DNA from: Reclinomonas americana ATCC 50394
Taxonomy: Eukaryota
NCBI GenBank assembly: GCA_048213135.1
Contig: PS015119.1
Span: 53,746 to 117,699, forward strand
Length of the DNA: 63,954 nt
Reading direction: 5' to 3'
Part shown: positions 1 through 63,954 of the stretch, piece after piece
How the letters are laid out: every line of letters begins with the position of its first letter
Numbering within the stretch: the first letter of the stretch is position 1
The notes under the pieces: model-generated
What the model was told of the DNA's origin: nothing
What the model saw: the letters and a program-made list of their open reading frames with translations, nothing else
The model's database searches: none
Made by a program: the position numbers and the translations under genes

Positions 1-38
1 TACACGCTCTCTCTCACACAGTCTCCATCATCGTGCAG

Positions 39-2751
39 GAACTGATTTACTGGAGAAACAAGGTTGGCATCGCAGCGATTGAATGGGGTGTCGTGTCGCA
101 ATCGCCAGCAATGATTAACCACGCAGTCTGCAGGCCAGCACCGCAGAGGCAGACGAGGCCACACTGAAAGCACTGCGCGAGTACCTCGGTGCGCTGCGAA
201 GCAACTCGAACCGTGAGCCGACAGAGGCGGGTGGAGAGGCACCGCCACCACCTCCACCACAGACAGAGTTGTGTAGGTTGCGCGCTGCCGTTGCTTCTGC
301 CTCCCACGACTGATTCCTCCTTTCTCGCAATGACAGGAAACCACCTGAGCGACGACGATCGGAGATGCTACAGACGCACGCGACGCAGGCCATGTCGCTC
401 ATGGAGCAAGTGCGCTCCATTCTCGAGACCGAGTTGTCGGTTTGTGCACCCCACAGGCAGCAAAGTCACTCGCATTCTCCCGCTCTTATGTGAGTCCCTT
501 CTGCATTGCAGTCGGCAAATCCACGAGTAGACCTACTGGAGAGTGCGCTCAATGCGCTCGAGAATGCCATGACAGTGCATGCAGAGTCGCCGCGAGACGA
601 CATTCCTGGGCCCATTTTGAAAATGGAAATGGTACGTATATCGTCACAGCGATTCATCTTGCTTCTTCGGCGCTCACTGTCAGGCAACGTAGGCCACCTC
701 ACCAATGGCCATTCTGAATGCCGACGGGCTGCCAGTATTGGATCCCATTGGCGATCTGGAGGAAGCCACGCGCGAAGTGAAGCAGCTTCGCGAGCGTCTC
801 ACGTTGCGTCCAACCGCTCCACTGCGATCCTCTCTTTTTTTCTTCTTCCATGGCTCACTCACACGGTCGACAGTGAGCGCCACTTCGAGGTGGTGGCACT
901 GAAACGTGAGCTCCTCAATGCTCGCAAGGGTGATCCGGATGCACTGGCCAATGTTGAGCGTATGTACGGCGCCATGTCAACACCGATCTCACGGTCCGCT
1001 GCCCTGGCCAACACGTACGGCATCATCAGTGATGCAGCTCCGACTCCAACTGAGGGCAAGGTGCGTCAGTTACCCTGAAGGAGTGCTCGTACATCCCCTC
1101 TTATCACCTGTGCTGCAGGGCCGCTACATGTCGCCATCACAAGCCGACACCCCGGCTGGCGAAGCAGCGCTGCACTCTCTGCCTGGCGTATCGCGCGCGG
1201 GTCACGTAACGGTGGTCAACAAGCACAGCAAGGCCGTTCGTGTGTCATCACATGGCACACAGACACCACAAATCCGCCACGAGTGCAAACTGTGCAAACG
1301 CATTCTGGCCCTCAACTTGCTGCAAGAGGCTGGCTTTGGGATGCGCACACCCGGCTTCAACGACGCACAAATCAGCCTGGACGAGGAAGATGATGACGGT
1401 GAGGACGATGACGATGGCGCGGGATCGACAGTGAAGGCCGGTCAAAAAATTGTTGCCGACGCGGACTCTGTCTTGAGTTCGCCGCTGGCCACCAGCATGG
1501 TTTGTGCAACAACTGAAGAAAAGCGATTGTGCAATCGGTCTGACAGTGTGTTGACCGACAGCGACGAGGGTCGACGGCGCTGGGAACACCATTGGGCTCG
1601 CGGGCGCGTCGGCCGTCGCACGCAAACCCAGCCGGTGGCAACTTCTCGTCGATTCTCATGTCACCGTCGGGCGGCGGACGACGTCTGACCACCCGGCGAG
1701 CCACGCTCACGGCACATAGCCCCACTGCTGACGACTCGGATTCGCCGACCCGCGAGTCATTGTTGCGGAACGGCCGAACTGCCGGCGGCGGAGGTGGGCT
1801 GATTAATTGTTTTTCCTCGTGTGCGTCGTGCAATCTTCTGACGAAAAGTTGTCGATGTGCAGACTATCCAGCTGCAGAGCGTCTTGGACGCGATCGTTAT
1901 CGCGACTCGGATAACCCAATCGACGACTCATCCGATTCACCTAGGTACCTCGTCGCGCAGCAGCATCTCCTGACAGTATCACTCTCACTGACTTTACTCG
2001 TCACTCCTTTCCGGGACAAGACATCGATCGCGAGATGCCGATCTCGGCGATGGCGGTCGCGGTGGTGAGGACGAGGAGATTACGCCCTCGGGTAGACGTC
2101 GAGAGCGTCGATCGCGCACGGGAACGCCCAGCGGCGGTGTTCGCCTGCCAGACGGCAGCATCTCCGATTGGAATGAGTTTCGCCACCGCCATTGTCGTTT
2201 TTTGTCTTCGTTGTCACACTCACCACAACGTACTCGAACAGAGACGTTGTGCCAGGAGAGAACGGTCTACTGCTGGCGGGAATGCTGGCAGAGCAGTCGG
2301 CCGCCAGCCAGCGCGCACCGAGCAAGATCAAGAAGTTCCCACCGTTGGTTCTTGATCATGTCGCACCTACGCCACTCGAGAAACTGAGTGCCCCAGTTCG
2401 CGTGCGGGAGAAAGGTGCGCCACCTCCATCGACCTCCTCGCCAGTCACCATCTGCTGTCTGCCAAGACGTACGCTCACCCCAAACGCTGCAGCTGTGATC
2501 AACACCAAGCTGTCGCCGTTCTTTGCCGACATGAATGCATGGCGCATGGTCAAGGACAACCGCACCTCGTGGGAGGTCTTGGCGCGTCTGGGTGAGATCG
2601 ACCAGGAGCTGTCTGAGGAGAGCCTCCGAGCCCTACTGGCCGAAGTGGCGCCGCCGACGCACGGACGTCGTGCCTCACCACCACTGGTGGCTCCCACAAA
2701 ACTCACCCGTGGTCGCTCCGCGTCGCGCACTCGCGCCCACAAGTTGCGCAC
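39..2751 (+). CDS. Multi-exon hypothetical protein, partial (5' end outside window, 3' end runs into gap); helical N-terminal part, then low-complexity S/R/D-rich region
   Basis: GT-AG introns join a continuous frame (ASTAEADEATLKALREYL...MLQTHATQAMSLMEQVRSILE...DPIGDLEEATREVKQLRE...QIRHECKLCKRILAL...). No family recognised. Confidence 0.6.
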
Positions 2752-3728
2752 NNNNNNNNNNNNNNNNNNNNNNNNNNNNNNNNNNNNNNNNNNNNNNNNN
2801 NNNNNNNNNNNNNNNNNNNNNNNNNNNNNNNNNNNNNNNNNNNNNNNNNNNNNNNNNNNNNNNNNNNNNNNNNNNNNNNNNNNNNNNNNNNNNNNNNNNN
2901 NNNNNNNNNNNNNNNNNNNNNNNNNNNNNNNNNNNNNNNNNNNNNNNNNNNNNNNNNNNNNNNNNNNNNNNNNNNNNNNNNNNNNNNNNNNNNNNNNNNN
3001 NNNNNNNNNNNNNNNNNNNNNNNNNNNNNNNNNNNNNNNNNNNNNNNNNNNNNNNNNNNNNNNNNNNNNNNNNNNNNNNNNNNNNNNNNNNNNNNNNNNN
3101 NNNNNNNNNNNNNNNNNNNNNNNNNNNNNNNNNNNNNNNNNNNNNNNNNNNNNNNNNNNNNNNNNNNNNNNNNNNNNNNNNNNNNNNNNNNNNNNNNNNN
3201 NNNNNNNNNNNNNNNNNNNNNNNNNNNNNNNNNNNNNNNNNNNNNNNNNNNNNNNNNNNNNNNNNNNNNNNNNNNNNNNNNNNNNNNNNNNNNNNNNNNN
3301 NNNNNNNNNNNNNNNNNNNNNNNNNNNNNNNNNNNNNNNNNNNNNNNNNNNNNNNNNNNNNNNNNNNNNNNNNNNNNNNNNNNNNNNNNNNNNNNNNNNN
3401 NNNNNNNNNNNNNNNNNNNNNNNNNNNNNNNNNNNNNNNNNNNNNNNNNNNNNNNNNNNNNNNNNNNNNNNNNNNNNNNNNNNNNNNNNNNNNNNNNNNN
3501 NNNNNNNNNNNNNNNNNNNNNNNNNNNNNNNNNNNNNNNNNNNNNNNNNNNNNNNNNNNNNNNNNNNNNNNNNNNNNNNNNNNNNNNNNNNNNNNNNNNN
3601 NNNNNGATAACGAGTGTTCTTCTCTTTTAAACAGCAGCCTAATAATGATTGTGTACGCAAAACAAAACAATTGATCTTCCTCTCTCCCGCTCCCTCTTCC
3701 TCTCTCACTGTCTCTATTATTTACGGGT

Positions 3729-6700
3729 TCACGCTCGGGCACCGGTGCCCAAGCGACGAAGCCGATCCAGATACTCAGCCGTCAACTCCGGATACACCTC
3801 CTCCGCCTCCTCGTCGCCACCGTCTCCATCTTCGCCCTCTTCGTCATCATCGTCACTGTCACTGATCGCCCCAGACACTGTTTCAGACGCGCGTCAGTGC
3901 AACACAAAAACAATGACAGGGCACATTCTGTGCGGTCCAGTACCTCGCTGACCGGCAAGTCTGTGACGATTGAGCAGGCCCTGCACGCACACAAGTCACA
4001 CCAGCAAGATACGTACATGAGTGACCGAGAGCGACAAGGACATTGGAAGGGCAAAACGCACCGTGGCCGCCACCACCGACGAAGTGTCCTCCTCCAGTAC
4101 CGAAGCTGTGGCGTCGTCGGTGGTTTCGCTTAGGGCTCGCGAGGCGGCAGCCGACTCCACCAACGCGCCACTGCTGCTCCCCGAAACCGCGTGCCCCGCC
4201 CTCTCGGCAGACGCCACGCGACCTTCGCCAGTCAGGAATGCCATTTTCGCCGCCTCTTCGTCGGTGGTTGACACTTTGAAGTGGGCGAGTCTGTGCACCG
4301 CAAAGTGTTCGCTGAGTTTGCGCGGGGCGATTCAAGACAGAGTCGGTGGGCGTGCGCACACGAAACTTCATCTTCTCTGCAAATGTGCTCGGCGAGTCGA
4401 CCTCGGGATCCGACCGGCGACCAAACAACTTGCGCATGGTGAGCTTCTTGACCACCTGCGGCATAATGTCGGCCAGAATGTCTGCAAGCGCACGCAACAC
4501 AACTGAGAACGCGCGACGGGCCAGGTGAGCGCAAAACGATGAACACCACACACCCTTCTTCGCCTGCTCGCCAAACTCCTTCATCGTCCACGTGACGTCG
4601 TGATACACATGGGCGTGCAGGCGAAGTTTGAGCGAGTCAAAGTCTTTGAAGTCGCGTTCCTGTGTCGCATGGAACTCGATGAGTACACAGACACGAGCGC
4701 ACGCACAAATGCACGCTCAGTGAACGATGACCTTTGGGCCCTTGAAGGACAGCAACAGCGTGGTCTCCTGGATCTTGATGTAGTCAAAGGTCTTGTTGCG
4801 GCGAGCACGATCCTTCATCAGCTCCACAGACTGCTTGGTGTAGAGTCGGCGCTGTGGACTGAACAAGCTCTGTGGGCGCCGTCGCTCCACCGCCGTGGCG
4901 GGCGATGATGACAGCTGTGTGCGACTCGGCACATCGCGGAAACGCGAAACCGATCCACTCGGCTCCGACCCCGGCGACACGTGCGGTGAGTCGCTCGAGT
5001 GCAATGGCGGCAACAGCAGCGGTTGCTGCTGCAGATGCAAGTGCGGCGGTGGTTGATGGTGGTGGTGGTGGTGGTGTTGCGATGGTACTGGCGCTGGACC
5101 GACGTGCATCGCCGGCTCACTGGACACTGCGAGCGGAAATCCTTCCCTATCAGCACTGCGATCGACCACAACATGGAACGTGCGCCACGCCTTACCAGCA
5201 ATCACTTCCTCAAAGTCCGTCACGTACGACTCGGCCGTCTGCAACGACTGCGTGCGCTGTGGTGGAGTGCGACCAGTGCTTCGCGCAGTGGTACTCGGTG
5301 GCGTAATCGGTCCTGCGTTCACCACGACAGCCGCAGCCGTGGCCGCCGCCAGGGCCACCAGAGGGAGCGACGGCGATCCGCCATTCCACCCAACACGAGA
5401 GACGAGACTGGCTTTGGGACGCATCGCTTGCTGGGCCGCCAAGTGCGCCTCCAGCCACCCGGTGAAACTGCGGTGCGGCAGGTGAGACAGGTACATGGCG
5501 ACAAAGTGAAAAACAACATGTGTGCGACGCACCCAGGATGCCCAGTTGTAGGCCGAGAGGCGGAGACGGGGGTAGTCTGACTCGAACTCTGCGCACAACA
5601 CATTGTCTCCATTCAGTGACAAACTGGTGTCCACCCACCACAAGTACCGCCATGTGCGAGCTTCACCTTGCCGTCGGCCTCGGAGAAAAAGTACGACCAC
5701 AGTTCCAGGTACAAGTTGTACGTCAGTTGGATGCGCATGGGGAAGAGGATGACTTGGAACATCTCGAACACCTGGAGGGCATTGAGCACGGCGAGTCACA
5801 TCACGCTCATGGCCTTGCGGAAACGTACCGGAATCCGATTCTTTGGCGGCCGCTGGCGCACATTGAGTTGGAAAACGCCGTTCTTGGTCATGAGGCTCGA
5901 CTGCGCAGTCTCCAGCGACTGCAGCAGCTGCGGGTAGTACGCATTCGGTAGCCGATTCTGCGCCTCCATTCTCCGCACGCGCACCGAGAACTCTGCGTGC
6001 AGGCGTCAAGTCAGCCGTGACCTGCACGGGAATGCACATTCGCAAACATACGCAGCGATGACTTCCACCGGAAAGCAACTCGCCATCCACATTCACCACG
6101 TCCAACTTGGCACTGACAATGGGCTGATGACCTGAAGAATACGCGCACACACGCGCACGTGTCAGCACACACCCTCTGACAAGGAACGAAACAAACTGCA
6201 GCACAACTCTCGTCAATCAACGCCAGCTGCACCAGTGACACTTCGGCGGCAAACACCGTGTGAATGCCTTCGATCTGCGTGTGGTGCTTGTGCTCGGCCT
6301 CGAGACATGCACGCAAGTTCCGTTTCAGCACTTGCAGACGGTGCTGCTGGGCTGAGAGACGCGCCTGCAGCGTGTGCAAGTCGTCGATCTGCCAGAGGCG
6401 CACACTGTGAATATCGCCTTTCCCTCAGCAACCAAACGAGCACCGAGAAACGCAACCGTGTCCAGGTCCACATCCACATCCAGTTCAAACTGAATCGCCT
6501 CCTTCAGGCGATCTACGTTGCGCTCCAACGAGCGCACCATCTTGCTGAGTCGAAGCATTTGATCGTTGCGCCCTTGTCCCAGAATGCGGCTGAACACCAG
6601 CGTGTCCACCTGGTCACGGAAGGAGGAGGACGGTTGAGAACGACAGAGAGAAACGAAACACAGGCTGCACACCATGTCGCCGCACCTTGTCGTCCAGCAG

Positions 6701-7102
6701 CACACGTCGCTCAATCTCTCCAAACAGCACGTCGGCCATGACACTGATGGTGGTGTTGAGCTCGTTGGATGGTACCTGCACGTCCAGATCACCGACGTGG
6801 ATCTGTACCAGGCGCTGCCATGAATCACCACCGCGCCACGTGCGCACACGGACCTGTGGCAATGGAATGGACGTGAGATTTTTTGGACTCTCCGACCGCG
6901 AGTGTGGCATGCAAAAAGTGTTTTCGCACCGACGCCATATAAGGGCATGCCAAGTGCACGAATGGAAATGGTGAATCCTGGAAGGGCGACACTGGACGTC
7001 GTGGCGACAGCGGTTCGCTGTCGTCCGATTGCCTCACGAAGACCTCGGCACATCGTTCCCACACCTCGGCTGCAGCATGAACTAGTTAGTCGCCTTGCAA
7101 CA

Positions 7103-7183
<81 letters not shown>

Positions 7184-10100
7184 TACATACACACACACAT
7201 ACACACACACACAGTGACGAGACGGTGGTGGCCACGCTCACCTACGTGTACCACGCTGCACGACACTGCAGTGGTGGTGCCTTGCAGCTCCACATCGAGG
7301 TCCCAGTCGTCCGGTTCCTCGGGATTGCGGAAGGAGCTGCAGCGCGCAAACTCAGTGGCCAGCAACACGCATCCAGGTCGCCCGTCTTCGCACTGCAGAA
7401 ACATGACTGGGCGCGACAGCCGGATGGAGGTGGCGTACTCACGTATCACCGTCTCTGCCGTACTAGAGCGTGAGCCAGTGCGACCGAATTCTTGCTGCAG
7501 CGCTCTCACCTCGACCTCCCTCAGAAGTGCCGCGACGGTGAGTAAAGGGCGACGAGCCAGCGGCAGCAGCAGATGCTCGTGCATTTGGCATGGAAGCCCG
7601 CGCATTCACCGGCTGTTGCAGTCAAATGTGAGCACGGAATAGAAAGTGTGGGAAGGGAGGGAAAGGGAGAGAGAGAGACCCTATATCGCACCTGTGGTGG
7701 TGACGGGGCAGCGGCTGGACTCGGTAGCGGAGTGAGTTCGTCGTCGAGACCGTCTGGTGAAATGGCGCGATACGAAACGCCGTCAAAGACCCGGTCCAAG
7801 CGGAAATGTCTCTGCAGTACGCAGTACTGGTCGTACATGTCGAGCAGATTGAAGACGACATCACGAGCGCGCTTGTCCCACAAGAAACGAGAGCCGTCGA
7901 CGAAAATGTCCACCTCCGGCACCGACTGCAGTCGGGTCAACGACACAGTGCACGGCATTGTGCCGCGTTCGACCGCCGTCACCGTGGCCTGCCTCGTGTA
8001 CGTCACCAACAGTCGATCGAGTGCCAACATGTGCTGACCAGTGGAACTGAGCGCCTCGTCCATCTCTCCGGCCGGCACACTTGGCCCCGATTCAGACAGA
8101 TCGCCAGCATCGTCAACGACAACGTGCAGCTCGGCCGAGGCACTGCCAGTATCCACACTGAAGCGAGTGACCACCATTGACTCCTCCGGCGGCTCACCTC
8201 CGGAAGCGCCAGCAGCGGCGGCAATCGTCACCGGTGGCTACGACAGAATGAGGGAGTGTTGTGAGGACACGGCGACGCTGGCGACGGATTGCAACCATCG
8301 AGGAGGACAGACCGACGAGGACTCGAGAAGTGACAGCTTTTGCAGCTGCAGCTGGATGTCGGCCTCGTGAGCGCTGACGTGAAACGCGGTCGGTGTATCA
8401 ATGCGCACTGCCAGAACGGCCTCCAGATCGTGAACCCTGGACAGAGATTGTGTCAGGAGTCTGCATGCGCGCGAGAGGGGAACGCGAACACGATTTTCTG
8501 TCGCACTTGGCGTGCAAGGAGAAGCCGTCCACCAGATCGCCCAGAGTGGTCCGTGAAGGCACGATGATGCCGTACTCGCGCACAGGAGGCCGCACTCGAG
8601 GTGGTGGCTTGTCGAAATAGTCGGCCAGCTGGTGATTGTGTGAGCGAGAGAAGCAAAAAGAAGGTGCAGAGTGACGTACGACTACTACACCTTGCCAAAC
8701 CACGAGATGGCGTGTGTGTCCATCTTGACGGTGGGGTGGGCCGGGCGGCAACAGTGGTCCTCGGCCGACTTGATTGAGATCTTGGCAACAAGCGAGCAGC
8801 GCGTCGCCCGCATGCTGCGGTACGTGTCGAGATCGTAGTGTGGCAGGCCGACTGACACCAGTGGGCCCCGCGACTCGACTCGCAGTGTCTCGCGCTCCTC
8901 CACCGTCTTGAGTAGAATTGCCTGGACACGCAAAGAAAATGAGTGTGTATGCTCATGGATGCATTCTGGAGGCTCGCTGAGTGAGCGTCGCGCAACTCTG
9001 AATTGCTTCACGAGCGCATTCTCGTTCTCGCGCAGCTCAACAGGCAACCACTGTAGGGGCACGTAGTGGTGGCCGAGCAGGCACTGAAAGCGCATATAGA
9101 ACCACACTGAGCATCGCGGCAAGTCCACCACCACAGCCGGAGCCAGCGTACGGCTGGTCACTCGAGCTAATGACATGCGAACGAAATGCAGACGCATGCG
9201 CCAGTCACCGGGATCCATGTCCGATGGCGGCTTGCACTCTGCGCGCACGACCACTTAGTGTGTCGAGAAAGACAATGGCGTTGTTCCCCGAAAGTCAACG
9301 TACCGGGTGGCGACGGTGGTGACACAGGAGGCGCAATAACAGAGGGCTCCTGCGGCCACGTGTGCGACTCAAAGTGCAGTAATGGCGGCATGATGGCGGC
9401 ATTGGTGAACTCCAGAGCAATAAAGGGCGCCGACAGCAACGCATGCGATCGCATATCGTCGGGACACTTGCCGAGAAGCACGCGAATCTCCACATCGTGC
9501 AACCGCGCTTGGTATGTGCCGTGCATGCGCAAACGCGCCGCATCCCACCTGAGTGAGGAGCACAAGCATGTCAGCGCCACTCGTTCGCATTGCACATGCG
9601 CAAAGAACCAAGCACTCACCCCGCCAGTGGTGGTGACGGATCGCGTGTGTCGGGAGCCATGGCGGCAATCATCTCACCGGCACTCGAGAACACGGCCGAA
9701 TGCAGTGGACACACGACCAGCGAGGGACGGTGCAGATCCACCGACAGCTCCAGGAAGGTGCGGAATGGTGCAATGCCGACTCGCGACACAAAGATTGATG
9801 ATTGCAGTGCATTCTCGTCGTGAATGCGCACCGCTCGTTTTCGCAGGAAACTGCGTGACGGGCTGGTCCCCTCGTCGAGCAACGCTCGACCCCAGCCAAC
9901 CGGACCACCGGGTCCCGGTAACATGACCACGCGATCCACTTTGCCGTTCGCCGGCGACTGACTCTTGAAGCCCACCATCCGCCCAGTGACGATCAACATC
10001 TGCGGTCGATTGTCAGGGTCGACGAGTGGGAAAAGCTGAGTTACGTGTGACACGCAACCTCGGCGGTGACCATGGGAATCTCCAAAGCACTGGTCGACAG

Positions 10101-12607
10101 GCACAGCTGTGAGAATCGCACCATCATGTCGCAGCCCTTGAGCGAGTATATGGGCGCCAGGTCGAGAGTATAACACCCTGCAGCGCGTGCTTGAGAACAC
10201 ATGCGAGCACTCGCGCCACGCTCGTTTGCAGACTCACCGTCTGGCGACTTGAAGCGGCGCTTGTCGTCCACTGGCACATGCGGCTCCTGACAGTACGGTC
10301 GTTCCGTGGTGAGCGGCGCCGAATCCAGGCGATAGACGGTGCGGAGTTTCTCGCCGTACCGGCGACCGAGAGGAATGATTTCACCATTGGACTCGCCGAT
10401 TTCCAATCGCAGATGCGACCTTGTTTCCGATGCTCGTCTGTCGCGGCATGCACACTAGAATTCAGCCAGTCGTGTCGCATGTGCAGGCAAGGCCACAAGA
10501 AATGCACAAACCGTTTCAACTCTGCAAGGTAGCCATGCTGGTTGGCAAGCTCCAGTCGGTCCAGTGCAGCCTGCACGTGCTCGCTCGGCAGGCCAAGCGG
10601 AGCCAGCTCCTCGCGGAGCATGCGCCGTCGTGCTACCCAGTGCGGCTGCAGATGCAGCAGCAAGACAGAAATGTCAACGGGAGGAGGAAGCTGCCACAAC
10701 AGCAGTGGCATTTTTAAAGCGCAACGTAAAGACTGTTGTGCACGGCAAGGTTGAGCGAGACGGCGCGCTCCACAGACGACTGCAGCAGGTCCACGGTGAC
10801 ATCGGTGCATGTGAATCGGATGGAGACTCGCGTGTCGGTTGCATCGTCCACCAGGTCGCGCATGGCCTCGATGAACCACGTCGCGCTGGCCCAGTCTGTC
10901 GCCGGCACCATCGGTGAGGACAAGTCAGCGTGTGTCTCGCGCGACACAATGTGCGCTCTCACCATCACTGCTATGCGCATGCGTGAGCACGTCATCGCAG
11001 AGATCGATGCCATCCAGAACGTCGCCGAGACGCGTATCGTGCGGTGCGCTGACGTACAGGCCTCGTGCAAACAAATGCACGCACGTCGATACATCCTTGA
11101 GCACCGGCGTTCGCTGCCACGCAATATATGTCGGCAACCCCATCGCGAGGGAGGGAAGAAGCGACACACATGTACACACGCACCGCAAAGTCGGCAGGGA
11201 AGGGATGCTCGCTGGCATGGAACGGGCCGGCGGCAGTGTGCATGAAGGCGAAACCAAGATCCTCCACCCACCCCGCTGGCTTGCCATAGACCACGGCACA
11301 CACATCAGCAGAGGCGGTGGCTTGCGCTACACGTGCGAGCACGCGGGTGAGATGAACAGCAACGTGACAGTCGTACACAGCGACAGATCCAACACGTACC
11401 AGTGGCGTCCACGGTCACAACACGCAGAGTGACGCCATTGCGCAAGTCAGACCCATCCACCACGTCTGCGTGCAGCGACAGAACCGAGTCTTCGGTAAAC
11501 TCGGCGCGCACATCGACATCTCTGCCGTGCACAATCCAAATGTGCTTTCGCTCCACCGCCTCCTCCTCGACTGCGGCGGGCGGCGACAGAGACGAAGGGC
11601 CAGCGGCGGAGCCAGCTGGCTGTGATGATGATGGTACAGGCGACGAGGAAAAGCTGTCTGCACCGACGACCGGAGATGGCGAAGGTGACGACTGCTCGCT
11701 GGAGCGACGTGTGCCACGTCGCTGCGTGGAGCACTCACCCGGTGAGCATTCGTCACCGATGGAAGACACACAAGCGAGCAAGGGCGAACAGCATACGCCG
11801 TACCAGTGGTGACGAACGACTCGTGGATTGCGGTGTGATGTTCTCCACTGTGTCCTCGTGCCGCTTGGTGCTCGTTTTCAGCATTGCAATCAACGAGCGG
11901 ACGCACTGCACAGCACAATGGTAACGTGAGTGCACCCGCAGGTAGACTCTGCGCCACCGCATTCCACACACACACACACACCTCCGTAGCAGCTCCCTGC
12001 TTCCATGCCGTCCACGGCACAAACAGACTCTGCACCTCGAACTCGTGACGCACCACCGGGCTGCGAAGGAGTCAGGCAGTGAGAGAATGGCAGAGTGCAG
12101 CTGATGGAAGCGGAGACACACATTGTCACGGGCTTGATTTGTGCATACAACAACTCGTAACACCGCAGCACGTCGACGAGAACGCTCACTGAGACGCGGA
12201 GGGGTGAGGAACAGCGGAATTAATCGACGTGGAAGTCGGGGACATTTTTCACGCACCACGGGGAAGCATCAATGCAACCCTGATGTCCGCCATGGTGACG
12301 CGCACAGGCGTCTCGCCACCGACAACAGCAGTGGCAGTCTCAAACTGTGCACAGCAGCGTCAAGAATCATGCGGGCATGCAAAAAAGGGGGACAAAACAC
12401 ACGCACCAGCAGGCAGGCACCCGTCGATGACCGCTCCCGTCCAGGTGGCACCATGCTCAAGTCCGGCTGCGCCTCAAACATGATCAACGACGAGCCGACG
12501 CGCACTTGCACTGCGGCCGCTGCAGCAGCCGCAGGATCGCCGAGACTGGAGAGTGACGACGCCGACGACGAAGCGGACGACGACAGTGACGAGAGACGGC
12601 GAAGTCT

Positions 12608-12638
<31 letters not shown>

Positions 12639-15600
12639 CGCTGGTGTACAGCTGGTCTGAGTTCCGGTTCCGCTGTCGCCATGCTCCGCATTTCAGAACG
12701 CGACATAGAGCGGGAGAGGTGCGCACGAAACATACACACACACCGTCGTGAATAAGAAACATGTGATCTTCGATCTGAATCTGGAATGTGCGCACAAGAG
12801 CGGCTGCCACACTACACAGATACGCACAGTCTGTAAGCAGCACGCGTGCGCACGATTCGCCACACAAGAATTGTTGAACCTGATGAGGAGGCACACTTGC
12901 GGATTCACAGCCACGTAAAAATCGACAATGTCCACCGAGGTCGACACATCGTGAATGCCACTGGCCACCGGCAACTGTGTGGCATGCAGCCCCCAGAGTG
13001 CCATGGTGCACGATGCTGGCTGCGCTCCTCGTCGTGGATGTGCAAGCCTGTGCACATGCAAGCGTGAGCAGGGTGCGGAAGGGAATTGCGATGCCAGCTG
13101 CTCATCAACTCACCGATGACGGTCAGCCAACAGGCTGCCCGACGGGACGGCGGCGACGTGCATGGCAAGCAGATCCACAGAGGCAGAGACTAGAAAAGAA
13201 CAATAATGTGAGTAGAGATTCAAACCAAGTGCGGCAGTAGCGGTGACGCACTCTCGGTCGGATGTGCAATATTCGCACTGATACCGTGGACGGTGATCTG
13301 TCGCGCAAGTCGCCAGCAAAACAATCAGAAGCCACCGAAACCCCTTGTGAACGTATGAAGAGAAAAGACGCACCCGGCATCCGTCAGGTAACCTGTGATC
13401 GTGGAAACCGAATTCTACGTGACCGACGCTGACCAGCACCTTGGTGACTCCACTCATGTGGGCCTGCATCGCGCATCAGCAAAATTCTTCCAGCGCGAAA
13501 CGCAGTGACGTCCACGCAACCATATCATTCAGCGAGTGAGAGCGTGCCATCATGCCATGAAGACCAAGCGGTACGGGTGCTCGTGACGCTGCCAGCGTGG
13601 CCGAGGCCGCTGCGTGCCGCTGCACGATGCGCAGACACGACACCGCCTCCAGTCCGTGCATGAGGAGCACAGAGACTTGCTCACCCGTCACATGAAGTGC
13701 CACGTCGCCAACAGAGAGTGTGTGTTGTGAATCGAATGTCTATGTGGAACAAGAAAGTAAAACAGCAGGATACAGCGCACGAATAACAAGAAACAGGCAC
13801 GTTACCTTGGTCGGTCGAACGAGGGACACCAGTCGCACGCTGGAGCCGCAGGCCACTTGCGAACCACCACCCTCACCGTACACGTCAACCTCCCACCACT
13901 CGACATCGGCGCGCACATCCACTCTGCACGCAGTCGGGTGAACAAGAGCACGAGTGCGTGTGTGGTGATGTGCAGCGGGCACACGCAACCCCTGCTCGGC
14001 AATCTCATCCAACTCGAGTTCTGGACCATCGTCCAGCAACTGCCCGATGCCAACCACCGTCGACACGGCCCGGATGCGCACGTACACCGATCGAGGTGGC
14101 AAGTACTCCCAGCCAACACCGTAACCCGTGTATTGCGACTGTGCAAACGAAGCGCCGCGTGCGGTCTCCGTCAAACACGCCTCCACACTATCCATCGACA
14201 CGGTCACGGTGGTCAGTGCAATGGACTTGTCCTTGTCGGGTGGCATCACTGCCGATGCTGGCTCCATGGTCGACAGCGCATCGAATGCATCGGGCAAGTC
14301 GTGCGCTCCCTCCAGGCTCCCATTCATCGACATACCGCCCGACTGAGCACTGAGTGAGCAACAGCAGGCCACCTGCACTGCCACCGGTGCACGTACCAGT
14401 GTGGCCAGACGCGACGCCAAGACATCCACGTGGCGAAGCAGGCCCGGAACGACATCCAACGGCACCACGGCGCTGATACCCTGGCATTTGCAGTCCAGCT
14501 GCGAGAACCCGTACGGCCTGGAAACAGCAAAGCGAGTGAGTGCGTGCGTGCGTGCGTCTCGTGACGACCAAGACAGTCGACGACATGCAATCATTCACCT
14601 CGTACTCGTGCGCAGCGAACTGTGCAACAGCACCGGGTACACGTGCAGCGGACCCACGTACAGCAGGCGCCACCAGCTCGTCGATGCTGCGCAGCAAACG
14701 AAAGATAGATGAGCGATCGTGCGTGCCCATTCGTCTCTTCCCCCCTCCCGTGTGCGCGACGTACCAGACACGCCATCGGCAACCGCTGGAGCACCGTGCG
14801 CATTCCATCGGTACGAGTCGGCGGCCTGCACCGCAAGTGCCGCCGCCTCGGTGGCGTCGACCGCCGGCCCCGCCCCACCCACAATCGACAACGAACTCAA
14901 CGAGGCGGTGACACCAAGGCTGCGCACACCACGCGTGACCAGCTTCCATGCGCCTTGCGGGCGCACCGTCACCGATGGCACGCACAAGCCGAGCACCTGT
15001 CGCCGACGAGAGAAATCGACTTTGGCGACACGCGCGCGCTCACAGACACACACACACACAACGAGACGCGCTCACCAGCGTGTTGCCCGGGCACTGCAGT
15101 GTGATGGTCGAGTCGCGTACGCACACCGAGGTCACCGACAAGAGGAACGCCAGCACCGCATCGGCCACCATGCGCACGAGATCGCGACGCAGCACTTGCC
15201 ACTGCGTCAGCGGCGCTCCCGTGGAGTCGGCCGACGCCGGGTTGGTGGACTCGGACGGTTCCTCATCGTGCTCTGCGCGTGCGTGTTGTTCGTTGTGCTG
15301 AAACGTCAACGCCAAGTGCACATGCAAACGACACGTGCGACGGGCGACGACGACGACCACACTGACCAGGAATCTCTGTTGCGTCCCACGAGATGGTGGC
15401 CTCCAGGCCAGTCACGTTGAGGTCGAGCAGTGTGCTGGCGCGAACGCCCTCGCGATCAGGCTGACGCGTTTGCCGGAACCAGCTCAGTGGCGCGATGCTC
15501 AGCCACACTCGCGCAATGCGCACGTGCAACACCGCAATCACTCCATTTCGTCTCTGTGTGTGTGNNNNNNNNNNNNNNNNNNNNNNNNNNNNNNNNNNNN

Positions 15601-16629
15601 NNNNNNNNNNNNNNNNNNNNNNNNNNNNNNNNNNNNNNNNNNNNNNNNNNNNNNNNNNNNNNNNNNNNNNNNNNNNNNNNNNNNNNNNNNNNNNNNNNNN
15701 NNNNNNNNNNNNNNNNNNNNNNNNNNNNNNNNNNNNNNNNNNNNNNNNNNNNNNNNNNNNNNNNNNNNNNNNNNNNNNNNNNNNNNNNNNNNNNNNNNNN
15801 NNNNNNNNNNNNNNNNNNNNNNNNNNNNNNNNNNNNNNNNNNNNNNNNNNNNNNNNNNNNNNNNNNNNNNNNNNNNNNNNNNNNNNNNNNNNNNNNNNNN
15901 NNNNNNNNNNNNNNNNNNNNNNNNNNNNNNNNNNNNNNNNNNNNNNNNNNNNNNNNNNNNNNNNNNNNNNNNNNNNNNNNNNNNNNNNNNNNNNNNNNNN
16001 NNNNNNNNNNNNNNNNNNNNNNNNNNNNNNNNNNNNNNNNNNNNNNNNNNNNNNNNNNNNNNNNNNNNNNNNNNNNNNNNNNNNNNNNNNNNNNNNNNNN
16101 NNNNNNNNNCGTGTTGTTCGTTGTGCTGAAACGTCAACGCCAAGTGCACATGCAAACGACACGTGCGACGGGCGACGACGACGACCACACTGACCAGGAA
16201 TCTCTGTTGCGTCCCACGAGATGGTGGCCTCCAGGCCAGTCACGTTGAGGTCGAGCAGTGTGCTGGCGCGAACGCCCTCGCGATCAGGCTGACGCGTTTG
16301 CCGGAACCAGCTCAGTGGCGCGATGCTCAGCCACACTCGCGCAATGCGCACGTGCAACACCGCAATCACTCCATTTCGTCTCTGTGTGTGTGCGCGCATG
16401 AGCACATAGAGCGCGACGCAGAGAGAGCGAGAGAGTTGCTGACCAACACAGCCTGTGCCAAGTGCAAATGTCGCACACCAAACACGCCCAGTGCGGAGAC
16501 CTTGACATGACAGCCGAGCAGGCGAGAGAGCTTCTGTGCGAGGTATCGAGCGCCCAGCCATCGCAACACAAACACCACTGTCACTAGCAAGCCAACAAAC
16601 AGCCACAGAAGCGTCCACAGAATCGACAT
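3729..16629 (-). CDS. Bridge-like lipid transfer protein, BLTP2/KIAA0100/Hobbit/Fmp27/SABRE family (many exons)
   Basis: ATG at 16629 begins a hydrophobic anchor MSILWTLLWLFVGLLVTVVFVLRWLG. The C-terminal Apt1-type segment reads ELMKDRARRNKTFDYIKIQETTLLLSFKG...YHDVTWTMKEFGEQAKK. Spliced 3' exons end in an acidic tail with TGA at 3731-3729. The very large size fits the family. Internal exons were not all traced. Confidence 0.8.
7104..7212. repeat. (CA)n/(TG)n microsatellite in a BLTP2 intron
   Basis: Direct observation of a long CA run. Confidence 0.95.
15282..16392. repeat. About 283-bp exact direct duplication flanking an N-gap (15282-15564 = 16110-16392); probable scaffolding artefact
   Basis: Identical sequence cgtgttgttcgttgtgctgaaacg...tctgtgtgtgtg lies on both sides of the gap. 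Confidence 0.85.
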
Positions 16630-16718
16630 TCTTCCTCGCCTCAAGGCATAACGAAGAAGGGAGACAAGTGAGAGAGGACGGAGGACGCGCGCAAATAGTT
16701 TTGTCTTTGGTTTTTGTG

Positions 16719-17234
16719 ATGAGTGAGGCCAGGCGGACTGAGTGGTGCGCAGTGGTGTGTGAAGACTTGTGTGTAGCCAGTGGGGAGCCGGTGGGAGGTG
16801 GTACGCGATCGCAGAGTGAGAGCACATGTGACTGATATATATCGATATCGAGCTGACAAGAGTGGTTGGAACGGTGTGCAGCGAGCTACGGTCGCTCTGG
16901 TGGTGGCAGTGATCAAGTACTCGTGGCGGGAAGCAGCTGCATCGGTCAGCAGAACAACGAGCATCGGATGACGCGCAGTGACAGTGCCCCCGAGACCTCG
17001 GCTGTCTGTGGACCTTCTCCTCCTGCATGTGCAGGCAACAACGGTCGCAGCAGTGGTCGGCGTGCACATGAAGCACTCTCCTTCATCGCCCTGTCAGATC
17101 TAGACCTGAAACCAGACGTGTTTTACACATGCACGTGCACGCACGACCAGTTCGATCTCCTTTACACGACCAGATATGAGCCTGTCCGGTGGAGTAGCTT
17201 GCCCCCGCCTACACCCACCGAGGAGGCGACGTAG
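16719..17234 (+). CDS. Small hypothetical protein (about 114 aa, 3 exons), divergent from BLTP2
   Basis: ATG at 16719. Phase-1 GT-AG introns at 16801-16881 and 16945-17034 keep the frame to TAG at 17234 (MSEARRTEWCAVVCEDLC...LKPDVFYTCTCTHDQFDLLYTTRYEPVRW). No homology recognised. Confidence 0.4.
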
Positions 17235-17314
17235 ATGGAGAAGGTGAAGGGAAACTGAATGAAAACGGACGAAGATGTTCTGTAAATCACCAAACACACA
17301 CCCTTTCTTTCATC

Positions 17315-19359
17315 ATGCGTCGCGCACTGACTGAGGCCGAGTGGACCGAGCTGTGCACAGTGGTGTTTGGCGACTCGTCTGTGGCGGCCGATGGAGTGTG
17401 GAACCTGCAAGGCTTCTCGTACTTGGCAGAGGAGGTGGGCTTTGAGCAGGCGCGCAATGGACCGTGTGGAGTGCTGGCCGCCGTGCAGTGCCACTTACTC
17501 AATGAGTTGGTGTGGCCAGCGGGCGATGGTGAGTTGCAGGAGAGAGCGACTGTGTGTGAGAGAGAGTCTGACCACGCGTGTGTGAGCATGCAGAGAGCGT
17601 GTGTGGCTCGTGGAAGGGCGTGAGTGCGGATCGGCGATCAGTGGCGCTCATGGCTGCAGTGATCAAGTGTTTGCGGCAGGCAGCAGCACCGTCGTCATCG
17701 CTGCTTCGTGTGATGGTGCCTGCAGATGAGGTTTGCATCCATTCTCATCTTTGCCTATCTCTCTCTCACTCTCTCCCTCGTCTGCCTCTGATTGCGGTGC
17801 ACGCAGAGCTCTGGCAACGTGTTTGCCGACTCGGTGCGCCCTCCATCGGTGCTGGAGACAGTGTGTGTGTTGGAGGTGCCAGTGGAGAGTGCCGACGAGC
17901 TGCGACGCGCCTTGCTGCCGTTCGTGCATGTGTTGGAGCAGCCGGGCGGCTTGCTGTTATTCTTGTACTCGCTGGTGTTGACGCGAGGTGTCGAGCAGGT
18001 GTGCGCGACACGCTGGTGAGGTCTTCTCCCTGTGTGGTGGTTGCTTATCGATGTTGGATGCAGATTCGACGAGACATGTCGCAGGATCCGACGCAAAACT
18101 TCTTTCACGATTGCTCGTTGGTGGCCACCGACGATGGCTTCTGCACGCAGGCGGTGACGAACTTGGTGATTGCCGGGCGCGCTTCGTTTGACGTGCGCGA
18201 GGATTTCTCCGATGTGAGTCTTTGCGTCTTGTGGATGCCTGCTCTTCTATTGACGCTCTCCGTGCAGCACCCGCCCAGCGTCGGTCTGTTGGCTCTGGAG
18301 GAGGCCGAGTCGAGGGGAGTGGTCACCGTTGGGCACGTGCTCAAGCGACCCAAGTGTCCGTGCTGGGTCGTCGAAGGCGCTGGCCACTACACCACCTTGT
18401 GTGCGCTGCAGGCAAGTGATTCATGTCAGGCGATGCCCCCCGTCCCGTCTGACTCGTGTTCTCACGATGTATGGAGGTCAGCCGGTGGTTTCTGCACCCG
18501 AGAATCCTGGTGTTCCGGTGTCGTTTTTGGCCTACAACGGCCTGCGACCGGGCGGACCGCGCTTTGTCGAGTTCCAAGCGGATCTCGGCACGCTCGACGT
18601 GACGCGCACCTCTCTCGTGCGCTTGTCGGATTCGTCTCCCGTGCCACCCCCACCGCCAGCGGCACCACCGGCACCCGACACGGTCGCCAGTGAACCGGGC
18701 CCATCGTCGTCGTCGTCGTCGTCGTCTGCAGCGAGTGGCAGTGGCGCGACGATGAAACCCGGAGTGCACGTGCAAATGATTGTGTCGCGTGAAAGGAGCT
18801 CCGTGGACGGTACGTGGTTGTACGAGGTGGCCTGTTCCGTCAAATTGCCACCTCCACGTCAACCGTCACTCGGCATGCTGCTTGACGAGAGCGCTCCCGA
18901 CGGCATTCCCTGGTTCGATCGCATGGGCACTGGTGAGGAATGCTGATGCCTTTTGTGCTTTCGCTCACCCAGACTCTTTCGCTCACCACGCCTACGCCCA
19001 GTGGTTCGACACGAATGGGAGGTTGGTGTACCGCGGCCGAAATGGCGCTGTGCGCACTGCACGCTACTGCCCGATATTTGCTGGAGCGCGTACCACGAGC
19101 CGGATCACATTCTGTGCACCGAGTGCCTGCTTCCGATTGAGGAGTGCGGCCGCACGCTTTGGTTGCCGTACGAAATGCTGCCAATGTCGGCCAAGGTAAC
19201 GTTTCTCTCTGCTGACAAGGTGGGTGTCGATACTCATCACTCGTGCTGCACTAGCGACGAGTGGACGATACGTATGCGCCGCCCATCGCCCGCGTGTTGC
19301 GCACCCGATGGCCCGAGGCACGCATCACACATGCTCCTGAGCCACCGCCATCATTGTAG
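17315..19359 (+). CDS. MINDY-3/4 (FAM188)-family deubiquitinase with an inserted C4 zinc finger
   Basis: Catalytic motif GFEQARNGPCGVLAAVQ, plus LFLYSLVLTRG, FCTQAVTNLVIAGRA, VGHVLKRPKCPCWVV..GHYT, YNGL and a C-terminal VLRTRWP. Stop TAG at 19357-19359. Confidence 0.88.
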
Positions 19360-19421
19360 GATATTCTTTCACTGTGTATACAATTCGTCTTTCATGCATG
19401 TGTGCGTGTGGGCTGGTGCGA

Positions 19422-22400
19422 TTACTTCTTGCGAGTGAGCGCGCGACCGAGCTTCTCCTTCAGGTCGAGTTCGACCTCCTGCTCACGCACAACGCGAGTG
19501 AGTGATTCGGTGGTCACCTCTCCTGCCGCGCACTACCAGCGTGTCACATGTACCTTGCGGGCACTGGAGGGTGCCGGAAGCGAGTTCTCCTTCTCCGTGT
19601 CGAAACCAATCAGCTTGGTGGCCGAGGAGCGTGTCACTCGACCCGACGCTGTTGCACCGTCAACAGCATCATCTGGTTGGGGGGNNNNNNNNNNNNNNNN
19701 NNNNNNNNNNNNNNNNNNNNNNNNNNNNNNNNNNNNNNNNNNNNNNNNNNNNNNNNNNNNNNNNNNNNNNNNNNNNNNNNNNNNNNNNNNNNNNNNNNNN
19801 NNNNNNNNNNNNNNNNNNNNNNNNNNNNNNNNNNNNNNNNNNNNNNNNNNNNNNNNNNNNNNNNNNNNNNNNNNNNNNNNNNNNNNNNNNNNNNNNNNNN
19901 NNNNNNNNNNNNNNNNNNNNNNNNNNNNNNNNNNNNNNNNNNNNNNNNNNNNNNNNNNNNNNNNNNNNNNNNNNNNNNNNNNNNNNNNNNNNNNNNNNNN
20001 NNNNNNNNNNNNNNNNNNNNNNNNNNNNNNNNNNNNNNNNNNNNNNNNNNNNNNNNNNNNNNNNNNNNNNNNNNNNNNNNNNNNNNNNNNNNNNNNNNNN
20101 NNNNNNNNNNNNNNNNNNNNNNNNNNNNNNNNNNNNNNNNNNNNNNNNNNNNNNNNNNNNNNNNNNNNNNNNNNNNNNNNNNNNNNNNNNNNNNNNNNNN
20201 NNNNNNNNNNNNNNNNNNNNNNNNNNNNNNNNNNNNNNNNNNNNNNNNNNNNNNNNNNNNNNNNNNNNNNNNNNNNNNNNNNNNNNNNNNNNNNNNNNNN
20301 NNNNNNNNNNNNNNNNNNNNNNNNNNNNNNNNNNNNNNNNNNNNNNNNNNNNNNNNNNNNNNNNNNNNNNNNNNNNNNNNNNNNNNNNNNNCTCTGCACT
20401 GAGGCCGGAGGAATCTCCCTGCGCCAACAGTCGGTTCTCCTCCTTCAGCCGGTCGTTTTCATCCTTCTGCTCAGCGGCAAAAAAAGCATAGTCAAACCAC
20501 GTGAGAAACAACAATGCGCGATGAGTGAAAGTCTTGTGGGCACACACACACACACACACCAGTCGGCGATTGGCCTCGGCATCGGCGGCCAGATCGTTGA
20601 GGGCGCCGTTCTTTGCTGCCAGCTCGTCACGCTCCTCCTCCAGCTCGCGAATCTTGCAGTACGCGCCGTCCAGCTCCTCCTGCAGCGCCTCATCGGGCGA
20701 CACGGCGGGTGGTGGGGGCGGGACGCTGGCCACGCGGTCAATCATGCTCCGCATCTCCACCGTGATGCGTTCGTGCTGCTCGGTGCAGTCGCTGAGCGAC
20801 GCACGCACAGCGCCGAGATCACTCTTCTGCGAGGCAATCGTCATTGACACCTTGCCAATCAGTTGTTGCGTGAGCTCCCGATATCGCGTGAGTCGGTCGG
20901 CTGCCAGCGTCTCCGCCTCGCTCGACCGCTGCTCCAGCTCAGCGAACTCGTCGGTCTTGGTCTGCAGCTGTTCGCGCACCGCGTCCAACTCGGTCTCCAG
21001 CTGCTGTCGCTCGCGTTCTACCGCTTCCAGCTCCTCAAAGGCGTCGTCACGCTCCTTCACCAGCGCCAGCTTCTCCGTCGACAGCTCCGAGCTCTGCTTG
21101 TAGGCACTCTCCAGCTCGCGTGCCGTCTCCTCCAGCTGCTCAATCGATTTCTGCAACTGCGACTTGCTCTCCTCCAGCTCCTGGCGCACAATGGTGATTG
21201 TGGTCTGTTCGCCCTCCAGACGCTCCTTCAGCTGCTCCAGCTCGTCTTGCAGCGCCTCACGTTCATCCGTAAACTGCAAGTGCGTACTTCGGGTGAGACC
21301 ACGTGCGTGCGCAACAGCGCTGGAATGGCGATATAGGGTCACCTTGAACTCGGCATCGGTGAGTGCCTCGGCGAGGCTTACGCGCTGCGCCTCGGCATCA
21401 GTAAAGGCCTGCTTGAATTTGCTGGCCTCGGCCATTGACTCGTCCAGTTGCTTGGTGAGGCTGCTCACACGAGCGCCAAGCTCCGCGACCTTGGACTCTG
21501 AGACGAGAGTGCGAGAGTGAGGATGAGATCGTGCAAAACGGCTCACAGCAGTCTATGAGCTCGCACCTTGTTCAGTCAGTTGCTCACGGAGGGTGGATGC
21601 CGCCGACAGGGCGAGCTCGGCCTGTTCGCGCGTGCTCTTTTCGGTCTCGACCAGATCGCCGTGAGTGGACGACAGCTCCAGCAGGCTGCGTGTAGTCGAA
21701 GTGTGAGCAGAAAAGCTGAAACGAAAATGGCAGCACAAGCAAGACGACTCACCGGTCATTCATCTCCTTGATGGTGGCCTCGCTGATGAGGCACTCCTTG
21801 GAGAGGTCGGCCACACGCCGTTCCAATTCGGCAACAGTGCCCTGTGCCTGGTGAACGAAATAGAGCAGTCAGCATTTCGTCCACGCAACAACAACCCTCA
21901 ATAAAAGCACTCACCAGCGCGGCATGCGCCTCAAAGTCCTCGGTCAGACGCTGGTGCTGCTCGCGCAACGCAGTCAGCTCCTCGGTGGTCGAGCTCAGTG
22001 CGGATTGCTGCAGCGTGCACAACAATGAGTCACCAATGACGAACCGAAACTAGCTGTCTGACCAATAATTCACCGCCTTTTGCTCCTGCTCCACCAACAT
22101 GGCGTGCTGCTCCTGCAGAGTGTTATGCTGCTCCTGCAACGTCTCCAGCTCGACCTCCAGCTCACAAGCACGCTTCTCGCCAGCCTTGGCCGCCGTCTGC
22201 AGCTCCTTGGTGCGGTTGTCCACCTTCTGCAGCTTCTCATTCTGCTTCTCCAGGCGCGTCACTTGCTTCTGCAGCTCCTTGAATTCGGCCTCGCGCTTGC
22301 GCAACGAGTCCTGCACATCGGCCTTCTCTCGGTTCACCGCTTGCACACGCTCGCGTGCCTCCTTCAGCGCCCGCTCCGCCTTCTCCTTGTCCTCCACCAG

Positions 22401-25400
22401 TCGATCGCGATCACGAGTGGCCGCGTTCTCCTGCTGCTGAGCAGAGCGCAGCTGGTGGCAACGATTTCCCACGTGAGCACAGCGTTGCAATGTTGTTGAG
22501 AAATGATAAAACTCACCGCCTTGGTGAGCTCTCCAATCTCCTTTGTCGACTCTCGCTGCTTCTCGCGCAGTGCCTCCACCTCGGCACGAATCTTGCCACT
22601 CTCCTTGTCAAGATCGGCCGCGGCGCGGTCACGCTCCTTGGTCATCGAGTTGACCTGTCGCTCCAGCGACTGCCGAGGACTCAGTCAGTTTCTTGCCACG
22701 CACTGTGGAAAATCACAACTGTGTATTCGCACCTCATTGGCCGATGTGATCTCCGTGACGTTGCGAGAGAGCTTGGTTGCCTGGTCGGCAAGACGCAGTT
22801 TCTCGCGCTGCACGTCTTGCATCTCCTCCTGTGGTTGGTGGTGTTGGTGAGAGTTGGGAGAAAACAGAGAATATGCGCTGTCTCTGTTCACACCTGCAAC
22901 CTCTCCAGGGCCTGCTGCTTGGATCCGAGTTGAGCAACCAACTCGTCCAACTTGCCGGCCAGTTCATCGCGCTGCATGATAGGAGTGTCAGTGGGTAGCA
23001 CATTGTGGAGTGCGCGTGGCGCACGCAATCATTCACCTCGTCACTGACGGTCGTCGCTCGCTTCTTGCTGGCCTCCAATGCACCACGCAGATTCTCCACC
23101 GCAATGTGCAGTTCCTTGGCCTCGGACGACGTCGCCTCGGCAGTGGCCGAGCGATTGCGCATGGCCTCCTGCGTTTGGTCGAGCTTGGTTGTGCAGTCGT
23201 GCAGCGCACGCTCCAGCTCCGTCACCCTGGTGGTCAATGCCACCACTTCGGCGCCACTGGCTGCCGCTTGTGCACGGAGTCGCTGTACAACAATGTCTTT
23301 TCGTCAGCACAAGATGCACAAACGGTCGGCTTGTTTCACGCACCTGCAGTTCCTCCTCGGCACTCTCTGCGCGCTTCTGCTGACGCGACGACTGCTGCGC
23401 CTCCGACGAGGACGTCTCATCAAGTCGATGTTGCGCCTGCTGAAGTTCGCGCTCGAGTGCTGTAATGCGTGTGCGGGCGCTGTCGCGCTCCTGCACACAC
23501 AGATCACGCGACATCTGTAGAGAACGGAGCTGAGGTTCTCCAATGCAAGGCGGGAAGAACGATGGATGCTTGTAACACGCACCTGCAACTGCTGCACTTG
23601 CTTCTCCAGCAACTCGACAGTCATGCCACCCGTGGTTCCAGCGCGGGTGGCCGACGCCAGCTCCGCTTTCAGACGAGCAACTTCGAGTTTCAGCTCCTGT
23701 GGCATAAGCAAATGAGTGACAGGATGTGGGGCGAGGTGAACAATGCCGGCAGTGCGCCAACCTCGGCACGCTGGTGCTGGTCCTTGGTCTCCTTGACACT
23801 GCCACCCAGGTCCTTTTCCAGCCGTCCGATCTTCAGCTGCAGGCTCTGTCGTTCAGCCTGCCAAGCAGCCTCACTCTGCGCCATCCTTCAGTGTAAGCAC
23901 ATGCTTCACGGCAAACAGGAGGCAGTGTAGTATGAAACACACCTTGCCAGACTGCTCGTGTGCGGTGGCCAGCAGCTGGCGGAGCTCCTGAACCTCGGCC
24001 GTGTGTGTCGTGGTCTCCTTCTCGCGCACCAGTTGGTGATTGTCAGCCGGCGCTGATGCACTGCGCAGCGAGTCGACAGTGGCTTGAAGAGCGGCCACTT
24101 GCTTCTCGGCATCTGTGGAAATAAATCGCGGTTGCTGAGTGCATGGGAGTGTGTTGCGAACGGACACGTGACGAACCCGCCAGTGTGCACAGCTTCATCT
24201 TGATCTCTGTGTTCTCAAACTCCAATTCGTCAAAGCGAGCGAGTTTTACACGCGCAGCCTCCACCTCCTCCGTGAGCTGCATGGCGCGTGCACAATTGGG
24301 CAACCCGAATTAAAAGCACACAACAAGACAAGGAAACGGAAAACTAACCGTCTGCACTTCGCCCATGCGCTGCGCGAGCTCGGCCTCCAATCGCGTAATC
24401 TTCAACTCGGCACTCTTTGTGGTGATCAGCGAGCTCTCCCGTTCTCGGCGGAACTCGGCCTCCTGTGTGCGAGCGCGAGAATGTGAGCGAGGGAGAAACT
24501 ATGCAAAGCCTGTGGGCGGGCAACGCAACTTGTTCAGCCAGTTGAGCCAGGGCGACGCGGCTCTGCTCGACCACCTCATCGTAGGCGACTTGCAGTTGCT
24601 CCACTTGCACACGCAGTTCGTCGGTCTCCGCGGCTGCCTTGTCGAGATCCTCGGTAACCTCGCGGATGATTTCATCCTGCCTCGCTGTCAGTCCATGTAT
24701 TAGGCGGTAAGACACTCTTCAGCCACCAAGTACCTTCTCCGCAAGCTGTTGCTGCAGTTCTTCAACCTCGTCGCTGCTGGAGCTCGGCGCTGGCGCAGGC
24801 GCGGCGGCCAGTTCTACAATGATTAAGAATGATATGAGGAAGAATGAAGAGCCTGCATATGCGTATCACACCCAGCCTCACCAGCGACGCGCTGCTCGAG
24901 GCCACGTACGACTGTCTCCTTCTCCTCGATCAACAACTCCAGTTCGTAGATGCGAAGAGAGGAACTGGTGGCCGACTCGTCTGCTGCAGAGAAGAAGAAT
25001 AGTCAGCCGGCGCCGCAAGCATACTCCCTGGAATGCAACACACACCTGAAGCAACCGGCGACGACGGCAGCGCGGGAGCTGCAGCCGGTCCCGACGGGCT
25101 TGCTGTCGAGAGGGCCTCATCGAGGCGGGTGCGCAACTCGGTCAGGCGGCTCTCGTACTGCTCAGCCACAAACTCCAACTCTTGCTGCAGCAACTGCTCC
25201 TTGCCAGCAGTGTCGTTCACCGTGACAGAAATTGGCAGCGACAACTGGAACACTGGCGATTCCGCAACGGCGACAGGAGCCACGGCAGCGGCCAACTGCT
25301 GCTGCAGACTGTCCACCTGCTCTCGCAGTTCGCCAATCAGCTGATCGTCAACTTGCACCGCACTGTCGATGGATTCACGAGCCGCGATCTGCAGCTGCAA

Positions 25401-28400
25401 CTCGGCAATGTGGGCCTGCAGTTGCAGAACGGCCTCGTCGGTGAATTCCTCTGTCGCAGTCTCCGCATCGGCGAATTCAGGTCGTTGTTGCACCTCGGCC
25501 AGCTGCTGCATTGCGGCCTCCAGCTTCTCGTGCAACTCGTCAATGGTGGCGCCGCACTCTTCCGTCTGCGACTCGGCCGCCTCAGTCTCGGCGCGAACTT
25601 GCAGCTGGGCAATTTGCTCCCGGGCCTCGGCCAACTGTTGCTCCAGTGACTCGATCTGTGAGACAATCATAAGTGAGTACACCCGTCGCGCTCTGTACAC
25701 CACTCCGCACACAAACCTGCTTGGTCATGTCCTCCACTCGTAGGTCGATGCGCAGAGTGACTTCGGGGCCATTTTCCTGCGCGAAACATGGGAGGTCAGT
25801 TGATTGCACCGAGACGACACAAGAACGATAGCTGCTCACCTTGAGGAGGGCAATCTGCGACTCAAAGTCAGCCACCACAATGTCCATCTCCTCGCGCATC
25901 TGGCCTTCGGCTTGCTCCATCGCCTCCTTCATGGCAAGCATTGCCGCCTCCAGCTGCGCCAAGAATTTCTGTTAGCAGACAGCGTATCGAGCCTCTCCCG
26001 GAGCACTTCGCAACTTCACGGTTGTTGGCCAGAAGCTCGCGGTACACTTCCTCGGACACCGAGTTTGCCTGAGCGCCGCCGTCCTCACTGAGCTCGGCTA
26101 GGAGAGTCTCCAGCTGCGCAGCGTGTTACAATGAGGAAAACCAAACACAACTCTTCTGTGATCACAGACACACCTCGTTGCAGCGATTGTTGGCGGTGCC
26201 CAGCTGTATCTCCAGTGCCTCCTTCTCCTCGTTGACCATCTCCACCTCCACCTTGCGTTCCTCGAGCTCCAGCTCCAGAGTGCTCTGTGAGTCCTGCAAA
26301 TCGCGAATGCGCTCGAGCAGGTCTGCAATCTCGTAGTCCTTTTTCTGCAGCACACAATCACAAACACATTGTCAGCTGGCAACACGTAAACATGTGCGCA
26401 CAAAAGTACACTGACCTCAATGTCGTGTTGCAGCTTGTGGTTCTCCTTTTCCATGTGCGCCATGTGCTGCTCCATCTCCGGTGTCACTGCAGCGGAAAGG
26501 CACGTTAATAGGTGCGTGCGACTTGTGGGAGATGGTGGGGTGTACGCAACAAACGGGCTGGCGCGACTTGAACTTGGCATCGAGCTGCGCCTTGCTCTCC
26601 AGCATCTCTGCCATCTCCTGCACTCGTCGCGAGTCGACTACATCATCGGTCGTCGCCGCAGCCGAGGGAGCAGCGACACTCGAGTCGGTGGGGGCGTCGC
26701 CATCGAGAATCAACATTTGACCGGAGCGACGCTCAAACATGACCGTGTGGCGGCGATTTACCGACTGAGGACGAAGANNNNNNNNNNNNNNNNNNNNNNN
26801 NNNNNNNNNNNNNNNNNNNNNNNNNNNNNNNNNNNNNNNNNNNNNNNNNNNNNNNNNNNNNNNNNNNNNNNNNNNNNNNNNNNNNNNNNNNNNNNNNNNN
26901 NNNNNNNNNNNNNNNNNNNNNNNNNNNNNNNNNNNNNNNNNNNNNNNNNNNNNNNNNNNNNNNNNNNNNNNNNNNNNNNNNNNNNNNNNNNNNNNNNNNN
27001 NNNNNNNNNNNNNNNNNNNNNNNNNNNNNNNNNNNNNNNNNNNNNNNNNNNNNNNNNNNNNNNNNNNNNNNNNNNNNNNNNNNNNNNNNNNNNNNNNNNN
27101 NNNNNNNNNNNNNNNNNNNNNNNNNNNNNNNNNNNNNNNNNNNNNNNNNNNNNNNNNNNNNNNNNNNNNNNNNNNNNNNNNNNNNNNNNNNNNNNNNNNN
27201 NNNNNNNNNNNNNNNNNNNNNNNNNNNNNNNNNNNNNNNNNNNNNNNNNNNNNNNNNNNNNNNNNNNNNNNNNNNNNNNCGGTACGGAATGTGGGCACTA
27301 CAGAGAGACAGGCACGACAGTCAGTGACATCAGCGTAGAGTAAATATCGAAGTACTTGGTAGGAACCTGTTGCCCTCGGACAGCTTGCCAATCACGGTGC
27401 CGAGGGTGAGCAGACTCTTGTTGATCAGTCCACCTTCGCGCAACCGCACTCCTTCGGCGCCCGTCTGCGACACACGCTCGCTTCCGGCCAGATCAACCAG
27501 GTGCTGCGTGATGCGACAACGGCAGAATGTGAGACGAAACAAGATGTCGTGGTGCAAAAAGAGCAACTCAATCGGGCATACCAGCGTGGACACGCGCACA
27601 GCTCCGGTGGCCTCGTCGGCGCCCATCTCCCGGCTCTCAATTGTCTGCAACAAGGCACCGGTGAGTACCGGAAGCACGAAACAGTTCACGAGCTGCGTCC
27701 GTACCAGACGGAAGATGGTGTGCGATCGACTGCTCCGCTCGTTCATGTTGGTGGCACCGACATGGCGATGCTCTGCATTCGCGCGATTCGTGAGTCATGA
27801 AACGGACTTATTCGCTGCACGCTCGCGAGACACACAAACCTTCGCCAGACGCCATCAAGTCCATGACTTGCTCGGCGCACATCACCACCTCCTCCTTGAG
27901 GTCTCCGACAAAGACACCGCGCTGTGTGTGTGTGTGTGTGCAGTGAGTCAGTTGCCATGCCGCACTCACGATTTCCCTCAAGTCACGCACCTCCACGTCT
28001 TCGTGGATCTTGAGGTTGTCGCCCTCGGGGTGCAGCAGGTCGCGGATGACCTCATTGTAAATCTCCAGGTACGACACGCGGAGCAGGAACTCGCGGTCGG
28101 GGGTCTCGGTGATCACGCGGAACACGTCGCGGATGGCCATGGGAATGATGCCGGGAGAGCCCGGCGAGCCGTGCATTGTGTGCGTCTTTCCACTGCTCGT
28201 TTGACCTGCAACATAAGGAACGCAACAGTTGGCTTCTGGTGACCAACCCTGCCTCCGCTAGGCGCATTCACTCACCATACGCAAAAATGGTCCCATTGAA
28301 GCCCATCATGGCTGTGTTGTGGACGTTGAATGATTGCACACACATAGGCACATTAACGCAACACACAGCAGCACGCACCTGCTCCGACAATGTCACGTGC

Positions 28401-28806
28401 CACATTGTCGTACAACTCGTTGGTGGTGGTGTCGGGTCCAAAGATGTGATCTGCACAACAACAACAGCGTGTCAATTCACGACCTTACATCGACGCCGTC
28501 ATGACAACCGCGCACACACACACACACCGAACGAGTAAGTGCACGACGGCAACGGGCGTCCAGAGGCATTGCACTGGAACACGCTGGTGGCGACGAGAAA
28601 CACATGAGCATCCCACCAATCAGCACAAAAAACACACACGACACACCTGTTGGCATCGATGCGCCACACTTCGCGCTGACCACTCTTGAGCTCACGCTCA
28701 TTCAGCCTGCCATGTCAACAATGAGCAACAAACGACGTGCACACGCAACGCAGTCAGCACACACTCACGGTCGAACGCGAACAGAGACGGAAATGTGGTC
28801 CGACAT
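19422..28806 (-). CDS. Kinesin-7/CENP-E-like motor with a very long coiled-coil stalk (more than 25 exons, two gaps)
   Basis: Spliced motor motifs [70 protein letters not shown] and HIPYR. E/Q/L-rich coiled-coil exons were traced in frame apart from the gaps. TAA at 19424-19422. Confidence 0.9.
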
Positions 28807-29082
28807 GTGAGAGCGTCACACACTCAAGACTCAAAACACACACGCAGAAACGCAAAGAAAGAAAGAGAGAGACGAGGCGCAGAGAACAGAAACAAACAAC
28901 ACAAGGTGCCCTTTTCTCGTCACAATCCCGCAAAATCCTCCGTGCAACGTTCACTGCGAGCCGGATTGTCTGCGTGGACAATCAACAAACGGCCATCTTT
29001 CTAATCGGTCAACGAGATCACGCCGCGTGCCTTTGAAAGACAGAGACAGACGGAGAAAGAGTGACTGTTGCCTCGCACTCTC

Positions 29083-32000
29083 ATGTCACGCAAACCGGGC
29101 ATGGCTCGTGTGCCCTCGGGCTCAGTGGCAGCCAGTTGTGTCTCAGTCGGACACGTGCTTGTGTGTGTTTGTCTCACACACACTCTCTCTCTCTCTACGC
29201 ACACAGGCGACGCACCCGCCAGTGTGGGCAGCAGTGGTGGCGCCGCATCTGGCGATGTGGATGCGTTTCCCGATGTGCATCACCGCATGAGCAAGAAGAT
29301 CGCACAGCTGTTGTGTATGATATTTCGGGGTAGGCTGTTTGGTATGTTGCGTGACTGACTGATGGTCTGTGTGTGTGCGTGCACAGAACCAAGGTCATCT
29401 ATCACCTCAACACGCAAAACGACAATCATCGATGGGAGATGCAGGCGCTGGCCGACTCGTATGAGAAGGAGATCGAGGATGTTGAGTCTCTCTGCGCTGG
29501 CCTCTCACTCTCGCACGTTCACTCACCCGATCGACTATGTGTGTGTAAAAGGTGGTCCGCGATGCCAATGCCAAGATGACTGTGTACAGGCAGCAAGTGG
29601 AGGCGGCGAAGAACGATCGGAAGACGGCGGATGCGCTCAAGCGACTGGCCGAGGATCACCAGCGAGAGAAGGAGGCAGCGATTCGCGAGTTTGAGGAGTT
29701 CCAGCGTCGCTCGCAGGACGAGCTGAAGCAGACGAAGCGTGATGCGACGCAGAGAATAGAGGCCATGGGATCGGAGCTGGCCTCGCTCAAGCAGGAGATG
29801 CAGCGACGTATCAAGGCCTTTTCCGATGCACTGGAGGTGGCTCGTGCCGGGTCGAACCAGTCGCTGCAGGCCATGATTGAGGCGCATCAGGTCAGTCCGT
29901 TTGTCTGTTTCTGCGTGTGTGCGTGTGTGTGCGAGTCTCTCATTGCCGGTGTCGCCAGACCGAGGTGGCCAACTTGGTGCGCGAGAGCAACGAAAAGTAT
30001 CATCGCATGCTGGCGCAAAAGATGGCCGAGCAGGAGGAGCTGCGTGCGGAGATGGAGGCGGAGCAAGAGAAGGCGCTGAAGCGGCTGCGCGCGGAGCTCG
30101 CTGCCGAGGCCGACAAGTCGTCACGTGCCGCCACGCGAGCTCTCCGAGAGGAGCTGGAGAAGCAAGTGGAGGAGGAGAAGGCTCGTGCCGATCGCCTCGA
30201 TGCCGAAGTCAAACGTCTGCGCGGTGTCGAGACGCGTCTGAACACGGAAGTGATGGAGCTGAAGCGGAGTGTTGCGTAGTCGATTTGATTGATGGAAACG
30301 GGTGGCGAGTCAGTTGGCTGACGCACATGTGTTCTCTGCGCAGAACACGACACTGGAGGAGCAGCTGAATCAGCGAGCCGCAGATTTGGGTCGTGAACGC
30401 GCCGAGCGTGGTGCGGCGGAGATGGAGCTGCGGGCGTTGCAGGATCGCATGAATAAGGCAGTGCAAGGTGTGTGAGTCTCTTTTCTTTTCTCATCATGTT
30501 TTCGGGGAAGTTGCTCACCTGCGGACAGACCGCGAGAACACCATCGATGCTGTGCGCGCCGAGGTTGCCACGCTGCAAGAGACCGTGAAGCGACTCACCA
30601 TGGAGCTCGAGGTGTGTGTTTGGTGTATGATTTCCCTGCTGTCTGGTATATTGGTGGACGCTGATGACACTTTGCTTCTTGCTGTAGCAAACCCAAACGG
30701 GTTCGTCGGACGTACAAATGCAGCTGCATGACTCGCGCAAGGAGAACGAGTCGTTGCGCACGCAAGTCGGTCAGCTGAAGGCCGAGGTTAATAAGCTGGC
30801 CAATGAGGAGTCGGCACTGCAAGAAAAGGTTGGTGTGCGTCGCGGCACCTCCTCTGATGCACGCCATTCACACACTCACGTGACGTCACAGATTGCCGAC
30901 ATGGAGCAAGAGACGGACGTGCTGAAGAAGGTTGTGATGGAACGCGACGGCGAGATCGACAGGTTAAAGGATCGGATTCACTCGCTCAACGAGGAGATGG
31001 CACAGGCTCGCCGCGATGCCGAGGCTGAAAAACGTTTCGTGTGGTTGGGGTGTGAAAGTAGGTGTGCAACTGCTGACTTCCCTTTCGTGCAGGGCGTCTC
31101 GAGGGTGACATTGCCTCTCTGGAGCAGGTGCGTGCCATCCCTCGCAAAGAATGTGCAAGTCACTGATGGCTGACTGGCTGACCGATGCTGTGTGTGTGTG
31201 CGTGTGCAGAGGGCTCGTCAGATTGCCTCCGAGTCGTCGTCTTCGACAGCGGAGTTGCAGGAGCAGAGTCGTCTGGCGATGGACAATCTGCGCTCGCAGC
31301 ACAGGAAAGCACTGGATGAGTTGCACGCGCAGATGGAGGAGAAGAAGACGCGAGAGATTTCGGAGATGATGATCAAGCACGCCAAGGAGATTGAGTCGTG
31401 GAGCCATCGTCTGGGAGCCAAGGAGAGCGAACTGGAGGCGTTACAGGAGGCACTGAAGGCACGAGCGAACTTGTCGTCGGAGGAAGTGCAAGCACTGCGT
31501 GAGCAGCTCGCACAGTTGAAGACCGCCAAGGAGAAGAGCGAGCATGAGGCGCACGCACAGCTTCAGCAAGCGTACGCTTCGGCGGCCGCCAAGGATGCCG
31601 AGATGCAAGCAATGCTGGAGCGCCTGCGAGTTTCGTGCGATATTTCTTTGCCATTTAGTGTGTGCGATTTGTTTTGCCGACGACACTGGCACACAGAACG
31701 ACAAGCAAGCAGTGGAGAAGGAACTGGCCACACTCCGGCAACAGCTCGAATCCGAGCGAGTTGCGTCGCAAGCTCTCCGATCTCATCTGGAGTTGACTTT
31801 GTGATCTTAACACTCTCCCCCGCAGGCCAATGCGCAGAATGCCAGTGGTGATGTGGCGCAGTTGAGGCAACAACTGGCCGATTCTCAACGGCAACGCGAA
31901 AGCGAGCGTACGGAGGCCGAGCAGAGGCTACGCAGCGAAGTGAAGCGCGTGACCGAGGAGATCACTCGCAAATGGTTTGCTGGAAAGCCACTCACCAAAG

Positions 32001-33968
32001 TTTTTCCTTCTGTTCTCACCCCCATTTTTTGTGCGGTGCAGGACCGACGACGTGGAATTCAAGTTGCACGATCAGAAGAGCCGACTGACGGCAGAGCACG
32101 AAGTTGCGCCTCTGGTCCCCCACTGCAGCATGCAGTGCGCTCTTGCTAATTATGTGTGCGACGCAGGGTGCCATGAGGAAGCTCGAGCAGAGCAAGAACG
32201 ACGAGATTGCACGACTGACTGCGGAACTCAACACCGCCAAGAGCCAATCGGAGGCCAGCAGCCGCTCGCTGCAGTCTCAAATGCAGGAGGAACTCAGTCG
32301 TATGCAAGCGGTGCGTGCTATAATGCTGCAATCCTGTGAATATCAATCTCACCGTGCGTGTGCCCTCGGCAGGAGTTGGAAAGAGTACGCGCCGCGGAGC
32401 AGGGCTCCAAAGACGCACTGCAGCGCAAGCTGGAGAGCGACTTGGCACAACTGCGCTCACAGTTGCGCCCACCCCACTTGTCGTGCTTTGTCTCTCGATG
32501 ATTCGAGTGCTCAATTGCTGCGCTGCGTGCAGACATGCGGCCGAGTTGCAACGTGTGCGTGAAGAGGGTGAGAAGCAGTTGCGCGACGCCGTGGCCAAGG
32601 CGCAACGCGAGGGCGACGATCGTGTGGAGGCCGCAAAGCGTGAGCTGCAGGCGCAGATGCAGGCTGCACTGGCGGTCAGTGTTCATCAGACTGAATAGTT
32701 TGCTGGTTCTTCGCAAAAGCTCACCTGGTTTGAAACGTGTGCAGGATGCCAAAAACAAGGCCGACCAGGCCCTCAGCAAGGCGGCTTCTGACATGGCCGC
32801 GGCCAAGGACGCCGACAAGAACAGTGCGCTCGAAGCGTTGCGAGCGGAATTTGCTCGCGAGAAGCAGGCACTCACGGCTCAGCATGCCACCGTGCTGGCC
32901 GACTGGGAGCGGCGCAAGAGCGAGTGGGCAAGTGAAAAGACCGCCCTCGAAGGCGACAAGACGCGCCTGACGGTAATGCCACTTGCGAACTCGATATGTT
33001 GTTGTTTTGGATGACTTGACTGAGATCTGGCTGGCGCAGAACGACGTGCATCGCGTACAATCGCAACTGTCGCAGCTGGAGAACGACTTGCAGACGGCCA
33101 ACAACGAAATCAGAAGACAACTGAACGAGATGATGGAGACGAAGCGGCAGTTGGTGGATGAGATGGCTCAGCGCGAACGCGAGCTGAAGCACGAGCGAGA
33201 TCGTGCACTGGCCGCTCTCGATGCCTCCCACCAAGGCGTGATTGCACGCATGAATGAGGACTTTGGTCGGGCACGCGAGCTGTTTGAGCAAAAGGACGCG
33301 CTGTGGGCGCAGAAGTTGCGGCGCACGCGCTTGGCTGAGGGGTATGAAGATGAGAATGATGATGATGATGCTCACTGTGTTATTCTGTGCCTTCACCAGA
33401 TATGCGGAACTGGAGGACCGCTGGATGCATCGCGAGAGCCGCCCCGAGGACCTGCAGCTCATTCACGATCTGCAAGAGGAGCTTGGCATGACGCAGGAGC
33501 GACTGGCCAAGGCCATCGAGGACATGAAGCTGTACAAGTTGGAGCTCATCAACCGCGAGGAGTCCTACAACAAGACCTTTGGCAGATCGCCCACTGTCGG
33601 CGTGATGAACCCGGTGGGCGGCAGTAACAAGTCCAACGGCAGCGCTTCTGGTGCCGGCAAGCCGCTGCAGAAGCAAAAATCGGCCACCAACGGCATGCAG
33701 CTGGGAGGTATTCCCGGTGGCCTCCCGCCTGTGCCCTCGGCCGCTGGCAGCAGCGGCCGAGCGCCAAGTGTGACACGTACTGGCCCCGCAGGTCCCTCTA
33801 GGTGAGTGGGTGGGAGTCGGGCGAAATTCACTGCACGTGTGTGTCGATAGTCTCTAACCGAGAACAGTCGGTGGTAATTCTTTATGTTCGTTGGTGTGAC
33901 TGAGCAGGCCACCATCGGTCACCAAGGCATCTGGGTCAACGACTCCGACTCGCCTGCCCCCTAGTTGA
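29083..33968 (+). CDS. FAM184-like coiled-coil protein
   Basis: The spliced N-terminus MSKKIAQLTKVIYHLNTQND and the C-terminus RESRPEDLQLIHDLQ...MKLYKLELINREESYNKTF are FAM184A/B hallmarks. All introns were traced in frame to TGA at 33966-33968. Confidence 0.85.
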
Positions 33969-34045
33969 CAATGTTATGTGAAAAGAAAGCGAAGAAGACG
34001 AGAAAAAGTAGTGTGTGAAATTCGAATGAAAAATGTTGTGCGTGT

Positions 34046-35766
34046 TTACTCATTGAAGCGGGCGGGTGAGAATGGTCGCAAGTCGAACAACGAGCACTCC
34101 CCGTCCAGCAGCAACTCGGCGACAGCAGCACCGGTGGCAGGGGCGTTGAGGATTCCTGGATTGAGGGAAAGAGTGAGATGGCAGAGAAGGATAAGGAATG
34201 GCAAGTGAAAGGCAGACCCCAGCATGAGTGGCCCGACACCATGTGGATGGTGTTGTGGGAACCAGTCAGTGGCCCGACAATGGGCACATCGTCGTCGGTG
34301 GTCGGCAGGAAGCAGGCCTGGATGGTGTCGACGACGGCACCGCCCTCCTCCGGATCAAGCGCGGTGGAGATGGAGGCCGCCACGTGCTTCAGTACCTGTG
34401 GCAACGAATTGATGGTGAGTGGCGAGTGAAGAGGAGACTCGGGAATAGCATGCACCTCGGCAGACGCGGCATCTGGCTCGACTTCGTCGGGCGATGAGGG
34501 CTGCATGCAGGAGAAGATGAGAAGCTCGTTGCATGACACAAGCGCACTCTCGCACTGCTGCCTCACCAGTACAGCACTCCGGTTCGAGGCACCACAGATG
34601 TAGACCTTGCCCGAGGGACGTGGATAGACCTCGGGGTCGGCGTGGCTGCCGTTGGCCAGGGTGAAGTTGAGGAAGAGGGCGGTGCCACTGATGGGGCGTG
34701 CGGGCTCCAGCACAATCGAGTGCGCCTTGAGACCACCGACGCGCGGCACCTGGATGCCGTACTGCTCGAGCTCCCATTCGTCGAGCACGCACCCCGTCCA
34801 CGGCCCCATGGCCAGCACTGCTCGTGCACGTGCGCGGTGAGCGCAAGAATTTATTTGCTTCTTCTCTCAGCACCTGCCACTCACCCACAGTGTCGCACTC
34901 AATAGGCTCGTCGCGCCCATCGACCAACACCCCTCGTGCACGCCCATCGGCCTCCTACTCGCACCAAACACGGTCACAGACAACCGCACAGACGACAGCC
35001 ACACTCACGCAGACTGACGCGCGCGCACCACTCGCAAACCCGTGGCCCGACCGATGACCAGCTCGCACCGCCCAGTGGCCACCGCAGCCTCCATCAACGC
35101 CTCAGTCAGCTTGCACGGATGCACCTGTGCCGTGGTGTCGGGCGTGCCCAGCTGCTCCACCTGCGTCGGCGGCACACGACCATCCAGCCACTCGAGCGGA
35201 CGCTCCTGTGCAGACAACTTGACCGAGGGCGCCACCACGGGCTTGGCGCCGGCCGCACGCTGCTTCGGTGCACGCTCCGATGCACTCACAGACAACTGTG
35301 TGGTGAGGCACGATGAGGAGAAGGGCAGCGATCGCAGCGAGGAGGAGAATCACCGTCTCCAGTCGACGGTACTCGATGTTCTCCGCGCCAAAACGATCCG
35401 CCAGTGTGTTGTGTAACCTGCTGCAGTGGTGAGCACGCACAGAGGAGCAACGGAGGCACGGAAGACGTGACGCACTCGAACGAGATTCGAGCCATGGCTG
35501 CAGACAGAGAGCGAGAGAATATGCGCATAAATGCACGAGTGGAGGCGTGTGGAGGAAGACAAAGAGTGATGCACGCAACGACCCACTGGACCGCCATCGC
35601 ACCACGACTTGGCGAGGAATCCGCCTGCACGCGCAGAGGCAGCCGCCGCCACTCGTGAGCGTTCGAGGCAAATGACGCGCACAGTGGCCGCCTGTGGATG
35701 CGTGCACAGGTGGTAGCAGATGCTGCTGCCAATGACACCGGCGCCGATAACACAGATGGTGACCAT
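34046..35766 (-). CDS. FAD-dependent oxidoreductase, DAO family (yeast Tda3-like)
   Basis: Rossmann motif ICVIGAGVIG, plus AASARAGGFLA, TTAQVHP, VVLAMGPW, DPEVYPRP, QACFLP and GHSCWGILNAPATG. Confidence 0.88.
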
Positions 35767-36177
35767 GGCGTGAGAGGGAGAAGAGAGGGGGAAGGGAGAG
35801 AGAGAGGACAATCCAAATCCGGACACACGGTGAGACAACCCGCCACTTGCAGAGCTTTGAAGCTGTGCTGGTTGGGGGAGTGAACAAGAGTACTGTACCG
35901 TACGCGCTGCGAATGCGGTTGAAGTTGGTCTACACAAGCCACTGATTGGCGCTCTTGCTGACGAAATCTGTGCGCAGTTTTTCCGAGTGTATCGCGAAGT
36001 TGTCTGTGAAACTTTCTCGGCGACGGCTTCTGAGCAGCACTGGCCACCATTCTCATAGTCACCACGTGCACCACCACCACCGGACTCAGTCACGTGCACT
36101 GCCGATATCAATTGCAACCATTTTCCGAAAACTGTGGTGTCCTCTCGTCACACACACGCGCACTCTGCCATTAACGC

Positions 36178-36891
36178 ATGAGCGCCGCCGACGTGGTCTT
36201 CGAGTTCTCCACCTCCTCCTCCACCTCGCCACTTCGCCTTCGCGGCTTTGCGAATTCGGCGGACCAATGCGCCTCTCATCTCTCGTGCACGGGTCTCACG
36301 CAATGGAGTGGCGGTCTCCGATTGGCCGCGTTTCTCACACGCGAACCGCAACGCGTCTGTGACTTGCGAGTGTTGGAGTTGGGTGCGGGCCTTGGCCTCC
36401 TCTCGGCGGTGAGCGCACGACTGGGTGCGCGGCAGGTGACTGCCACGGACGGCGATGCAGATGCCATGGTTTTGTTGCGCGAGAATCTCTCGGCCAATCG
36501 GTGTGCGGACGTGGTGCACACGGAGACGCTGTGGTGGGGCGATGCGTCGAGTATGGACCGTGTACATGCACACTGCCAGCAACTCGATCGCGAAACTGCG
36601 CAAGCAGTAGCGGAGTCGTCGTGCGACTTGGTGGTCGGTGCCGACTTGCTGTACGACGGAAACGCCAGAGAGTGTTGTGGACCGCTGTTCCGCACAGCTC
36701 GAGCATTCGCCTCCTCGTTTCTGTTGGCGTTTCGACGTCGCGGAGTGCCGCTCGATGAGGTGATGGAGTGCGCGGAGAAGGCGGGATTCGGCACGAGTCG
36801 TGTGCTGGCCGTGTGGGACATGTTTGAGAATGAGTGTGGGTGTGAGCTGACGGACTTTTGGGAGGAGTGTATAGTGGAGTTTGTGGTGTGA
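36178..36891 (+). CDS. SAM-dependent protein-lysine methyltransferase, family 16 (METTL21/EEF2KMT-like), single exon
   Basis: 237-aa ORF with TGLTQWSGG, VLELGAGLG, TDGD, LWWG and the DxxY motif GADLLYD. Confidence 0.88.
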   Translation: MSAADVVFEFSTSSSTSPLRLRGFANSADQCASHLSCTGLTQWSGGLRLAAFLTREPQRVCDLRVLELGAGLGLLSAVSARLGARQVTATDGDADAMVLLRENLSANRCADVVHTETLWWGDASSMDRVHAHCQQLDRETAQAVAESSCDLVVGADLLYDGNARECCGPLFRTARAFASSFLLAFRRRGVPLDEVMECAEKAGFGTSRVLAVWDMFENECGCELTDFWEECIVEFVV

Positions 36892-37529
36892 TGGTAAACA
36901 TGGGGAAGAAGAGGTGAAGACCAACAACAACAACAAATTCATTGACCAACAAACTCAACACAAGCACCAACTTTTTGAGGGCAGCAGCAGGTTTCCTGTG
37001 TGTGTCGAGTCGAGAATTCAATTCTGCATGTATGTAACAAAGGAGATATACGAAGCGTGTCTAACACTCAGCATTTCTGGGGTCGAGTACAGCACATGCA
37101 GCTAGGAATAGAAGGCCCAAGTGAGGTTGCAGGTCGACGTGGATCTAGATGCAGCGGTGGTACGGAGAGAATTCCAGTCTGTCGATTTCGATATCGCAGC
37201 AGGGCATCGACAGTTCGGCTTCTGCCTTTGCTGTAAGGGGCAATTCGTATTCCTGCTCTGAGATCGTCTTGCAGGTGCGCAGTTACTTGGGCGAGCGGGC
37301 CTGTGGTCTGCGTTCCAGAATTCGAATTCCATCGGATTCGATATCGATACAAAAACTGATCAGACATCGATTTGCATTCTGGAGAACGTGCAACCAAGCA
37401 GCCACCAGCGATTACGATGCTGCGATAGCCGAGAGAATACAGCAAGGCAACCCTACCCGAATTCTTCCGAAAAATTCACTCGTCTCATCTCCATTTCACA
37501 CCGTGAGCCTCGACGACGAACGCGTTGAC

Positions 37530-38148
37530 ATGACGCAACCTCCCTCCCCTGACACCTTCTCCGACGAGACCCTGTGTGGATGCTGCAACGACCCGTTGTC
37601 ATGGTGCTCTCTATCTCCCCCTCCTCTCTCTCTCTGTGCTCAACATGATCATGAATGTCTTACTGGCTCGCTTTGCGACACACACGCACACACACACACG
37701 CAGCTTCTACTCCTTCTTCTTCCCATGTGTCCAAACGGGCAACAACTGCCTCGACACCAAGCTGGCTCACGAAAACGCTCCCATCAAGTGCGACTGCTGC
37801 CACTGGATCGGTGGATGTACCATCGGCGCCTTCCTGTTCCCCTGCTGGGCAGTGTGTGAGCGACGCCGTGTGCGCAGAGTTTCGCACTCTCTTCCCACCA
37901 CCTCCTCCCTCCCTCTCTCTCTCTCATGCTCATCCTTGCCAACAACGCAGATCCCGCTGCTGAATGGTGTCAAGCAGAATGCGGGCTACTGCTGCACCGA
38001 CTGCTTTGCCGGCTTCTTCTGCCCGTGCTGCAGCACGGCCGAGGTACACCGCGTGTTGCACAACAAGCTGAGACCGAACCTGTTCGTGGCCGACTTTAAG
38101 GAGTCCAAGAGGCCATCGTATCCGGCCTCCAGCTCCACCGTGTTTTAG
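37530..38148 (+). CDS. PLAC8/cornifelin-like Cys-rich protein (3 exons)
   Basis: LCGCCNDPLSCFYSFFFPCV...DCFAGFFCPCCSTAEVHR matches the PLAC8 pattern. Two GT-AG introns. Confidence 0.8.
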
Positions 38149-38311
38149 AAGCAGGAGCATTTTCAACATTCTTTCTTTTCCGTCTCTCGTGGCCATTCGC
38201 CAACGCACGGCAGTGAATGCAACTGCTGCTGCTGCTGCTGCTGCTGCTAACTTAACTACTGCATGCTCGTCTATTATATTACTACCAACTACACAGAGGG
38301 CCTCTTCTTCG

Positions 38312-40606
38312 TCAATCAGCCGAGTCGCTGTCGGTCACCGCCCCGGCGCTGTTGTATCGCTCGAGCAGGCGGCCGCGCGGACCGACTGTGCCGGAGAGCT
38401 GCGGGCTGGACTTGGAGCGCATGAACACGCTGCAGAGGCTCTGCTCGCCCGGCACGCCGACTTTGATGGGGAAGCCGTAGTGGCCGGTGCCCTTGTGCAC
38501 GTAGAGTACGTTGGTGCCCTTGGCCCACACGTCGCAGTCGGGGATGCGCGCCAGGCTGACCACGGTGGCGCGCAGGCCCAGTGAGTAGAGGCCAATGTGC
38601 CCGCCGTGCGTGTGGCCCGACAGCACCAGCGCGTTGTAGGTGTCGGGAACAAAGTTAAAGTCTGGTGTGTTGCATAGAAAGAGATTAGACACACCAAGCA
38701 TACACAAACGCACGCACACGCCACACGAAACGTGCAGGGTTGTGCAGCAGCAGCAGTCTGAGGTCGGCGTCAGGGCGCGGAGGGAAACGTTCACACAACT
38801 GCGACAGGAGGCACGAGTGAGAGCGCGCTGCAAAAGAAATCGCTTCTGCCGTCGTCAGCCAAACCTCCTCTACGCGGGCCTTCTGGTTGGCAAAGTAAAA
38901 ATCAAAGCCGACCATCTGCACATTGACTCGGCGACCATGGTCGACCTCTGCGAGAGCGACCCCGGAGTGAGCAAATCCAGGTGTGGTTAGCACAGCACAA
39001 AAACGAAAGACTTGCCGACGCTGATCACTTGCTCCTGGTTGACCAGCAGGGGGATGCCCAACTCCTGGAACACTGTGTGCACGAAGCAGAGAGGATGAGG
39101 AGAAGTCGAGACACGCCACTCTGCACCATGAGTCGACTCACCGCTGGTCACCATGGGAAGGTTCTCGTGATCGTGGTTCTGTTGATAACGGAGAGGTGAG
39201 CCGTGGCGATGCGCGATGCATGCACCAACGCCAACGCAACTCCCAGACACGCGAACACACGGCCACGACGCGCCCATTCCTCCAAGGCGCTGAATGCGCG
39301 CACCAGGATCGGCCGAGCCGAGTCTTGATTGGTCTCGACCGTGAGGTAATCGCCGGCTGCGCAAGAATTCGCTGTCAGTGTGTGCGGACGGAGACGGCGC
39401 GACATGAGACGAACGCACTGAGAATGATGAGGTGCGGATTGCGTGCAATGGCGTCGCTAATGATCCAGCTCAGGCGCTCGGGAGACATGAACGGTCCAAT
39501 GTGCGGATCGGTGATCTGGAAGAGACGCAGCTCGGCGATGTCGTCGTCCGAGTTCACCACCAGCTTACGGTGCTTGTCAACCTCCGAGATGAGATACTCT
39601 ACAGCCGCACCATCACAGTCAGGTGCGCACTCGGCACAGGATTCAAATGCCTCAACACACCTTTGTTACCGCGACGGACGCTGACAAAGGCCGGAGCATG
39701 TCGATCCACATCGTGCAGGCGAAGGCCAAACTGCACAAACAAGTGAGCGATGTGCGCTCACCCTCTCAGTTCCCATTCTACTCACCTCCGACTGGAGCGA
39801 GAATCGGCTCTGGAAGAACGTCAGGCAGCACACGACAAAGAAGAACGCCCACACACACAGTGGGTACCACGGCCGGCCCTGCAGGTGGTCACCGTCAGGC
39901 AACTGCATCGAGCTCACACACAGCCACACAAAGCACCAACCGGCGGGTCGAGGAACAGCAGGCGCGAGATGAGCACCACCGGAAAGGTCAGCCCGACCGA
40001 CGCCTGTGCACGCTTCCGTCAGCACAGCTCCATCGCAAGGGGGAGGGAACAGAACGCAACGACAAACACAAAGCCCGGGTACGTCACAAACACCTTCCAC
40101 AGAGTCGGCTTCACGCCAGGTCGCACATACGACAGCAGCTTGCGCACGTGCACACAAGACAGTGAGCGCACGATCGATGATAATCGCAGCGAGGCAGCTT
40201 ACCTGCAAGAAGGCGAGTGTGACCATGCCAAACCACGCATAGTTCAAGTAGGCGAACCAGAACGGCTGCGTCTGGTCGGCGACAAAGAGATAGTCGCCAG
40301 AGACAAAGTCTGCAACGAAACAGTGAGTGAGTGTGAGAAAGAGAGACAGAAAGAGTGCGATTGGTATGCGGACCTGCGGGTGGTTGTCGACCAAGCCACG
40401 GCTCAAAGCACGCATTGTACACAAACATAAAGACCAGCTGTGCACGCAGAGGTGAGCACACACGAGAGAGACTGAGAAAAAGAGAGGATTGATTGCCGAA
40501 CTTGCGGAACAGCGACAAAGGCCTTTGTGCGCGGGCTCTTGCGCGGTGTAAAGCACACGCTCAGCAGCGCCAACAGGATGCAATAACACGAAAAGATCGA
40601 CAACAT
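38312..40606 (-). CDS. Membrane-anchored calcineurin-like metallophosphoesterase (TMPPE/YkuE-like)
   Basis: N-terminal hydrophobic helices, then the motifs ITDPHIG, TGDY, LGNHDHE (across the 39179-39240 intron), LLLHNP and LSGHTHGG. Confidence 0.85.
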
Positions 40607-40695
40607 CCTCCTCTCACACAACGTGGCAGTCAATGTGTGTTCGGTAATGCGATTGGCCAGGCGTTCTTCTCGCTCGCTCGCAACTCCGATCCTCA

Positions 40696-41491
40696 ATGAC
40701 AAGTGCGCAGCAGGTCAACGACATTTACCGGCTTCCCGAGGGCCTTCCGGTGCCAGAGGACGACGGTGCATGCGATCACTTGCAAGCAGCGATTGTCACC
40801 AGCAGTGTTCTGCTTGGTGTGCACATGGACGACGATGCAGTGGTGCAAGTCGATCTGGGGGCGCTGCGCGGACGCACAGTGGTCTATTGCTTCCCGCGCA
40901 CGGGTGAGCCGGGCAAGGCGGCGTTGGTGGAGGAGTGGAATGAGATCCCGGGGGCACGAGGGTGCACACCACAGAATTGCAAGTTCCGCGATGAGAGCGC
41001 GCGGTTTGCGAGGCTGGGTGTGGCGGTGTATGCGCTGAGTAGGTGCGGAGGGAGAGCACGTGGAGGGAGAGAGAGCAGTGTGCTGATGGATGGGCTGCAG
41101 CATGCCGCTGGATTACACGAAGGCCATGGTCGATCGCTTGCATCTGCCGTACCCGGCGCTGTGTGACACGGACTTTGCGTTTTGTTGCGTGTGTGGGGCG
41201 TGCGAGTGAGAGTTCCTCTTCTGTCTCCTCTCACTGTGTGCAGGCGATGCGCTGCGGCTGCCGACGTTTGAGATTCATCCGGTGGGTGCCGATCGCCCGC
41301 TGCGGCTGTACAAGCGACTGGCGATGGTGCTGCGCGACGGCGTGGTGGAGAAGGTGTTTTATCCGGTGAGTACGCACTGCGTGTGTGCGTCTCTTTGTGG
41401 AGGTCCTTCACTCATGAGAGAGCAGGTGTTCCCGCCCGACAAGTGCGCCGACACGGTGCTGGAGTGGCTCGAGGCAAACCCTGTCATGTAA
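40696..41491 (+). CDS. Peroxiredoxin, BCP/Redoxin type (4 exons)
   Basis: LPEGLPVPEDDGACDHL, VVYCFPRTG, IPGARGCTPQNCKFRD, RLHLPYPALCD and KVFYPVFPPD. Confidence 0.88.
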
Positions 41492-41620
41492 CACGCGCTC
41501 GTACACTCTTTTGTTTACGTTTTTTCCCCCACTTCCCCCTCACGACAGAGAGGCCACAACCAAACAATCATTCCCACCGCAAGCACGCACGTCCGTTTCG
41601 TCTAATTCACCACCGCGTGA

Positions 41621-43564
41621 TTAAAAGCGACCGCGGCCCCTGCATGCACACACAGACACAGTCAGCCACTGGAGCCGGCCGCGCACAAGAGAGAAACGAC
41701 AGACGCAACGGAGGGCGGCGGCCTCGTGGTGCGCCGGGGGCGTTGCCGGGTGCCTCGGACTTGGGGTTGCGGACGGTCTCGTCCACCGACAGAATCATGC
41801 ATGCTGCCTCGGTGGCGCTCTCCCAGGCGTTGCGCTTGACGAGTGCGGGCTCCCACACGAACGACTCGTATGTGTCGCACACACCCTCGTTCTCAATGTC
41901 CACGCCAAATCGTTGCCGGCCTGCACACAGTGAGCAGCCTGTACCAACCAACCCCTACATGCATCAAGCATCGCAGCTCACCCTTGGCATGCGCCTGTCG
42001 CAGCTTGTTCATAATGTCGGTCGAGTCGAAGCCGGCGTTCTCCGCCACCTGTCGCGGAATGATCTCGAGGGCCTTGGCGAACGCGTTGATGATCAGCTGC
42101 TGCTTGCCGGCAATGGTGCGGGCGTGATCGTGCAGGAACTTGCTGACTTCCATCTACCGGCACATAGAGGGCAGAGTGAGTAAAGAGACAGGCACACGGA
42201 GGCGGAAAAACAACCAACCTCAATGGCACCGCCACCGGCCACCAGAGAGCTGTGTTGAATGGCGCGGCGCACAATCATGATGGCGTCGTGCAACGAGCGC
42301 TCCGCCTCATCAATGTACTGCTCGGCACCGCCACGCAGCACAATCGTGGCCGTACGTGTCTACGCAATCACCATCAGCACACCATTCGTCACACACACTC
42401 GGCGCATATCATCACGCAGATGCAAACCTGCGGGCACTCCTTGAAAATGTTGTATCGTTCGTTGCCGACTTGCACCTCCTCGAAGACGCCGCACGTGCCG
42501 AGAATGTCGGCGCCGAGGCGGTTGACCGAGGTCTGCACACGGGCACCCGTGGCCTTGCAAATGCGCGCAGCATCCTACACGTGTGTGCGCAAGATGTCAA
42601 CAACCAATCACAGCACATCACAAGCAACTGAACATGTAAATCAACGCAACATCCTTGCTCACGCGACCGGCGCAGAAAATGTCGCGATCGGCAAAGAACT
42701 GGGTGGCGAGATCGCCAATCGGCAGCGTCGACAGCACAATCTGGGCGCCGCACGCGGCAATCTTGTTCAGCATGTCGTAGATAATGTCCCACTCGGCGTC
42801 GACAATGGCCTGGTACTGGGTGGGGTCGGTGATCTTGACCTCGGCGTTCTCCTTCTCGGCCTTCAGCTCCAGCTCGTGGTTGAGCATAAGGATGTGCGGG
42901 GTGCGGAACGACTTGGGCTGCTGCTCAAAGCCGGCGTACGAGAAGGTCTTCTTGAAGGCGACACCCTCCACCAGGAACGAGTCCTCCATCGAGCCACCCT
43001 GCACCTTCTTGATGCCAATCATGTCGAGCGACAGATCCTCCTCCAGCAGCATGACAGCGTCGACCACCATACGCGAGAAGGTCTCCTTGGAGCCGGCAAT
43101 CAGCTTCGAGTTGAGCGACGTCGACGCGCAGTGCAGCAGCAACTCGCGCTTCTCCGACAGCGGCTTGCCCTCCAAGTGCTCAGCCTGCTCGTGCAGCTTC
43201 TCCAGCGCCTGTGCACACAAACACGAGAGAGAGAGAGAAAAGAGAGAAGAGAGAGAATGAACATTGTGAGATGCAGGGGGAAGTGCCGGGAGTGTGTGGG
43301 GAGAGCACAACGCAACGAGGGAGCAAGCGCGTCGGAAACCATTGATGACGATCTGCGGGTGCACGCCGTCCTCCACAAACTGCTTGGCCTCCTTCAGCAG
43401 CTCGCCAGCCAGCACCGTCACCGAGGTGGTGCCGTCACCGACCTGCAACACGTGCAAGAATGAGAAAGAGAGAAGAAGAAGAGGAGGAGGGAACAAGAAG
43501 AAAGCAACAACTCACCTCTGCATCCTGCGACTTGGCAATGTCGGTCAGCGTGCGCGCAGCCGGG
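41621..43564 (-). CDS. CCT7: T-complex protein 1 subunit eta; 5' end lies in the gap
   Basis: [71 protein letters not shown] and [20 protein letters not shown] at 41623-41621. Confidence 0.93.
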
Positions 43565-44432
43565 NNNNNNNNNNNNNNNNNNNNNNNNNNNNNNNNNNNN
43601 NNNNNNNNNNNNNNNNNNNNNNNNNNNNNNNNNNNNNNNNNNNNNNNNNNNNNNNNNNNNNNNNNNNNNNNNNNNNNNNNNNNNNNNNNNNNNNNNNNNN
43701 NNNNNNNNNNNNNNNNNNNNNNNNNNNNNNNNNNNNNNNNNNNNNNNNNNNNNNNNNNNNNNNNNNNNNNNNNNNNNNNNNNNNNNNNNNNNNNNNNNNN
43801 NNNNNNNNNNNNNNNNNNNNNNNNNNNNNNNNNNNNNNNNNNNNNNNNNNNNNNNNNNNNNNNNNNNNNNNNNNNNNNNNNNNNNNNNNNNNNNNNNNNN
43901 NNNNNNNNNNNNNNNNNNNNNNNNNNNNNNNNNNNNNNNNNNNNNNNNNNNNNNNNNNNNNNNNNNNNNNNNNNNNNNNNNNNNNNNNNNNNNNNNNNNN
44001 NNNNNNNNNNNNNNNNNNNNNNNNNNNNNNNNNNNNNNNNNNNNNNNNNNNNNNNNNNNNNNNNNNNNNNNNNNNNNNNNNNNNNNNNNNNNNNNNNNNN
44101 NNNNNNNNNNNNNNNNNNNNNNNNNNNNNNNNNNNNNNNNNNNNNNNNNNNNNNNNNNNNNNNNNNNNNNNNNNNNNNNNNNNNNNNNNNNNNNNNNNNN
44201 NNNNNNNNNNNNNNNNNNNNNNNNNNNNNNNNNNNNNNNNNNNNNNNNNNNNNNNNNNNNNNNNNNNNNNNNNNNNTCCCCCCTAGCTGGAGACACACAC
44301 TCTCTCGCTCACACGCATGCACACTCACCAGCATGTGCGACATGGTCGGCGCTGTGCTTGTGTTGAAAGTGACAGTGGTGCTGGCTCGCGCGTCACAGAA
44401 CTGTCCCGAGTCATACACAAAACGATTCCTTC

Positions 44433-47284
44433 ATGCTTCGCGCGGTGGCGTCGCGCGTGCACGACATCTTCACGTCGTCGCTATCGACGGTGTTCCAGCG
44501 CGGCTCGTCCTCTGCATCAACCGCGTCCACAACCGCGACATCGCAGCGCGCCATCACCGCCACCCCCAGCAAACCGATCGCGCCTGCTGCTCCCTCTCCA
44601 CCTCCACCACCACCTGCGCCTTCATCATCGTCCTCCTCCTCGCTATGGAGTCGATTGTGCTCGCTGGTGGCGCGCTGGCGGTGGCGATCTGACAGTGAGA
44701 TGGCCAGCACAGAAACCACCATCGCCACCGTCGTCGTCGCAGAACCGGCATCGCCTGTGCGCAAGGTGGCCACTGCGGCAACGAACCGTGTGCGCGCGCT
44801 CCTCTTGCGCCCCTCTGCCGGTGAGTGAGAGGAGTGTGTGTGAAGATTTTTTGTCAGTTTTCAGCGCGCCGAATCTCGGAATGTTCATTTTCGCGCGCGC
44901 GACTCTATCTCTCACACGTGTGTGTGTCTCGTTTGACGTGCAGCGGTCGGTTCCGTGGTCCAGCCGGTGCCGGCGGTGACTCCGGTGTTACCCACCGCCA
45001 CGTCATCGGCGTCGTGGTTTTTGCGACGCCTGTTTCTCTTTTTACCGGGCGGAGGTGGAGGTGGAGGTGGAGGTGGTGGCGCATGGTCTTCGTCGATGTC
45101 TGACAAGACGACTGTCGTCAGTCAACAACAACAACAACAGCAACCGGTAGCGATGCCGGTGCCGTTGAACGCGTCGCCGGCGCGATCCACCGGTGGACTT
45201 CATGTTTCCGTTGCGTTTCTTTCACTCGGTCTACAGTGGTTTTTCCGCGTTCATTTGTTGTTGACTGTGGAATGGTGCTCGCAGTGGCGCTACGTGTTGG
45301 ACGGAACGCGTACCATGTTTTCTGGTGCTTACGGGCTGCTGCCGTCGGTGGCTGGTCCTGTGCGGAATGTTGCGTCTTGTTGTTGTGTTTTGGTCCCGAG
45401 TCGCGTGTGTGTGCGTAAACCAACATGTGTTCGTGCGTGGTTAGTTGATGCGTCTATCGGAGCCGGTGGTGTATGCGCGCTCGTTCCCGCACACGCGGTC
45501 ATTGTTCCGCGATCTGGATATCGATTGGTTGCATCCACCGCGCATGTTGAGTGCAGTGTCGATCGCGACCGTGTGTATTGTTGGTCGCCACTAACACGCA
45601 CCACTGAGCAGGTTGGTGTTTGTGGGCAAGCGTCCGCTGCAGGGCGAGTTCCACTACATTCGCTCCGGTACGCCACTCGCCGTGTGTGACGAGGTGCTCG
45701 TGACTGCTGACGCTTCTTTCCGCCCAGTGCTGCGATTTGTCAATGCGGAGCATGTCGGCGTCAAGCTGATTGGTGCGTCCCCCTCGTCGCCTGACCAACG
45801 CACTGCATCTGATGTATTCTTAATTCAACCTGTCTCGCGTGCAGTGTTCGATCGCTCAATCTTTGGCTGGCGATCATCGCGTGTGTTGTACTTTGATTTN
45901 NNNNNNNNNNNNNNNNNNNNNNNNNNNNNNNNNNNNNNNNNNNNNNNNNNNNNNNNNNNNNNNNNNNNNNNNNNNNNNNNNNNNNNNNNNNNNNNNNNNN
46001 NNNNNNNNNNNNNNNNNNNNNNNNNNNNNNNNNNNNNNNNNNNNNNNNNNNNNNNNNNNNNNNNNNNNNNNNNNNNNNNNNNNNNNNNNNNNNNNNNNNN
46101 NNNNNNNNNNNNNNNNNNNNNNNNNNNNNNNNNNNNNNNNNNNNNNNNNNNNNNNNNNNNNNNNNNGCAGCAGCAGCAGCAGAAGCAGCAGCAGCAGTCG
46201 CGACCGCCTGTGGCAGCGGCACGCAGACCCCCGACGAAGCAGAAGAAAAGCGAACCCGCCGTGTCGCCAGCGGCGGCGATTCTGGCGCGTCGTGCGGCTG
46301 AGATACAAAGTAGTCCTGCGCGACCGCCAGTTCGTGCATCACAGCCGCCACCACCACCGCCACCACCATCAGCACTGCCGCGTCCACCGCCACCACCACC
46401 ACCACTGCCGCTACCACCGCCGCCGCGGCGGTCGCCAGCTGTGCTTCGAACGCCGTTGTCGTCTGGGATGGCGGTGTGTGCCTCTGCGTCCTCTCCTGCT
46501 CTCGTCACACTGCCAATCTGACTCGTGTCCCATGCAAAGCAGCGATCACCAGGGCGTGTGAATCTGGCACAGTCCATTCTGGCCAAACGACGGTTGGCTC
46601 TCGAGCGAGGTGGCTCATCGGCGAGCACCGCCCTCAGTGCGCAATCCATCCTGGCCAAGCGAAGGGAAGAAGCACGACACTCGCCACAGCCGCCGAAATC
46701 AGCGGTCGCCATTCTTCGTGCGCGGCAGGAGAAAGTGCTGGGCAAGCGACCCTTGTCGCCGGCATTCGACGACTCGGATGGAATGACAGATGTGGAGACG
46801 GCGCGACAACCAGCGGCACGGCGACCACCGTTCAGTCGGTATGGTGGTGGTGGTGGCAGTGCATCCGATGACGCCGCTGAAGAAGACATGTGAGGCGTTG
46901 CTTGTTCCCTGTACTCACCCCAGTTGCTGCGTCACTCACCGCACGTGTGCAGCTTGACCGCACAACTTAGCGGTGATCGCTACCGAGCACGTCTCTTCAT
47001 GCAAGTGCGCGACCCTGAACTGCGCAAGAAACTGTGGACAGCCAAGGAGGACATTGTGTGCGTTCCTGCCTTTGTTGTGCAATGTGTGTGTGTGTGTGTG
47101 TGCGTGCATGCTCACGGTGTTTGTGAACAGGCTGGCCAACAGATTCCGTGGCGTCACCGACCGCGAGGTGGTCTCCAGTGAGGATCTGAAGTACACGGCC
47201 AAACTTCTCGGCCGCGATGTGGACGATGTATGGCGGCGTGTTGAATATCTGGGCTGGCGGGTGGCCCACACCTCGTACCCATAG
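44433..47284 (+). CDS. Hypothetical P/S/Q-rich protein with a C-terminal Myb/SANT-like helical domain (gap inside)
   Basis: Spliced exons in frame. The last exons give KKLWTAKEDIVLANRF...LKYTAKLLGRDVDDVWRRVEYLGW, resembling the WTxxED...A..LGR Myb pattern. Confidence 0.5.
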
Positions 47285-48594
47285 TGACTATAGTGTGGCT
47301 GGTGTTGTTTGTTGTTTGTGCATGCAATAAGACATGGCAATACTGACAGTCAACGGCATTCCGACAAATATGGAAAGCAAAAATGGCGGGAAAAGCAGTC
47401 AGGAACGAGCAGCAATTGACAGGGCCTAGGGGGTGCAAGCTCACCTTTCACCTGCAGGCATATAGAGTGCGCCGAGCAAGAGACAAACACAAATAGAGAA
47501 CAACAGTCACGTGAGTACGCGCACATTAATCGAATTCGGAGGAAGAAACTCGCATATATAGGTCGCGCAACTATTTCTTTCCTGTTGATGTGGCGCAAGG
47601 GAGAGGCAGGGAGGGAGTGAGTCAGCACCAACGCCATCCCAAATGAAACAGCAGGAGCACCACCGTACTCACAAGTTAGGAGATACTTCTTGGAAACAAC
47701 CGCAAGCACGGATGCTCGCAGCTCGACAACGCGTGAGCGTCGCCGTGGAATTTACGGTGTTCGATGTGGGAATGCACCAAGCCCGGCACTGCACAGCAGA
47801 ATGCACACACGTTAACATTCATATCATTCCGGATCCGCGCACCGCTATGTTTAACACGGTACTCACCAAGTGCCGATCAACGTGACAGACGCAACCGAAG
47901 CCGTCGCGAAGACCCAGGAAGGGTCGACGCAGGTCTCACATTCGGAATCCCGGGCCCCCGAGGAAACAGATCCAGANNNNNNNNNNNNNNNNNNNNNNNN
48001 NNNNNNNNNNNNNNNNNNNNNNNNNNNNNNNNNNNNNNNNNNNNNNNNNNNNNNNNNNNNNNNNNNNNNNNNNNNNNNNNNNNNNNNNNNNNNNNNNNNN
48101 NNNNNNNNNNNNNNNNNNNNNNNNNNNNNNNNNNNNNNNNNNNNNNNNNNNNNNNNNNNNNNNNNNNNNNNNNNNNNNNNNNNNNNNNNNNNNNNNNNNN
48201 NNNNNNNNNNNNNNNNNNNNNNNNNNNNNNNNNNNNNNNNNNNNNNNNNNNNNNNNNNNNNNNNNNNNNNNNNNNNNNNNNNNNNNNNNNNNNNNNNNNN
48301 NNNNNNNNNNNNNNNNNNNNNNNNNNNNNNNNNNNNNNNNNNNNNNNNNNNNNNNNNNNNNNNNNNNNNNNNNNNNNNNNNNNNNNNNNNNNNNNNNNNN
48401 NNNNNNNNNNNNNNNNNNNNNNNNNNNNNNNNNNNNNNNNNNNNNNNNNNNNNNNNNNNNNNNNNNNNNNNNNNNNNNNNNNNNNNNNNNNNNNNNNNNN
48501 NNNNNNNNNNNNNNNNNNNNNNNNNNNNNNNNNNNNNNNNNNNNNNNNNNNNNNNNNNNNNNNNNNNNNNNNNNNNNNNNNNNNNNNNNNNNNN

Positions 48595-48643
<49 letters not shown>

Positions 48644-49844
48644 CGCTGCGTCACAACACTCGTCCGTGACCACCAGTGATGGTCTCGCGAGAGCGAGCTG
48701 CGCTTGCGCGCATCAGTGTGCGGACGTGTCTCTCTCAACAGGCAGATAAAAAAACTGAGAACCTGAGAGAATTATGCGAACGAGAATATATGCATAGGTA
48801 CAGAGGAATCGCTGCAATCGCCAGATCCTGTCTGTCACAGAGAATCGACACGACGCGACCAAGATTCCTCCGTCAGTGTTCCACACTTCCTGTTCTCACC
48901 AGTTTTTTGTTGCAACTTGCNNNNNNNNNNNNNNNNNNNNNNNNNNNNNNNNNNNNNNNNNNNNNNNNNNNNNNNNNNNNNNNNNNNNNNNNNNNNNNNN
49001 NNNNNNNNNNNNNNNNNNNNNNNNNNNNNNNNNNNNNNNNNNNNNNNNNNNNNNNNNNNNNNNNNNNNNNNNNNNNNNNNNNNNNNNNNNNNNNNNNNNN
49101 NNNNNNNNNNNNNNNNNNNNNNNNNNNNNNNNNNNNNNNNNNNNNNNNNNNNNNNNNNNNNNNNNNNNNNNNNNNNNNNNNNNNNNNNNNNNNNNNNNNN
49201 NNNNNNNNNNNNNNNNNNNNNNNNNNNNNNNNNNNNNNNNNNNNNNNNNNNNNNNNNNNNNNNNNNNNNNNNNNNNNNNNNNNNNNNNNNNNNNNNNNNN
49301 NNNNNNNNNNNNNNNNNNNNNNNNNNNNNNNNNNNNNNNNNNNNNNNNNNNNNNNNNNNNNNNNNNNNNNNNNNNNNNNNNNNNNNNNNNNNNNNNNNNN
49401 NNNNNNNNNNNNNNNNNNNNNNNNNNNNNNNNNNNNNNNNNNNNNNNNNNNNNNNNNNNNNNNNNNNNNNNNNNNNNNNNNNNNNNNNNNNNNNNNNNNN
49501 NNNNNNNNNNNNNNNNNNNNNNNNNNNNNNNNNNNNNNNNNNNNNNNNNNNNNNNNNNNNNNNNNNNNNNNNNNNNNNNNNNNNNNNNNNNNNNNNNNNN
49601 NNNNNNNNNNNNNNNNNNNNNNNNNNNNNNNNNNNNNNNNNNNNNNNNNNNNNNNNNNNNNNNNNNNNNNNNNNNNNNNNNNNNNNNNNNNNNNNNNNNN
49701 NNNNNNNNNNNNNNNNNNNNNNNNNNNNNNNNNNNNNNNNNNNNNNNNNNNNNNNNNNNNNNNNNNNNNNNNNNNNNNNNNNNNNNNNNNNNNNNNNNNN
49801 NNNNNNNNNNNNNNNNNNNNNNNNNNNNNNNNNNNNNNNNNNNN

Positions 49845-52800
49845 GCAGATTCCCGACCCATATCGACGAGGAAATAGCGCTCGGCAGCAGAACCGCAGCG
49901 CAGCGACGTCACGAGGCGTCGTCGCAAACGTTCTGCAACCAACTCTGACCACGATCGTAAACAGCCGGTCCACCGGAGTACCGCACGCGCATACGCATGC
50001 ACGCAGTCATTGTCGAGAACGAAGTTGGACGTAGAATCTGCGAGGTAAACATCGCATGAGAGCGTGCATGTCGTACAGCGTAGTGTGCAGCACGCACGAG
50101 GACTGAGAGGAGAGTGTCCATCAAACCGAATGTACTATCTGCAAGACATCTCTGCCACACAACAGCACACCGCAATGTACTGCAGCTGCCGCACATCGCT
50201 GGGACGCATGGAAATTAACTGCATATATATGCATGCATATGGTCGACGCCGCAGCGGGTATGCAACGATGTCAGCATGCGACAGTACGACGACGCGCTGA
50301 AACGGACCAGCTGATTAATGAGTGCTCCTGGCGCCGGCAACAGACGTCGACTCAGTCACGTGCACGCCGATCGCTGCGCTGCATGGCGGGCATTGTAGCA
50401 CTGGTGCCAAATTTAAAGCTAGTCGACGAGAGCGAGAAAAAAAAGATGGCTCAGGGTTGCGAGTCACGCTCACATTTGAAGAGTGTACATGTGTGAGCAG
50501 CACAACAGCCAGATCAAAGAGATCATGCATGCATATGATGTGCGTGCTCGCAGGTAGCAAGGCACGCACTAAGGATGCAGAGTGGTTCACTGTGCTGCTA
50601 CAGACGACGGCCTCTTCGGTGAGTGACATGCTCAGAAAAATGTTCACAAAGCGAGTCATCACTCACACGAAACGACGTGGCGCCGGCACGGCACACACGC
50701 ACCATGGCCAATCATGAGCATGATCACATGCATCACTGAGTGTGTGCTGGAGCGCTAGCAGCCTGATGCGCAGGCATGAACAAGGGTGAGCAAGGAAGCA
50801 CAGCGGAAAAATGCTCATACTCATATCACTTGCCACGCCAAGCAAAGGGTGGCGAATTCGAAGGCTCAAGCAGCGTAAGTAGTGAACATGGTCAAAAAGG
50901 GACATGTCGACAGCAGCACACAGAGCAACTCTGTGCACTTGCACAAGGAGAGCGACCTCTGCGCGCGATAGCAAGTGGATAGATAAGAACTAAGAGAGAC
51001 AAATTCATTCGGTTGATCAAACTGTGGAATGTTCAGCAGTATCAGGCTGCGTACCTCTCTGCATGCGTCTACCACCTCCACACAAGCAGGCAGCTGATTC
51101 AGCCATCTCGAAGAAGGGAGAGGAAGCGGTCGCCGTTGAGCAGCTCAATGCGATTGCGCAGGTGGAAGAGGAACTACTCGTCGACCACCTTGTTCAGCGA
51201 CCTGTAAGAGAGGTAGTGTCAGTGACTTTGGTGAGAGTGCACCTGTGAAAGAGGTGATCACTTGTACTCACACTCGCCCCCAGCCGATGGTTTCGCTTTT
51301 CGCTCCGCAGCATGCGAGTTGATCGCACAGAACGATCTGGAGTCACACAAAGACGCTTCAGCCCTGCGTATCCATCAACTTGGTTCTCCTCGTAAAGCCG
51401 ACCGCTGCAACGCCGCATCATTAGGCCTGTGGAACACCACCACCACCACCATCACCACCACCAGCAAGTCCGGCACGATAACACAGCGGTGCCCACTGTT
51501 CCCTTTGTCGACGTAAGGGTGGCCCAGTGAGTCGGGTGAGAGCTGTATCTGTGCATAGAGACTCCCAAACACAGACTTGGCCATCACATGGCACGGAGTC
51601 TCACCTGGTGCACACAGGTTCGACAACACCACGCGTACCAGGCCACTGGCGCGGCGGAAGCAGCATCATGTACGCTCCTTCGCTCAAACAACCCCAGCTC
51701 CAACATGGATTAACTGCAGTGTGTGTTCAACGGAGGTGCATGAGTGATCATGAATCAGCATGAGTGCATGCTCACACATAGCGGAAGTGGGCGAGCGAGA
51801 TACCGACTCACAAAAAGCCTTCAGCCGAGCATCCACAGTCCCAGCCACCGAGCCGGTAGTGTCGCTGATGACCTACTGCAGGCAAGGCAATGCCTTGTAT
51901 GAACATCCACTTCTCAACAGAGACAGCAGCCACAGCGGCGCACATGCTGATACGTATACGCACTCACCAGGTTGGAGAGCCAATACTCACAACTCCGCTG
52001 TTGAGACGAACATGAAGTAAGCAGCATTGCTGATTCGCCCCCAAGGAGGCGCAGCGTCTCACGTACCCTTGTGCGGCACCAGCTTCATCACACGTCGAGC
52101 AAGCCCATCAGGACATATCCGTGGTGCAGCCGACATTGCTGTACTGCACCCAGCTCGTGCTCTGCTGCCATGGAGCAGGAATGACGTGTGCTACTGGCCG
52201 TTCTCTGCAGCTGCGAGGTATTGAGTGCACCGTGGTCAGTCGCAATACTAGGACCAAGCCAGCGACGCACCACTCACCACAGCATTCGCGATCAGCTGCA
52301 AGATAAGAGAGTGGCTCATAGCACAATGTCGACATCATGGTCGCACCTCCTGGAGGAGGCTCCCGAAGGCCTGATACGCATGCATCCTCGGCGACAAGCA
52401 CCAGTCGTGCGATCATCGCATTCACACTCGGCATGGACACCCACACAGTGCGTGCGCCGCTTTCACTCACACTAGATCTAGACACACAATGCAGGGACCG
52501 CCCAGGTGGTGTCGAGCATCACGACTGCAATCGTGAGACTTGACTATGCGCTGAACACATGAGGCGTGGTGAGTCACACATAGCTGCATGCCTCAACACC
52601 AGTGGGTGCACTCACTTGGCACCTTCGCAGTGGTATGTGGATCGCAAGTCTCACTGCCTGAGTCTGATTGCGAGAGCGAAGTGGCCAGACGCAGCACGCT
52701 GCAATGTCCTCGACAATGGCGTGTCTCGGCAGTCTGCGCAGGCAGTCACCACCTGGTGCAATAGGTAGAATGAGTCGTGCACGTGGCATCGTAAACGAAA

Positions 52801-54625
52801 ACTCAACTCAGCTTCTCTCTCTCCCTCTCTACACACACGTACAGACACCCACGCACGCACGTACACACACACACACACACACACACACATATGACGTACC
52901 TGCCTCTGATATCAGCAGTTTGCACACGTGCCTTGTGCAAAAACAACGAAGAAGGAACTGCTTGTTTGCCTCTGGGAAAAGGCAGCTGTCGCCGAAAACC
53001 CTGTAACAACACCACCTCCAGCATAGGGTGCTGCTCGACACTGCAGACGAGTGGCCACTGCAGCCGGTTTGTAGGCCAAGGCTTAGAGCCCGCCATTCAA
53101 GGTAGAACAGCTCACGGCAACCAAGCCATCCACATAGCGTTGACAAACTCGGAAGGCAGACCTGGGATGGCGGCCACAATGCGGATCACAACCAAGTCGG
53201 CTGCAACAAGAGACCAGTCTCTGCGAGACCTGCAGCACTGCGGTGCAAGTCCAGGACTGCTTCCCGATCGGCCACTGCTTCTGAGTCTCCCCTTCGCAAT
53301 GAGTAAATCAAGTACACGCACACCCTCACACCCACCCACACACCCACACACACAGCAGGCATTGCAATCACCTTTGCTGCACACACTCTCCGCAAGCGCC
53401 TGAACGATGAGGTCATTTGGTCAGCTGAGTCACATGGCTTATAGCAAGCGCTGCTCCATGATCATGACACTCATTGAGCTCAGGTGTGAGCATTTGCACA
53501 ATGGATACAGACGCACCTCGCATGAATGAGGCACTTCATCGCACTCCACAGGGCGGTCAGCATCGGAGAGCGTGCGACTCGTGTGGTCTCTCCTGCCAGT
53601 CAGTGGTTGATGCTGGATGATACAAGGGTGGGAGTGGCACTCGTGCAGTCGTCCAGTGCGAGTCCCCACGACTATCAATCATCACTGTCAGATCATATTG
53701 CTGCATTACGCACCCTCTCTCTCTCTCTCTCTAACACACACACTCTCTCTGTCACCCACACACCCACACATCCACACCCTCACACGCACACACACGCACA
53801 GCAGCATCTCTATCCCAAGCCCTCGCAGGCTGAGTCCACACACGTGGTCGGCTGAATCCCTGTTGTGCCGCTGACGTAGACAGTGGTGGTGGAGCTCCTC
53901 CCCTTCGTGCATGTCTCACCACCGTGAGCAGACTCGAAGAGCGCACGGAGTGCGCGACACTGCATCTGACACACAGTACAACTGTGTGGTCGCCACTGTC
54001 AGACGCATCCACAGAGCTGTGACGCCACGCACGGAGTCAGGGACGATGTGCTTCCACGTAGACAGGCGCGCAGGCGCGCGGAGCGCGCCTGCAAGTCACC
54101 TTCTCTCGCCACAGTGCGAAAACTTTGTAACGACTTGATCAGCGCAGTGTATCACGTTTTGCTCCGCCTACAGGCATCTCCTTCAGATGCCGCCAGCACC
54201 ACTCTCCTCCCCACACGACGGCGCACACGCTCATATATAGCATGGCCCATGGTGACACATAGGGGACTCTGCATCGTCATGTACCTGTGGCCACATTTTC
54301 CCTCACATAATCTGACAGACCGACCTGATAGTGCTCGAATGTTAGAACGCTCGCGCTCACTCGGAAAGACATGTACAGAGTCAGAGCCAGCAGACACTGT
54401 GGCAAGGAACATGCCAACCGCTCGTCCACGTGCACGTCGGAAGTGGATTCGACTGCAGCGCGGAAGATGCATAAGTACAAGCATCACACCACCGAGCCTG
54501 TATACGTGTAGATGGCGCTGGCGAGTGATCACAGAACGGCGATGCTCATGGCCTCTCAAAGGCTCACGGGTGTGGTTGGACCTGAGTGGTGATGCGTGAT
54601 CAACGCGTGAGGATCTCACGCTCTT

Positions 54626-54720
<95 letters not shown>

Positions 54721-54851
54721 GGAGGCACATTGGTCGACGATGGGCGCATGTGTTGTCAACTCCGCTGTCATGCCTTTGTCGCGCGTTGCTGCTGGTATGG
54801 TCTCTTTCGCGCTCGTTATGACAGTTGTGATTACATCACTGCCTCTCTCTC

Positions 54852-54884
<33 letters not shown>

Positions 54885-55409
54885 GCGCATGTGTGTGTTT
54901 GCGGTTGTGTGCGCTTGCAATGTGCATTGCATTCGTGAATTCTGCGTGCTTGTTGTTGTCGTTGTTGATGATGCACAAGAACAAGAGTGAGTGAGATAGG
55001 AAGTGTGTATGCGTATGCGAGGGCGACGTGTCTGCTTGCCTTCTTGTTTGCAATCGCGAGACGTTGACTGTACGCGAGTGATCACGATGAGTGTGTGAGA
55101 GAGAGCGTGCTTGAGGGAGCAAGAGTGACTGCTGTCTATTCTGCGTTGCAGCACAGCTGCGCATGTGCTATGTATGATGCACTTGGTGTGTGCGTCCCTT
55201 CTGCTCATCCTTGTTGCCACTGTTTCCGCAATGTGCACTCTATATATCCCTATTGCAACGAGGACAGGCTTGAGAGGGTCCAAGAGTCAACAATTGCAAG
55301 CAAGAAGGGAGCAAGACGCACATGGTGAATGAGGGGGTGAGAGAATGAGGCTGCAGCTGTGTGTGTGTGGTGGAACAGGTCATGAGTGACGGCCGAAGGG
55401 CGAGAGCGC
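49845..55409 (-). pseudogene. Degenerate, stop-interrupted coding-like sequence (pseudogene or decayed mobile DNA) of unknown origin
   Basis: Protein-like minus-strand fragments (e.g. DLVVIRIVAAIPGLPSEFVNAMWMAWLP*, RFVNIFLSMSLTEEAVV) are broken by stops and separated by intron-like (CA)n/(CT)n tracts. I could not build an intact spliced frame. Confidence 0.35.
54641..54719. repeat. (CA)n microsatellite
   Basis: Direct observation. Confidence 0.95.
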
Positions 55410-56270
55410 NNNNNNNNNNNNNNNNNNNNNNNNNNNNNNNNNNNNNNNNNNNNNNNNNNNNNNNNNNNNNNNNNNNNNNNNNNNNNNNNNNNNNNNNNNN
55501 NNNNNNNNNNNNNNNNNNNNNNNNNNNNNNNNNNNNNNNNNNNNNNNNNNNNNNNNNNNNNNNNNNNNNNNNNNNNNNNNNNNNNNNNNNNNNNNNNNNN
55601 NNNNNNNNNNNNNNNNNNNNNNNNNNNNNNNNNNNNNNNNNNNNNNNNNNNNNNNNNNNNNNNNNNNNNNNNNNNNNNNNNNNNNNNNNNNNNNNNGAGA
55701 GAGAGAGAGAGCTAGAAGCAGTGAGGATGCTGGGGAAGATGCGAGAGAGTACAAGTGGGAGCAAGAGTGAACGAGCAAGAGGGAGTGAGACAAGAACAGT
55801 GATTGAGTGAGTGTGTGGAAAGGGAGCAGGTGAGTGGCGAAGCGAGAGAGAGTGGGAGCAAGAGTGAACGAGCAAGATTGTGAATGAGGGCCCGGTGAGT
55901 GAGATGAGGCTGTATGTGGAGAGGGAACGGAGAGAGAGAGAGAGAGAGAGAGAGCAAGAGCGAACGAGCAAGATTAATATGAGGCAGTGTGTGGAGAGGG
56001 AACGGGTCATGAGTGGCGGAGCGAGGGAGGGAGTGAGGGTGCTGGGGGAGGGGCGAGAGAGTGGGAGCAAGAGTGAACGAGCAAGATTGTGAATGAGGGC
56101 TCGGTGAGTGAAATGAGCAGTGTGTGTGGAGAGGGAACGGAGAGAGAGGGGGGATAGAGTGATGGTGCTGGAGAAGATGCGAGGGACGGGGAGTGCGAAC
56201 GAGCAAGAGGGAGTGAGGCAGTGATTGAGTGATCATGAGTGAGGGAGCGGGGGAGTGATGCTGTCGATGA
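55320..56270. repeat. Purine-rich (GA) complex tandem repeat or minisatellite, with an internal gap
   Basis: The unit agtgggagcaagagtgaacgagcaaga occurs at 55754, 55851 and 56060. gtggagagggaacgg and gtgaatgagggc also recur. Confidence 0.8.
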
Positions 56271-56279
56271 AGAGGAATA

Positions 56280-56342
56280 GCAACGGCGAGGGAAGGCCTT
56301 CCTTCCGCCTTTTATTGCCTGACTCCCAGTCAGCATTGTTGC
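56280..56342 (-). ncRNA. Compact multi-hairpin element; candidate 3' part of a Fanzor omegaRNA scaffold
   Basis: A closing stem GCAAC(56280-84)/GTTGC(56338-42) encloses GGCG..CGCC around the palindrome GGAAGGCCTTCC (56291-56302) and a CTGACT/AGTCAG hairpin. It lies about 370 nt downstream of the nuclease stop, at the edge of unique sequence. The omegaRNA role is inferred. Confidence 0.4.
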
Positions 56343-56707
56343 AGAACAGCGCACGCATATGACGGAGGCACTGTGCAACTCTTGGGTTCTTCGCGAGGGC
56401 GCGCGAGATGCAGAGGAGTACTAGCTATAGTGCGGCTTCTTCGGCACGGTCTGTGGCCTGGAGCACTTCGGGGGCGAGGCGCCGTCGTTGGCCATGGTGA
56501 GCGAAGACGAGTGAGCTGTGATTGCAACGGATCCGGAGAGACGATGAAGAAGTGAATACTGTATACGACTGATGTCTATTGGATCGTGGAGAGTGGTGCG
56601 GGGGTACGGAGTGCAAGATCCCAACGAGAAACAGTCTTTACTAACTCATATGTATACAGCACCGTCGCACGGAGCAGAGGCGGTACAGCCCAGCGAATAC
56701 AGACGGC

Positions 56708-59700
56708 TCACTTTCCTCGTGGATGTGCACCCTTGCGCCGTGTGCGCGGAGGTGCGCCGTCGTCCACATTGTCGTCTGCGTCGAGCTGCAGCCGGCGCTT
56801 GCCATCGTTGGATCCGGGTTGGCGTGACGCTGGTGCGGTTACATGAACAGCTGCTGCAGATGATTCTGATGGCGGTGGCGGAGGAGATGGCGGAGGTGGT
56901 GGCAGTGGAGTTGACGGTGGAGGAGGTGGCGGTGGAGGTGCAGCTGCCGACAATGTCGACGTAGACGATGGTGCTCCTGCACCTGGCCGCACGCGCGGCA
57001 CAACAATGACGACGCAACACGTGTTCTTGGAAGCCGACTTGTCTCGGCCGACCGGCTTCCCGTACAGTCGACACATGGTGTTCCCGCAAGTCAACACTTT
57101 TTCGTACTTGGGCCGCGGACGGAATGGCGTCCCACAGCTGCACAGCCTCGTGGTGTGATATTCGGCAGGCTGGAAAAAGTAGATTGGCTTCAGACCAAGC
57201 AGTTTGCGCCGGGCATTGATGTTCTCGATCTACACGCGATGTGAGCAACAAATATATACTGGACAAGCCACGACACGCACCTCTCGTTTCAGTTCCCGAA
57301 TAAACTGTCCGTGCCCAGCGTAATGCAAACCCCTGACTGTCACTCTCGCAAGTCCACGCGCCCGCACCTCCAAAGTGCCGTCAACGGCGACGCGCAGAGT
57401 GAAGCGCGACGACATGTCGTTGGACGAGCGACTGAAGTCAGGAGCTCCAATCGCCGTAATGTGCGTCACAATGCTACGCAGTTCGTGCACGGAGTCAGTC
57501 AGCTGCTGAGCAATAAAAGACAGTGGGGGTGACAAGCGCGCGCAACAACTTGATAATGTCGGCCAAGCAGACATCGCGCGTGCGACACATCGCTCTCCAC
57601 TGGTTGATGTGGCGACGGTGGCACTCCAGCACCACCGAATCTGGCGCCAACACAGTGCCATAGTTTGCTGGTCCGTACGCTTGTTGAACGAGGTACGCGC
57701 GGTCAGCAGCCGGAACAAGGTATTTGCTCGGCACGTTTTTGCCAAACTCAATGTGCGTGCCCGTGCGACCTGTATGCAGTACGTGTGAACAACAATGCCA
57801 CATGCAATGACACATGTGCGCCCACTTGTAAACTCACCCCCTCCCACACACTGCGCTGTTCGAAGTGTGCGAATCCCACTGTCGTCAACCATGAGGCGCT
57901 CGCGCTCAGGCCGGATCTCGCCATACAACAGAAGAATCCTCCACTCGCTGGCAGAGCGATCGATAGCCTCGCTTCCCAGCCGTTGGAGCATCGCCTTGTA
58001 CCCCGATTCCACCACCCACGCAGCGGGCGCGGCGCCACGTCCCCGCTGACACTGTCGTTCCCAACCGTCTGGCTGTTGACGCGGAGCAGGTGATGCGTGG
58101 TCGCACTCGCCGGTCGTCAGGGCACGAAGGAGAACGCTACGTGCAAATGAACAAACCACTGCAGCAAAAAGAATAAAGGTTAAGCGTTCTGCCCGTCACT
58201 CGAATTCATCCCCGAGCCATGCGTACACAAATACCTGCGCGACGTTGCTGCACGCCATGGCCAGCCACGCCGCGGCGCCCCACTTCTTCGATCGCCTTCA
58301 CAACCTCACGGACGTCATGCCGCCCGTTGGCCACAGCATCGCGGCGGCTCGTCACCGTGTCCACATACTGCTGGTGGAGCAGTGCAAGACGCACATTGTA
58401 TGGGTCGACAGTGCCGGGCAAGTCTGCCTCAAACGGGATCATGTCAAGCCTCGTCTCGTTCTTGGCACGCCACACAGCATCGCCTCGCGTCTCAATTACG
58501 AATCGTCTGGCGCAGTCATTCACACGGCGTCGAAGACCACTCGCTGCCTCTGTTGCCTCGCGTGCATCTGATTGCAGGAGTCGGTGAGAGAGGAAACGAG
58601 ACTGATGCGCGCAGGAATGACGATCGAGGGAGAAGGGAAGGAGGGAGTAGAGAAGGAGGGAGGGAAGGATAGAGGAGAGGAGGGAACAAAATCTGGACTG
58701 TTTAGATGCACATCCCATCGACACTCACCGAGGAGCAACCATTCTGCTGTCGCTGAATTCGACATAGTGGTACGCTTGCAGTTGTTGCCGGTGGTGAGAA
58801 TCGTCCAGTTGCGCTGGCATTGCATATCCGCTGCACAGCAAAGCAGCACATGCCGATCGAGAGCGTGCGTGAGCGAAGGATCGAGAAAGAGAGAGAGAAA
58901 AAGAGAGATTCACGCGATGCGTCAGCTCACCTGCGACCACCTGCCAGCACACTGCCGTCCTGCATGCGCTCGTAACCGCCGCAGCCGAGCTCTTCAACCG
59001 CGTCGCAGCAACCTGCACCGCATCGTACAAGCCAAGCTCCTCTGGCGGCAGATGAGACCGCATTAGCAGTCTGGATGCCGCCCGTTGTGCCAGTACCGTC
59101 TGTGGGCCATGCTTGCGGTTGCGGGCACGTGCCGGACCGACGAAACTCGGCGCCGTCAGCAGCGCATCCACAAGCAGCCGCTCAGCTGTTGTTGAACTAC
59201 CCGGTGGGCACGACGCTGATGCAGCATCCAGAGCATCTTCCAACTGAATGGCGCACGACAGTATGCGAAAGGCGTGCTGCGTGGCGTTGTGCAGGAACTC
59301 CACAAGCGCGCCTGACACCTCCGCCGGCACACAAAGGAGGCGAGCGAAAACATGCACATCGGCAACGTCGATCTGCTGCTGCTCGTCGACATCCCACTTG
59401 AAGAGTGACACACAGAGGGCGACAACAGGATCGTTCTTCTCGTCGGCTCGACCCAGCAGCGCCTCGACGGTGGCGAGTGTGAGTGTGCCGTCCTGCAGGA
59501 CGGAGTCGATGCGCTCCTGTTGCTCACGTGCGTGCTTTTGCTGTTCCTCCATATATCTGATATGGAGACCGAGCGCTTGCTTCATAGTCCCTCGTGCCGC
59601 AACTTGGGCTGTTCCGACGGCGACTGCAACACAAAAACGACAGACATGAGTCACAAGAACCTCTGGATCCGGATCCATGGCCAGACCGGACGTGCACAAC

Positions 59701-61468
59701 AGTGTGAGTTGAGAGAGAGAGAGAGAGAAAAAAGGGGGGGGAGGGTACGTGAGAGTGGAGTGAAGAGAGCTTGTGTGTGTGTGTGTGTGTACATGTTGGC
59801 AGTGATCACGAGTGACATGAGTTGGAAGAGACAGAGCAGCAGAGGAGCAAGAACGTGCGTCGCATGGAGGAGAGAGATGGGAAGAGGGACTGAGAAACTT
59901 CGACACACACCGTCCACCTCCGTGATCATCGCCGAGAAGCACGCCGAGACATGAATGGAGAGGAATTCCACCGCCACTGCTGCTGCTCGGGCAAACTTGC
60001 ACACTGCCGCCGGATAGTCCGCATCGTAAATACCGTGGCCAGTAGTAGAGATATGACCGATGGCTTTCCATGCGATGGCTGCATCAATCTGGTCAACACA
60101 ACAACTCGCCACATATCGCGCGATCGAACGGTGTCGACCACACTCACCCAGTGCGTTCGCAACATCCTTGCCAACCTCGTACTCGGTGCTGCTCGCCGAC
60201 GACGAAACCGAGGCCACGGCTCGCAGCATTGCAACGACCACCGGTTGTCCCGCTGTCGTGACCCTCACGTGTTTTTGCACAGCGGTTTCAGCCGGCGCCT
60301 CGCCGCCGGCCACATGGACAAGCGCACGTGGAATCAGGTCACTAACGGCAACCATCAACCCGAGGAGGCCGGCATTCGGCAACACAGGCAGCGGTTGTGG
60401 AGAGCAATCGTGGCCGATGGCGTTGTTGAGGTCCGTGAACGACTCGGAAAGGCTGTCGGACGCACGAGACGTCCAGGCAGCAGCAGTGCATCCGGGCGAG
60501 ACGATGAGCGAGTCGAGTTTCATCGCCGTCGCCCGACATTCTGCGCTCACATCGACAGCATGTCGAAGAGCTGAGGCGAGCTTGCAGCCCTGCACCACCG
60601 CCGATACTTGGCCCTCCATGTGCTCGCGCTCGCCGCTACTGGTGTACACCGACAGGAGCTCCGTAGCACGCTCCGTCGCCATCGCCGAGAGCATGTTACA
60701 ACGGTTTCTCAGCTGGCACAAGTAGTTGGTCGGTGTCTCGGCAACTGACGCGGCGTGATCAAGCATGTCCGAGTCGGCGTCGGCGTGGCCACCAACATTG
60801 GCGTCATCCATTTCGGCGTCGGCGTGGCCGGCAACATTGACGTCAACCATTTCGGCGTCGGAGTCGCCAGCTGCAATGTCGACCATTTCGGCGTCGGTCG
60901 TCTGCTGCGAGCCAACACCGAGAACTTGAAGCATGATTTGTCTCTTCACGGTGGGAATGCTGCAAAGACTGTCGAGGCCAGTGATCTGCAATGTTCCACC
61001 ACCTAACACATACACACAATCAGTGATTGCCCGTACAATCATCAAAGACACAGAGGCGTCAGTGCGCGTGATCGCTCTCACCACGCAAGGTCTGGATGGC
61101 GACGTCCTGAAGCACACGAGGCAACGTACTCGCTGTCGGCGCCGCTTGCAACTGCTGTTGCAACAAACGTGTCGAGGGGTAGCGGGCAAATGAGACGTGC
61201 CAGATGCGCAAGTCAGCGAGCGTCTTTGGCGCATCGGCGAACGCCGGTGCCTCTCTCGCGCTCGCGCTCGCCCGTGTCGACTTCACGGCGACCAACAAGC
61301 GTCGCGTCGCATCGAACAGCATTGGTGGCAACGACATGAGCTCCCCCTCCAGAGACAACATGTCGTCATTGACGCTGTGTCGAACGTCTCCTTGTCGCCC
61401 AGTTGCAACACGCGACACGCTGTCAAGCAACAAACTGCGCAATGGGAGAGAGAGAGAGAGAGAGAGAG

Positions 61469-61524
<56 letters not shown>

Positions 61525-63819
61525 NNNNNNNNNNNNNNNNNNNNNNNNNNNNNNNNNNNNNNNNNNNNNNNNNNNNNNNNNNNNNNNNNNNNNNNNNNNN
61601 NNNNNNNNNNNNNNNNNNNNNNNNNNNNNNNNNNNNNNNNNNNNNNNNNNNNNNNNNNNNNNNNNNNNNNNNNNNNNNNNNNNNNNNNNNNNNNNNNNNN
61701 NNNNNNNNNNNNNNNNNNNNNNNNNNNNNNNNNNNNNNNNNNNNNNNNNNNNNNNNNNNNNNNNNNNNNNNNNNNNNNNNNNNNNNNNNNNNNNNNNNNN
61801 NNNNNNNNNNNNNNNNNNNNNNNNNNNNNNNNNNNNNNNNNNNNNNNNNNNNNNNNNNNNNNNNNNNNNNNNNNNNNNNNNNNNNNNNNNNNNNNNNNNN
61901 NNNNNNNNNNNNNNNNNNNNNNNNNNNNNNNNNNNNNNNNNNNNNNNNNNNNNNNNNNNNNNNNNNNNNNNNNNNNNNNNNNNNNNNNNNNNNNNNNNNN
62001 NNNNNNNNNNNNNNNNNNNNNNNNNNNNNNNNNNNNNNNNNNNNNNNNNNNNNNNNNNNNNNNNNNNNNNNNNNNNNNNNNNNNNNNNNNNNNNNNNNNN
62101 NNNNNNNNNNNNNNNNNNNNNNNNNNNNNNNNNNNNNNNNNNNNNNNNNNNNNNNNNNNNNNNNNNNNNNNNNNNNNNNNNNNNNNNNNNNNNNNNNNNN
62201 NNNNNNNNNNNNNNNNNNNNNNNNNNNNNNNNNNNNNNNNNNGAGAGAGAGAGAGCGGCGAGCGGCAATTCAGGGTCACGACAATGGCTCGCTGGTGGAC
62301 AACTACACACATATACTCTCTCTCTCTCTCTCTGTCACTCACCGAACAGACGGCGACAGGCCAGGCCCATCAACGGCGGCCATGGACTCCGCCAACGCTG
62401 TCTCCTCCAATTTCAACGTGGAGAGGCGGTGTGAGGCACTCGCGTGTGTGACAGCAACGCGACCAGCGCGTCCGATTGTGGCCAAAGTCCACGCACAACT
62501 CGCGCACGCGCTCACAGCTTGTGGGCGCAACACCGATGCACACGCTAGTGAGCAACAGCACATATGTGTGCGTGTGACGATGGGAACACACGTACCTCCT
62601 CGAGTGGCAACCGCCGGGTCGCGTTCCTCCTCCTCCTCCTCCTCGGCCTCCTCCTTCTCCGCCGCATCCTTGTCGGCCTGCTTGGCCTTCTTCTTCTCCT
62701 CCTCCGCCTCCTCCTCGTCGTCCTCACGCGGTGGCGGAGAATGGTGCAACGCGTTGCGCTCGCGCTGGATCAGTTGTGCGACCTGGCTCATGACATCGCA
62801 TACCGCCGCAGTTGGATCCACGTTATCACACACCGTTTGCACCAGCTTCTGGGCGCTCTTGCTGGCCTTAACGTGCCAGCTTTTGATGTGGGCCGTCGTT
62901 GTTGTGATGGCTCTGGCCCAGAGAAGAATCTCCTCACCGATCCTCGTCATGCCCGGAGACAGTTCAGGATGCGTTGCGGCGACAACGCAAGTTGCAGCCG
63001 GTGCGGGTGGAGCTTGCGCACGAGGCCTTGAAGCAGCAGGTGCTGCACAAGAGCGTTGGTTAGAAATGACGTCGGCAGAAGTGTGCGTGCAGAGCGAGGG
63101 ATGCGCTGCAAACCAGCAGGTGTGGTGTTCTTGCCCGTCGCCTTTTCCTTCGTCTTCTTCTTCTCCTCTTCCTCCTCCTCCTTCTTGCTATCCTCACTCG
63201 ACGTGCTGCGCCGCTCGGAGGGGAAAAGTGCACCGAGCAACTTGGTGCAATGGTCCTCTGCTCGTTGAAAAACACAGTCAGCAAGCACGCATGTGTGGAG
63301 TGCACGTGCATGCGCAGAGAGGTCTGGCCACGAAACTGCATTCTTGCACGCCTTTGTCGATGTCGGCCGCCAGTTTGTAACACGAGTCTTGCAAACTCGT
63401 AACGACTGTTGGGAGGCGGGCTTCCGGCACGACTCGAGACTCTGCATGTCGCGGTGGTTATCATGAGTTCCTTGTCCGACGGAGTATATATCGACATCAT
63501 GCCAAAGTATCACGGCTCGAGTGCGCACCTTGGCTCACTGCGAGCAGCTCAAAGATCACACGAATGAGGTGCACAAATGCCGCGTGCCCATCCGCTAGCG
63601 CCGTTCTCGCCACCTCCAAGTCCGCGTTTTCTTTCAACAGCGGAATCTGCTTGAGAAACGCGTCCAACACCGTGTCATGGTTTGCCGTGGCGCCACGACG
63701 ACCAGCCGCACGAGGCCCTTGGTAGGCGAGTGCCATCGCCAGAAACAATGAGTTTCTCTGGGAGTCTCTGAGAGCAGAAACGGAGGCATCCTCGGCAATG
63801 GTCGCTGTGAGCGGTGCAA
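56708..63819 (-). CDS. Giant intron-rich Fanzor/TnpB-like RuvC nuclease (at least about 1,650 aa; 5' end beyond window)
   Basis: Exons 63819-63529, 63405-63337, 63257-63114, 63042-62596, 62517-62343, 61419-61082, 61002-59911, 59623-58931, 58830-58729, 58567-58235, 58158-57838, 57769-57573, 57505-57281 and 57229-56708 join in one phase-consistent frame through GT-AG introns. The C-terminus contains RLMVDDSGIRT (RuvC-I), LTDSVHELR (bridge-helix-like), GHGQFIRELK, PAEYHTTRLCSCG (RuvC-II plus zinc ligands), CGNTMC and GRDKSASKN (RuvC-III). Confidence 0.8.
60775..60900 (-). repeat. Coding tandem repeat (about 36-39 bp; DAEMVD/DAEMDD units) inside the Fanzor-like gene
   Basis: ccatttcggcgtcgg occurs three times. 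Translation: DAEMVDIAAGDS-DAEMVDVNVAGHA-DAEMDDANVGGHA-DADSDM. Confidence 0.85.
61446..61524. repeat. (GA)n/(TC)n microsatellite in an intron of the Fanzor-like gene, abutting a gap
   Basis: Direct observation. Confidence 0.9.
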
Positions 63820-63843
63820 CTGTCGTGGTGAGTAAAGCAGCAG

Positions 63844-63892
<49 letters not shown>

Positions 63893-63893
63893 C

Positions 63894-63928
<35 letters not shown>

Positions 63929-63954
63929 AGAAACTGTGTGGTGTGTCGCGTCAG

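Follow-up and report, generated by a model that had tools for sequence, protein, structure and literature searches.

Some one-fifth to one-quarter of short introns in the window, by which we mean the whole 63,954-nucleotide stretch of DNA analysed here, start with GTTGCG or a similar sequence, and the bases flanking these donors have the composition of the ordinary donors shifted by one position. The stretch is nuclear DNA from a protist rich in introns, and among named CCT7 sequences the closest to its own comes from the jakobid Seculamonas. Introns of 55-80 nt, with the branch site CTSAC and the acceptor YAG, occur once per few hundred bases. Among the 139 short introns (≤135 nt) called in the 64-kb window by a self-trained gene parser, 71 were assigned to class A, 29 to class B and 39 to neither, class membership being set by positions +3 to +6. 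The majority class A, written G|GTNNG(T), has the consensus (A)G|GT(G)(C/A)G(T), and class B, written H|GTT(G/T)NG(T), has the consensus H|GTT(G/T)(C)G(T); its commonest form is GTTGCGT. Class B makes up 29/139 of the short introns, or 29/100 of those with a recognisable consensus. Its donors were present in 10 of the 12 gene regions, mixed with class A donors in the same genes; the median intron length was 67 nt in both classes, and the branch motif and acceptor were common to both. Judged from protein homology and reading frames, class B donors are shown to be real cleavage sites, which are numerous and occur in most of the genes.

The EM parser never scores exon bases. Its donor table used positions +3 to +6, on which the class definition also rests, and this introduces some circularity; the tests of the shift were restricted to -1, -2 and +7, positions unused in calling or classifying introns. 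In addition, donor-model-free parses were run with only codon scores, GT..AG, the branch motif and intron length. The commonest donor hexamer was GTTGCG in the EM parse and in every donor-model-free parse, three of the latter placing it at 11/143, 13/207 and 14/151 introns. Most junctions come from our own ab initio parse of this single window, in which many donors lie less than 3 bits ahead of the next in-frame GT on coding evidence alone, and the donor at 43316, pinned by homology, was mis-called by the ab initio parse.

Class B junctions supported by homology and reading frame

Five GTT-type donors, all on the minus strand, were fixed exactly by alignments to intron-less homologues that are gap-free within ±6 aa, and they fall in three unrelated genes (CCT7, a metallophosphoesterase and a DAO-like gene). 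In CCT7, C|GTTGCGT at 43310..43316 opens a 108-nt intron and aligns without gaps to P0002, P0003 and P0005, and T|GTTGCGT at 42644..42650 opens a 76-nt intron that is gap-free against three homologues and was also found by the donor-model-free parse. In the metallophosphoesterase, the 62-nt intron behind A|GTTGCGT at 39234..39240 separates an exon ending in ...ACLG from one beginning with NHDHE, with gap-free alignments to the bacterial P0121, P0122 and P0124. The original prediction had already cited the G|NHD junction and two CCT7 junctions as pinned by conserved motifs. The same three bacterial proteins fix C|GTTTCGT at 38725..38731 (70-nt intron), a new donor absent both from the original prediction and from the parse. 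In the DAO/TDA3-like oxidoreductase gene, C|GTTGCGT at 35573..35579 opens an 82-nt intron followed by a 22-nt micro-exon, and the alignment to P0241 is gap-free across this junction and the next. At all five junctions the cut is made at the GU lying ahead of the displaced consensus. The donor C|GTTGCGT at 41703..41709 (minus strand; 70-nt intron) in the low-complexity C-terminal tail of CCT7 is pinned less firmly, with one gap within ±6 aa; splicing there gives an Arg/Gly-rich end resembling those of the homologues.

All 18 GTTGCG hexamers listed by the original prediction are where it had placed them, on the correct strands. Of the 17 that it described as donors following a non-G base, 15 are supported: four by gap-free homology, 41709 with one gap, and ten by the parse. 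On the plus strand the last group comprises C|GTTGCGT at 803..809 (71 nt; 9.6 bits; the sole frame-compatible donor with a YAG acceptor), T|GTTGCGT at 30271..30277 (73 nt; 6.1 bits), A|GTTGCGT at 31760..31766 (66 nt; 4.3 bits), A|GTTGCGC at 32103..32109 (64 nt; 0.8 bit) and at 32462..32468 (71 nt; 1.4 bits), and T|GTTGCGT at 41184..41190 in an AhpC/TSA-like gene (60 nt; 1.0 bit; two alternative donors). On the minus strand the donor-model-free parse recovered T|GTTGCGT at 26544..26550 in a kinesin/coiled-coil gene (64 nt; 3.3 bits), A|GTTGCGA at 26008..26014 (61 nt; 7.6 bits) and A|GTTGCGT at 24523..24529 (67 nt; 4.7 bits); A|GTTGCGC at 8990..8996 (75 nt) was called by the EM parse, the donor-model-free parse choosing 9011. 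The remaining two sites are on the plus strand. GTTGCGG at 33315..33321 is ambiguous, the parse favouring G|GTATGA at 33342, which is in frame, nine codons away and uses the same acceptor. GTTGCGT at 45369..45375 is unsupported: its upstream coding score is negative in all frames, and no branch motif plus YAG was found 45-140 nt downstream.

The related donors that had been listed alongside were recovered by the parse with one exception, 29310, which is ambiguous because it competes with 29313, one codon away. The recovered plus-strand sites are A|GTTTCGC at 2177..2183 (65 nt; weak support of 0.5 bit), A|GTTGTGT at 29135..29141 (72 nt; 2.3 bits), T|GTTGAGT at 29481..29487 (71 nt; 8.7 bits), C|GTTTCGT at 31034..31040 (59 nt; 3.7 bits) and A|GTTTCGT at 31630..31636 (67 nt; 4.1 bits). 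The other two, A|GTTTCGT at 4360..4366 (76 nt; EM parse; the sole frame-compatible donor with a YAG acceptor) and at 63330..63336 (79 nt; donor-model-free parse, 4.4 bits), lie on the minus strand, which had been left unstated. Further class B calls were C|GTTGCGT at 40054..40060 (minus strand; 57 nt; EM parse only, coding-only support 0.1 bit), C|GTTTCGT at 7772..7778 (minus strand; 64 nt; EM parse only), A|GTTGTGC at 6201..6207 (minus strand; 76 nt; several parses, many alternative donors) and T|GTTGAGT at 45546..45552 (plus strand; 66 nt; EM parse only).

The donor at 277 had been considered the sole G|GTTGCG case. It is a plausible one: G|GTTGCGC at 277..283 (plus strand; 60 nt) connects two open coding stretches in phase 2 and has a CTGAT branch; its position at the edge of the window explains its absence from the parse. 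However, reading-frame evidence points to four more, all G|GTTGCGT on the minus strand of a Hobbit/BLTP2-like gene. The one at 6450..6456 (68 nt) was called in all parses, and an intron is needed there because the two well-scoring exons on either side are in different frames. At 10052..10058 (59 nt; 3.6 bits) read-through would meet a stop after 5 codons, and there is a single other frame-compatible donor. The parsed 66-nt intron at 13983..13989 is in frame and stop-free, so its retention is possible, and the donor at 13514..13520 (57 nt), called by the EM parse only and with a poor upstream coding score, is the weakest of these cases.

Base composition at the two donor classes

In the EM parse, G occupied position -1 in 58/71 (82%) of class A donors and in 4/29 class B donors (Fisher's test, P = 2.5e-10). 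The difference was also seen in the donor-model-free parse (54/70 vs 3/21, P = 3e-7), among donor-model-free calls with at least 3 bits of support (24/28 vs 2/12) and at homology-pinned junctions (7/9 vs 0/6, P = 0.007). The association of GTT-type donors with a non-G base is strong, although the claim that this base is always non-G was overstated. G is rare before the non-donor occurrences of GTTGCG in the window as well (6/52), and a non-G base at -1 is therefore not unusual for the hexamer itself. The frequency of A at -1 did distinguish class B donors (13/29) from non-donor GTTGCG (8/52; P = 0.007).

The bases at -1 of class B (A 13, C 6, G 4, T 6) matched those at -2 of class A (31, 12, 13 and 15, respectively; P = 0.94), with A at 45% and 44%. 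At +7, T was found in 23/29 (79%) class B donors compared with 14/71 class A donors (P = 3.6e-8), and T occupied +6 in 42/71 class A donors. The shifted pattern at -1 and +7 recurred in the donor-model-free parse, and the proposal that class B is class A displaced by one base holds in this respect. Likewise, G was present at +4 of class B in 79% and at +3 of class A in 62% of the donors. However, C at +5 of class B (86%) exceeded C at +4 of class A (42%; P = 0.001); class B is an imperfect copy, more restricted than a pure shift predicts. Class B shares the UGCGU core, intron length, branch site and acceptor with class A (G|GTGCGT and G|GTGAGT), and relative to this core, class A, with its frequent G at -1, is cut one base further 3'. 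Donors of the G|GTGCGT and G|GTGAGT types are typical of GC-rich genomes.

The proposed register of U1 pairing and its alternatives

That class B, in its composition on the exon side and at +7, cannot be told apart from displaced class A is accounted for most simply by a single pairing partner. The explanation that we lean towards is a +1-shifted U1 register, in which a single U1 snRNA 5' end would recognise class B one nucleotide out, with the pairs +1 G/C9, +3 U/A7, +6 G/C4, +7 U/A3 and exon -1/U10, and cleavage would stay at the GU. What is shifted would be the pairing of U1 and possibly also that of U6. The U1 5' end was assumed to be the canonical one printed in the consulted part of PMC4856993, which may not be that of this organism. 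With such a U1, the shifted register yields more pairs than the canonical one in 24/29 class B donors, equally many in 5 and fewer in none; the mean numbers of pairs are 6.45 shifted vs 4.24 canonical for class B and 4.79 vs 7.37 for class A. At the same time, the mean predicted duplex with canonical U1 is weak for class B (-2.1 vs -6.6 kcal/mol for class A), and RNAduplex placed U1 C4 on +6 in just 10/29 class B donors. An Rfam search of the window gave no match. The original prediction had put forward +1-shifted U1 pairing as a major mode or, alternatively, variant U1/U6 snRNAs; the sequence statistics match those expected of the shift, and the mechanism is one that we infer.

It could be argued that the junctions were mis-inferred and that GTTGCG lies near true donors by chance or composition. 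The raw count of the hexamer was indeed close to expectation (74 vs 59.7±7.7 in dinucleotide-preserving shuffles, 3 of 100 of which reached 74), coding-only support is low at many sites, and three previously listed sites (33315, 29310 and 45369) were ambiguous or unsupported. Yet five junctions in unrelated genes are base-exact by homology, most class B introns lack a class A-type GT among their frame-compatible alternatives, and in the donor-model-free parse GTTGCG was found at 14/151 introns compared with 42/3211 sense-strand GT sites (P = 1.6e-8). What carries the signal is how concentrated GTTGCG is at donors, as opposed to a raw count barely above chance, and such an artefact, already largely refuted, seems very improbable. 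It is extremely doubtful, too, that class B represents a separate kind of intron, either spliced by the minor spliceosome or derived from introner copies: its donor motif is distinct and tight, but CTSAY branch motifs were found in 20/29 class B introns, and length and acceptor are as in class A. U12-type introns were rejected on this identity of branch motif, length and acceptor, and the class B donor is unlike the U12-type donor motif. Introner-like mobile introns were rejected as well, since an all-against-all blastn of the 139 introns returned just 13-27-nt simple-repeat matches.

Two further explanations concern the pairing itself. GUUGCGU might be read unshifted by an snRNA that is dedicated to it or divergent (a second variant of U1, a non-canonical U1 5' end, or U6- or U5-driven recognition). 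This would suit the tightness of class B at +5 and +7 beyond that of displaced class A as well as the weak duplexes predicted with canonical U1, and humans express variant U1 snRNAs, according to the consulted parts of PMC3561869 and PMC10870369. On the other hand, the exon side and +7 of class B are those of class A moved by one base, and the two classes have intron length, branch site, acceptor and genes in common; we consider such an snRNA unlikely. In a bulged register, U1 would pair canonically at -1, +1 and +2, one U of +2/+3 would bulge, and +4 to +7 would pair as +3 to +6 otherwise do. In the part of PMC4856993 consulted, this register is validated at some human sites, and for positions +4 to +7 of class B, on the intron side, it would be as good an explanation as the shift. 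However, with a bulge the exon would stay in canonical register and G should be preferred at -1, a preference that class B has lost, its -1 position copying -2 of class A instead. This argues against the bulge, which appears quite improbable.

If the shifted register is correct, ordinary snRNAs would read between a fifth and a quarter of all introns with an offset of one base, and this register would be a normal genome-wide mode of splice-site use, not a rare exception as in humans. The chances seem to us evenly balanced that in this lineage 5' cleavage is routinely uncoupled from the register in which the U1 (perhaps U6) helix forms, or else that the lineage carries a second U1 dedicated to GUUGCGU.

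Comparison with human splice sites and another jakobid

Atypical human 5' splice sites use +1-shifted U1 pairing (Roca and Krainer 2009, as described in PMC4856993). As far as the consulted part of that source describes them, class B resembles these sites in that cleavage is at the GU, the consensus lies one position deeper in the intron with U at +3, and G is not required at -1; given a canonical U1 5' end, more potential U1 pairs would form when shifted here too. In contrast, the human shifted sites in that description are rare and of the AAGU type, whereas class B accounts for 29/139 short introns, has a GC-rich motif (UGCGU) and stands beside ordinary donors in 10/12 gene regions. With the human bulge +2/+3 sites, as presented in the same part of PMC4856993, class B shares an extra U after the GU and an intron-side consensus displaced by one base, but the exon is canonical at those sites, while class B lacks the preference for G at -1 and carries the canonical -2 profile there.

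The nuclear genome of the jakobid Andalucia godoyi, possibly a related lineage, also has GT...AG introns. According to the consulted part of PMC7050145, that genome is intron-poor, with 134 introns of 151 bp on average in 864 genes, unlike the window, where an intron occurs every few hundred bases.

Gene content and intron architecture

The window is gene-dense eukaryotic nuclear DNA, and ten N blocks account for 6,134 of its 63,954 bases. Conservation is highest in CCT7, a minus-strand gene whose top named relative belongs to the jakobid Seculamonas ecuadoriensis (78% identity across a 186-residue exon); the remaining matches mostly lie at about 60-70% identity. On this evidence the DNA probably comes from a jakobid or a related lineage. 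A metagenome scan for CCT7 relatives kept 80 loci, which were at most 70% identical and too distant for a comparison of orthologous introns. Pfam scans of single exons named AhpC/TSA (weak), DAO (weak), Methyltransf_16, MINDY-3/4 and Hobbit/BLTP2, and these scans fixed no splice junction in the window. No Rfam family reached its gathering score, and hence no snRNA gene was detected within the 63,954 bases.

Introns were short, mostly 55-80 nt, and carried CTCAC or CTGAC about 10-30 nt upstream of a YAG acceptor; the consensus CTNAY occurred in 46 of 65 short introns versus 362 of 1955 random AG contexts. Their lengths were highly uniform across the whole window (median 67 nt, interquartile range 62-74), the branch motif was strong, the acceptor was CAG or TAG, and many introns were rich in TG/CA or CT repeats. 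In this the organism is unlike Andalucia godoyi, which is described in the available text of PMC7050145 as intron-poor, with 134 introns in 864 genes. Two regional features were also recorded. Between 48001 and 52000 the G+C content fell to 0.33, compared with about 0.5-0.6 elsewhere, partly owing to N blocks, and the coding signal was slight. A perfect 283-nt direct repeat (15282-15564 and 16110-16392, plus strand) borders the N block 15565-16109 on both sides and most likely arose by duplication during assembly or gap closure.

GTTGCG donors and the last exon base

As a bare hexamer GTTGCG was not striking. It occurred 74 times on both strands against 59.7±7.7 copies expected from dinucleotide-preserving shuffles, 3 of 100 of which reached 74, and by the same shuffles a mononucleotide estimate of about 2.3-fold enrichment proved too generous. 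G preceded 11 of the 74 copies overall and 6 of the 52 non-donor copies. The case therefore depends on the sites being donors. We used a dynamic-programming parser with self-trained codon log-odds, introns restricted to GT..AG, an intron-length prior and a branch-motif bonus. In the absence of any donor model, GTTGCG was the top donor hexamer (11 of 143 introns, and 13 of 207 in another parse), and on the assigned gene strands it opened 14 of 151 introns, compared with 42 of the 3211 GT sites in sense orientation (p=1.6e-8). Coding evidence alone gave less than 3 bits of support to most donors and seldom separated adjacent in-frame ones, and the coding-only parser miscalled the homology-pinned donor at 43316 (-). 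For these reasons a donor table was added, trained iteratively on nothing but intron positions +3 to +6, with exon bases never scored. The resulting parse converged on 142 introns, 139 of them no longer than 135 nt, and recovered all seven CCT7 junctions. We consider the GTTGCG-type class of donors very probably real.

Two donor classes could be defined. Class A, with G at +5 (n=71), was led by GTGCGT (10), GTGAGT (9), GTGCGA (6), GTACGT (5) and GTGTGT (5). Class B, with T at +3, G at +6 and no G at +5 (n=29), consisted of GTTGCG (19), GTTTCG (6), GTTGTG (2) and GTTGAG (2). A further 39 introns of mixed form met neither definition and are probably enriched in parser errors, but include the homology-pinned donor at 35353 (-). 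T at +3 is by itself no mark of class B, since GTTTGC, GTTTGT, GTTGGT, GTTAGT and GTTCGT follow G and have G at +5. An exon-final G preceded 58 of the 71 class A donors but just 4 of the 29 in class B (p=2.5e-10). The same difference was seen in the donor-model-free parse (54/70 versus 3/21, p=3e-7) and among those of its introns that were supported by 3 bits or more (24/28 versus 2/12), and the class B count became 5 of 32 once the sites 38731, 35579 and 277, which lie outside the parse, were included. When class B donors were compared with non-donor copies of GTTGCG, A was more frequent before the donors (13/29 versus 8/52, p=0.007), whereas G was not less frequent (4/29 versus 6/52, p=0.74). 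The link between class B and an absent preference for G at -1 is real, but it is not absolute.

All 18 GTTGCG sites of the original prediction were found in place in the sequence. So were the GTTTCG sites 4366 and 63336, which had been listed without a strand and lie on the minus strand. The donor at 45369 found no support, and those at 33315 and 29310 are each rivalled by an in-frame neighbour. The association of +3T/+6G with a non-G exon end was strong in the window, but the rule that GTTGCG donors follow a non-G base, with 277 as the single exception, was overstated: G|GTTGCG donors were also found at 6456, 10058 and 13989 and, more weakly, at 13520. All four belong to a very large Hobbit/FMP27/BLTP2-like gene (3729-15546, minus strand), in which Pfam PF10344 matched a single C-terminal exon (E 5.4e-07). 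A phmmer search of 1.84 billion proteins with a 120-residue internal exon of this gene returned two weak matches (E 1.7e-4 and 4.3e-4), and for want of a close homologue the four donors have no homology pin; their support consists of frame and length arguments, and the intron at 13989 is in frame and stop-free and could be retained. The donor at 41184 is likewise unpinned, since the AhpC-like exon gave only one weak match in the PDB (E 0.09).

Class A and class B introns did not differ in median length (67 nt each), branch motif or acceptor, and class B was present in 10 of 12 gene regions. The downstream exon began with G after 15 of the 29 class B introns, against 19 of 71 in class A (p=0.02), and with a purine after 25 of 29 against 41 of 71 (p=0.01).

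Junctions fixed by homology

Gene models were spliced and aligned to intron-less or cDNA-derived homologues (P0002, P0003 and P0005 for CCT7; P0121, P0122 and P0124 for a metallophosphoesterase; P0241 for a DAO/TDA3-like oxidoreductase), and a junction was regarded as pinned when the alignment had no gap within ±6 residues. All the junctions considered here are on the minus strand. Gap-free pins were obtained for five class B donors: C|GTTGCGT at 43316, T|GTTGCGT at 42650, A|GTTGCGT at 39240 (where an exon ending in ACLG is joined to one starting with NHDHE), C|GTTTCGT at 38731, which both the original prediction and the parser had missed, and C|GTTGCGT at 35579. A further C|GTTGCGT at 41709 lies in an Arg/Gly-rich tail with one gap in the alignment. 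The other donors with gap-free pins were G|GTGAGT at 43515 and 39141, G|GTTTGC at 42427, G|GTTGGT at 42218, G|GTGAGC at 41981, A|GTGCGT at 39418 and 35475, G|GTGATT at 35353 and, gap-free against two of three homologues, G|GTTTGG at 38864. Among these junctions G stood at -1 in none of the six GTT..G donors versus seven of the nine others (p=0.007), and the test without 41709 gave none of five (p=0.021).

The donor at 35579 opens an 82-nt class B intron. The exon behind it, in the DAO/TDA3-like gene, is a micro-exon of 22 nt (35476-35497, minus strand), confirmed by gap-free alignment to P0241 and bounded on its other side by a class A intron of 58 nt. The metallophosphoesterase gene (38312-40606, minus strand) has its nearest relatives in bacteria, the named matches being proteins of Polyangiaceae, Myxococcales and Sandaracinaceae MAGs; identity was 65% across an 81-residue exon, and overall 120 of 240 aligned columns were identical. 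It contains at least five spliceosomal introns, with both donor classes, and is a candidate for bacterial-to-eukaryote transfer followed by intron gain.

Displacement by one base and the proposed U1 register

The bases at -1 and +7 were used neither for calling nor for classifying introns. The composition of class B at -1 (A 13, C 6, G 4, T 6) matched that of class A at -2 (31/12/13/15; p=0.94) and differed from that of class A at -1 (p=9e-9). Similarly, T occupied +7 in 23 of 29 class B donors, as compared with 42 of 71 at class A +6 and 14 of 71 at class A +7 (p=3.6e-8). G was found at +4 in 79% of class B and at +3 in 62% of class A, and C at +5 in 86% of class B versus 42% at class A +4 (p=0.001); the last of these figures shows class B to be a more restricted version of class A.

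PMC4856993 describes, in its available text, a shifted register in which each base pair between the 5' splice site and U1 is displaced by one position, and a second atypical register with a bulge at +2/+3. With the U1 5' end given there, which may not be that of this organism, class B donors formed on average 6.45 pairs in the shifted versus 4.24 in the canonical register (24 of 29 higher, 5 equal, none lower), and class A donors 7.37 pairs in the canonical versus 4.79 in the shifted register. With the same U1, however, nearest-neighbour energies predicted a weak duplex for class B (-2.1 versus -6.6 kcal/mol), and RNAduplex set U1 C4 against +6 for just 10 of the 29 donors.

In the shifted register exon base -1 would face U10 of U1, which would account for the likeness of class B -1 to canonical -2 with its richness in A. 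With a bulged U, -1 would stay opposite C9 and the preference for G should be retained, yet class B lacks it; the shifted register is favoured over the bulge on these two grounds. The tighter class B motif would also be compatible with a divergent U1, with an additional U1 or with a contribution of U6. The shifted U1 mode put forward in the original prediction is the best-supported mechanism for class B and seems moderately likely, as judged from one window with mostly ab initio junctions: the mirroring of class A -2 and +6 by class B -1 and +7 speaks for it and the weak predicted duplexes against it. Three other readings were rejected. Boundaries misplaced by one base (TT..GG) cannot be the general case, since no more than 15 of the 29 class B introns precede an exon that starts with G; U12-type introns do not fit, because branch, length and acceptor are the same as in class A; and the introns are not introners, as they are not copies of one another.

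The choice of the cut site when the U1 helix has more than one possible register is debated on the basis of a few human sites and reporter mutants. Recognition of this kind is already known from rare human sites; the novelty here would lie in how common it is, at about one fifth of introns, and in a protist form rich in GC. Our literature search, covering main article texts on GTTGCG/GUUGCG introns, shifted U1 pairing and jakobid introns, found no report of an abundant displaced donor class, and the available text of a 2026 tunicate paper raises the shifted register merely as a possibility (PMC13326754). If true, short intron-defined introns with both registers common within the same genes would offer a natural test bed for three questions: whether the shift extends to U6 and U5, what determines the cut and how introns move between classes. 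Gene finders with a single donor matrix would miscall about one fifth of junctions in such genomes; our coding-only parser miscalled 38731 as well as 43316.

Class A donors lacking G at -1 (e.g., 39418, 35475, 13251 and 47058) mostly had the form GTGCG(T/A/G), which differs from class B by the absence of one T. The sequences suggest a simple route between the classes, in which the intron gains or loses a single base: a T inserted after GT would turn H|GTGCGT into H|GTTGCGT and leave the exon unaltered.

Follow-up and report, generated by a model that had tools for sequence, protein, structure and literature searches.

Fanzors are, to our knowledge, the only eukaryotic RNA-guided DNA nucleases, and they are under development as compact genome editors. 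Does a minus-strand locus of Reclinomonas americana (positions 59678-56708 of the 63,954-nt stretch of DNA analysed here, hereafter the window of 64 kb) encode a spliced member of this lineage, as a first-pass annotation of its 3′ part had proposed? The analysis below indicates that it is probably a divergent Fanzor-lineage gene. We put the probability that it is a seven-exon gene whose C-terminal third stems from a TnpB/Fanzor RNA-guided nuclease at about 0.6. We also lean, with some reserve, towards a true Fanzor-lineage member with a complete RuvC fold, while it is doubtful that the predicted nuclease is still active and RNA-guided.

The proposed spliced model of the locus comprises seven exons, six introns and 815 aa. 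When joined, the exons form one open 2448-nt frame, and the introns are all canonical GT-AG introns of 51-161 nt. The three introns that the first-pass annotation had placed at 57837-57770, 57572-57506 and 57280-57230 were borne out on the minus-strand reading, and joining its four exons gave a single frame that stays open as far as the TGA at 56710-56708, with all the peptides that it had quoted inside. These exons stand, but the gene probably has seven exons and 815 aa instead of four exons. Position 58158, at which the annotated region began, is the first base past a canonical intron (intron C, 58234-58159). The features are as follows.

58931-59678, minus strand: exon A (proposed), aa 1-249, with the ATG at 59678-59676
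58831-58930, minus strand: putative intron A (proposed), 100 nt, GTGAGC...CAG
58729-58830, minus strand: exon B (proposed), aa 250-283; the model frame tops the codon score
58568-58728, minus strand: putative intron B (proposed), 161 nt, GTGAGT...CAG
58235-58567, minus strand: exon C (proposed), aa 284-394; codon log-odds +0.127 versus -0.316 and -0.368
58159-58234, minus strand: intron C (proposed), 76 nt, GTATTT...CTTAAC...pyrimidine tract...CAG
57838-58158, minus strand: exon 1, aa 395-501; candidate RuvC-I strand with the only suitably placed D-x-G (D487-S-G)
57770-57837, minus strand: intron 1, 68 nt, GTGAGT...CAG
57573-57769, minus strand: exon 2, aa 502-567; codon log-odds +0.109 in the model frame versus -0.046 and -0.19
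57506-57572, minus strand: intron 2, 67 nt, GTCTGC...CAG
57281-57505, minus strand: exon 3, aa 568-642; candidate helix and IGAPDF motif; the last 18 residues open the TnpB-like alignment
57230-57280, minus strand: intron 3, 51 nt, GTGCGT...CTCAC...TAG
56708-57229, minus strand: exon 4, aa 643-815 plus the TGA stop at 56710-56708
56711-56998, minus strand: C-terminal tail, aa ~720-815, with proline runs and basic clusters (KRR at 786, RRK at 806)

Codon usage was scored with a log-odds table trained on four Pfam-supported ORFs from the same window. The model frame was the best of three in seven of the eight exon segments, exon 2 included, and the one segment against this trend was the proline-rich tail, whose codon usage is atypical. 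Exon A is an open frame that scored +0.135 in the model frame versus -0.281 and -0.182 in the others; it had no Pfam match and no recognisable domain, and we infer that it is joined to the downstream exons. The G+C content was 47-53% for introns and 55-64% for exons, although for the three upstream introns and exons the measured limits differed by one or two bases from those finally adopted. If intron 3 were retained, its last three bases would form an in-frame stop. Exons 1 and 3 are also linked by an open unspliced frame (ORF 57230-58195), so the open frame by itself is no proof of introns 1 and 2. On the opposite (plus) strand, the ORFs over the locus had codon log-odds of at most +0.057, seven of nine being negative, and we do not propose an antisense gene. 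An intron of this type, 65 nt long (GTGAGT...CTGAC...CAG), is also required in a conserved gene of the window that encodes a MINDY deubiquitinase. Taken together, the locus is most likely an intron-bearing eukaryotic gene of seven exons and 815 aa. Exon 4 carries, in order, strand 5, the alternative Glu, the zinc ribbon, RuvC-III and the proline-rich basic tail, and the basic clusters of the tail may serve nuclear import.

At the level of sequence, a TnpB-type block is present in this gene, which runs from the last helix of RuvC through strand 5 and a zinc ribbon with four cysteines to the Asp of RuvC-III. The TnpB/Fanzor module of the first-pass annotation holds for the end of exon 3 and for exon 4, and the homology is supported for residues 625-711 only, across intron 3.

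57023-57334, minus strand: segment with measurable TnpB similarity, aa 625-711; the coordinates include intron 3

We queried the profile libraries exon by exon (five pieces) rather than with the spliced protein. The profile check proposed by the first-pass annotation, run in this way, returned a single family, weakly, and no curated profile reached its threshold: NCBIfam returned NF040570 guided_TnpB and no other family, with exon 4 as the one matching piece of five (E 0.0073, 15.6 bits, cut-off 100; profile positions 340-386 of 389). In Pfam, PF07282 (OrfB_Zn_ribbon / Cas12f1-like_TNB) and PF01385 were absent from all five exon pieces at E<=10, and PHROGs gave nothing related for these pieces. 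In the ESM Atlas, PF07282 was present in 25 of the 30 feature neighbours of exon 4, with a top score of 0.93, and among the five neighbours that lack it the highest-ranked was auto-named IS transposase (OrfB); the shared-feature count of 165 lies just below the 170 typical of true family matches. A phmmer search of the PDB with exon 4 gave two matches, the top one being ribosomal protein L31 (E 0.11), which also has a zinc ribbon, and the second Cas12p (9jfs), at its own zinc-ribbon/RuvC-III end (E 1.7). In a tblastn search of phages, the best two of six records represented one 'transposase' (E 0.05), WHL30630.1 of Cylindrospermopsis phage Cr-LKS4, with 28% identity over 57 residues. This protein, once fetched, scored 98.5 bits on NF040570 and was taken as a confirmed TnpB.

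By hhalign against 87 TnpBs, 76 columns over the exon 3/4 junction were aligned at E 9.1e-5 (2.1e-4 with the full 815-aa protein), and against 23 small TnpBs, 69 columns over the same junction were aligned at E 4.8e-4. When all six frames of the window were scored, the exon 4 ORF came first among 1237 ORFs, with E 0.0076 (the runner-up had 0.13). The real segment scored 13.7 bits, a value reached by none of 2000 full shuffles (maximum 4.3) and none of 2000 shuffles with the cysteines fixed (maximum 5.9). By hhalign, shuffles and ORF ranking, the similarity of the C-terminal module therefore exceeds what composition and cysteine spacing give. Invariant TnpB columns coincide with C672, C674, C690, D705 and A708. 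A phmmer search with exon 4 against 1.84 billion representative proteins gave no match at E<=0.001, and a word-based search against longer proteins gave 32 candidates for scoring, none at E<=0.01. Scans for related loci yielded 261 pattern matches in metagenome contigs and 17, then 580, in viral contigs, none of which was confirmed. One of 16 pattern matches in genome contigs, a locus of Streptoalloteichus tenebrarius, had been marked as confirmed; we rejected it because the match covers 22 residues of a high-G+C frame, lacks TnpB features and is attributed to chance.

The residues that may form the active site and the zinc ribbon were located as listed here.

57881-57883, minus strand: D487 codon, candidate RuvC-I aspartate, by motif only
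57442-57440, minus strand: P589 codon in the IGAPDF motif, candidate substitute for the canonical RuvC-II Glu, by eye only
57161-57163, minus strand: E665 codon, Fanzor-type alternative glutamate position, with six residues between E665 and C672
57071-57142, minus strand: zinc ribbon, spacing CxC...Cx4C
57142-57140, 57136-57134, 57088-57086 and 57073-57071, minus strand: zinc-ribbon Cys codons of C672, C674, C690 and C695, respectively
57041-57043, minus strand: D705 codon in an RD motif; D705 aligns with the Asp of RuvC-III that is invariant in TnpBs

The three acidic codons named in the first-pass annotation read as claimed: GAC at 57883-57881 is the second D of a VDDSG motif, GAA at 57163-57161 is the E of PAEYH, and GAC at 57043-57041 is the D of GRD. 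E665 and D705 occupy positions used by Fanzors, in agreement with that annotation. In contrast, several of its motif readings had to be corrected: the RuvC-I motif is DSG instead of DPG, the CxxC claimed for the first zinc knuckle is in fact CxC and so shorter by one residue, and RuvC-III is RDKSASKN, with S in place of the N of RDxNA.

Bao and Jurka described the motif D-X(125,275)-[TS]-[TS]-X-X-[C4 zinc finger]-X(5,50)-RD, in which RD follows the finger (PMC3627910). The protein matches it with D487, 180 residues, T668-T669-R-L-C672, and eight residues between C695 and R704-D705. Within the permitted distance of 125-275 residues ahead of the TT-x-x-C motif, D487 belongs to the only D.G. This upstream D is the weakest element of the fit, and the first Cys pair is CxC here and CxxC in TnpBs. 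For Fanzors, Yoon et al. (2023, PMC10711439) describe an alternative glutamate six residues upstream of the zinc finger, which takes the place of the canonical residue some 50 residues ahead of the finger; the alternative position is also described in PMC11832414. For comparison we used 82 of 87 fetched canonical-Glu TnpBs, namely those with the TS motif. The alternative-Glu column of these proteins was A, P, S or G and acidic in 0/82; the second knuckle was Cx4C, as here, in 61/82, and the first was CxxC in 82/82 versus CxC here. RuvC1 of Fanzors is characterised as 'near exclusively DPG' (Yoon et al. 2023, PMC10711439). No DPG occurs in the 815 aa, D487-S-G being the only suitably placed D-x-G, and a string search found no TDG tripeptide, the WED-domain motif of Fanzor1, a group also characterised by kinked REC2 helices. 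From motifs, a RuvC-I strand would end in D487 and P589 would stand at the canonical RuvC-II glutamate site; if both readings hold, D487/E665/D705 would make up a Fanzor-type triad.

The RuvC-I strand, bridge helix and RuvC-II that the first-pass annotation had assigned to exons 1-3 are read from motifs, and profiles, PDB searches and ESM features were silent on them. Searches of the PDB with exons 1, 2 and 3 gave 9, 2 and 0 matches, all unrelated, with no TnpB, Cas12 or Fanzor among them, and the ESM search with exon 1, the one of these exons that was sent, gave no family. The hhalign comparison of the middle region found nothing and did not place the motifs, and the RuvC-I and RuvC-II block HMMs derived from the 87 TnpBs gave no score at the proposed sites. 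Since the N-terminal halves of published Fanzors are reported as highly diverged (PMC3627910), undetected N-terminal RuvC parts are expected. AlphaFold2 modelled exon 4 alone (85 aa, single sequence without alignment) at a pLDDT of 58, and Foldseek with this pLDDT 58 model returned only rows of E>1 with unrelated folds.

We also searched the surroundings of the gene for signals of a mobile element or a guide RNA. In Fanzor/TnpB systems, the guide RNA (omegaRNA/reRNA) lies at the gene's 3′ end and extends to the right end of a transposon that has defined ends and occurs in several copies. No second copy of the gene was found within the 64-kb window, nor any terminal inverted repeats in the window beyond microsatellites. 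No transposase or recombinase domain was detected among the long ORFs scanned between 50 and 64 kb, a scan in which small or split genes may be missed. Rfam gave no match in the window, and the 3′ flank was no more stable than shuffles (z +0.47). A weak AAA_11 match upstream (E 0.0077) was considered as a Helitron-type helicase and rejected, as it sits in an acidic low-complexity stretch. The first-pass annotation had assigned the gene to Fanzor2 of IS607 origin, which is without support: the scanned ORFs did not include the serine-recombinase TnpA that neighbours Fanzor2 in IS607-type elements, and 815 aa with six introns depart from the TnpB-like size.

How far do these results separate the preferred reading from others? 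A resemblance by chance, in which a cysteine-rich stretch of an unrelated eukaryotic gene mimics the TnpB zinc ribbon and RuvC-III motif, is improbable, given that several partly independent methods agree on one family among thousands, that the alignment reaches past the cysteines (69-76 columns), that the real segment scores 13.7 bits while Cys-fixed shuffles stay at or below 5.9, and that the glutamate and RD are at family-specific positions. It draws on absolute scores that are all weak (15.6 bits and E 0.0073, from one of five pieces and one of three libraries), on the L31 zinc ribbon as top PDB match of exon 4 (E 0.11), on the ESM count of 165 versus 170, and on the choice of the candidate by eye from a very large scan. 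Very improbable, in our view, is a decayed intron-free Fanzor pseudogene, whose 'introns' would be frameshifted or stop-bearing debris bracketed by GT and AG by chance. Frame-restoring GT...AG pairs are indeed easily found, and exons 1 and 3 are linked by the unspliced frame. However, all six interruptions have GT...AG ends and a G+C content below that of the exons, and all six carry a pyrimidine or CTNAC-like element, their ends being read by eye. The exons, moreover, bear the host codon bias in exactly the frame that splicing requires (7/8 segments), the TnpB alignment crosses the junction of intron 3 even though that intron ends in an in-frame stop, and the conserved MINDY host gene shows the same intron type.

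The heaviest competitor, still unlikely, is a domesticated or degenerate derivative: a host gene in which the C-terminal TnpB/Fanzor module, with the zinc ribbon and the last RuvC elements, is all that is left of the nuclease. The N-terminal sequence joined to it would be unrelated or diverged beyond recognition, and RNA-guided cutting would be lost. By analogy with bacterial regulators derived from TnpB, such a protein could be an RNA- or DNA-binding factor. The retention of E665 and D705 at the catalytic positions and of all four cysteines argues against it, as does the plausible RuvC-I strand with D487 at the right distance, and non-detection of the N-terminal part is expected from the divergence reported for Fanzors in PMC3627910. 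It would nevertheless account for a recognisable part confined to aa 625-711, for one copy in 64 kb without transposon hallmarks, for a gene built like those of the host, with its six introns and its codon bias, for the eroded motifs (DSG, CxC, S for N), and for the long extra N-terminal sequence and proline-rich tail. The absence of a relative among 1.84 billion proteins is consistent with fast or long divergence.

The preferred reading, a Fanzor-lineage gene, would carry a mechanism over from its relatives. If the protein works as they do, a guide RNA would be transcribed from the gene's own 3′ region and bound by the protein; the complex would then recognise a short adjacent motif and a guide-complementary target, and the DNA would be cut by the single RuvC site. 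A member without a sequence-search link in a library of 1.84 billion proteins would extend the range of sequences known for this family and, if single-copy and host-maintained, would be a lead to the domestication of RNA-guided nucleases in eukaryotes. Rather improbable is the more far-reaching view that the gene is a single-copy, host-integrated Fanzor descendant from a deep, unsampled branch, an RNA-guided nuclease or binding protein kept by the host and not transposon cargo. The marks of such a branch would be DSG in RuvC-I, the CxC knuckle, about 480 extra N-terminal residues and the proline-rich basic tail.

Compared with Fanzors as their published descriptions and motifs present them (the sequence sets used here were TnpBs), the gene is similarly eukaryotic and intron-bearing, with a TnpB-type zinc ribbon between RuvC-II and RuvC-III, a glutamate on the loop just ahead of the finger, six residues from the first Cys, and RD after the finger. 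The published triads are D383/E541/D606 for the Fanzor1 SpuFz1 and D324/E467/D501 for the Fanzor2 ApmFz2, so the spacing of 178/40 residues in the candidate triad compares with 158/65 and 143/34, respectively. The gene differs from Fanzors in DSG, the CxC first knuckle, S for N in RuvC-III and the absent TDG, in its 815 aa with about 480 residues ahead of RuvC-I and a proline-rich tail, and in that searches of the window revealed neither transposon ends nor a partner transposase or a guide RNA. Because it has no detectable sequence relative, we do not place it in Fanzor1 or Fanzor2. Both a divergent Fanzor-like gene and introns in Fanzors are of kinds already documented: intron-bearing Fanzors of protists and algae are in print, with up to about 9.6 introns per kb in the published set (PMC10530073). 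One of them, CrFNuc, an intron-containing Fanzor1c of Chlamydomonas reinhardtii, is likewise a spliced Fanzor in a unicellular eukaryote; its cleavage activity could not be demonstrated, according to the same report. CrFNuc is described as occurring six times in its genome, within Helitron2 elements, and a non-coding RNA was detected at its 3′ side (PMC10530073), whereas the window holds one copy of our gene, and no such element or RNA signal was found there.

The best measurable sequence matches are TnpB (NF040570, WHL30630.1) and Cas12p (9jfs), which share with the gene the order [TS][TS]xxC...Cx4C...D-x-x-A-x-x-N. TnpBs, however, keep the canonical glutamate, show A, P, S or G at the position of E665, carry CxxC, are intron-free, and possess recognisable RuvC-I and RuvC-II regions that do not align to this gene. 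For the domestication reading, a precedent is described in bacteria, where TnpB-derived RNA-guided transcription factors have lost cleavage and turned into host factors (PMC10705468). Those factors are prokaryotic, and the gene studied here differs from them in keeping the catalytic-position E and D; because these residues are retained, they do not signal a loss of activity. If it proves to be a single-copy descendant kept by the host, it would be a eukaryotic counterpart of the bacterial TnpB domestications.

A spliced Fanzor with a D-E-D triad had been proposed by the first-pass annotation at 56708-58158 of the window, and its account of the splicing was borne out. The three introns that it named are bounded by GT and AG on the minus strand:

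57837-57770, minus strand, intron 1, 68 nt, GTGAGT...CAG
57572-57506, minus strand, intron 2, 67 nt, GTCTGC...CAG
57280-57230, minus strand, intron 3, 51 nt, GTGCGT...TAG

The four exons joined at these coordinates run as a single ORF to the TGA at 56710-56708, all the peptides that had been quoted are present in the spliced product, and the three codons named for the triad are correct. A further canonical intron (58234-58159) ends immediately before the annotated upper boundary, 58158. With two additional GT-AG introns upstream of it (58728-58568 and 58930-58831), the frame can be followed without a stop to an ATG at 59678. The resulting model has 2448 nt with zero internal stops, and the gene is probably larger than previously described, with seven exons and 815 residues.

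To test the gene model, we derived codon log-odds from four ORFs of the window that have Pfam support. The model frame was the best of three in seven of eight exon segments, exon 2 in the annotated frame among them, and the sole exception was the proline-rich tail; plus-strand ORFs over the locus showed no coding bias by these log-odds. G+C content was 47-53% in introns and 55-64% in exons, the three upstream introns and exons being measured 1-2 bases off their final boundaries. As a reference for intron style in this genome, we used a MINDY-3/4 deubiquitinase gene (17198-18690, plus strand) divided over at least two ORFs, which match positions 2-73 and 163-274 of Pfam PF13898. A 65-nt GTGAGT...CTGAC...CAG intron at 17529-17593, of the same style as those of the candidate gene, is needed to join them. 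Left unspliced, the minus strand also has a continuous frame of 321 codons (57230-58195) from exon 1 to exon 3 that includes introns 1 and 2 and reads exon 2 out of frame, so an ORF scan would give a plausible-looking, partly wrong protein; codon bias favours the spliced reading of this stretch.

The suggested TnpB relationship was recovered in part by profile searches. NCBIfam reported one family for exon 4 (residues 643-815), NF040570 guided_TnpB (E 0.0073), over the last 47 of 389 profile positions, but the score was far below the cut-off (15.6 against 100 bits), and Pfam gave no TnpB family at E<=10 for any of the five exon pieces. PHROGs, searched exon by exon, likewise gave no TnpB family, and the other four pieces found nothing relevant in NCBIfam. 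In an ESM Atlas feature search with exon 4, PF07282 (OrfB_Zn_ribbon/TNB) was carried by 25 of 30 neighbours (top score 0.93; 165 shared features). Comparison of exon 4 with PDB sequences by phmmer gave two weak matches, ribosomal protein L31 (E 0.11) and Cas12p (E 1.7), the latter aligned at its own zinc-ribbon/RuvC-III end. Tblastn against phage genomes returned six weak records, the best two being a cyanophage 'transposase' (E 0.05), of which the fetched copy, H1, scores 98.5 bits on NF040570. Among 1.84 billion representative proteins no relative reached E<=0.001, and none was found in scans of metagenome, viral and genome contigs; the sole 'confirmed' genome-contig locus was rejected as a chance 22-residue match.

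We then used 87 relatives of H1 (P0001-P0087), aligned and scored locally, as the TnpB comparison set. They are TnpB-like proteins of 370-700 residues from a mostly cyanobacterial clade, one of which its source calls a type V CRISPR-associated protein C2c8. The middle residue of RuvC-I D-x-G is P in 68 of 81 by simple pattern match, the second zinc knuckle is usually Cx4C (61/82), and the canonical Glu is kept in P0001 and in the block consensus, as inspected in the sequences. Hhalign against the 87 proteins aligned residues 625-711 over 76 columns, with E 9.1e-5 for the four-exon product and 2.1e-4 for the full model; when restricted to the 23 small TnpBs it covered 69 columns (E 4.8e-4). This alignment crosses the exon 3/exon 4 junction and is the only support from homology for a splice site of the gene. 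When every six-frame ORF of the window (1237 in all) was scored, that of exon 4 ranked first (E 0.0076; runner-up 0.13). Residues 625-711 scored 13.7 bits, above each of the 2000 full shuffles (maximum 4.3) and each of the 2000 Cys-fixed shuffles (maximum 5.9). In a MAFFT alignment with 31 TnpBs, invariant columns fell on C672, C674, C690, D705 and A708. The demonstrable TnpB likeness, as judged by these comparisons, is limited to the C-terminal module.

Bao and Jurka's superfamily motif, D-X(125,275)-[TS][TS]-X-X-[C4]-X(5,50)-RD (PMC3627910), is present as D487, T668-T669, four cysteines and R704-D705. Yoon et al. give as Fanzor lineage marks DPG in RuvC1 and a Glu that precedes the zinc finger by six residues and replaces the canonical one (PMC10711439). 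Six residues separate E665 from C672, which is this alternative spacing; the position also agrees with Glu467 of ApmFz2, shifted towards the C terminus (PMC11832414), and with the description of the Fanzor Glu on a loop that joins strand 5 to the TNB (zinc-ribbon) domain. [TS][TS]xxC occurs in 82 of the 87 TnpBs, and there the column equivalent to E665 holds A, P, S or G and is acidic in none. The first knuckle is CxC in this protein, whereas it is CxxC in 82/82 TnpBs, and S stands for the N of D-x-N-A-A. A candidate Pro at the canonical Glu position (IGAPDF), read by eye without alignment support, is consistent with Fanzors, for which 'proline or glycine' is reported there (PMC10530073). DPG and TDG are both absent from the 815-residue product, in which DSG is the one D-x-G at a suitable position.

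Exons 1-3, where RuvC-I, strand 4 and the helical region would be expected, were not recognised in Pfam, NCBIfam or PHROGs scans, by ESM features of exon 1, by hhalign of the middle region, or by RuvC-I and RuvC-II block HMMs built from the 87 TnpBs. PDB sequence searches with exons 1, 2 and 3 gave 9, 2 and 0 matches, all unrelated. Because Fanzor N-terminal halves are described as highly diverged (PMC3627910), this is weak counter-evidence. Of the proposed triad, E665 and D705 match Fanzor positions and are thus rightly placed for a Fanzor-type site, but D487 rests on one motif, since exons 1-3 are unrecognised. Exon 4 folded alone poorly (pLDDT 58), and its structural search had no meaningful match.

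The window is a draft eukaryotic scaffold of ~58% G+C that contains ten N runs, with eukaryote-type genes for Hobbit/FMP27, MINDY deubiquitinase and DAO oxidoreductase. The Hobbit/FMP27/BLTP2-family (4717-6216, E 1e-5) and FAD-dependent DAO (33961-34866, E 6e-7) genes are minus-strand fragments. A weak minus-strand AAA_11 (SF1 helicase) Pfam match at 62339-63187, which misses the cut-off at E 0.0077, lies within a Glu/Lys-rich low-complexity stretch and is probably spurious. Upstream of the gene, a 39-nt tandem repeat (60774-60897; 3.3 copies, 83% matches) encodes DAEMVD-type acidic units in a long minus-strand ORF (59651-61282), which may be a gene of its own or hold further 5' exons. Directly downstream, a GA/CT-rich minisatellite (55700-56250) adjoins an N run (55410-55696); an 80-nt block recurs in it at 209-nt spacing (55829-55908 and 56038-56117, 89% identity) with shorter related units, and its long minus-strand Ser/Leu-rich open frames are probably not genes. 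The 321 nt after the stop do not exceed shuffled sequences in stability (z +0.47). The window holds no second copy of the gene, no inverted repeats except CT/GA/CA microsatellites, and no Rfam family or tRNA, and the ORFs of the 50-64 kb stretch that were scanned hold no transposase domain, so the gene looks host-style and intron-rich. This look fits either an old Fanzor insertion that later gained introns, a history reported for many Fanzors (PMC10530073), or a domesticated derivative.

Taken together, the gene is most probably a member of the Fanzor lineage of TnpB-derived RNA-guided nucleases, which it resembles most, and we give a probability of roughly 0.6 to a true Fanzor-lineage gene with complete RuvC. 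That its predicted product is still an active nuclease is possible, and we hold it doubtful. A remnant or domesticated TnpB/Fanzor module, consistent with the unrecognised exons 1-3 and the host-style locus, appears unlikely, the alternative Glu and D705 being in place. Chance resemblance, for which the weak exon 4 scores speak, is improbable, as no shuffle reached the score of the module. A pseudogene with false introns is the most improbable of these, as the model-frame codon bias, the lower intron G+C, the MINDY intron of the same style and the plus strand devoid of coding bias all stand against it.

The gene can be assigned to neither Fanzor1 nor Fanzor2, and one defining lineage mark (DPG) is absent. 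Spliced Fanzors in unicellular eukaryotes, alternative-Glu active sites and non-canonical triads have already been published, GtFz1 having a non-canonical triad with N at the third position. The gene is probably a very divergent addition to the Fanzors and not a separate kind of system.

Follow-up and report, generated by a model that had tools for sequence, protein, structure and literature searches.

Is a divergent Fanzor/TnpB-like tail in Reclinomonas americana the end of a very large, mostly helical protein?

The question raised by this locus is whether a Fanzor/TnpB-like nuclease module and a very long protein region encoded directly upstream of it belong to a single gene. The locus lies on the minus strand of a 63,954-nt stretch of DNA from Reclinomonas americana ATCC 50394 (GCA_048213135.1 PS015119.1:53746-117699), which was analysed as a whole and is called the window here. 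A first-pass annotation had proposed that an N-terminal region of more than 1,200 residues is fused, in frame, to the RuvC domain of a Fanzor. The sequence features behind this proposal are confirmed here in large part. The simplest reading of the layout of open reading frames would indeed be that the upstream exons are joined to a Fanzor-type module in one gene, and we put this forward tentatively, as a possibility that falls somewhat short of an even chance. If true, about 1,200 helical residues in frame with a Fanzor/TnpB-like tail would be the first arrangement of its kind.

Long stop-free frames on the minus strand are found at 59651-61282 (543 codons), 58725-60083 (452), 57230-58195 (321) and 62339-63187 (282), together with shorter ones at 62947-63534 (195), 56708-57229 (173) and 58206-58724 (172) and a frame of 151 codons (63497-63952) that is open at the window end. 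A chain of canonical GT-AG introns leads from the first visible upstream exon, E1, to the first 'nuclease' exon, N1, and encodes 1,325 codons (3,978 nt) with no stop; the upstream exons E1-E9 (63819-58235) alone account for 3,657 nt, i.e. 1,219 codons that are stop-free into N1. Together with the nuclease exons (about 1,289 nt) this amounts to about 4,946 nt, in agreement with the 4,949 nt estimated previously, but with nine instead of ten upstream exons.

At the 5' end, E1 (63529-63819) begins behind an acceptor at 63820 that follows microsatellites, as expected if the gene runs past the window edge, which it likely does; an in-frame ATG at 63736, however, offers an alternative beginning. E2 (63114-63257) and E3 (62596-63042) carry the K/E-rich tracts noted before, i.e. 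KKEEEEEEKKKTKEK and the acidic/lysine tract EDDEEEAEEEKKKAK, respectively. The borders of E2 are ambiguous, the donor upstream of E3 (GTTTGC) is weak and E3 contains a period-3 repeat (62625-62725); with alternative junctions available, the exon structure of E1-E3 as a whole is ambiguous. E4 (62343-62544) is followed by a GTGAGT donor at 62342, which opens an intron (62342-61435) containing a (GA)n run and an N gap (61525-62242). As already observed in the first-pass annotation, the phases match across this gap, the two splice sites being the best-scoring pair and in phase, and the gap may conceal an extra exon. From E5 (61082-61434; no Pfam family at E ≤1) to the last exon, N4, the gene lies on one gap-free stretch. 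It continues with the largest exon, E6 (59911-61002, 364 codons), which is all-helical and contains the DAEMVD-type repeats, three units of 13 residues encoded by a 39-nt tandem repeat in 3.3 copies (60774-60897), and then with E7 (58931-59623, 231 codons), also helical, E8 (58729-58830), whose 102 nt can be skipped without loss of frame, and E9 (58235-58567), where the TnpB-like core probably begins. The nuclease part proper consists of N1 (57838-58158), N2 (57549-57769), N3 (57281-57505), which encodes a helical region before the zinc finger, and N4 (56708-57229), which ends with the Pro-rich tail of about 93 residues, the basic end PPRTRRKG (both as described before, in the frame 56708-57229) and a stop codon. 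The frame of N2 differs from those of N1 and N3, and no good canonical in-phase intron was found between N2 and N3 (57549-57506), where the chain can be continued only by using a weak donor or by shifting the frame by one base. A run of five C lies within the same stretch.

How much of this chain could arise by chance? In 200 first-order Markov copies of the gap-free region 56600-61524, the longest open frame had a median of 219 codons, a 95th percentile of 293 and a maximum of 341, compared with 543, 452 and 321 codons observed. By length alone, only the frames containing E6 (543 codons) and E7 (452 codons) exceed chance, lying above all 200 simulations; as open frames of 200-300 codons occur by chance in DNA of this composition, in-frame chains are easy to find. 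The phases of the junctions, the previous basis for calling the exons phase-consistent, have to be seen in this light: an in-frame chain does exist, but the best splice pair chosen blind to phase fits at only 6 of the 11 junctions (p ~0.12, where chance would give one in three), which on its own is weak evidence for one gene. Codon bias was trained on 21 ORFs in the 1-50 kb part of the window and applied with stops ignored. It picks the frame of the chain in 10 of 14 segments, located to either side of the join (binomial p ~0.004). It favours the chain frame in E1, E2, E3, E5 and N3, reaches +41.6 bits in E6, +23.6 bits in E7 and +13 bits in E9, prefers the frame of N2 over read-through by about 11 bits, and misses in E4 and E8, where it is undecided, and in both the core and the tail of N4. 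In the putative introns no frame stands out by codon usage, and they have in common a CT-rich composition with microsatellites.

An alternative is that two genes meet here, namely a host gene for the helical protein and, behind it, a separate Fanzor, transposon-borne or resident; the join would then arise only because DNA poor in stops readily permits in-frame splicing. In-frame ATGs are present at 59585 (E7), 58825 and 58765 (E8) and 58442, and another one, at 59683 in the context GCCATGG, lies in the frame of E7 within the putative intron I6 (59624-59910). Starting at 58825, 59585 or 59683, translation would yield a Fanzor of ordinary size, i.e. about 570-820 residues, which fits examples from the literature (SPu-1-1p with 633 residues, PMC3627910; some of about 800, PMC10711439). 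The insignificant phase fit and the frequency of long chance ORFs also speak for a separate Fanzor, as do a tentative profile placement, in which the N-terminus of TnpB coincides with the beginning of E9, and the language-model leads for E6, which point to host-type alpha-solenoid families and not to TnpB. Against it stands the local arrangement of stops and splice sites. None of the upstream exons runs into a stop of its own ahead of the territory of the following one. Read through, the frame of E6 stops at 59651 (the consequence of retaining I6), that of E7 at 58725 and that of E8 at 58523. The first of these stops lies 30 nt past the ATG at 59683 and 65 nt before that at 59585, and the second lies beyond the ATG at 58825, so that two separate genes could be accommodated only with an overlap or with about 65 nt between them. 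Moreover, the boundaries of the coding signal coincide exactly with strong splice sites, both donors and acceptors: the junctions 59910>59624 (E6>E7; I6 is CT-rich, with a (CA)n run and no frame preference, and is bounded by the top-ranked pair) and 58930>58831 (E7>E8) are best-scoring pairs in phase, and 58728>58568 (E8>E9) has a GTGAGT donor. A poly(A) site before 58567 had been named beforehand as a sign of a separate upstream gene. AATAAA, ATTAAA, AGTAAA and TGTAA are all absent between 59910 and 58235, i.e. from E6 to N1, and AGTAAA (56642) and AATAAA (56316) occur past the final stop; the absence is weak evidence, since these hexamers may not be the signal of this organism. Transposon ends that could delimit a mobile Fanzor were not found either. 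Taken together, we regard two genes as a possibility only somewhat less likely than the fusion, and a single transcript running through the join is what we infer for the fused gene.

What, then, is the tail? Sequence comparison identifies it as a nuclease with confidence over its last ~60 residues and no further. The Fanzor assignment comes from these residues as well, and the remainder of the core has no significant match. The TnpB profile NF040570 matches the tail with 13.1 bits (E=0.042; profile positions 341-386 of 389) against a curated cut-off of 100 bits, and with 12.3 bits if an in-frame intron is read through. Neither PF07282 nor PF01385, nor any other Pfam family of this kind, gives a match even at E up to 10. 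The Atlas language-model search leads from N4 to PF07282 with a score of 0.94, and 19 of its 30 hits belong to the set of this family. With tblastn, the best of six phage records is a TnpB, a protein that itself carries PF07282 at 2.1e-11, and a local profile of nine phage TnpBs matches only at its positions 329-374 of 398. A search of PDB sequences with phmmer did not find TnpB, Fanzor or Cas12. The colinear placement that hhalign produces covers profile positions 13-383, but has a probability of only 0.8-1.6% and a score (21.1) reached by 2 of 30 shuffles. It sets profile position 13 at residue 5 of E9, with 'RRFVIE' of E9 on the N-terminal 'RfV.N' of TnpB, and at a probability of ≤1.6% this is no more than suggestive. 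On this mapping, what had been counted as extra N-terminus is, from about E9 onwards, probably the Fanzor's own WED/REC region; the 1,219 codons are open in frame as proposed, but the addition would then be about 1,100 residues, not 1,200 or more.

The motifs in N4 agree with the short matches. According to Bao & Jurka (2013, PMC3627910), the superfamily has the C-terminal motif D-X(125,275)-[TS]-[TS]-X-X-[C4 zinc finger]-X(5,50)-RD. N4 has this motif in the form EYHTTRLCSCG...(15)...CGNTMC...(9)...D, with R before the D (RuvC-III), four cysteines spaced CxC and Cx4C and, in the spliced model, several Asp candidates for RuvC-I 128-214 residues upstream. A hallmark of Fanzors (PMC10711439, PMC13565253) is a RuvC-II catalytic Glu that precedes the first zinc-finger Cys by six residues, and this Glu is present in N4 (E-Y-H-T-T-R-L-C); in the low-confidence hhalign placement, the canonical RuvC-II position corresponds to 'APDF', which lacks a Glu. 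The regular expression for Fanzors in PMC10711439 also includes DPG at RuvC-I, 120-160 residues before the rearranged Glu. No DPG occurs in E9-N2, where the candidates for RuvC-I are 'MVDDSG' and 'AIDRS' (both in N1, the former as 'MVDDSGI'), 'IEFG' and 'APDS'. Could the tail, then, belong to a large host protein whose C-terminus resembles a zinc ribbon by chance? No match reaches a curated threshold, the PDB search came back without TnpB, Fanzor or Cas12 and the similarity spans just 50-60 residues. Nevertheless, three methods (NF040570, Atlas and phage tblastn) agree on the family and on the C-terminal end of its profile, and the [TS][TS]-x-x-Cys...RD motif given in PMC3627910 is there, so that we consider an origin outside TnpB very improbable.

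A TnpB-derived tail could still be a decaying relic, left by an old insertion that is located either at the 3' terminus of a host gene or downstream of it, co-transcribed or not, with a broken frame and eroded motifs, in which case there would be no functional RNA-guided module and the 'fusion' would have no role. The frame change at 57549-57506, the lack of DPG at the RuvC-I candidates, the unusual zinc-finger spacing and scores so far under the curated cut-offs, with no Pfam hit, all fit such decay. So do the surroundings. No Rfam match at E ≤1 that could indicate a guide RNA was found in 55700-57400, and the fold of 56420-56760 is not more stable than expected (z = -0.35; 33 of 100 shuffles fold as well). 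The gene also adjoins 6.5 kb of repeat-rich, gene-poor DNA. Other features of the surroundings were counted for the fused gene: none of the ten downstream ORFs at 50-56.9 kb belongs to a Pfam family, no partner transposase being seen among them, the four short inverted pairs present (16-23 nt) do not frame the gene as terminal inverted repeats would, and a search for paralogues, suggested in the first-pass annotation, found no second copy in the window. Against decay, there is a single frame problem in about 1.3 kb and every other exon is open; with 10 N gaps in 64 kb of draft assembly, this one may be a one-base error. N1, N2 and N3 are still marked by codon bias, the Glu-x6-Cys, the four cysteines and RD are retained and the Cx4C spacing recurs in an intact phage TnpB. 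A relic therefore seems unlikely to us.

The upstream region itself has no recognizable relatives. Searches found none for any part, including E7, the one match for E6 among 1.84 billion representatives being spurious; as a consequence, the proposed new 'class' has one member at most. No Pfam family passes, and phmmer hits among PDB sequences only have E ≥0.24. The structure prediction recommended earlier was carried out with AlphaFold, and both models are all-helix, but their pLDDT of less than 45 (44.8 for E7, 38.6 for the other upstream model) is too low for them to be used. The Atlas leads from E6 to alpha-solenoid families (scores ≤0.85, recognition 1480) are likewise weak as a link to HEAT/ARM/TPR-like proteins such as Nup192, exportins or DOP1.

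Overall, the fused gene that we favour would be one minus-strand transcription unit, in which at least nine upstream exons encode at least 1,100 residues of a lineage-specific, mostly alpha-helical and possibly solenoid-like protein, in which disordered acidic/lysine tracts and a 13-residue tandem repeat of recent origin are interspersed. Splicing would connect these exons in frame to a strongly diverged module of TnpB/Fanzor type, which would extend from about E8/E9 to the stop and terminate in the Pro-rich tail and a basic, NLS-like end. The open in-frame chain, its coding signal and the TnpB-type motif at the C-terminus are shown directly by the sequence, while the single transcript, how far the TnpB core reaches and any RNA-guided activity are inferred. 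Such a gene would most likely have arisen when a host gene acquired a Fanzor ORF as its 3' exons, i.e. as a host-transposon fusion. The Fanzor part seems to have been resident for long, as it has four or five introns and a codon usage like that of the host, and neither transposon ends nor a partner transposase are visible. If still working, the module could bind a guide RNA and thereby bring the helical scaffold to matching DNA.

In comparison to known systems, one departure is size. Described Fanzors have about 500-800 residues, among them SPu-1-1p/SpuFz1 with 633 (PMC3627910), and are transposon-borne (PMC10711439, PMC10530073); a real fusion would be at least twice the largest size quoted there (about 800 residues, PMC10711439). 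Shared with Fanzor1 and Fanzor2 are the eukaryotic, intron-bearing gene, the [TS][TS]-x-x-zinc finger ... RD arrangement, the Glu of the rearranged RuvC-II and a basic NLS-like stretch. Unlike them, the gene lacks DPG at RuvC-I, has a CxC...Cx4C zinc finger, scores far below profile cut-offs, has its NLS-like stretch at the C-terminus and occurs once in the window, with no transposon ends or partner transposase seen. The closest phage protein found, a 668-residue 'transposase' of the Cylindrospermopsis phage Cr-LKS4, is 28% identical over 57 residues covering zinc finger and RuvC-III and has the same Cx4C second half of the zinc finger, but a Pro in place of the Fanzor-type Glu. Beyond this zinc finger/RuvC-III region there is no significant similarity to prokaryotic or phage TnpBs (IS200/IS605, IS607), and the gene is a eukaryotic one with introns. 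Cas12 effectors, descendants of TnpB with large helical REC expansions (PMC10432273), resemble the fusion in having a TnpB-type RuvC/TNB core after a very large helical N-terminus, here in a protein of at least 1,600 residues; they differ in that the present gene has no CRISPR context, and its extra region has low-complexity tracts and no likeness to REC lobes. TldRs (bioRxiv 10.1101/2023.11.30.569447; PMC13565253) are small, bacterial and nuclease-dead, with an adjacent guide RNA. Like these domesticated bacterial TnpBs, the module may have left its transposon to serve the host, but both its catalytic Glu and its final Asp are retained, and the searches for a guide RNA were negative. In animals, host-transposase fusion genes such as SETMAR have arisen by splicing of host exons onto a transposon ORF. 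To our knowledge, such fusions involve DNA-binding domains of cut-and-paste transposases, and none includes a TnpB/Fanzor module. The origin proposed here, with host exons followed by a transposon ORF as terminal exons, would be of the same kind.

The minus strand from 63952 to 56708 carries stop-free frames of 543, 452, 321, 282, 195, 173, 172 and 151 codons, which succeed one another but in differing frames. By reading the three frames against the DNA and scoring donors and acceptors, we could join nine upstream exons through canonical GT-AG introns to N1, the first exon of the nuclease part, obtaining 3,978 nt with no stop codon. These exons, all on the minus strand, are E1 (63819-63529), E2 (63257-63114), E3 (63042-62596), E4 (62544-62343), E5 (61434-61082), E6 (61002-59911), E7 (59623-58931), E8 (58830-58729), E9 (58567-58235) and N1 (58158-57838). 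E1-E9 alone sum to 3,657 nt or 1,219 codons, and adding the nuclease exons (about 1,289 nt) brings the chain to about 4,946 nt. The first-pass annotation, which had described a giant N-terminal region fused in frame to a Fanzor RuvC, had arrived at 4,949 nt; its borders coincide with real sites (an acceptor at 58159 and the first base of an exon at 63819), and all the peptide features it named were found again. Its 'DAEMVD repeats' come from 3.3 in-frame tandem copies of a 39-nt unit (60774-60897, within E6), which have 83% matches, encode 13-residue repeats and look like a young expansion. The N gap that it placed in an intron is indeed there, at 61525-62242 inside the intron 62342-61435, which has the strongest type of donor on one side and a strong acceptor on the other.

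Not all borders are equally firm. Those of E1-E3 have several solutions of near-equal score, and E8 is exactly 102 nt long, such that splicing from E7 to E8 or directly to E9 keeps the frame in either case; codon bias speaks neither for nor against E8 as a coding exon. Within E6, a perfect GTGAGT donor at 60147 (minus strand) goes unused in the model, so that either consensus donors occur here by chance or E6 hides a further intron. A trypanosomatid-type layout of intronless genes separated by CT-rich spacers was considered as well, and was rejected because of the GTGAGT donors and the in-phase junctions.

How much of this chain could arise by chance? When the gap-free 4,925 nt were simulated 200 times with a first-order Markov model, the longest open frame per simulation reached 341 codons at most, with a median of 219, so that length by itself secures only the 543- and 452-codon frames (E6 and E7). 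Codon usage, trained on 21 long ORFs at 1-50 kb and scored with stop codons ignored, favoured the frame of the chain in 10 of 14 segments, where one in three would be expected by chance (p ~0.004); E4, E8, the core of the last exon N4 and its Pro-rich tail were the misses. The putative introns, which are alike in being CT-rich and microsatellite-bearing, gave no frame preference by codon usage. The phase consistency claimed earlier holds in part: an in-phase chain does exist, but if phase is ignored in picking the best donor-acceptor pair, that pair is in phase at only 6 of 11 junctions (p ~0.12). We regard the sequence pattern as real and a coding function of the upstream exons as very probable.

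An important question is whether these exons and the Fanzor-like tail belong to the same gene. The simplest reading of the layout, and one to which we would give somewhat less than an even chance, is that they encode one putative protein. The key junctions, E6 to E7, E7 to E8 (or E7 to E9) and E8 to E9, either rank first among the scored pairs or have a GTGAGT donor, and read-through of the upstream frames stops at 59651, 58725 and 58523, each time within the territory of the next exon. With no stop of their own in the upstream frames, two separate genes would have to overlap or be divided by a spacer of about 65 nt, between the stop at 59651 and an ATG at 59585. The motifs AATAAA, ATTAAA, AGTAAA and TGTAA are all missing from 59910-58235, a weak indication as few would be expected by chance and the signal may not be that of this organism; past the final stop, AGTAAA follows after 66 nt and AATAAA after 392 nt. 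Even so, a normal-sized Fanzor gene lying next to a separate upstream gene is a plausible if rather unlikely arrangement. In-frame ATGs at 59585 and, inside E8, at 58825 and 58765, together with an ATG at 59683 in a GCCATGG context, would start proteins of about 570-820 residues, which corresponds to the sizes published for Fanzors, and the phase-fit statistics at the junctions are unimpressive. Moreover, the merging of adjacent genes is a common error in gene models.

These same statistics would also suit a decaying relic, an explanation that we regard as unlikely and that draws further on a frame break and on eroded motifs. The break concerns N2 (57769-57549), the coding frame of which differs from those of N1 and of N3 (57505-57281) and is favoured by codon bias by about 11 bits over read-through. 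N1 leads into N2 through a good 68-nt intron (57837 to 57770), but for the exit to N3 no good canonical in-phase intron was found at 57549-57506 (minus strand), where candidate donors are of the kind of GTCTGC or GTGCTG and which includes a run of five C. This stretch may be an intron with a weak donor, a genuine frameshift or a mistake in the assembly. The first residues of N3, partly encoded upstream of the acceptor at 57506, are placed by hhalign such that a one-base change of frame is favoured, with low confidence. With 10 N gaps in the window, a eukaryotic sequence at draft stage (G+C content about 58%), the change of frame may stem from faulty assembly; if it does not, the C-terminal nuclease motifs are not read in the same frame as the remainder of the gene.

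Four or five introns interrupt the nuclease part, and its codon bias is like that of the host. No terminal inverted repeats flank this part, folding gave no significant RNA structure behind the ORF, and Rfam had no match in the whole window at gathering scores nor around the 3' end at E <=1; in the stretch downstream of the stop, none of 10 ORFs has a Pfam family or transposase domain. Introns, host-like codons and the lack of inverted repeats, transposase and RNA structure argue for a resident gene more than for a fresh insertion. A nested insertion within an intron of a host gene that resumes downstream of the Fanzor was rejected, since 50-56.7 kb holds short low-complexity frames only. This gene-poor region (50000-56700, spanning about 6.5 kb beyond the final stop) also contains (CA)n, (TCTG)n and (GA)n runs, one N gap and, at 55700-56250, degenerate direct repeats of 28-80 nt. 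Elsewhere in the window, 3 of 10 long frames have Pfam matches: a MINDY-3/4 deubiquitinase domain (17572-18690, plus strand, 1.1e-13), a DAO-type FAD oxidoreductase (33964-34866, minus strand, 6.2e-7) and a Hobbit/FMP27-like C-terminal stretch (4720-6216, minus strand), the latter at 23.3 bits slightly below the cut-off of 24.5. These are ordinary eukaryotic neighbours.

With respect to the identity of the tail, our analysis, based on the window sequence and database searches, points to the TnpB family by three convergent methods, the support being limited to the last exon, N4 (57229-56708). First, the NCBIfam TnpB model aligns residues 21-70 of the 56708-57229 frame with profile positions 341-386 of 389, scoring 13.1 bits (E=0.042) where the cut-off is 100. 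Second, in Atlas, a language-model protein search, residues 1-85 of N4 had a first match at 0.94, and 19 of 30 matches came from the PF07282 set. Third, tblastn of the tail against 50,697 phage records returned six, the best two being a cyanophage 'transposase' (E=0.05) that carries PF07282 (2.1e-11) and PF01385, is 28% identical to the tail over 57 residues and has in common with it the unusual Cx4C half of the zinc finger. This nearest database relative, from Cylindrospermopsis phage Cr-LKS4 (L001 103-2106), is a TnpB-family protein that is unusually long at 668 aa; among other phage records, the only matches to its residues 1 to about 380 are a copy at 99.7% identity, carried by a second Cylindrospermopsis phage, and one match from residue 220 (H9). 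The tail also fits the motif [TS][TS]-x-x-zinc finger...RD of PMC3627910 and the Fanzor-specific Glu six residues ahead of the first Cys (PMC10711439, PMC13565253).

The Fanzor identity proposed in the first-pass annotation stands for the TnpB-type C-terminal motif of the last exon, but the rest of the core has no significant similarity. Pfam found nothing in the nuclease part, phmmer against PDB sequences gave poly-Pro noise or nothing, and DPG is absent from every candidate RuvC-I site. With a home-built profile of nine phage TnpBs the match is confined to positions 329-374 of 398; like hhalign, this profile adds no significant homology beyond the C-terminal motif. In hhalign the TnpB profile is colinear over E9-N4 with a probability of only 0.8-1.6%, and the real score of 21.1 was reached by 2 of 30 shuffled sequences. 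This map is suggestive only; it would assign the N-terminal 'RfV.N' to 'RRFVIE' in E9, RuvC-I to 'MVDDSGI' and the conserved-His helix to the start of N3. If right, the TnpB-like core would begin at about E8/E9 and the truly extra part would be about 1,100 residues (E1-E8). That the tail is not TnpB at all seems to us very improbable.

Relatives of the upstream part proved elusive. Against 1.84 billion representatives, phmmer with the 543-aa frame gave a single match (1.6e-4), a 218-aa repetitive protein aligned over 66 residues, which was judged spurious. Pfam, NCBIfam and PDB sequences had nothing near threshold for the upstream exons, and word-indexed searches scored nothing for the N1-N3 frame and E7 at near lengths or for residues 1-85 of N4 at longer lengths. 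In viral contigs 17 stretches matched and in metagenome contigs 261 and 55, none of which was confirmed, and there is no second copy within the window. For E6, Atlas produced weak leads (<=0.85), all to helical-repeat families of large eukaryotic proteins (Nup192, XPO4, SYO1, XPO7 and DOP1), and AlphaFold without alignment returned all-helical models with pLDDT of 38.6 (E6) and 44.8 (E7). We read the upstream part as a lineage-specific protein, helical for the most part and with disordered inserts rich in K/E, in which nothing points to a transposase or a Cas12-like REC lobe.

Should the locus prove to be a relic or a pair of genes, it is still instructive as an example of how readily in-frame exon chains come about in stop-poor, GC-rich DNA. 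A single fused gene could be taken further, in a conjecture that we consider a long shot: a natural Cas12-sized eukaryotic protein, in which an intron-rich host gene combines an alpha-helical scaffold of at least 1,100 residues with a complete, guide-RNA-competent Fanzor module and would bring a large accessory domain to chromatin by RNA-guided DNA recognition. Known Fanzors are compact nucleases borne by transposons or viruses, of roughly 500-800 residues according to the accessible parts of five papers (PMC3627910, PMC10432273, PMC10530073, PMC10711439, PMC13565253), with SPu-1-1p at 633 aa (PMC3627910) and others at about 600 (PMC10530073) or up to about 800 residues (PMC10711439). In these parts of the same five papers, no fused or domesticated eukaryotic Fanzor is described; the supplements of the Fanzor surveys list thousands of proteins with lengths and may include long or fused forms. 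Domesticated TnpB derivatives, i.e. Cas12 and TldR, appear there for prokaryotes only. A host-scaffold/Fanzor fusion, if true, would be the first domesticated or fused Fanzor and a natural instance of effector tethering, and would mean that recruitment of RNA-guided DNA recognition by the host has taken place in eukaryotes as well.
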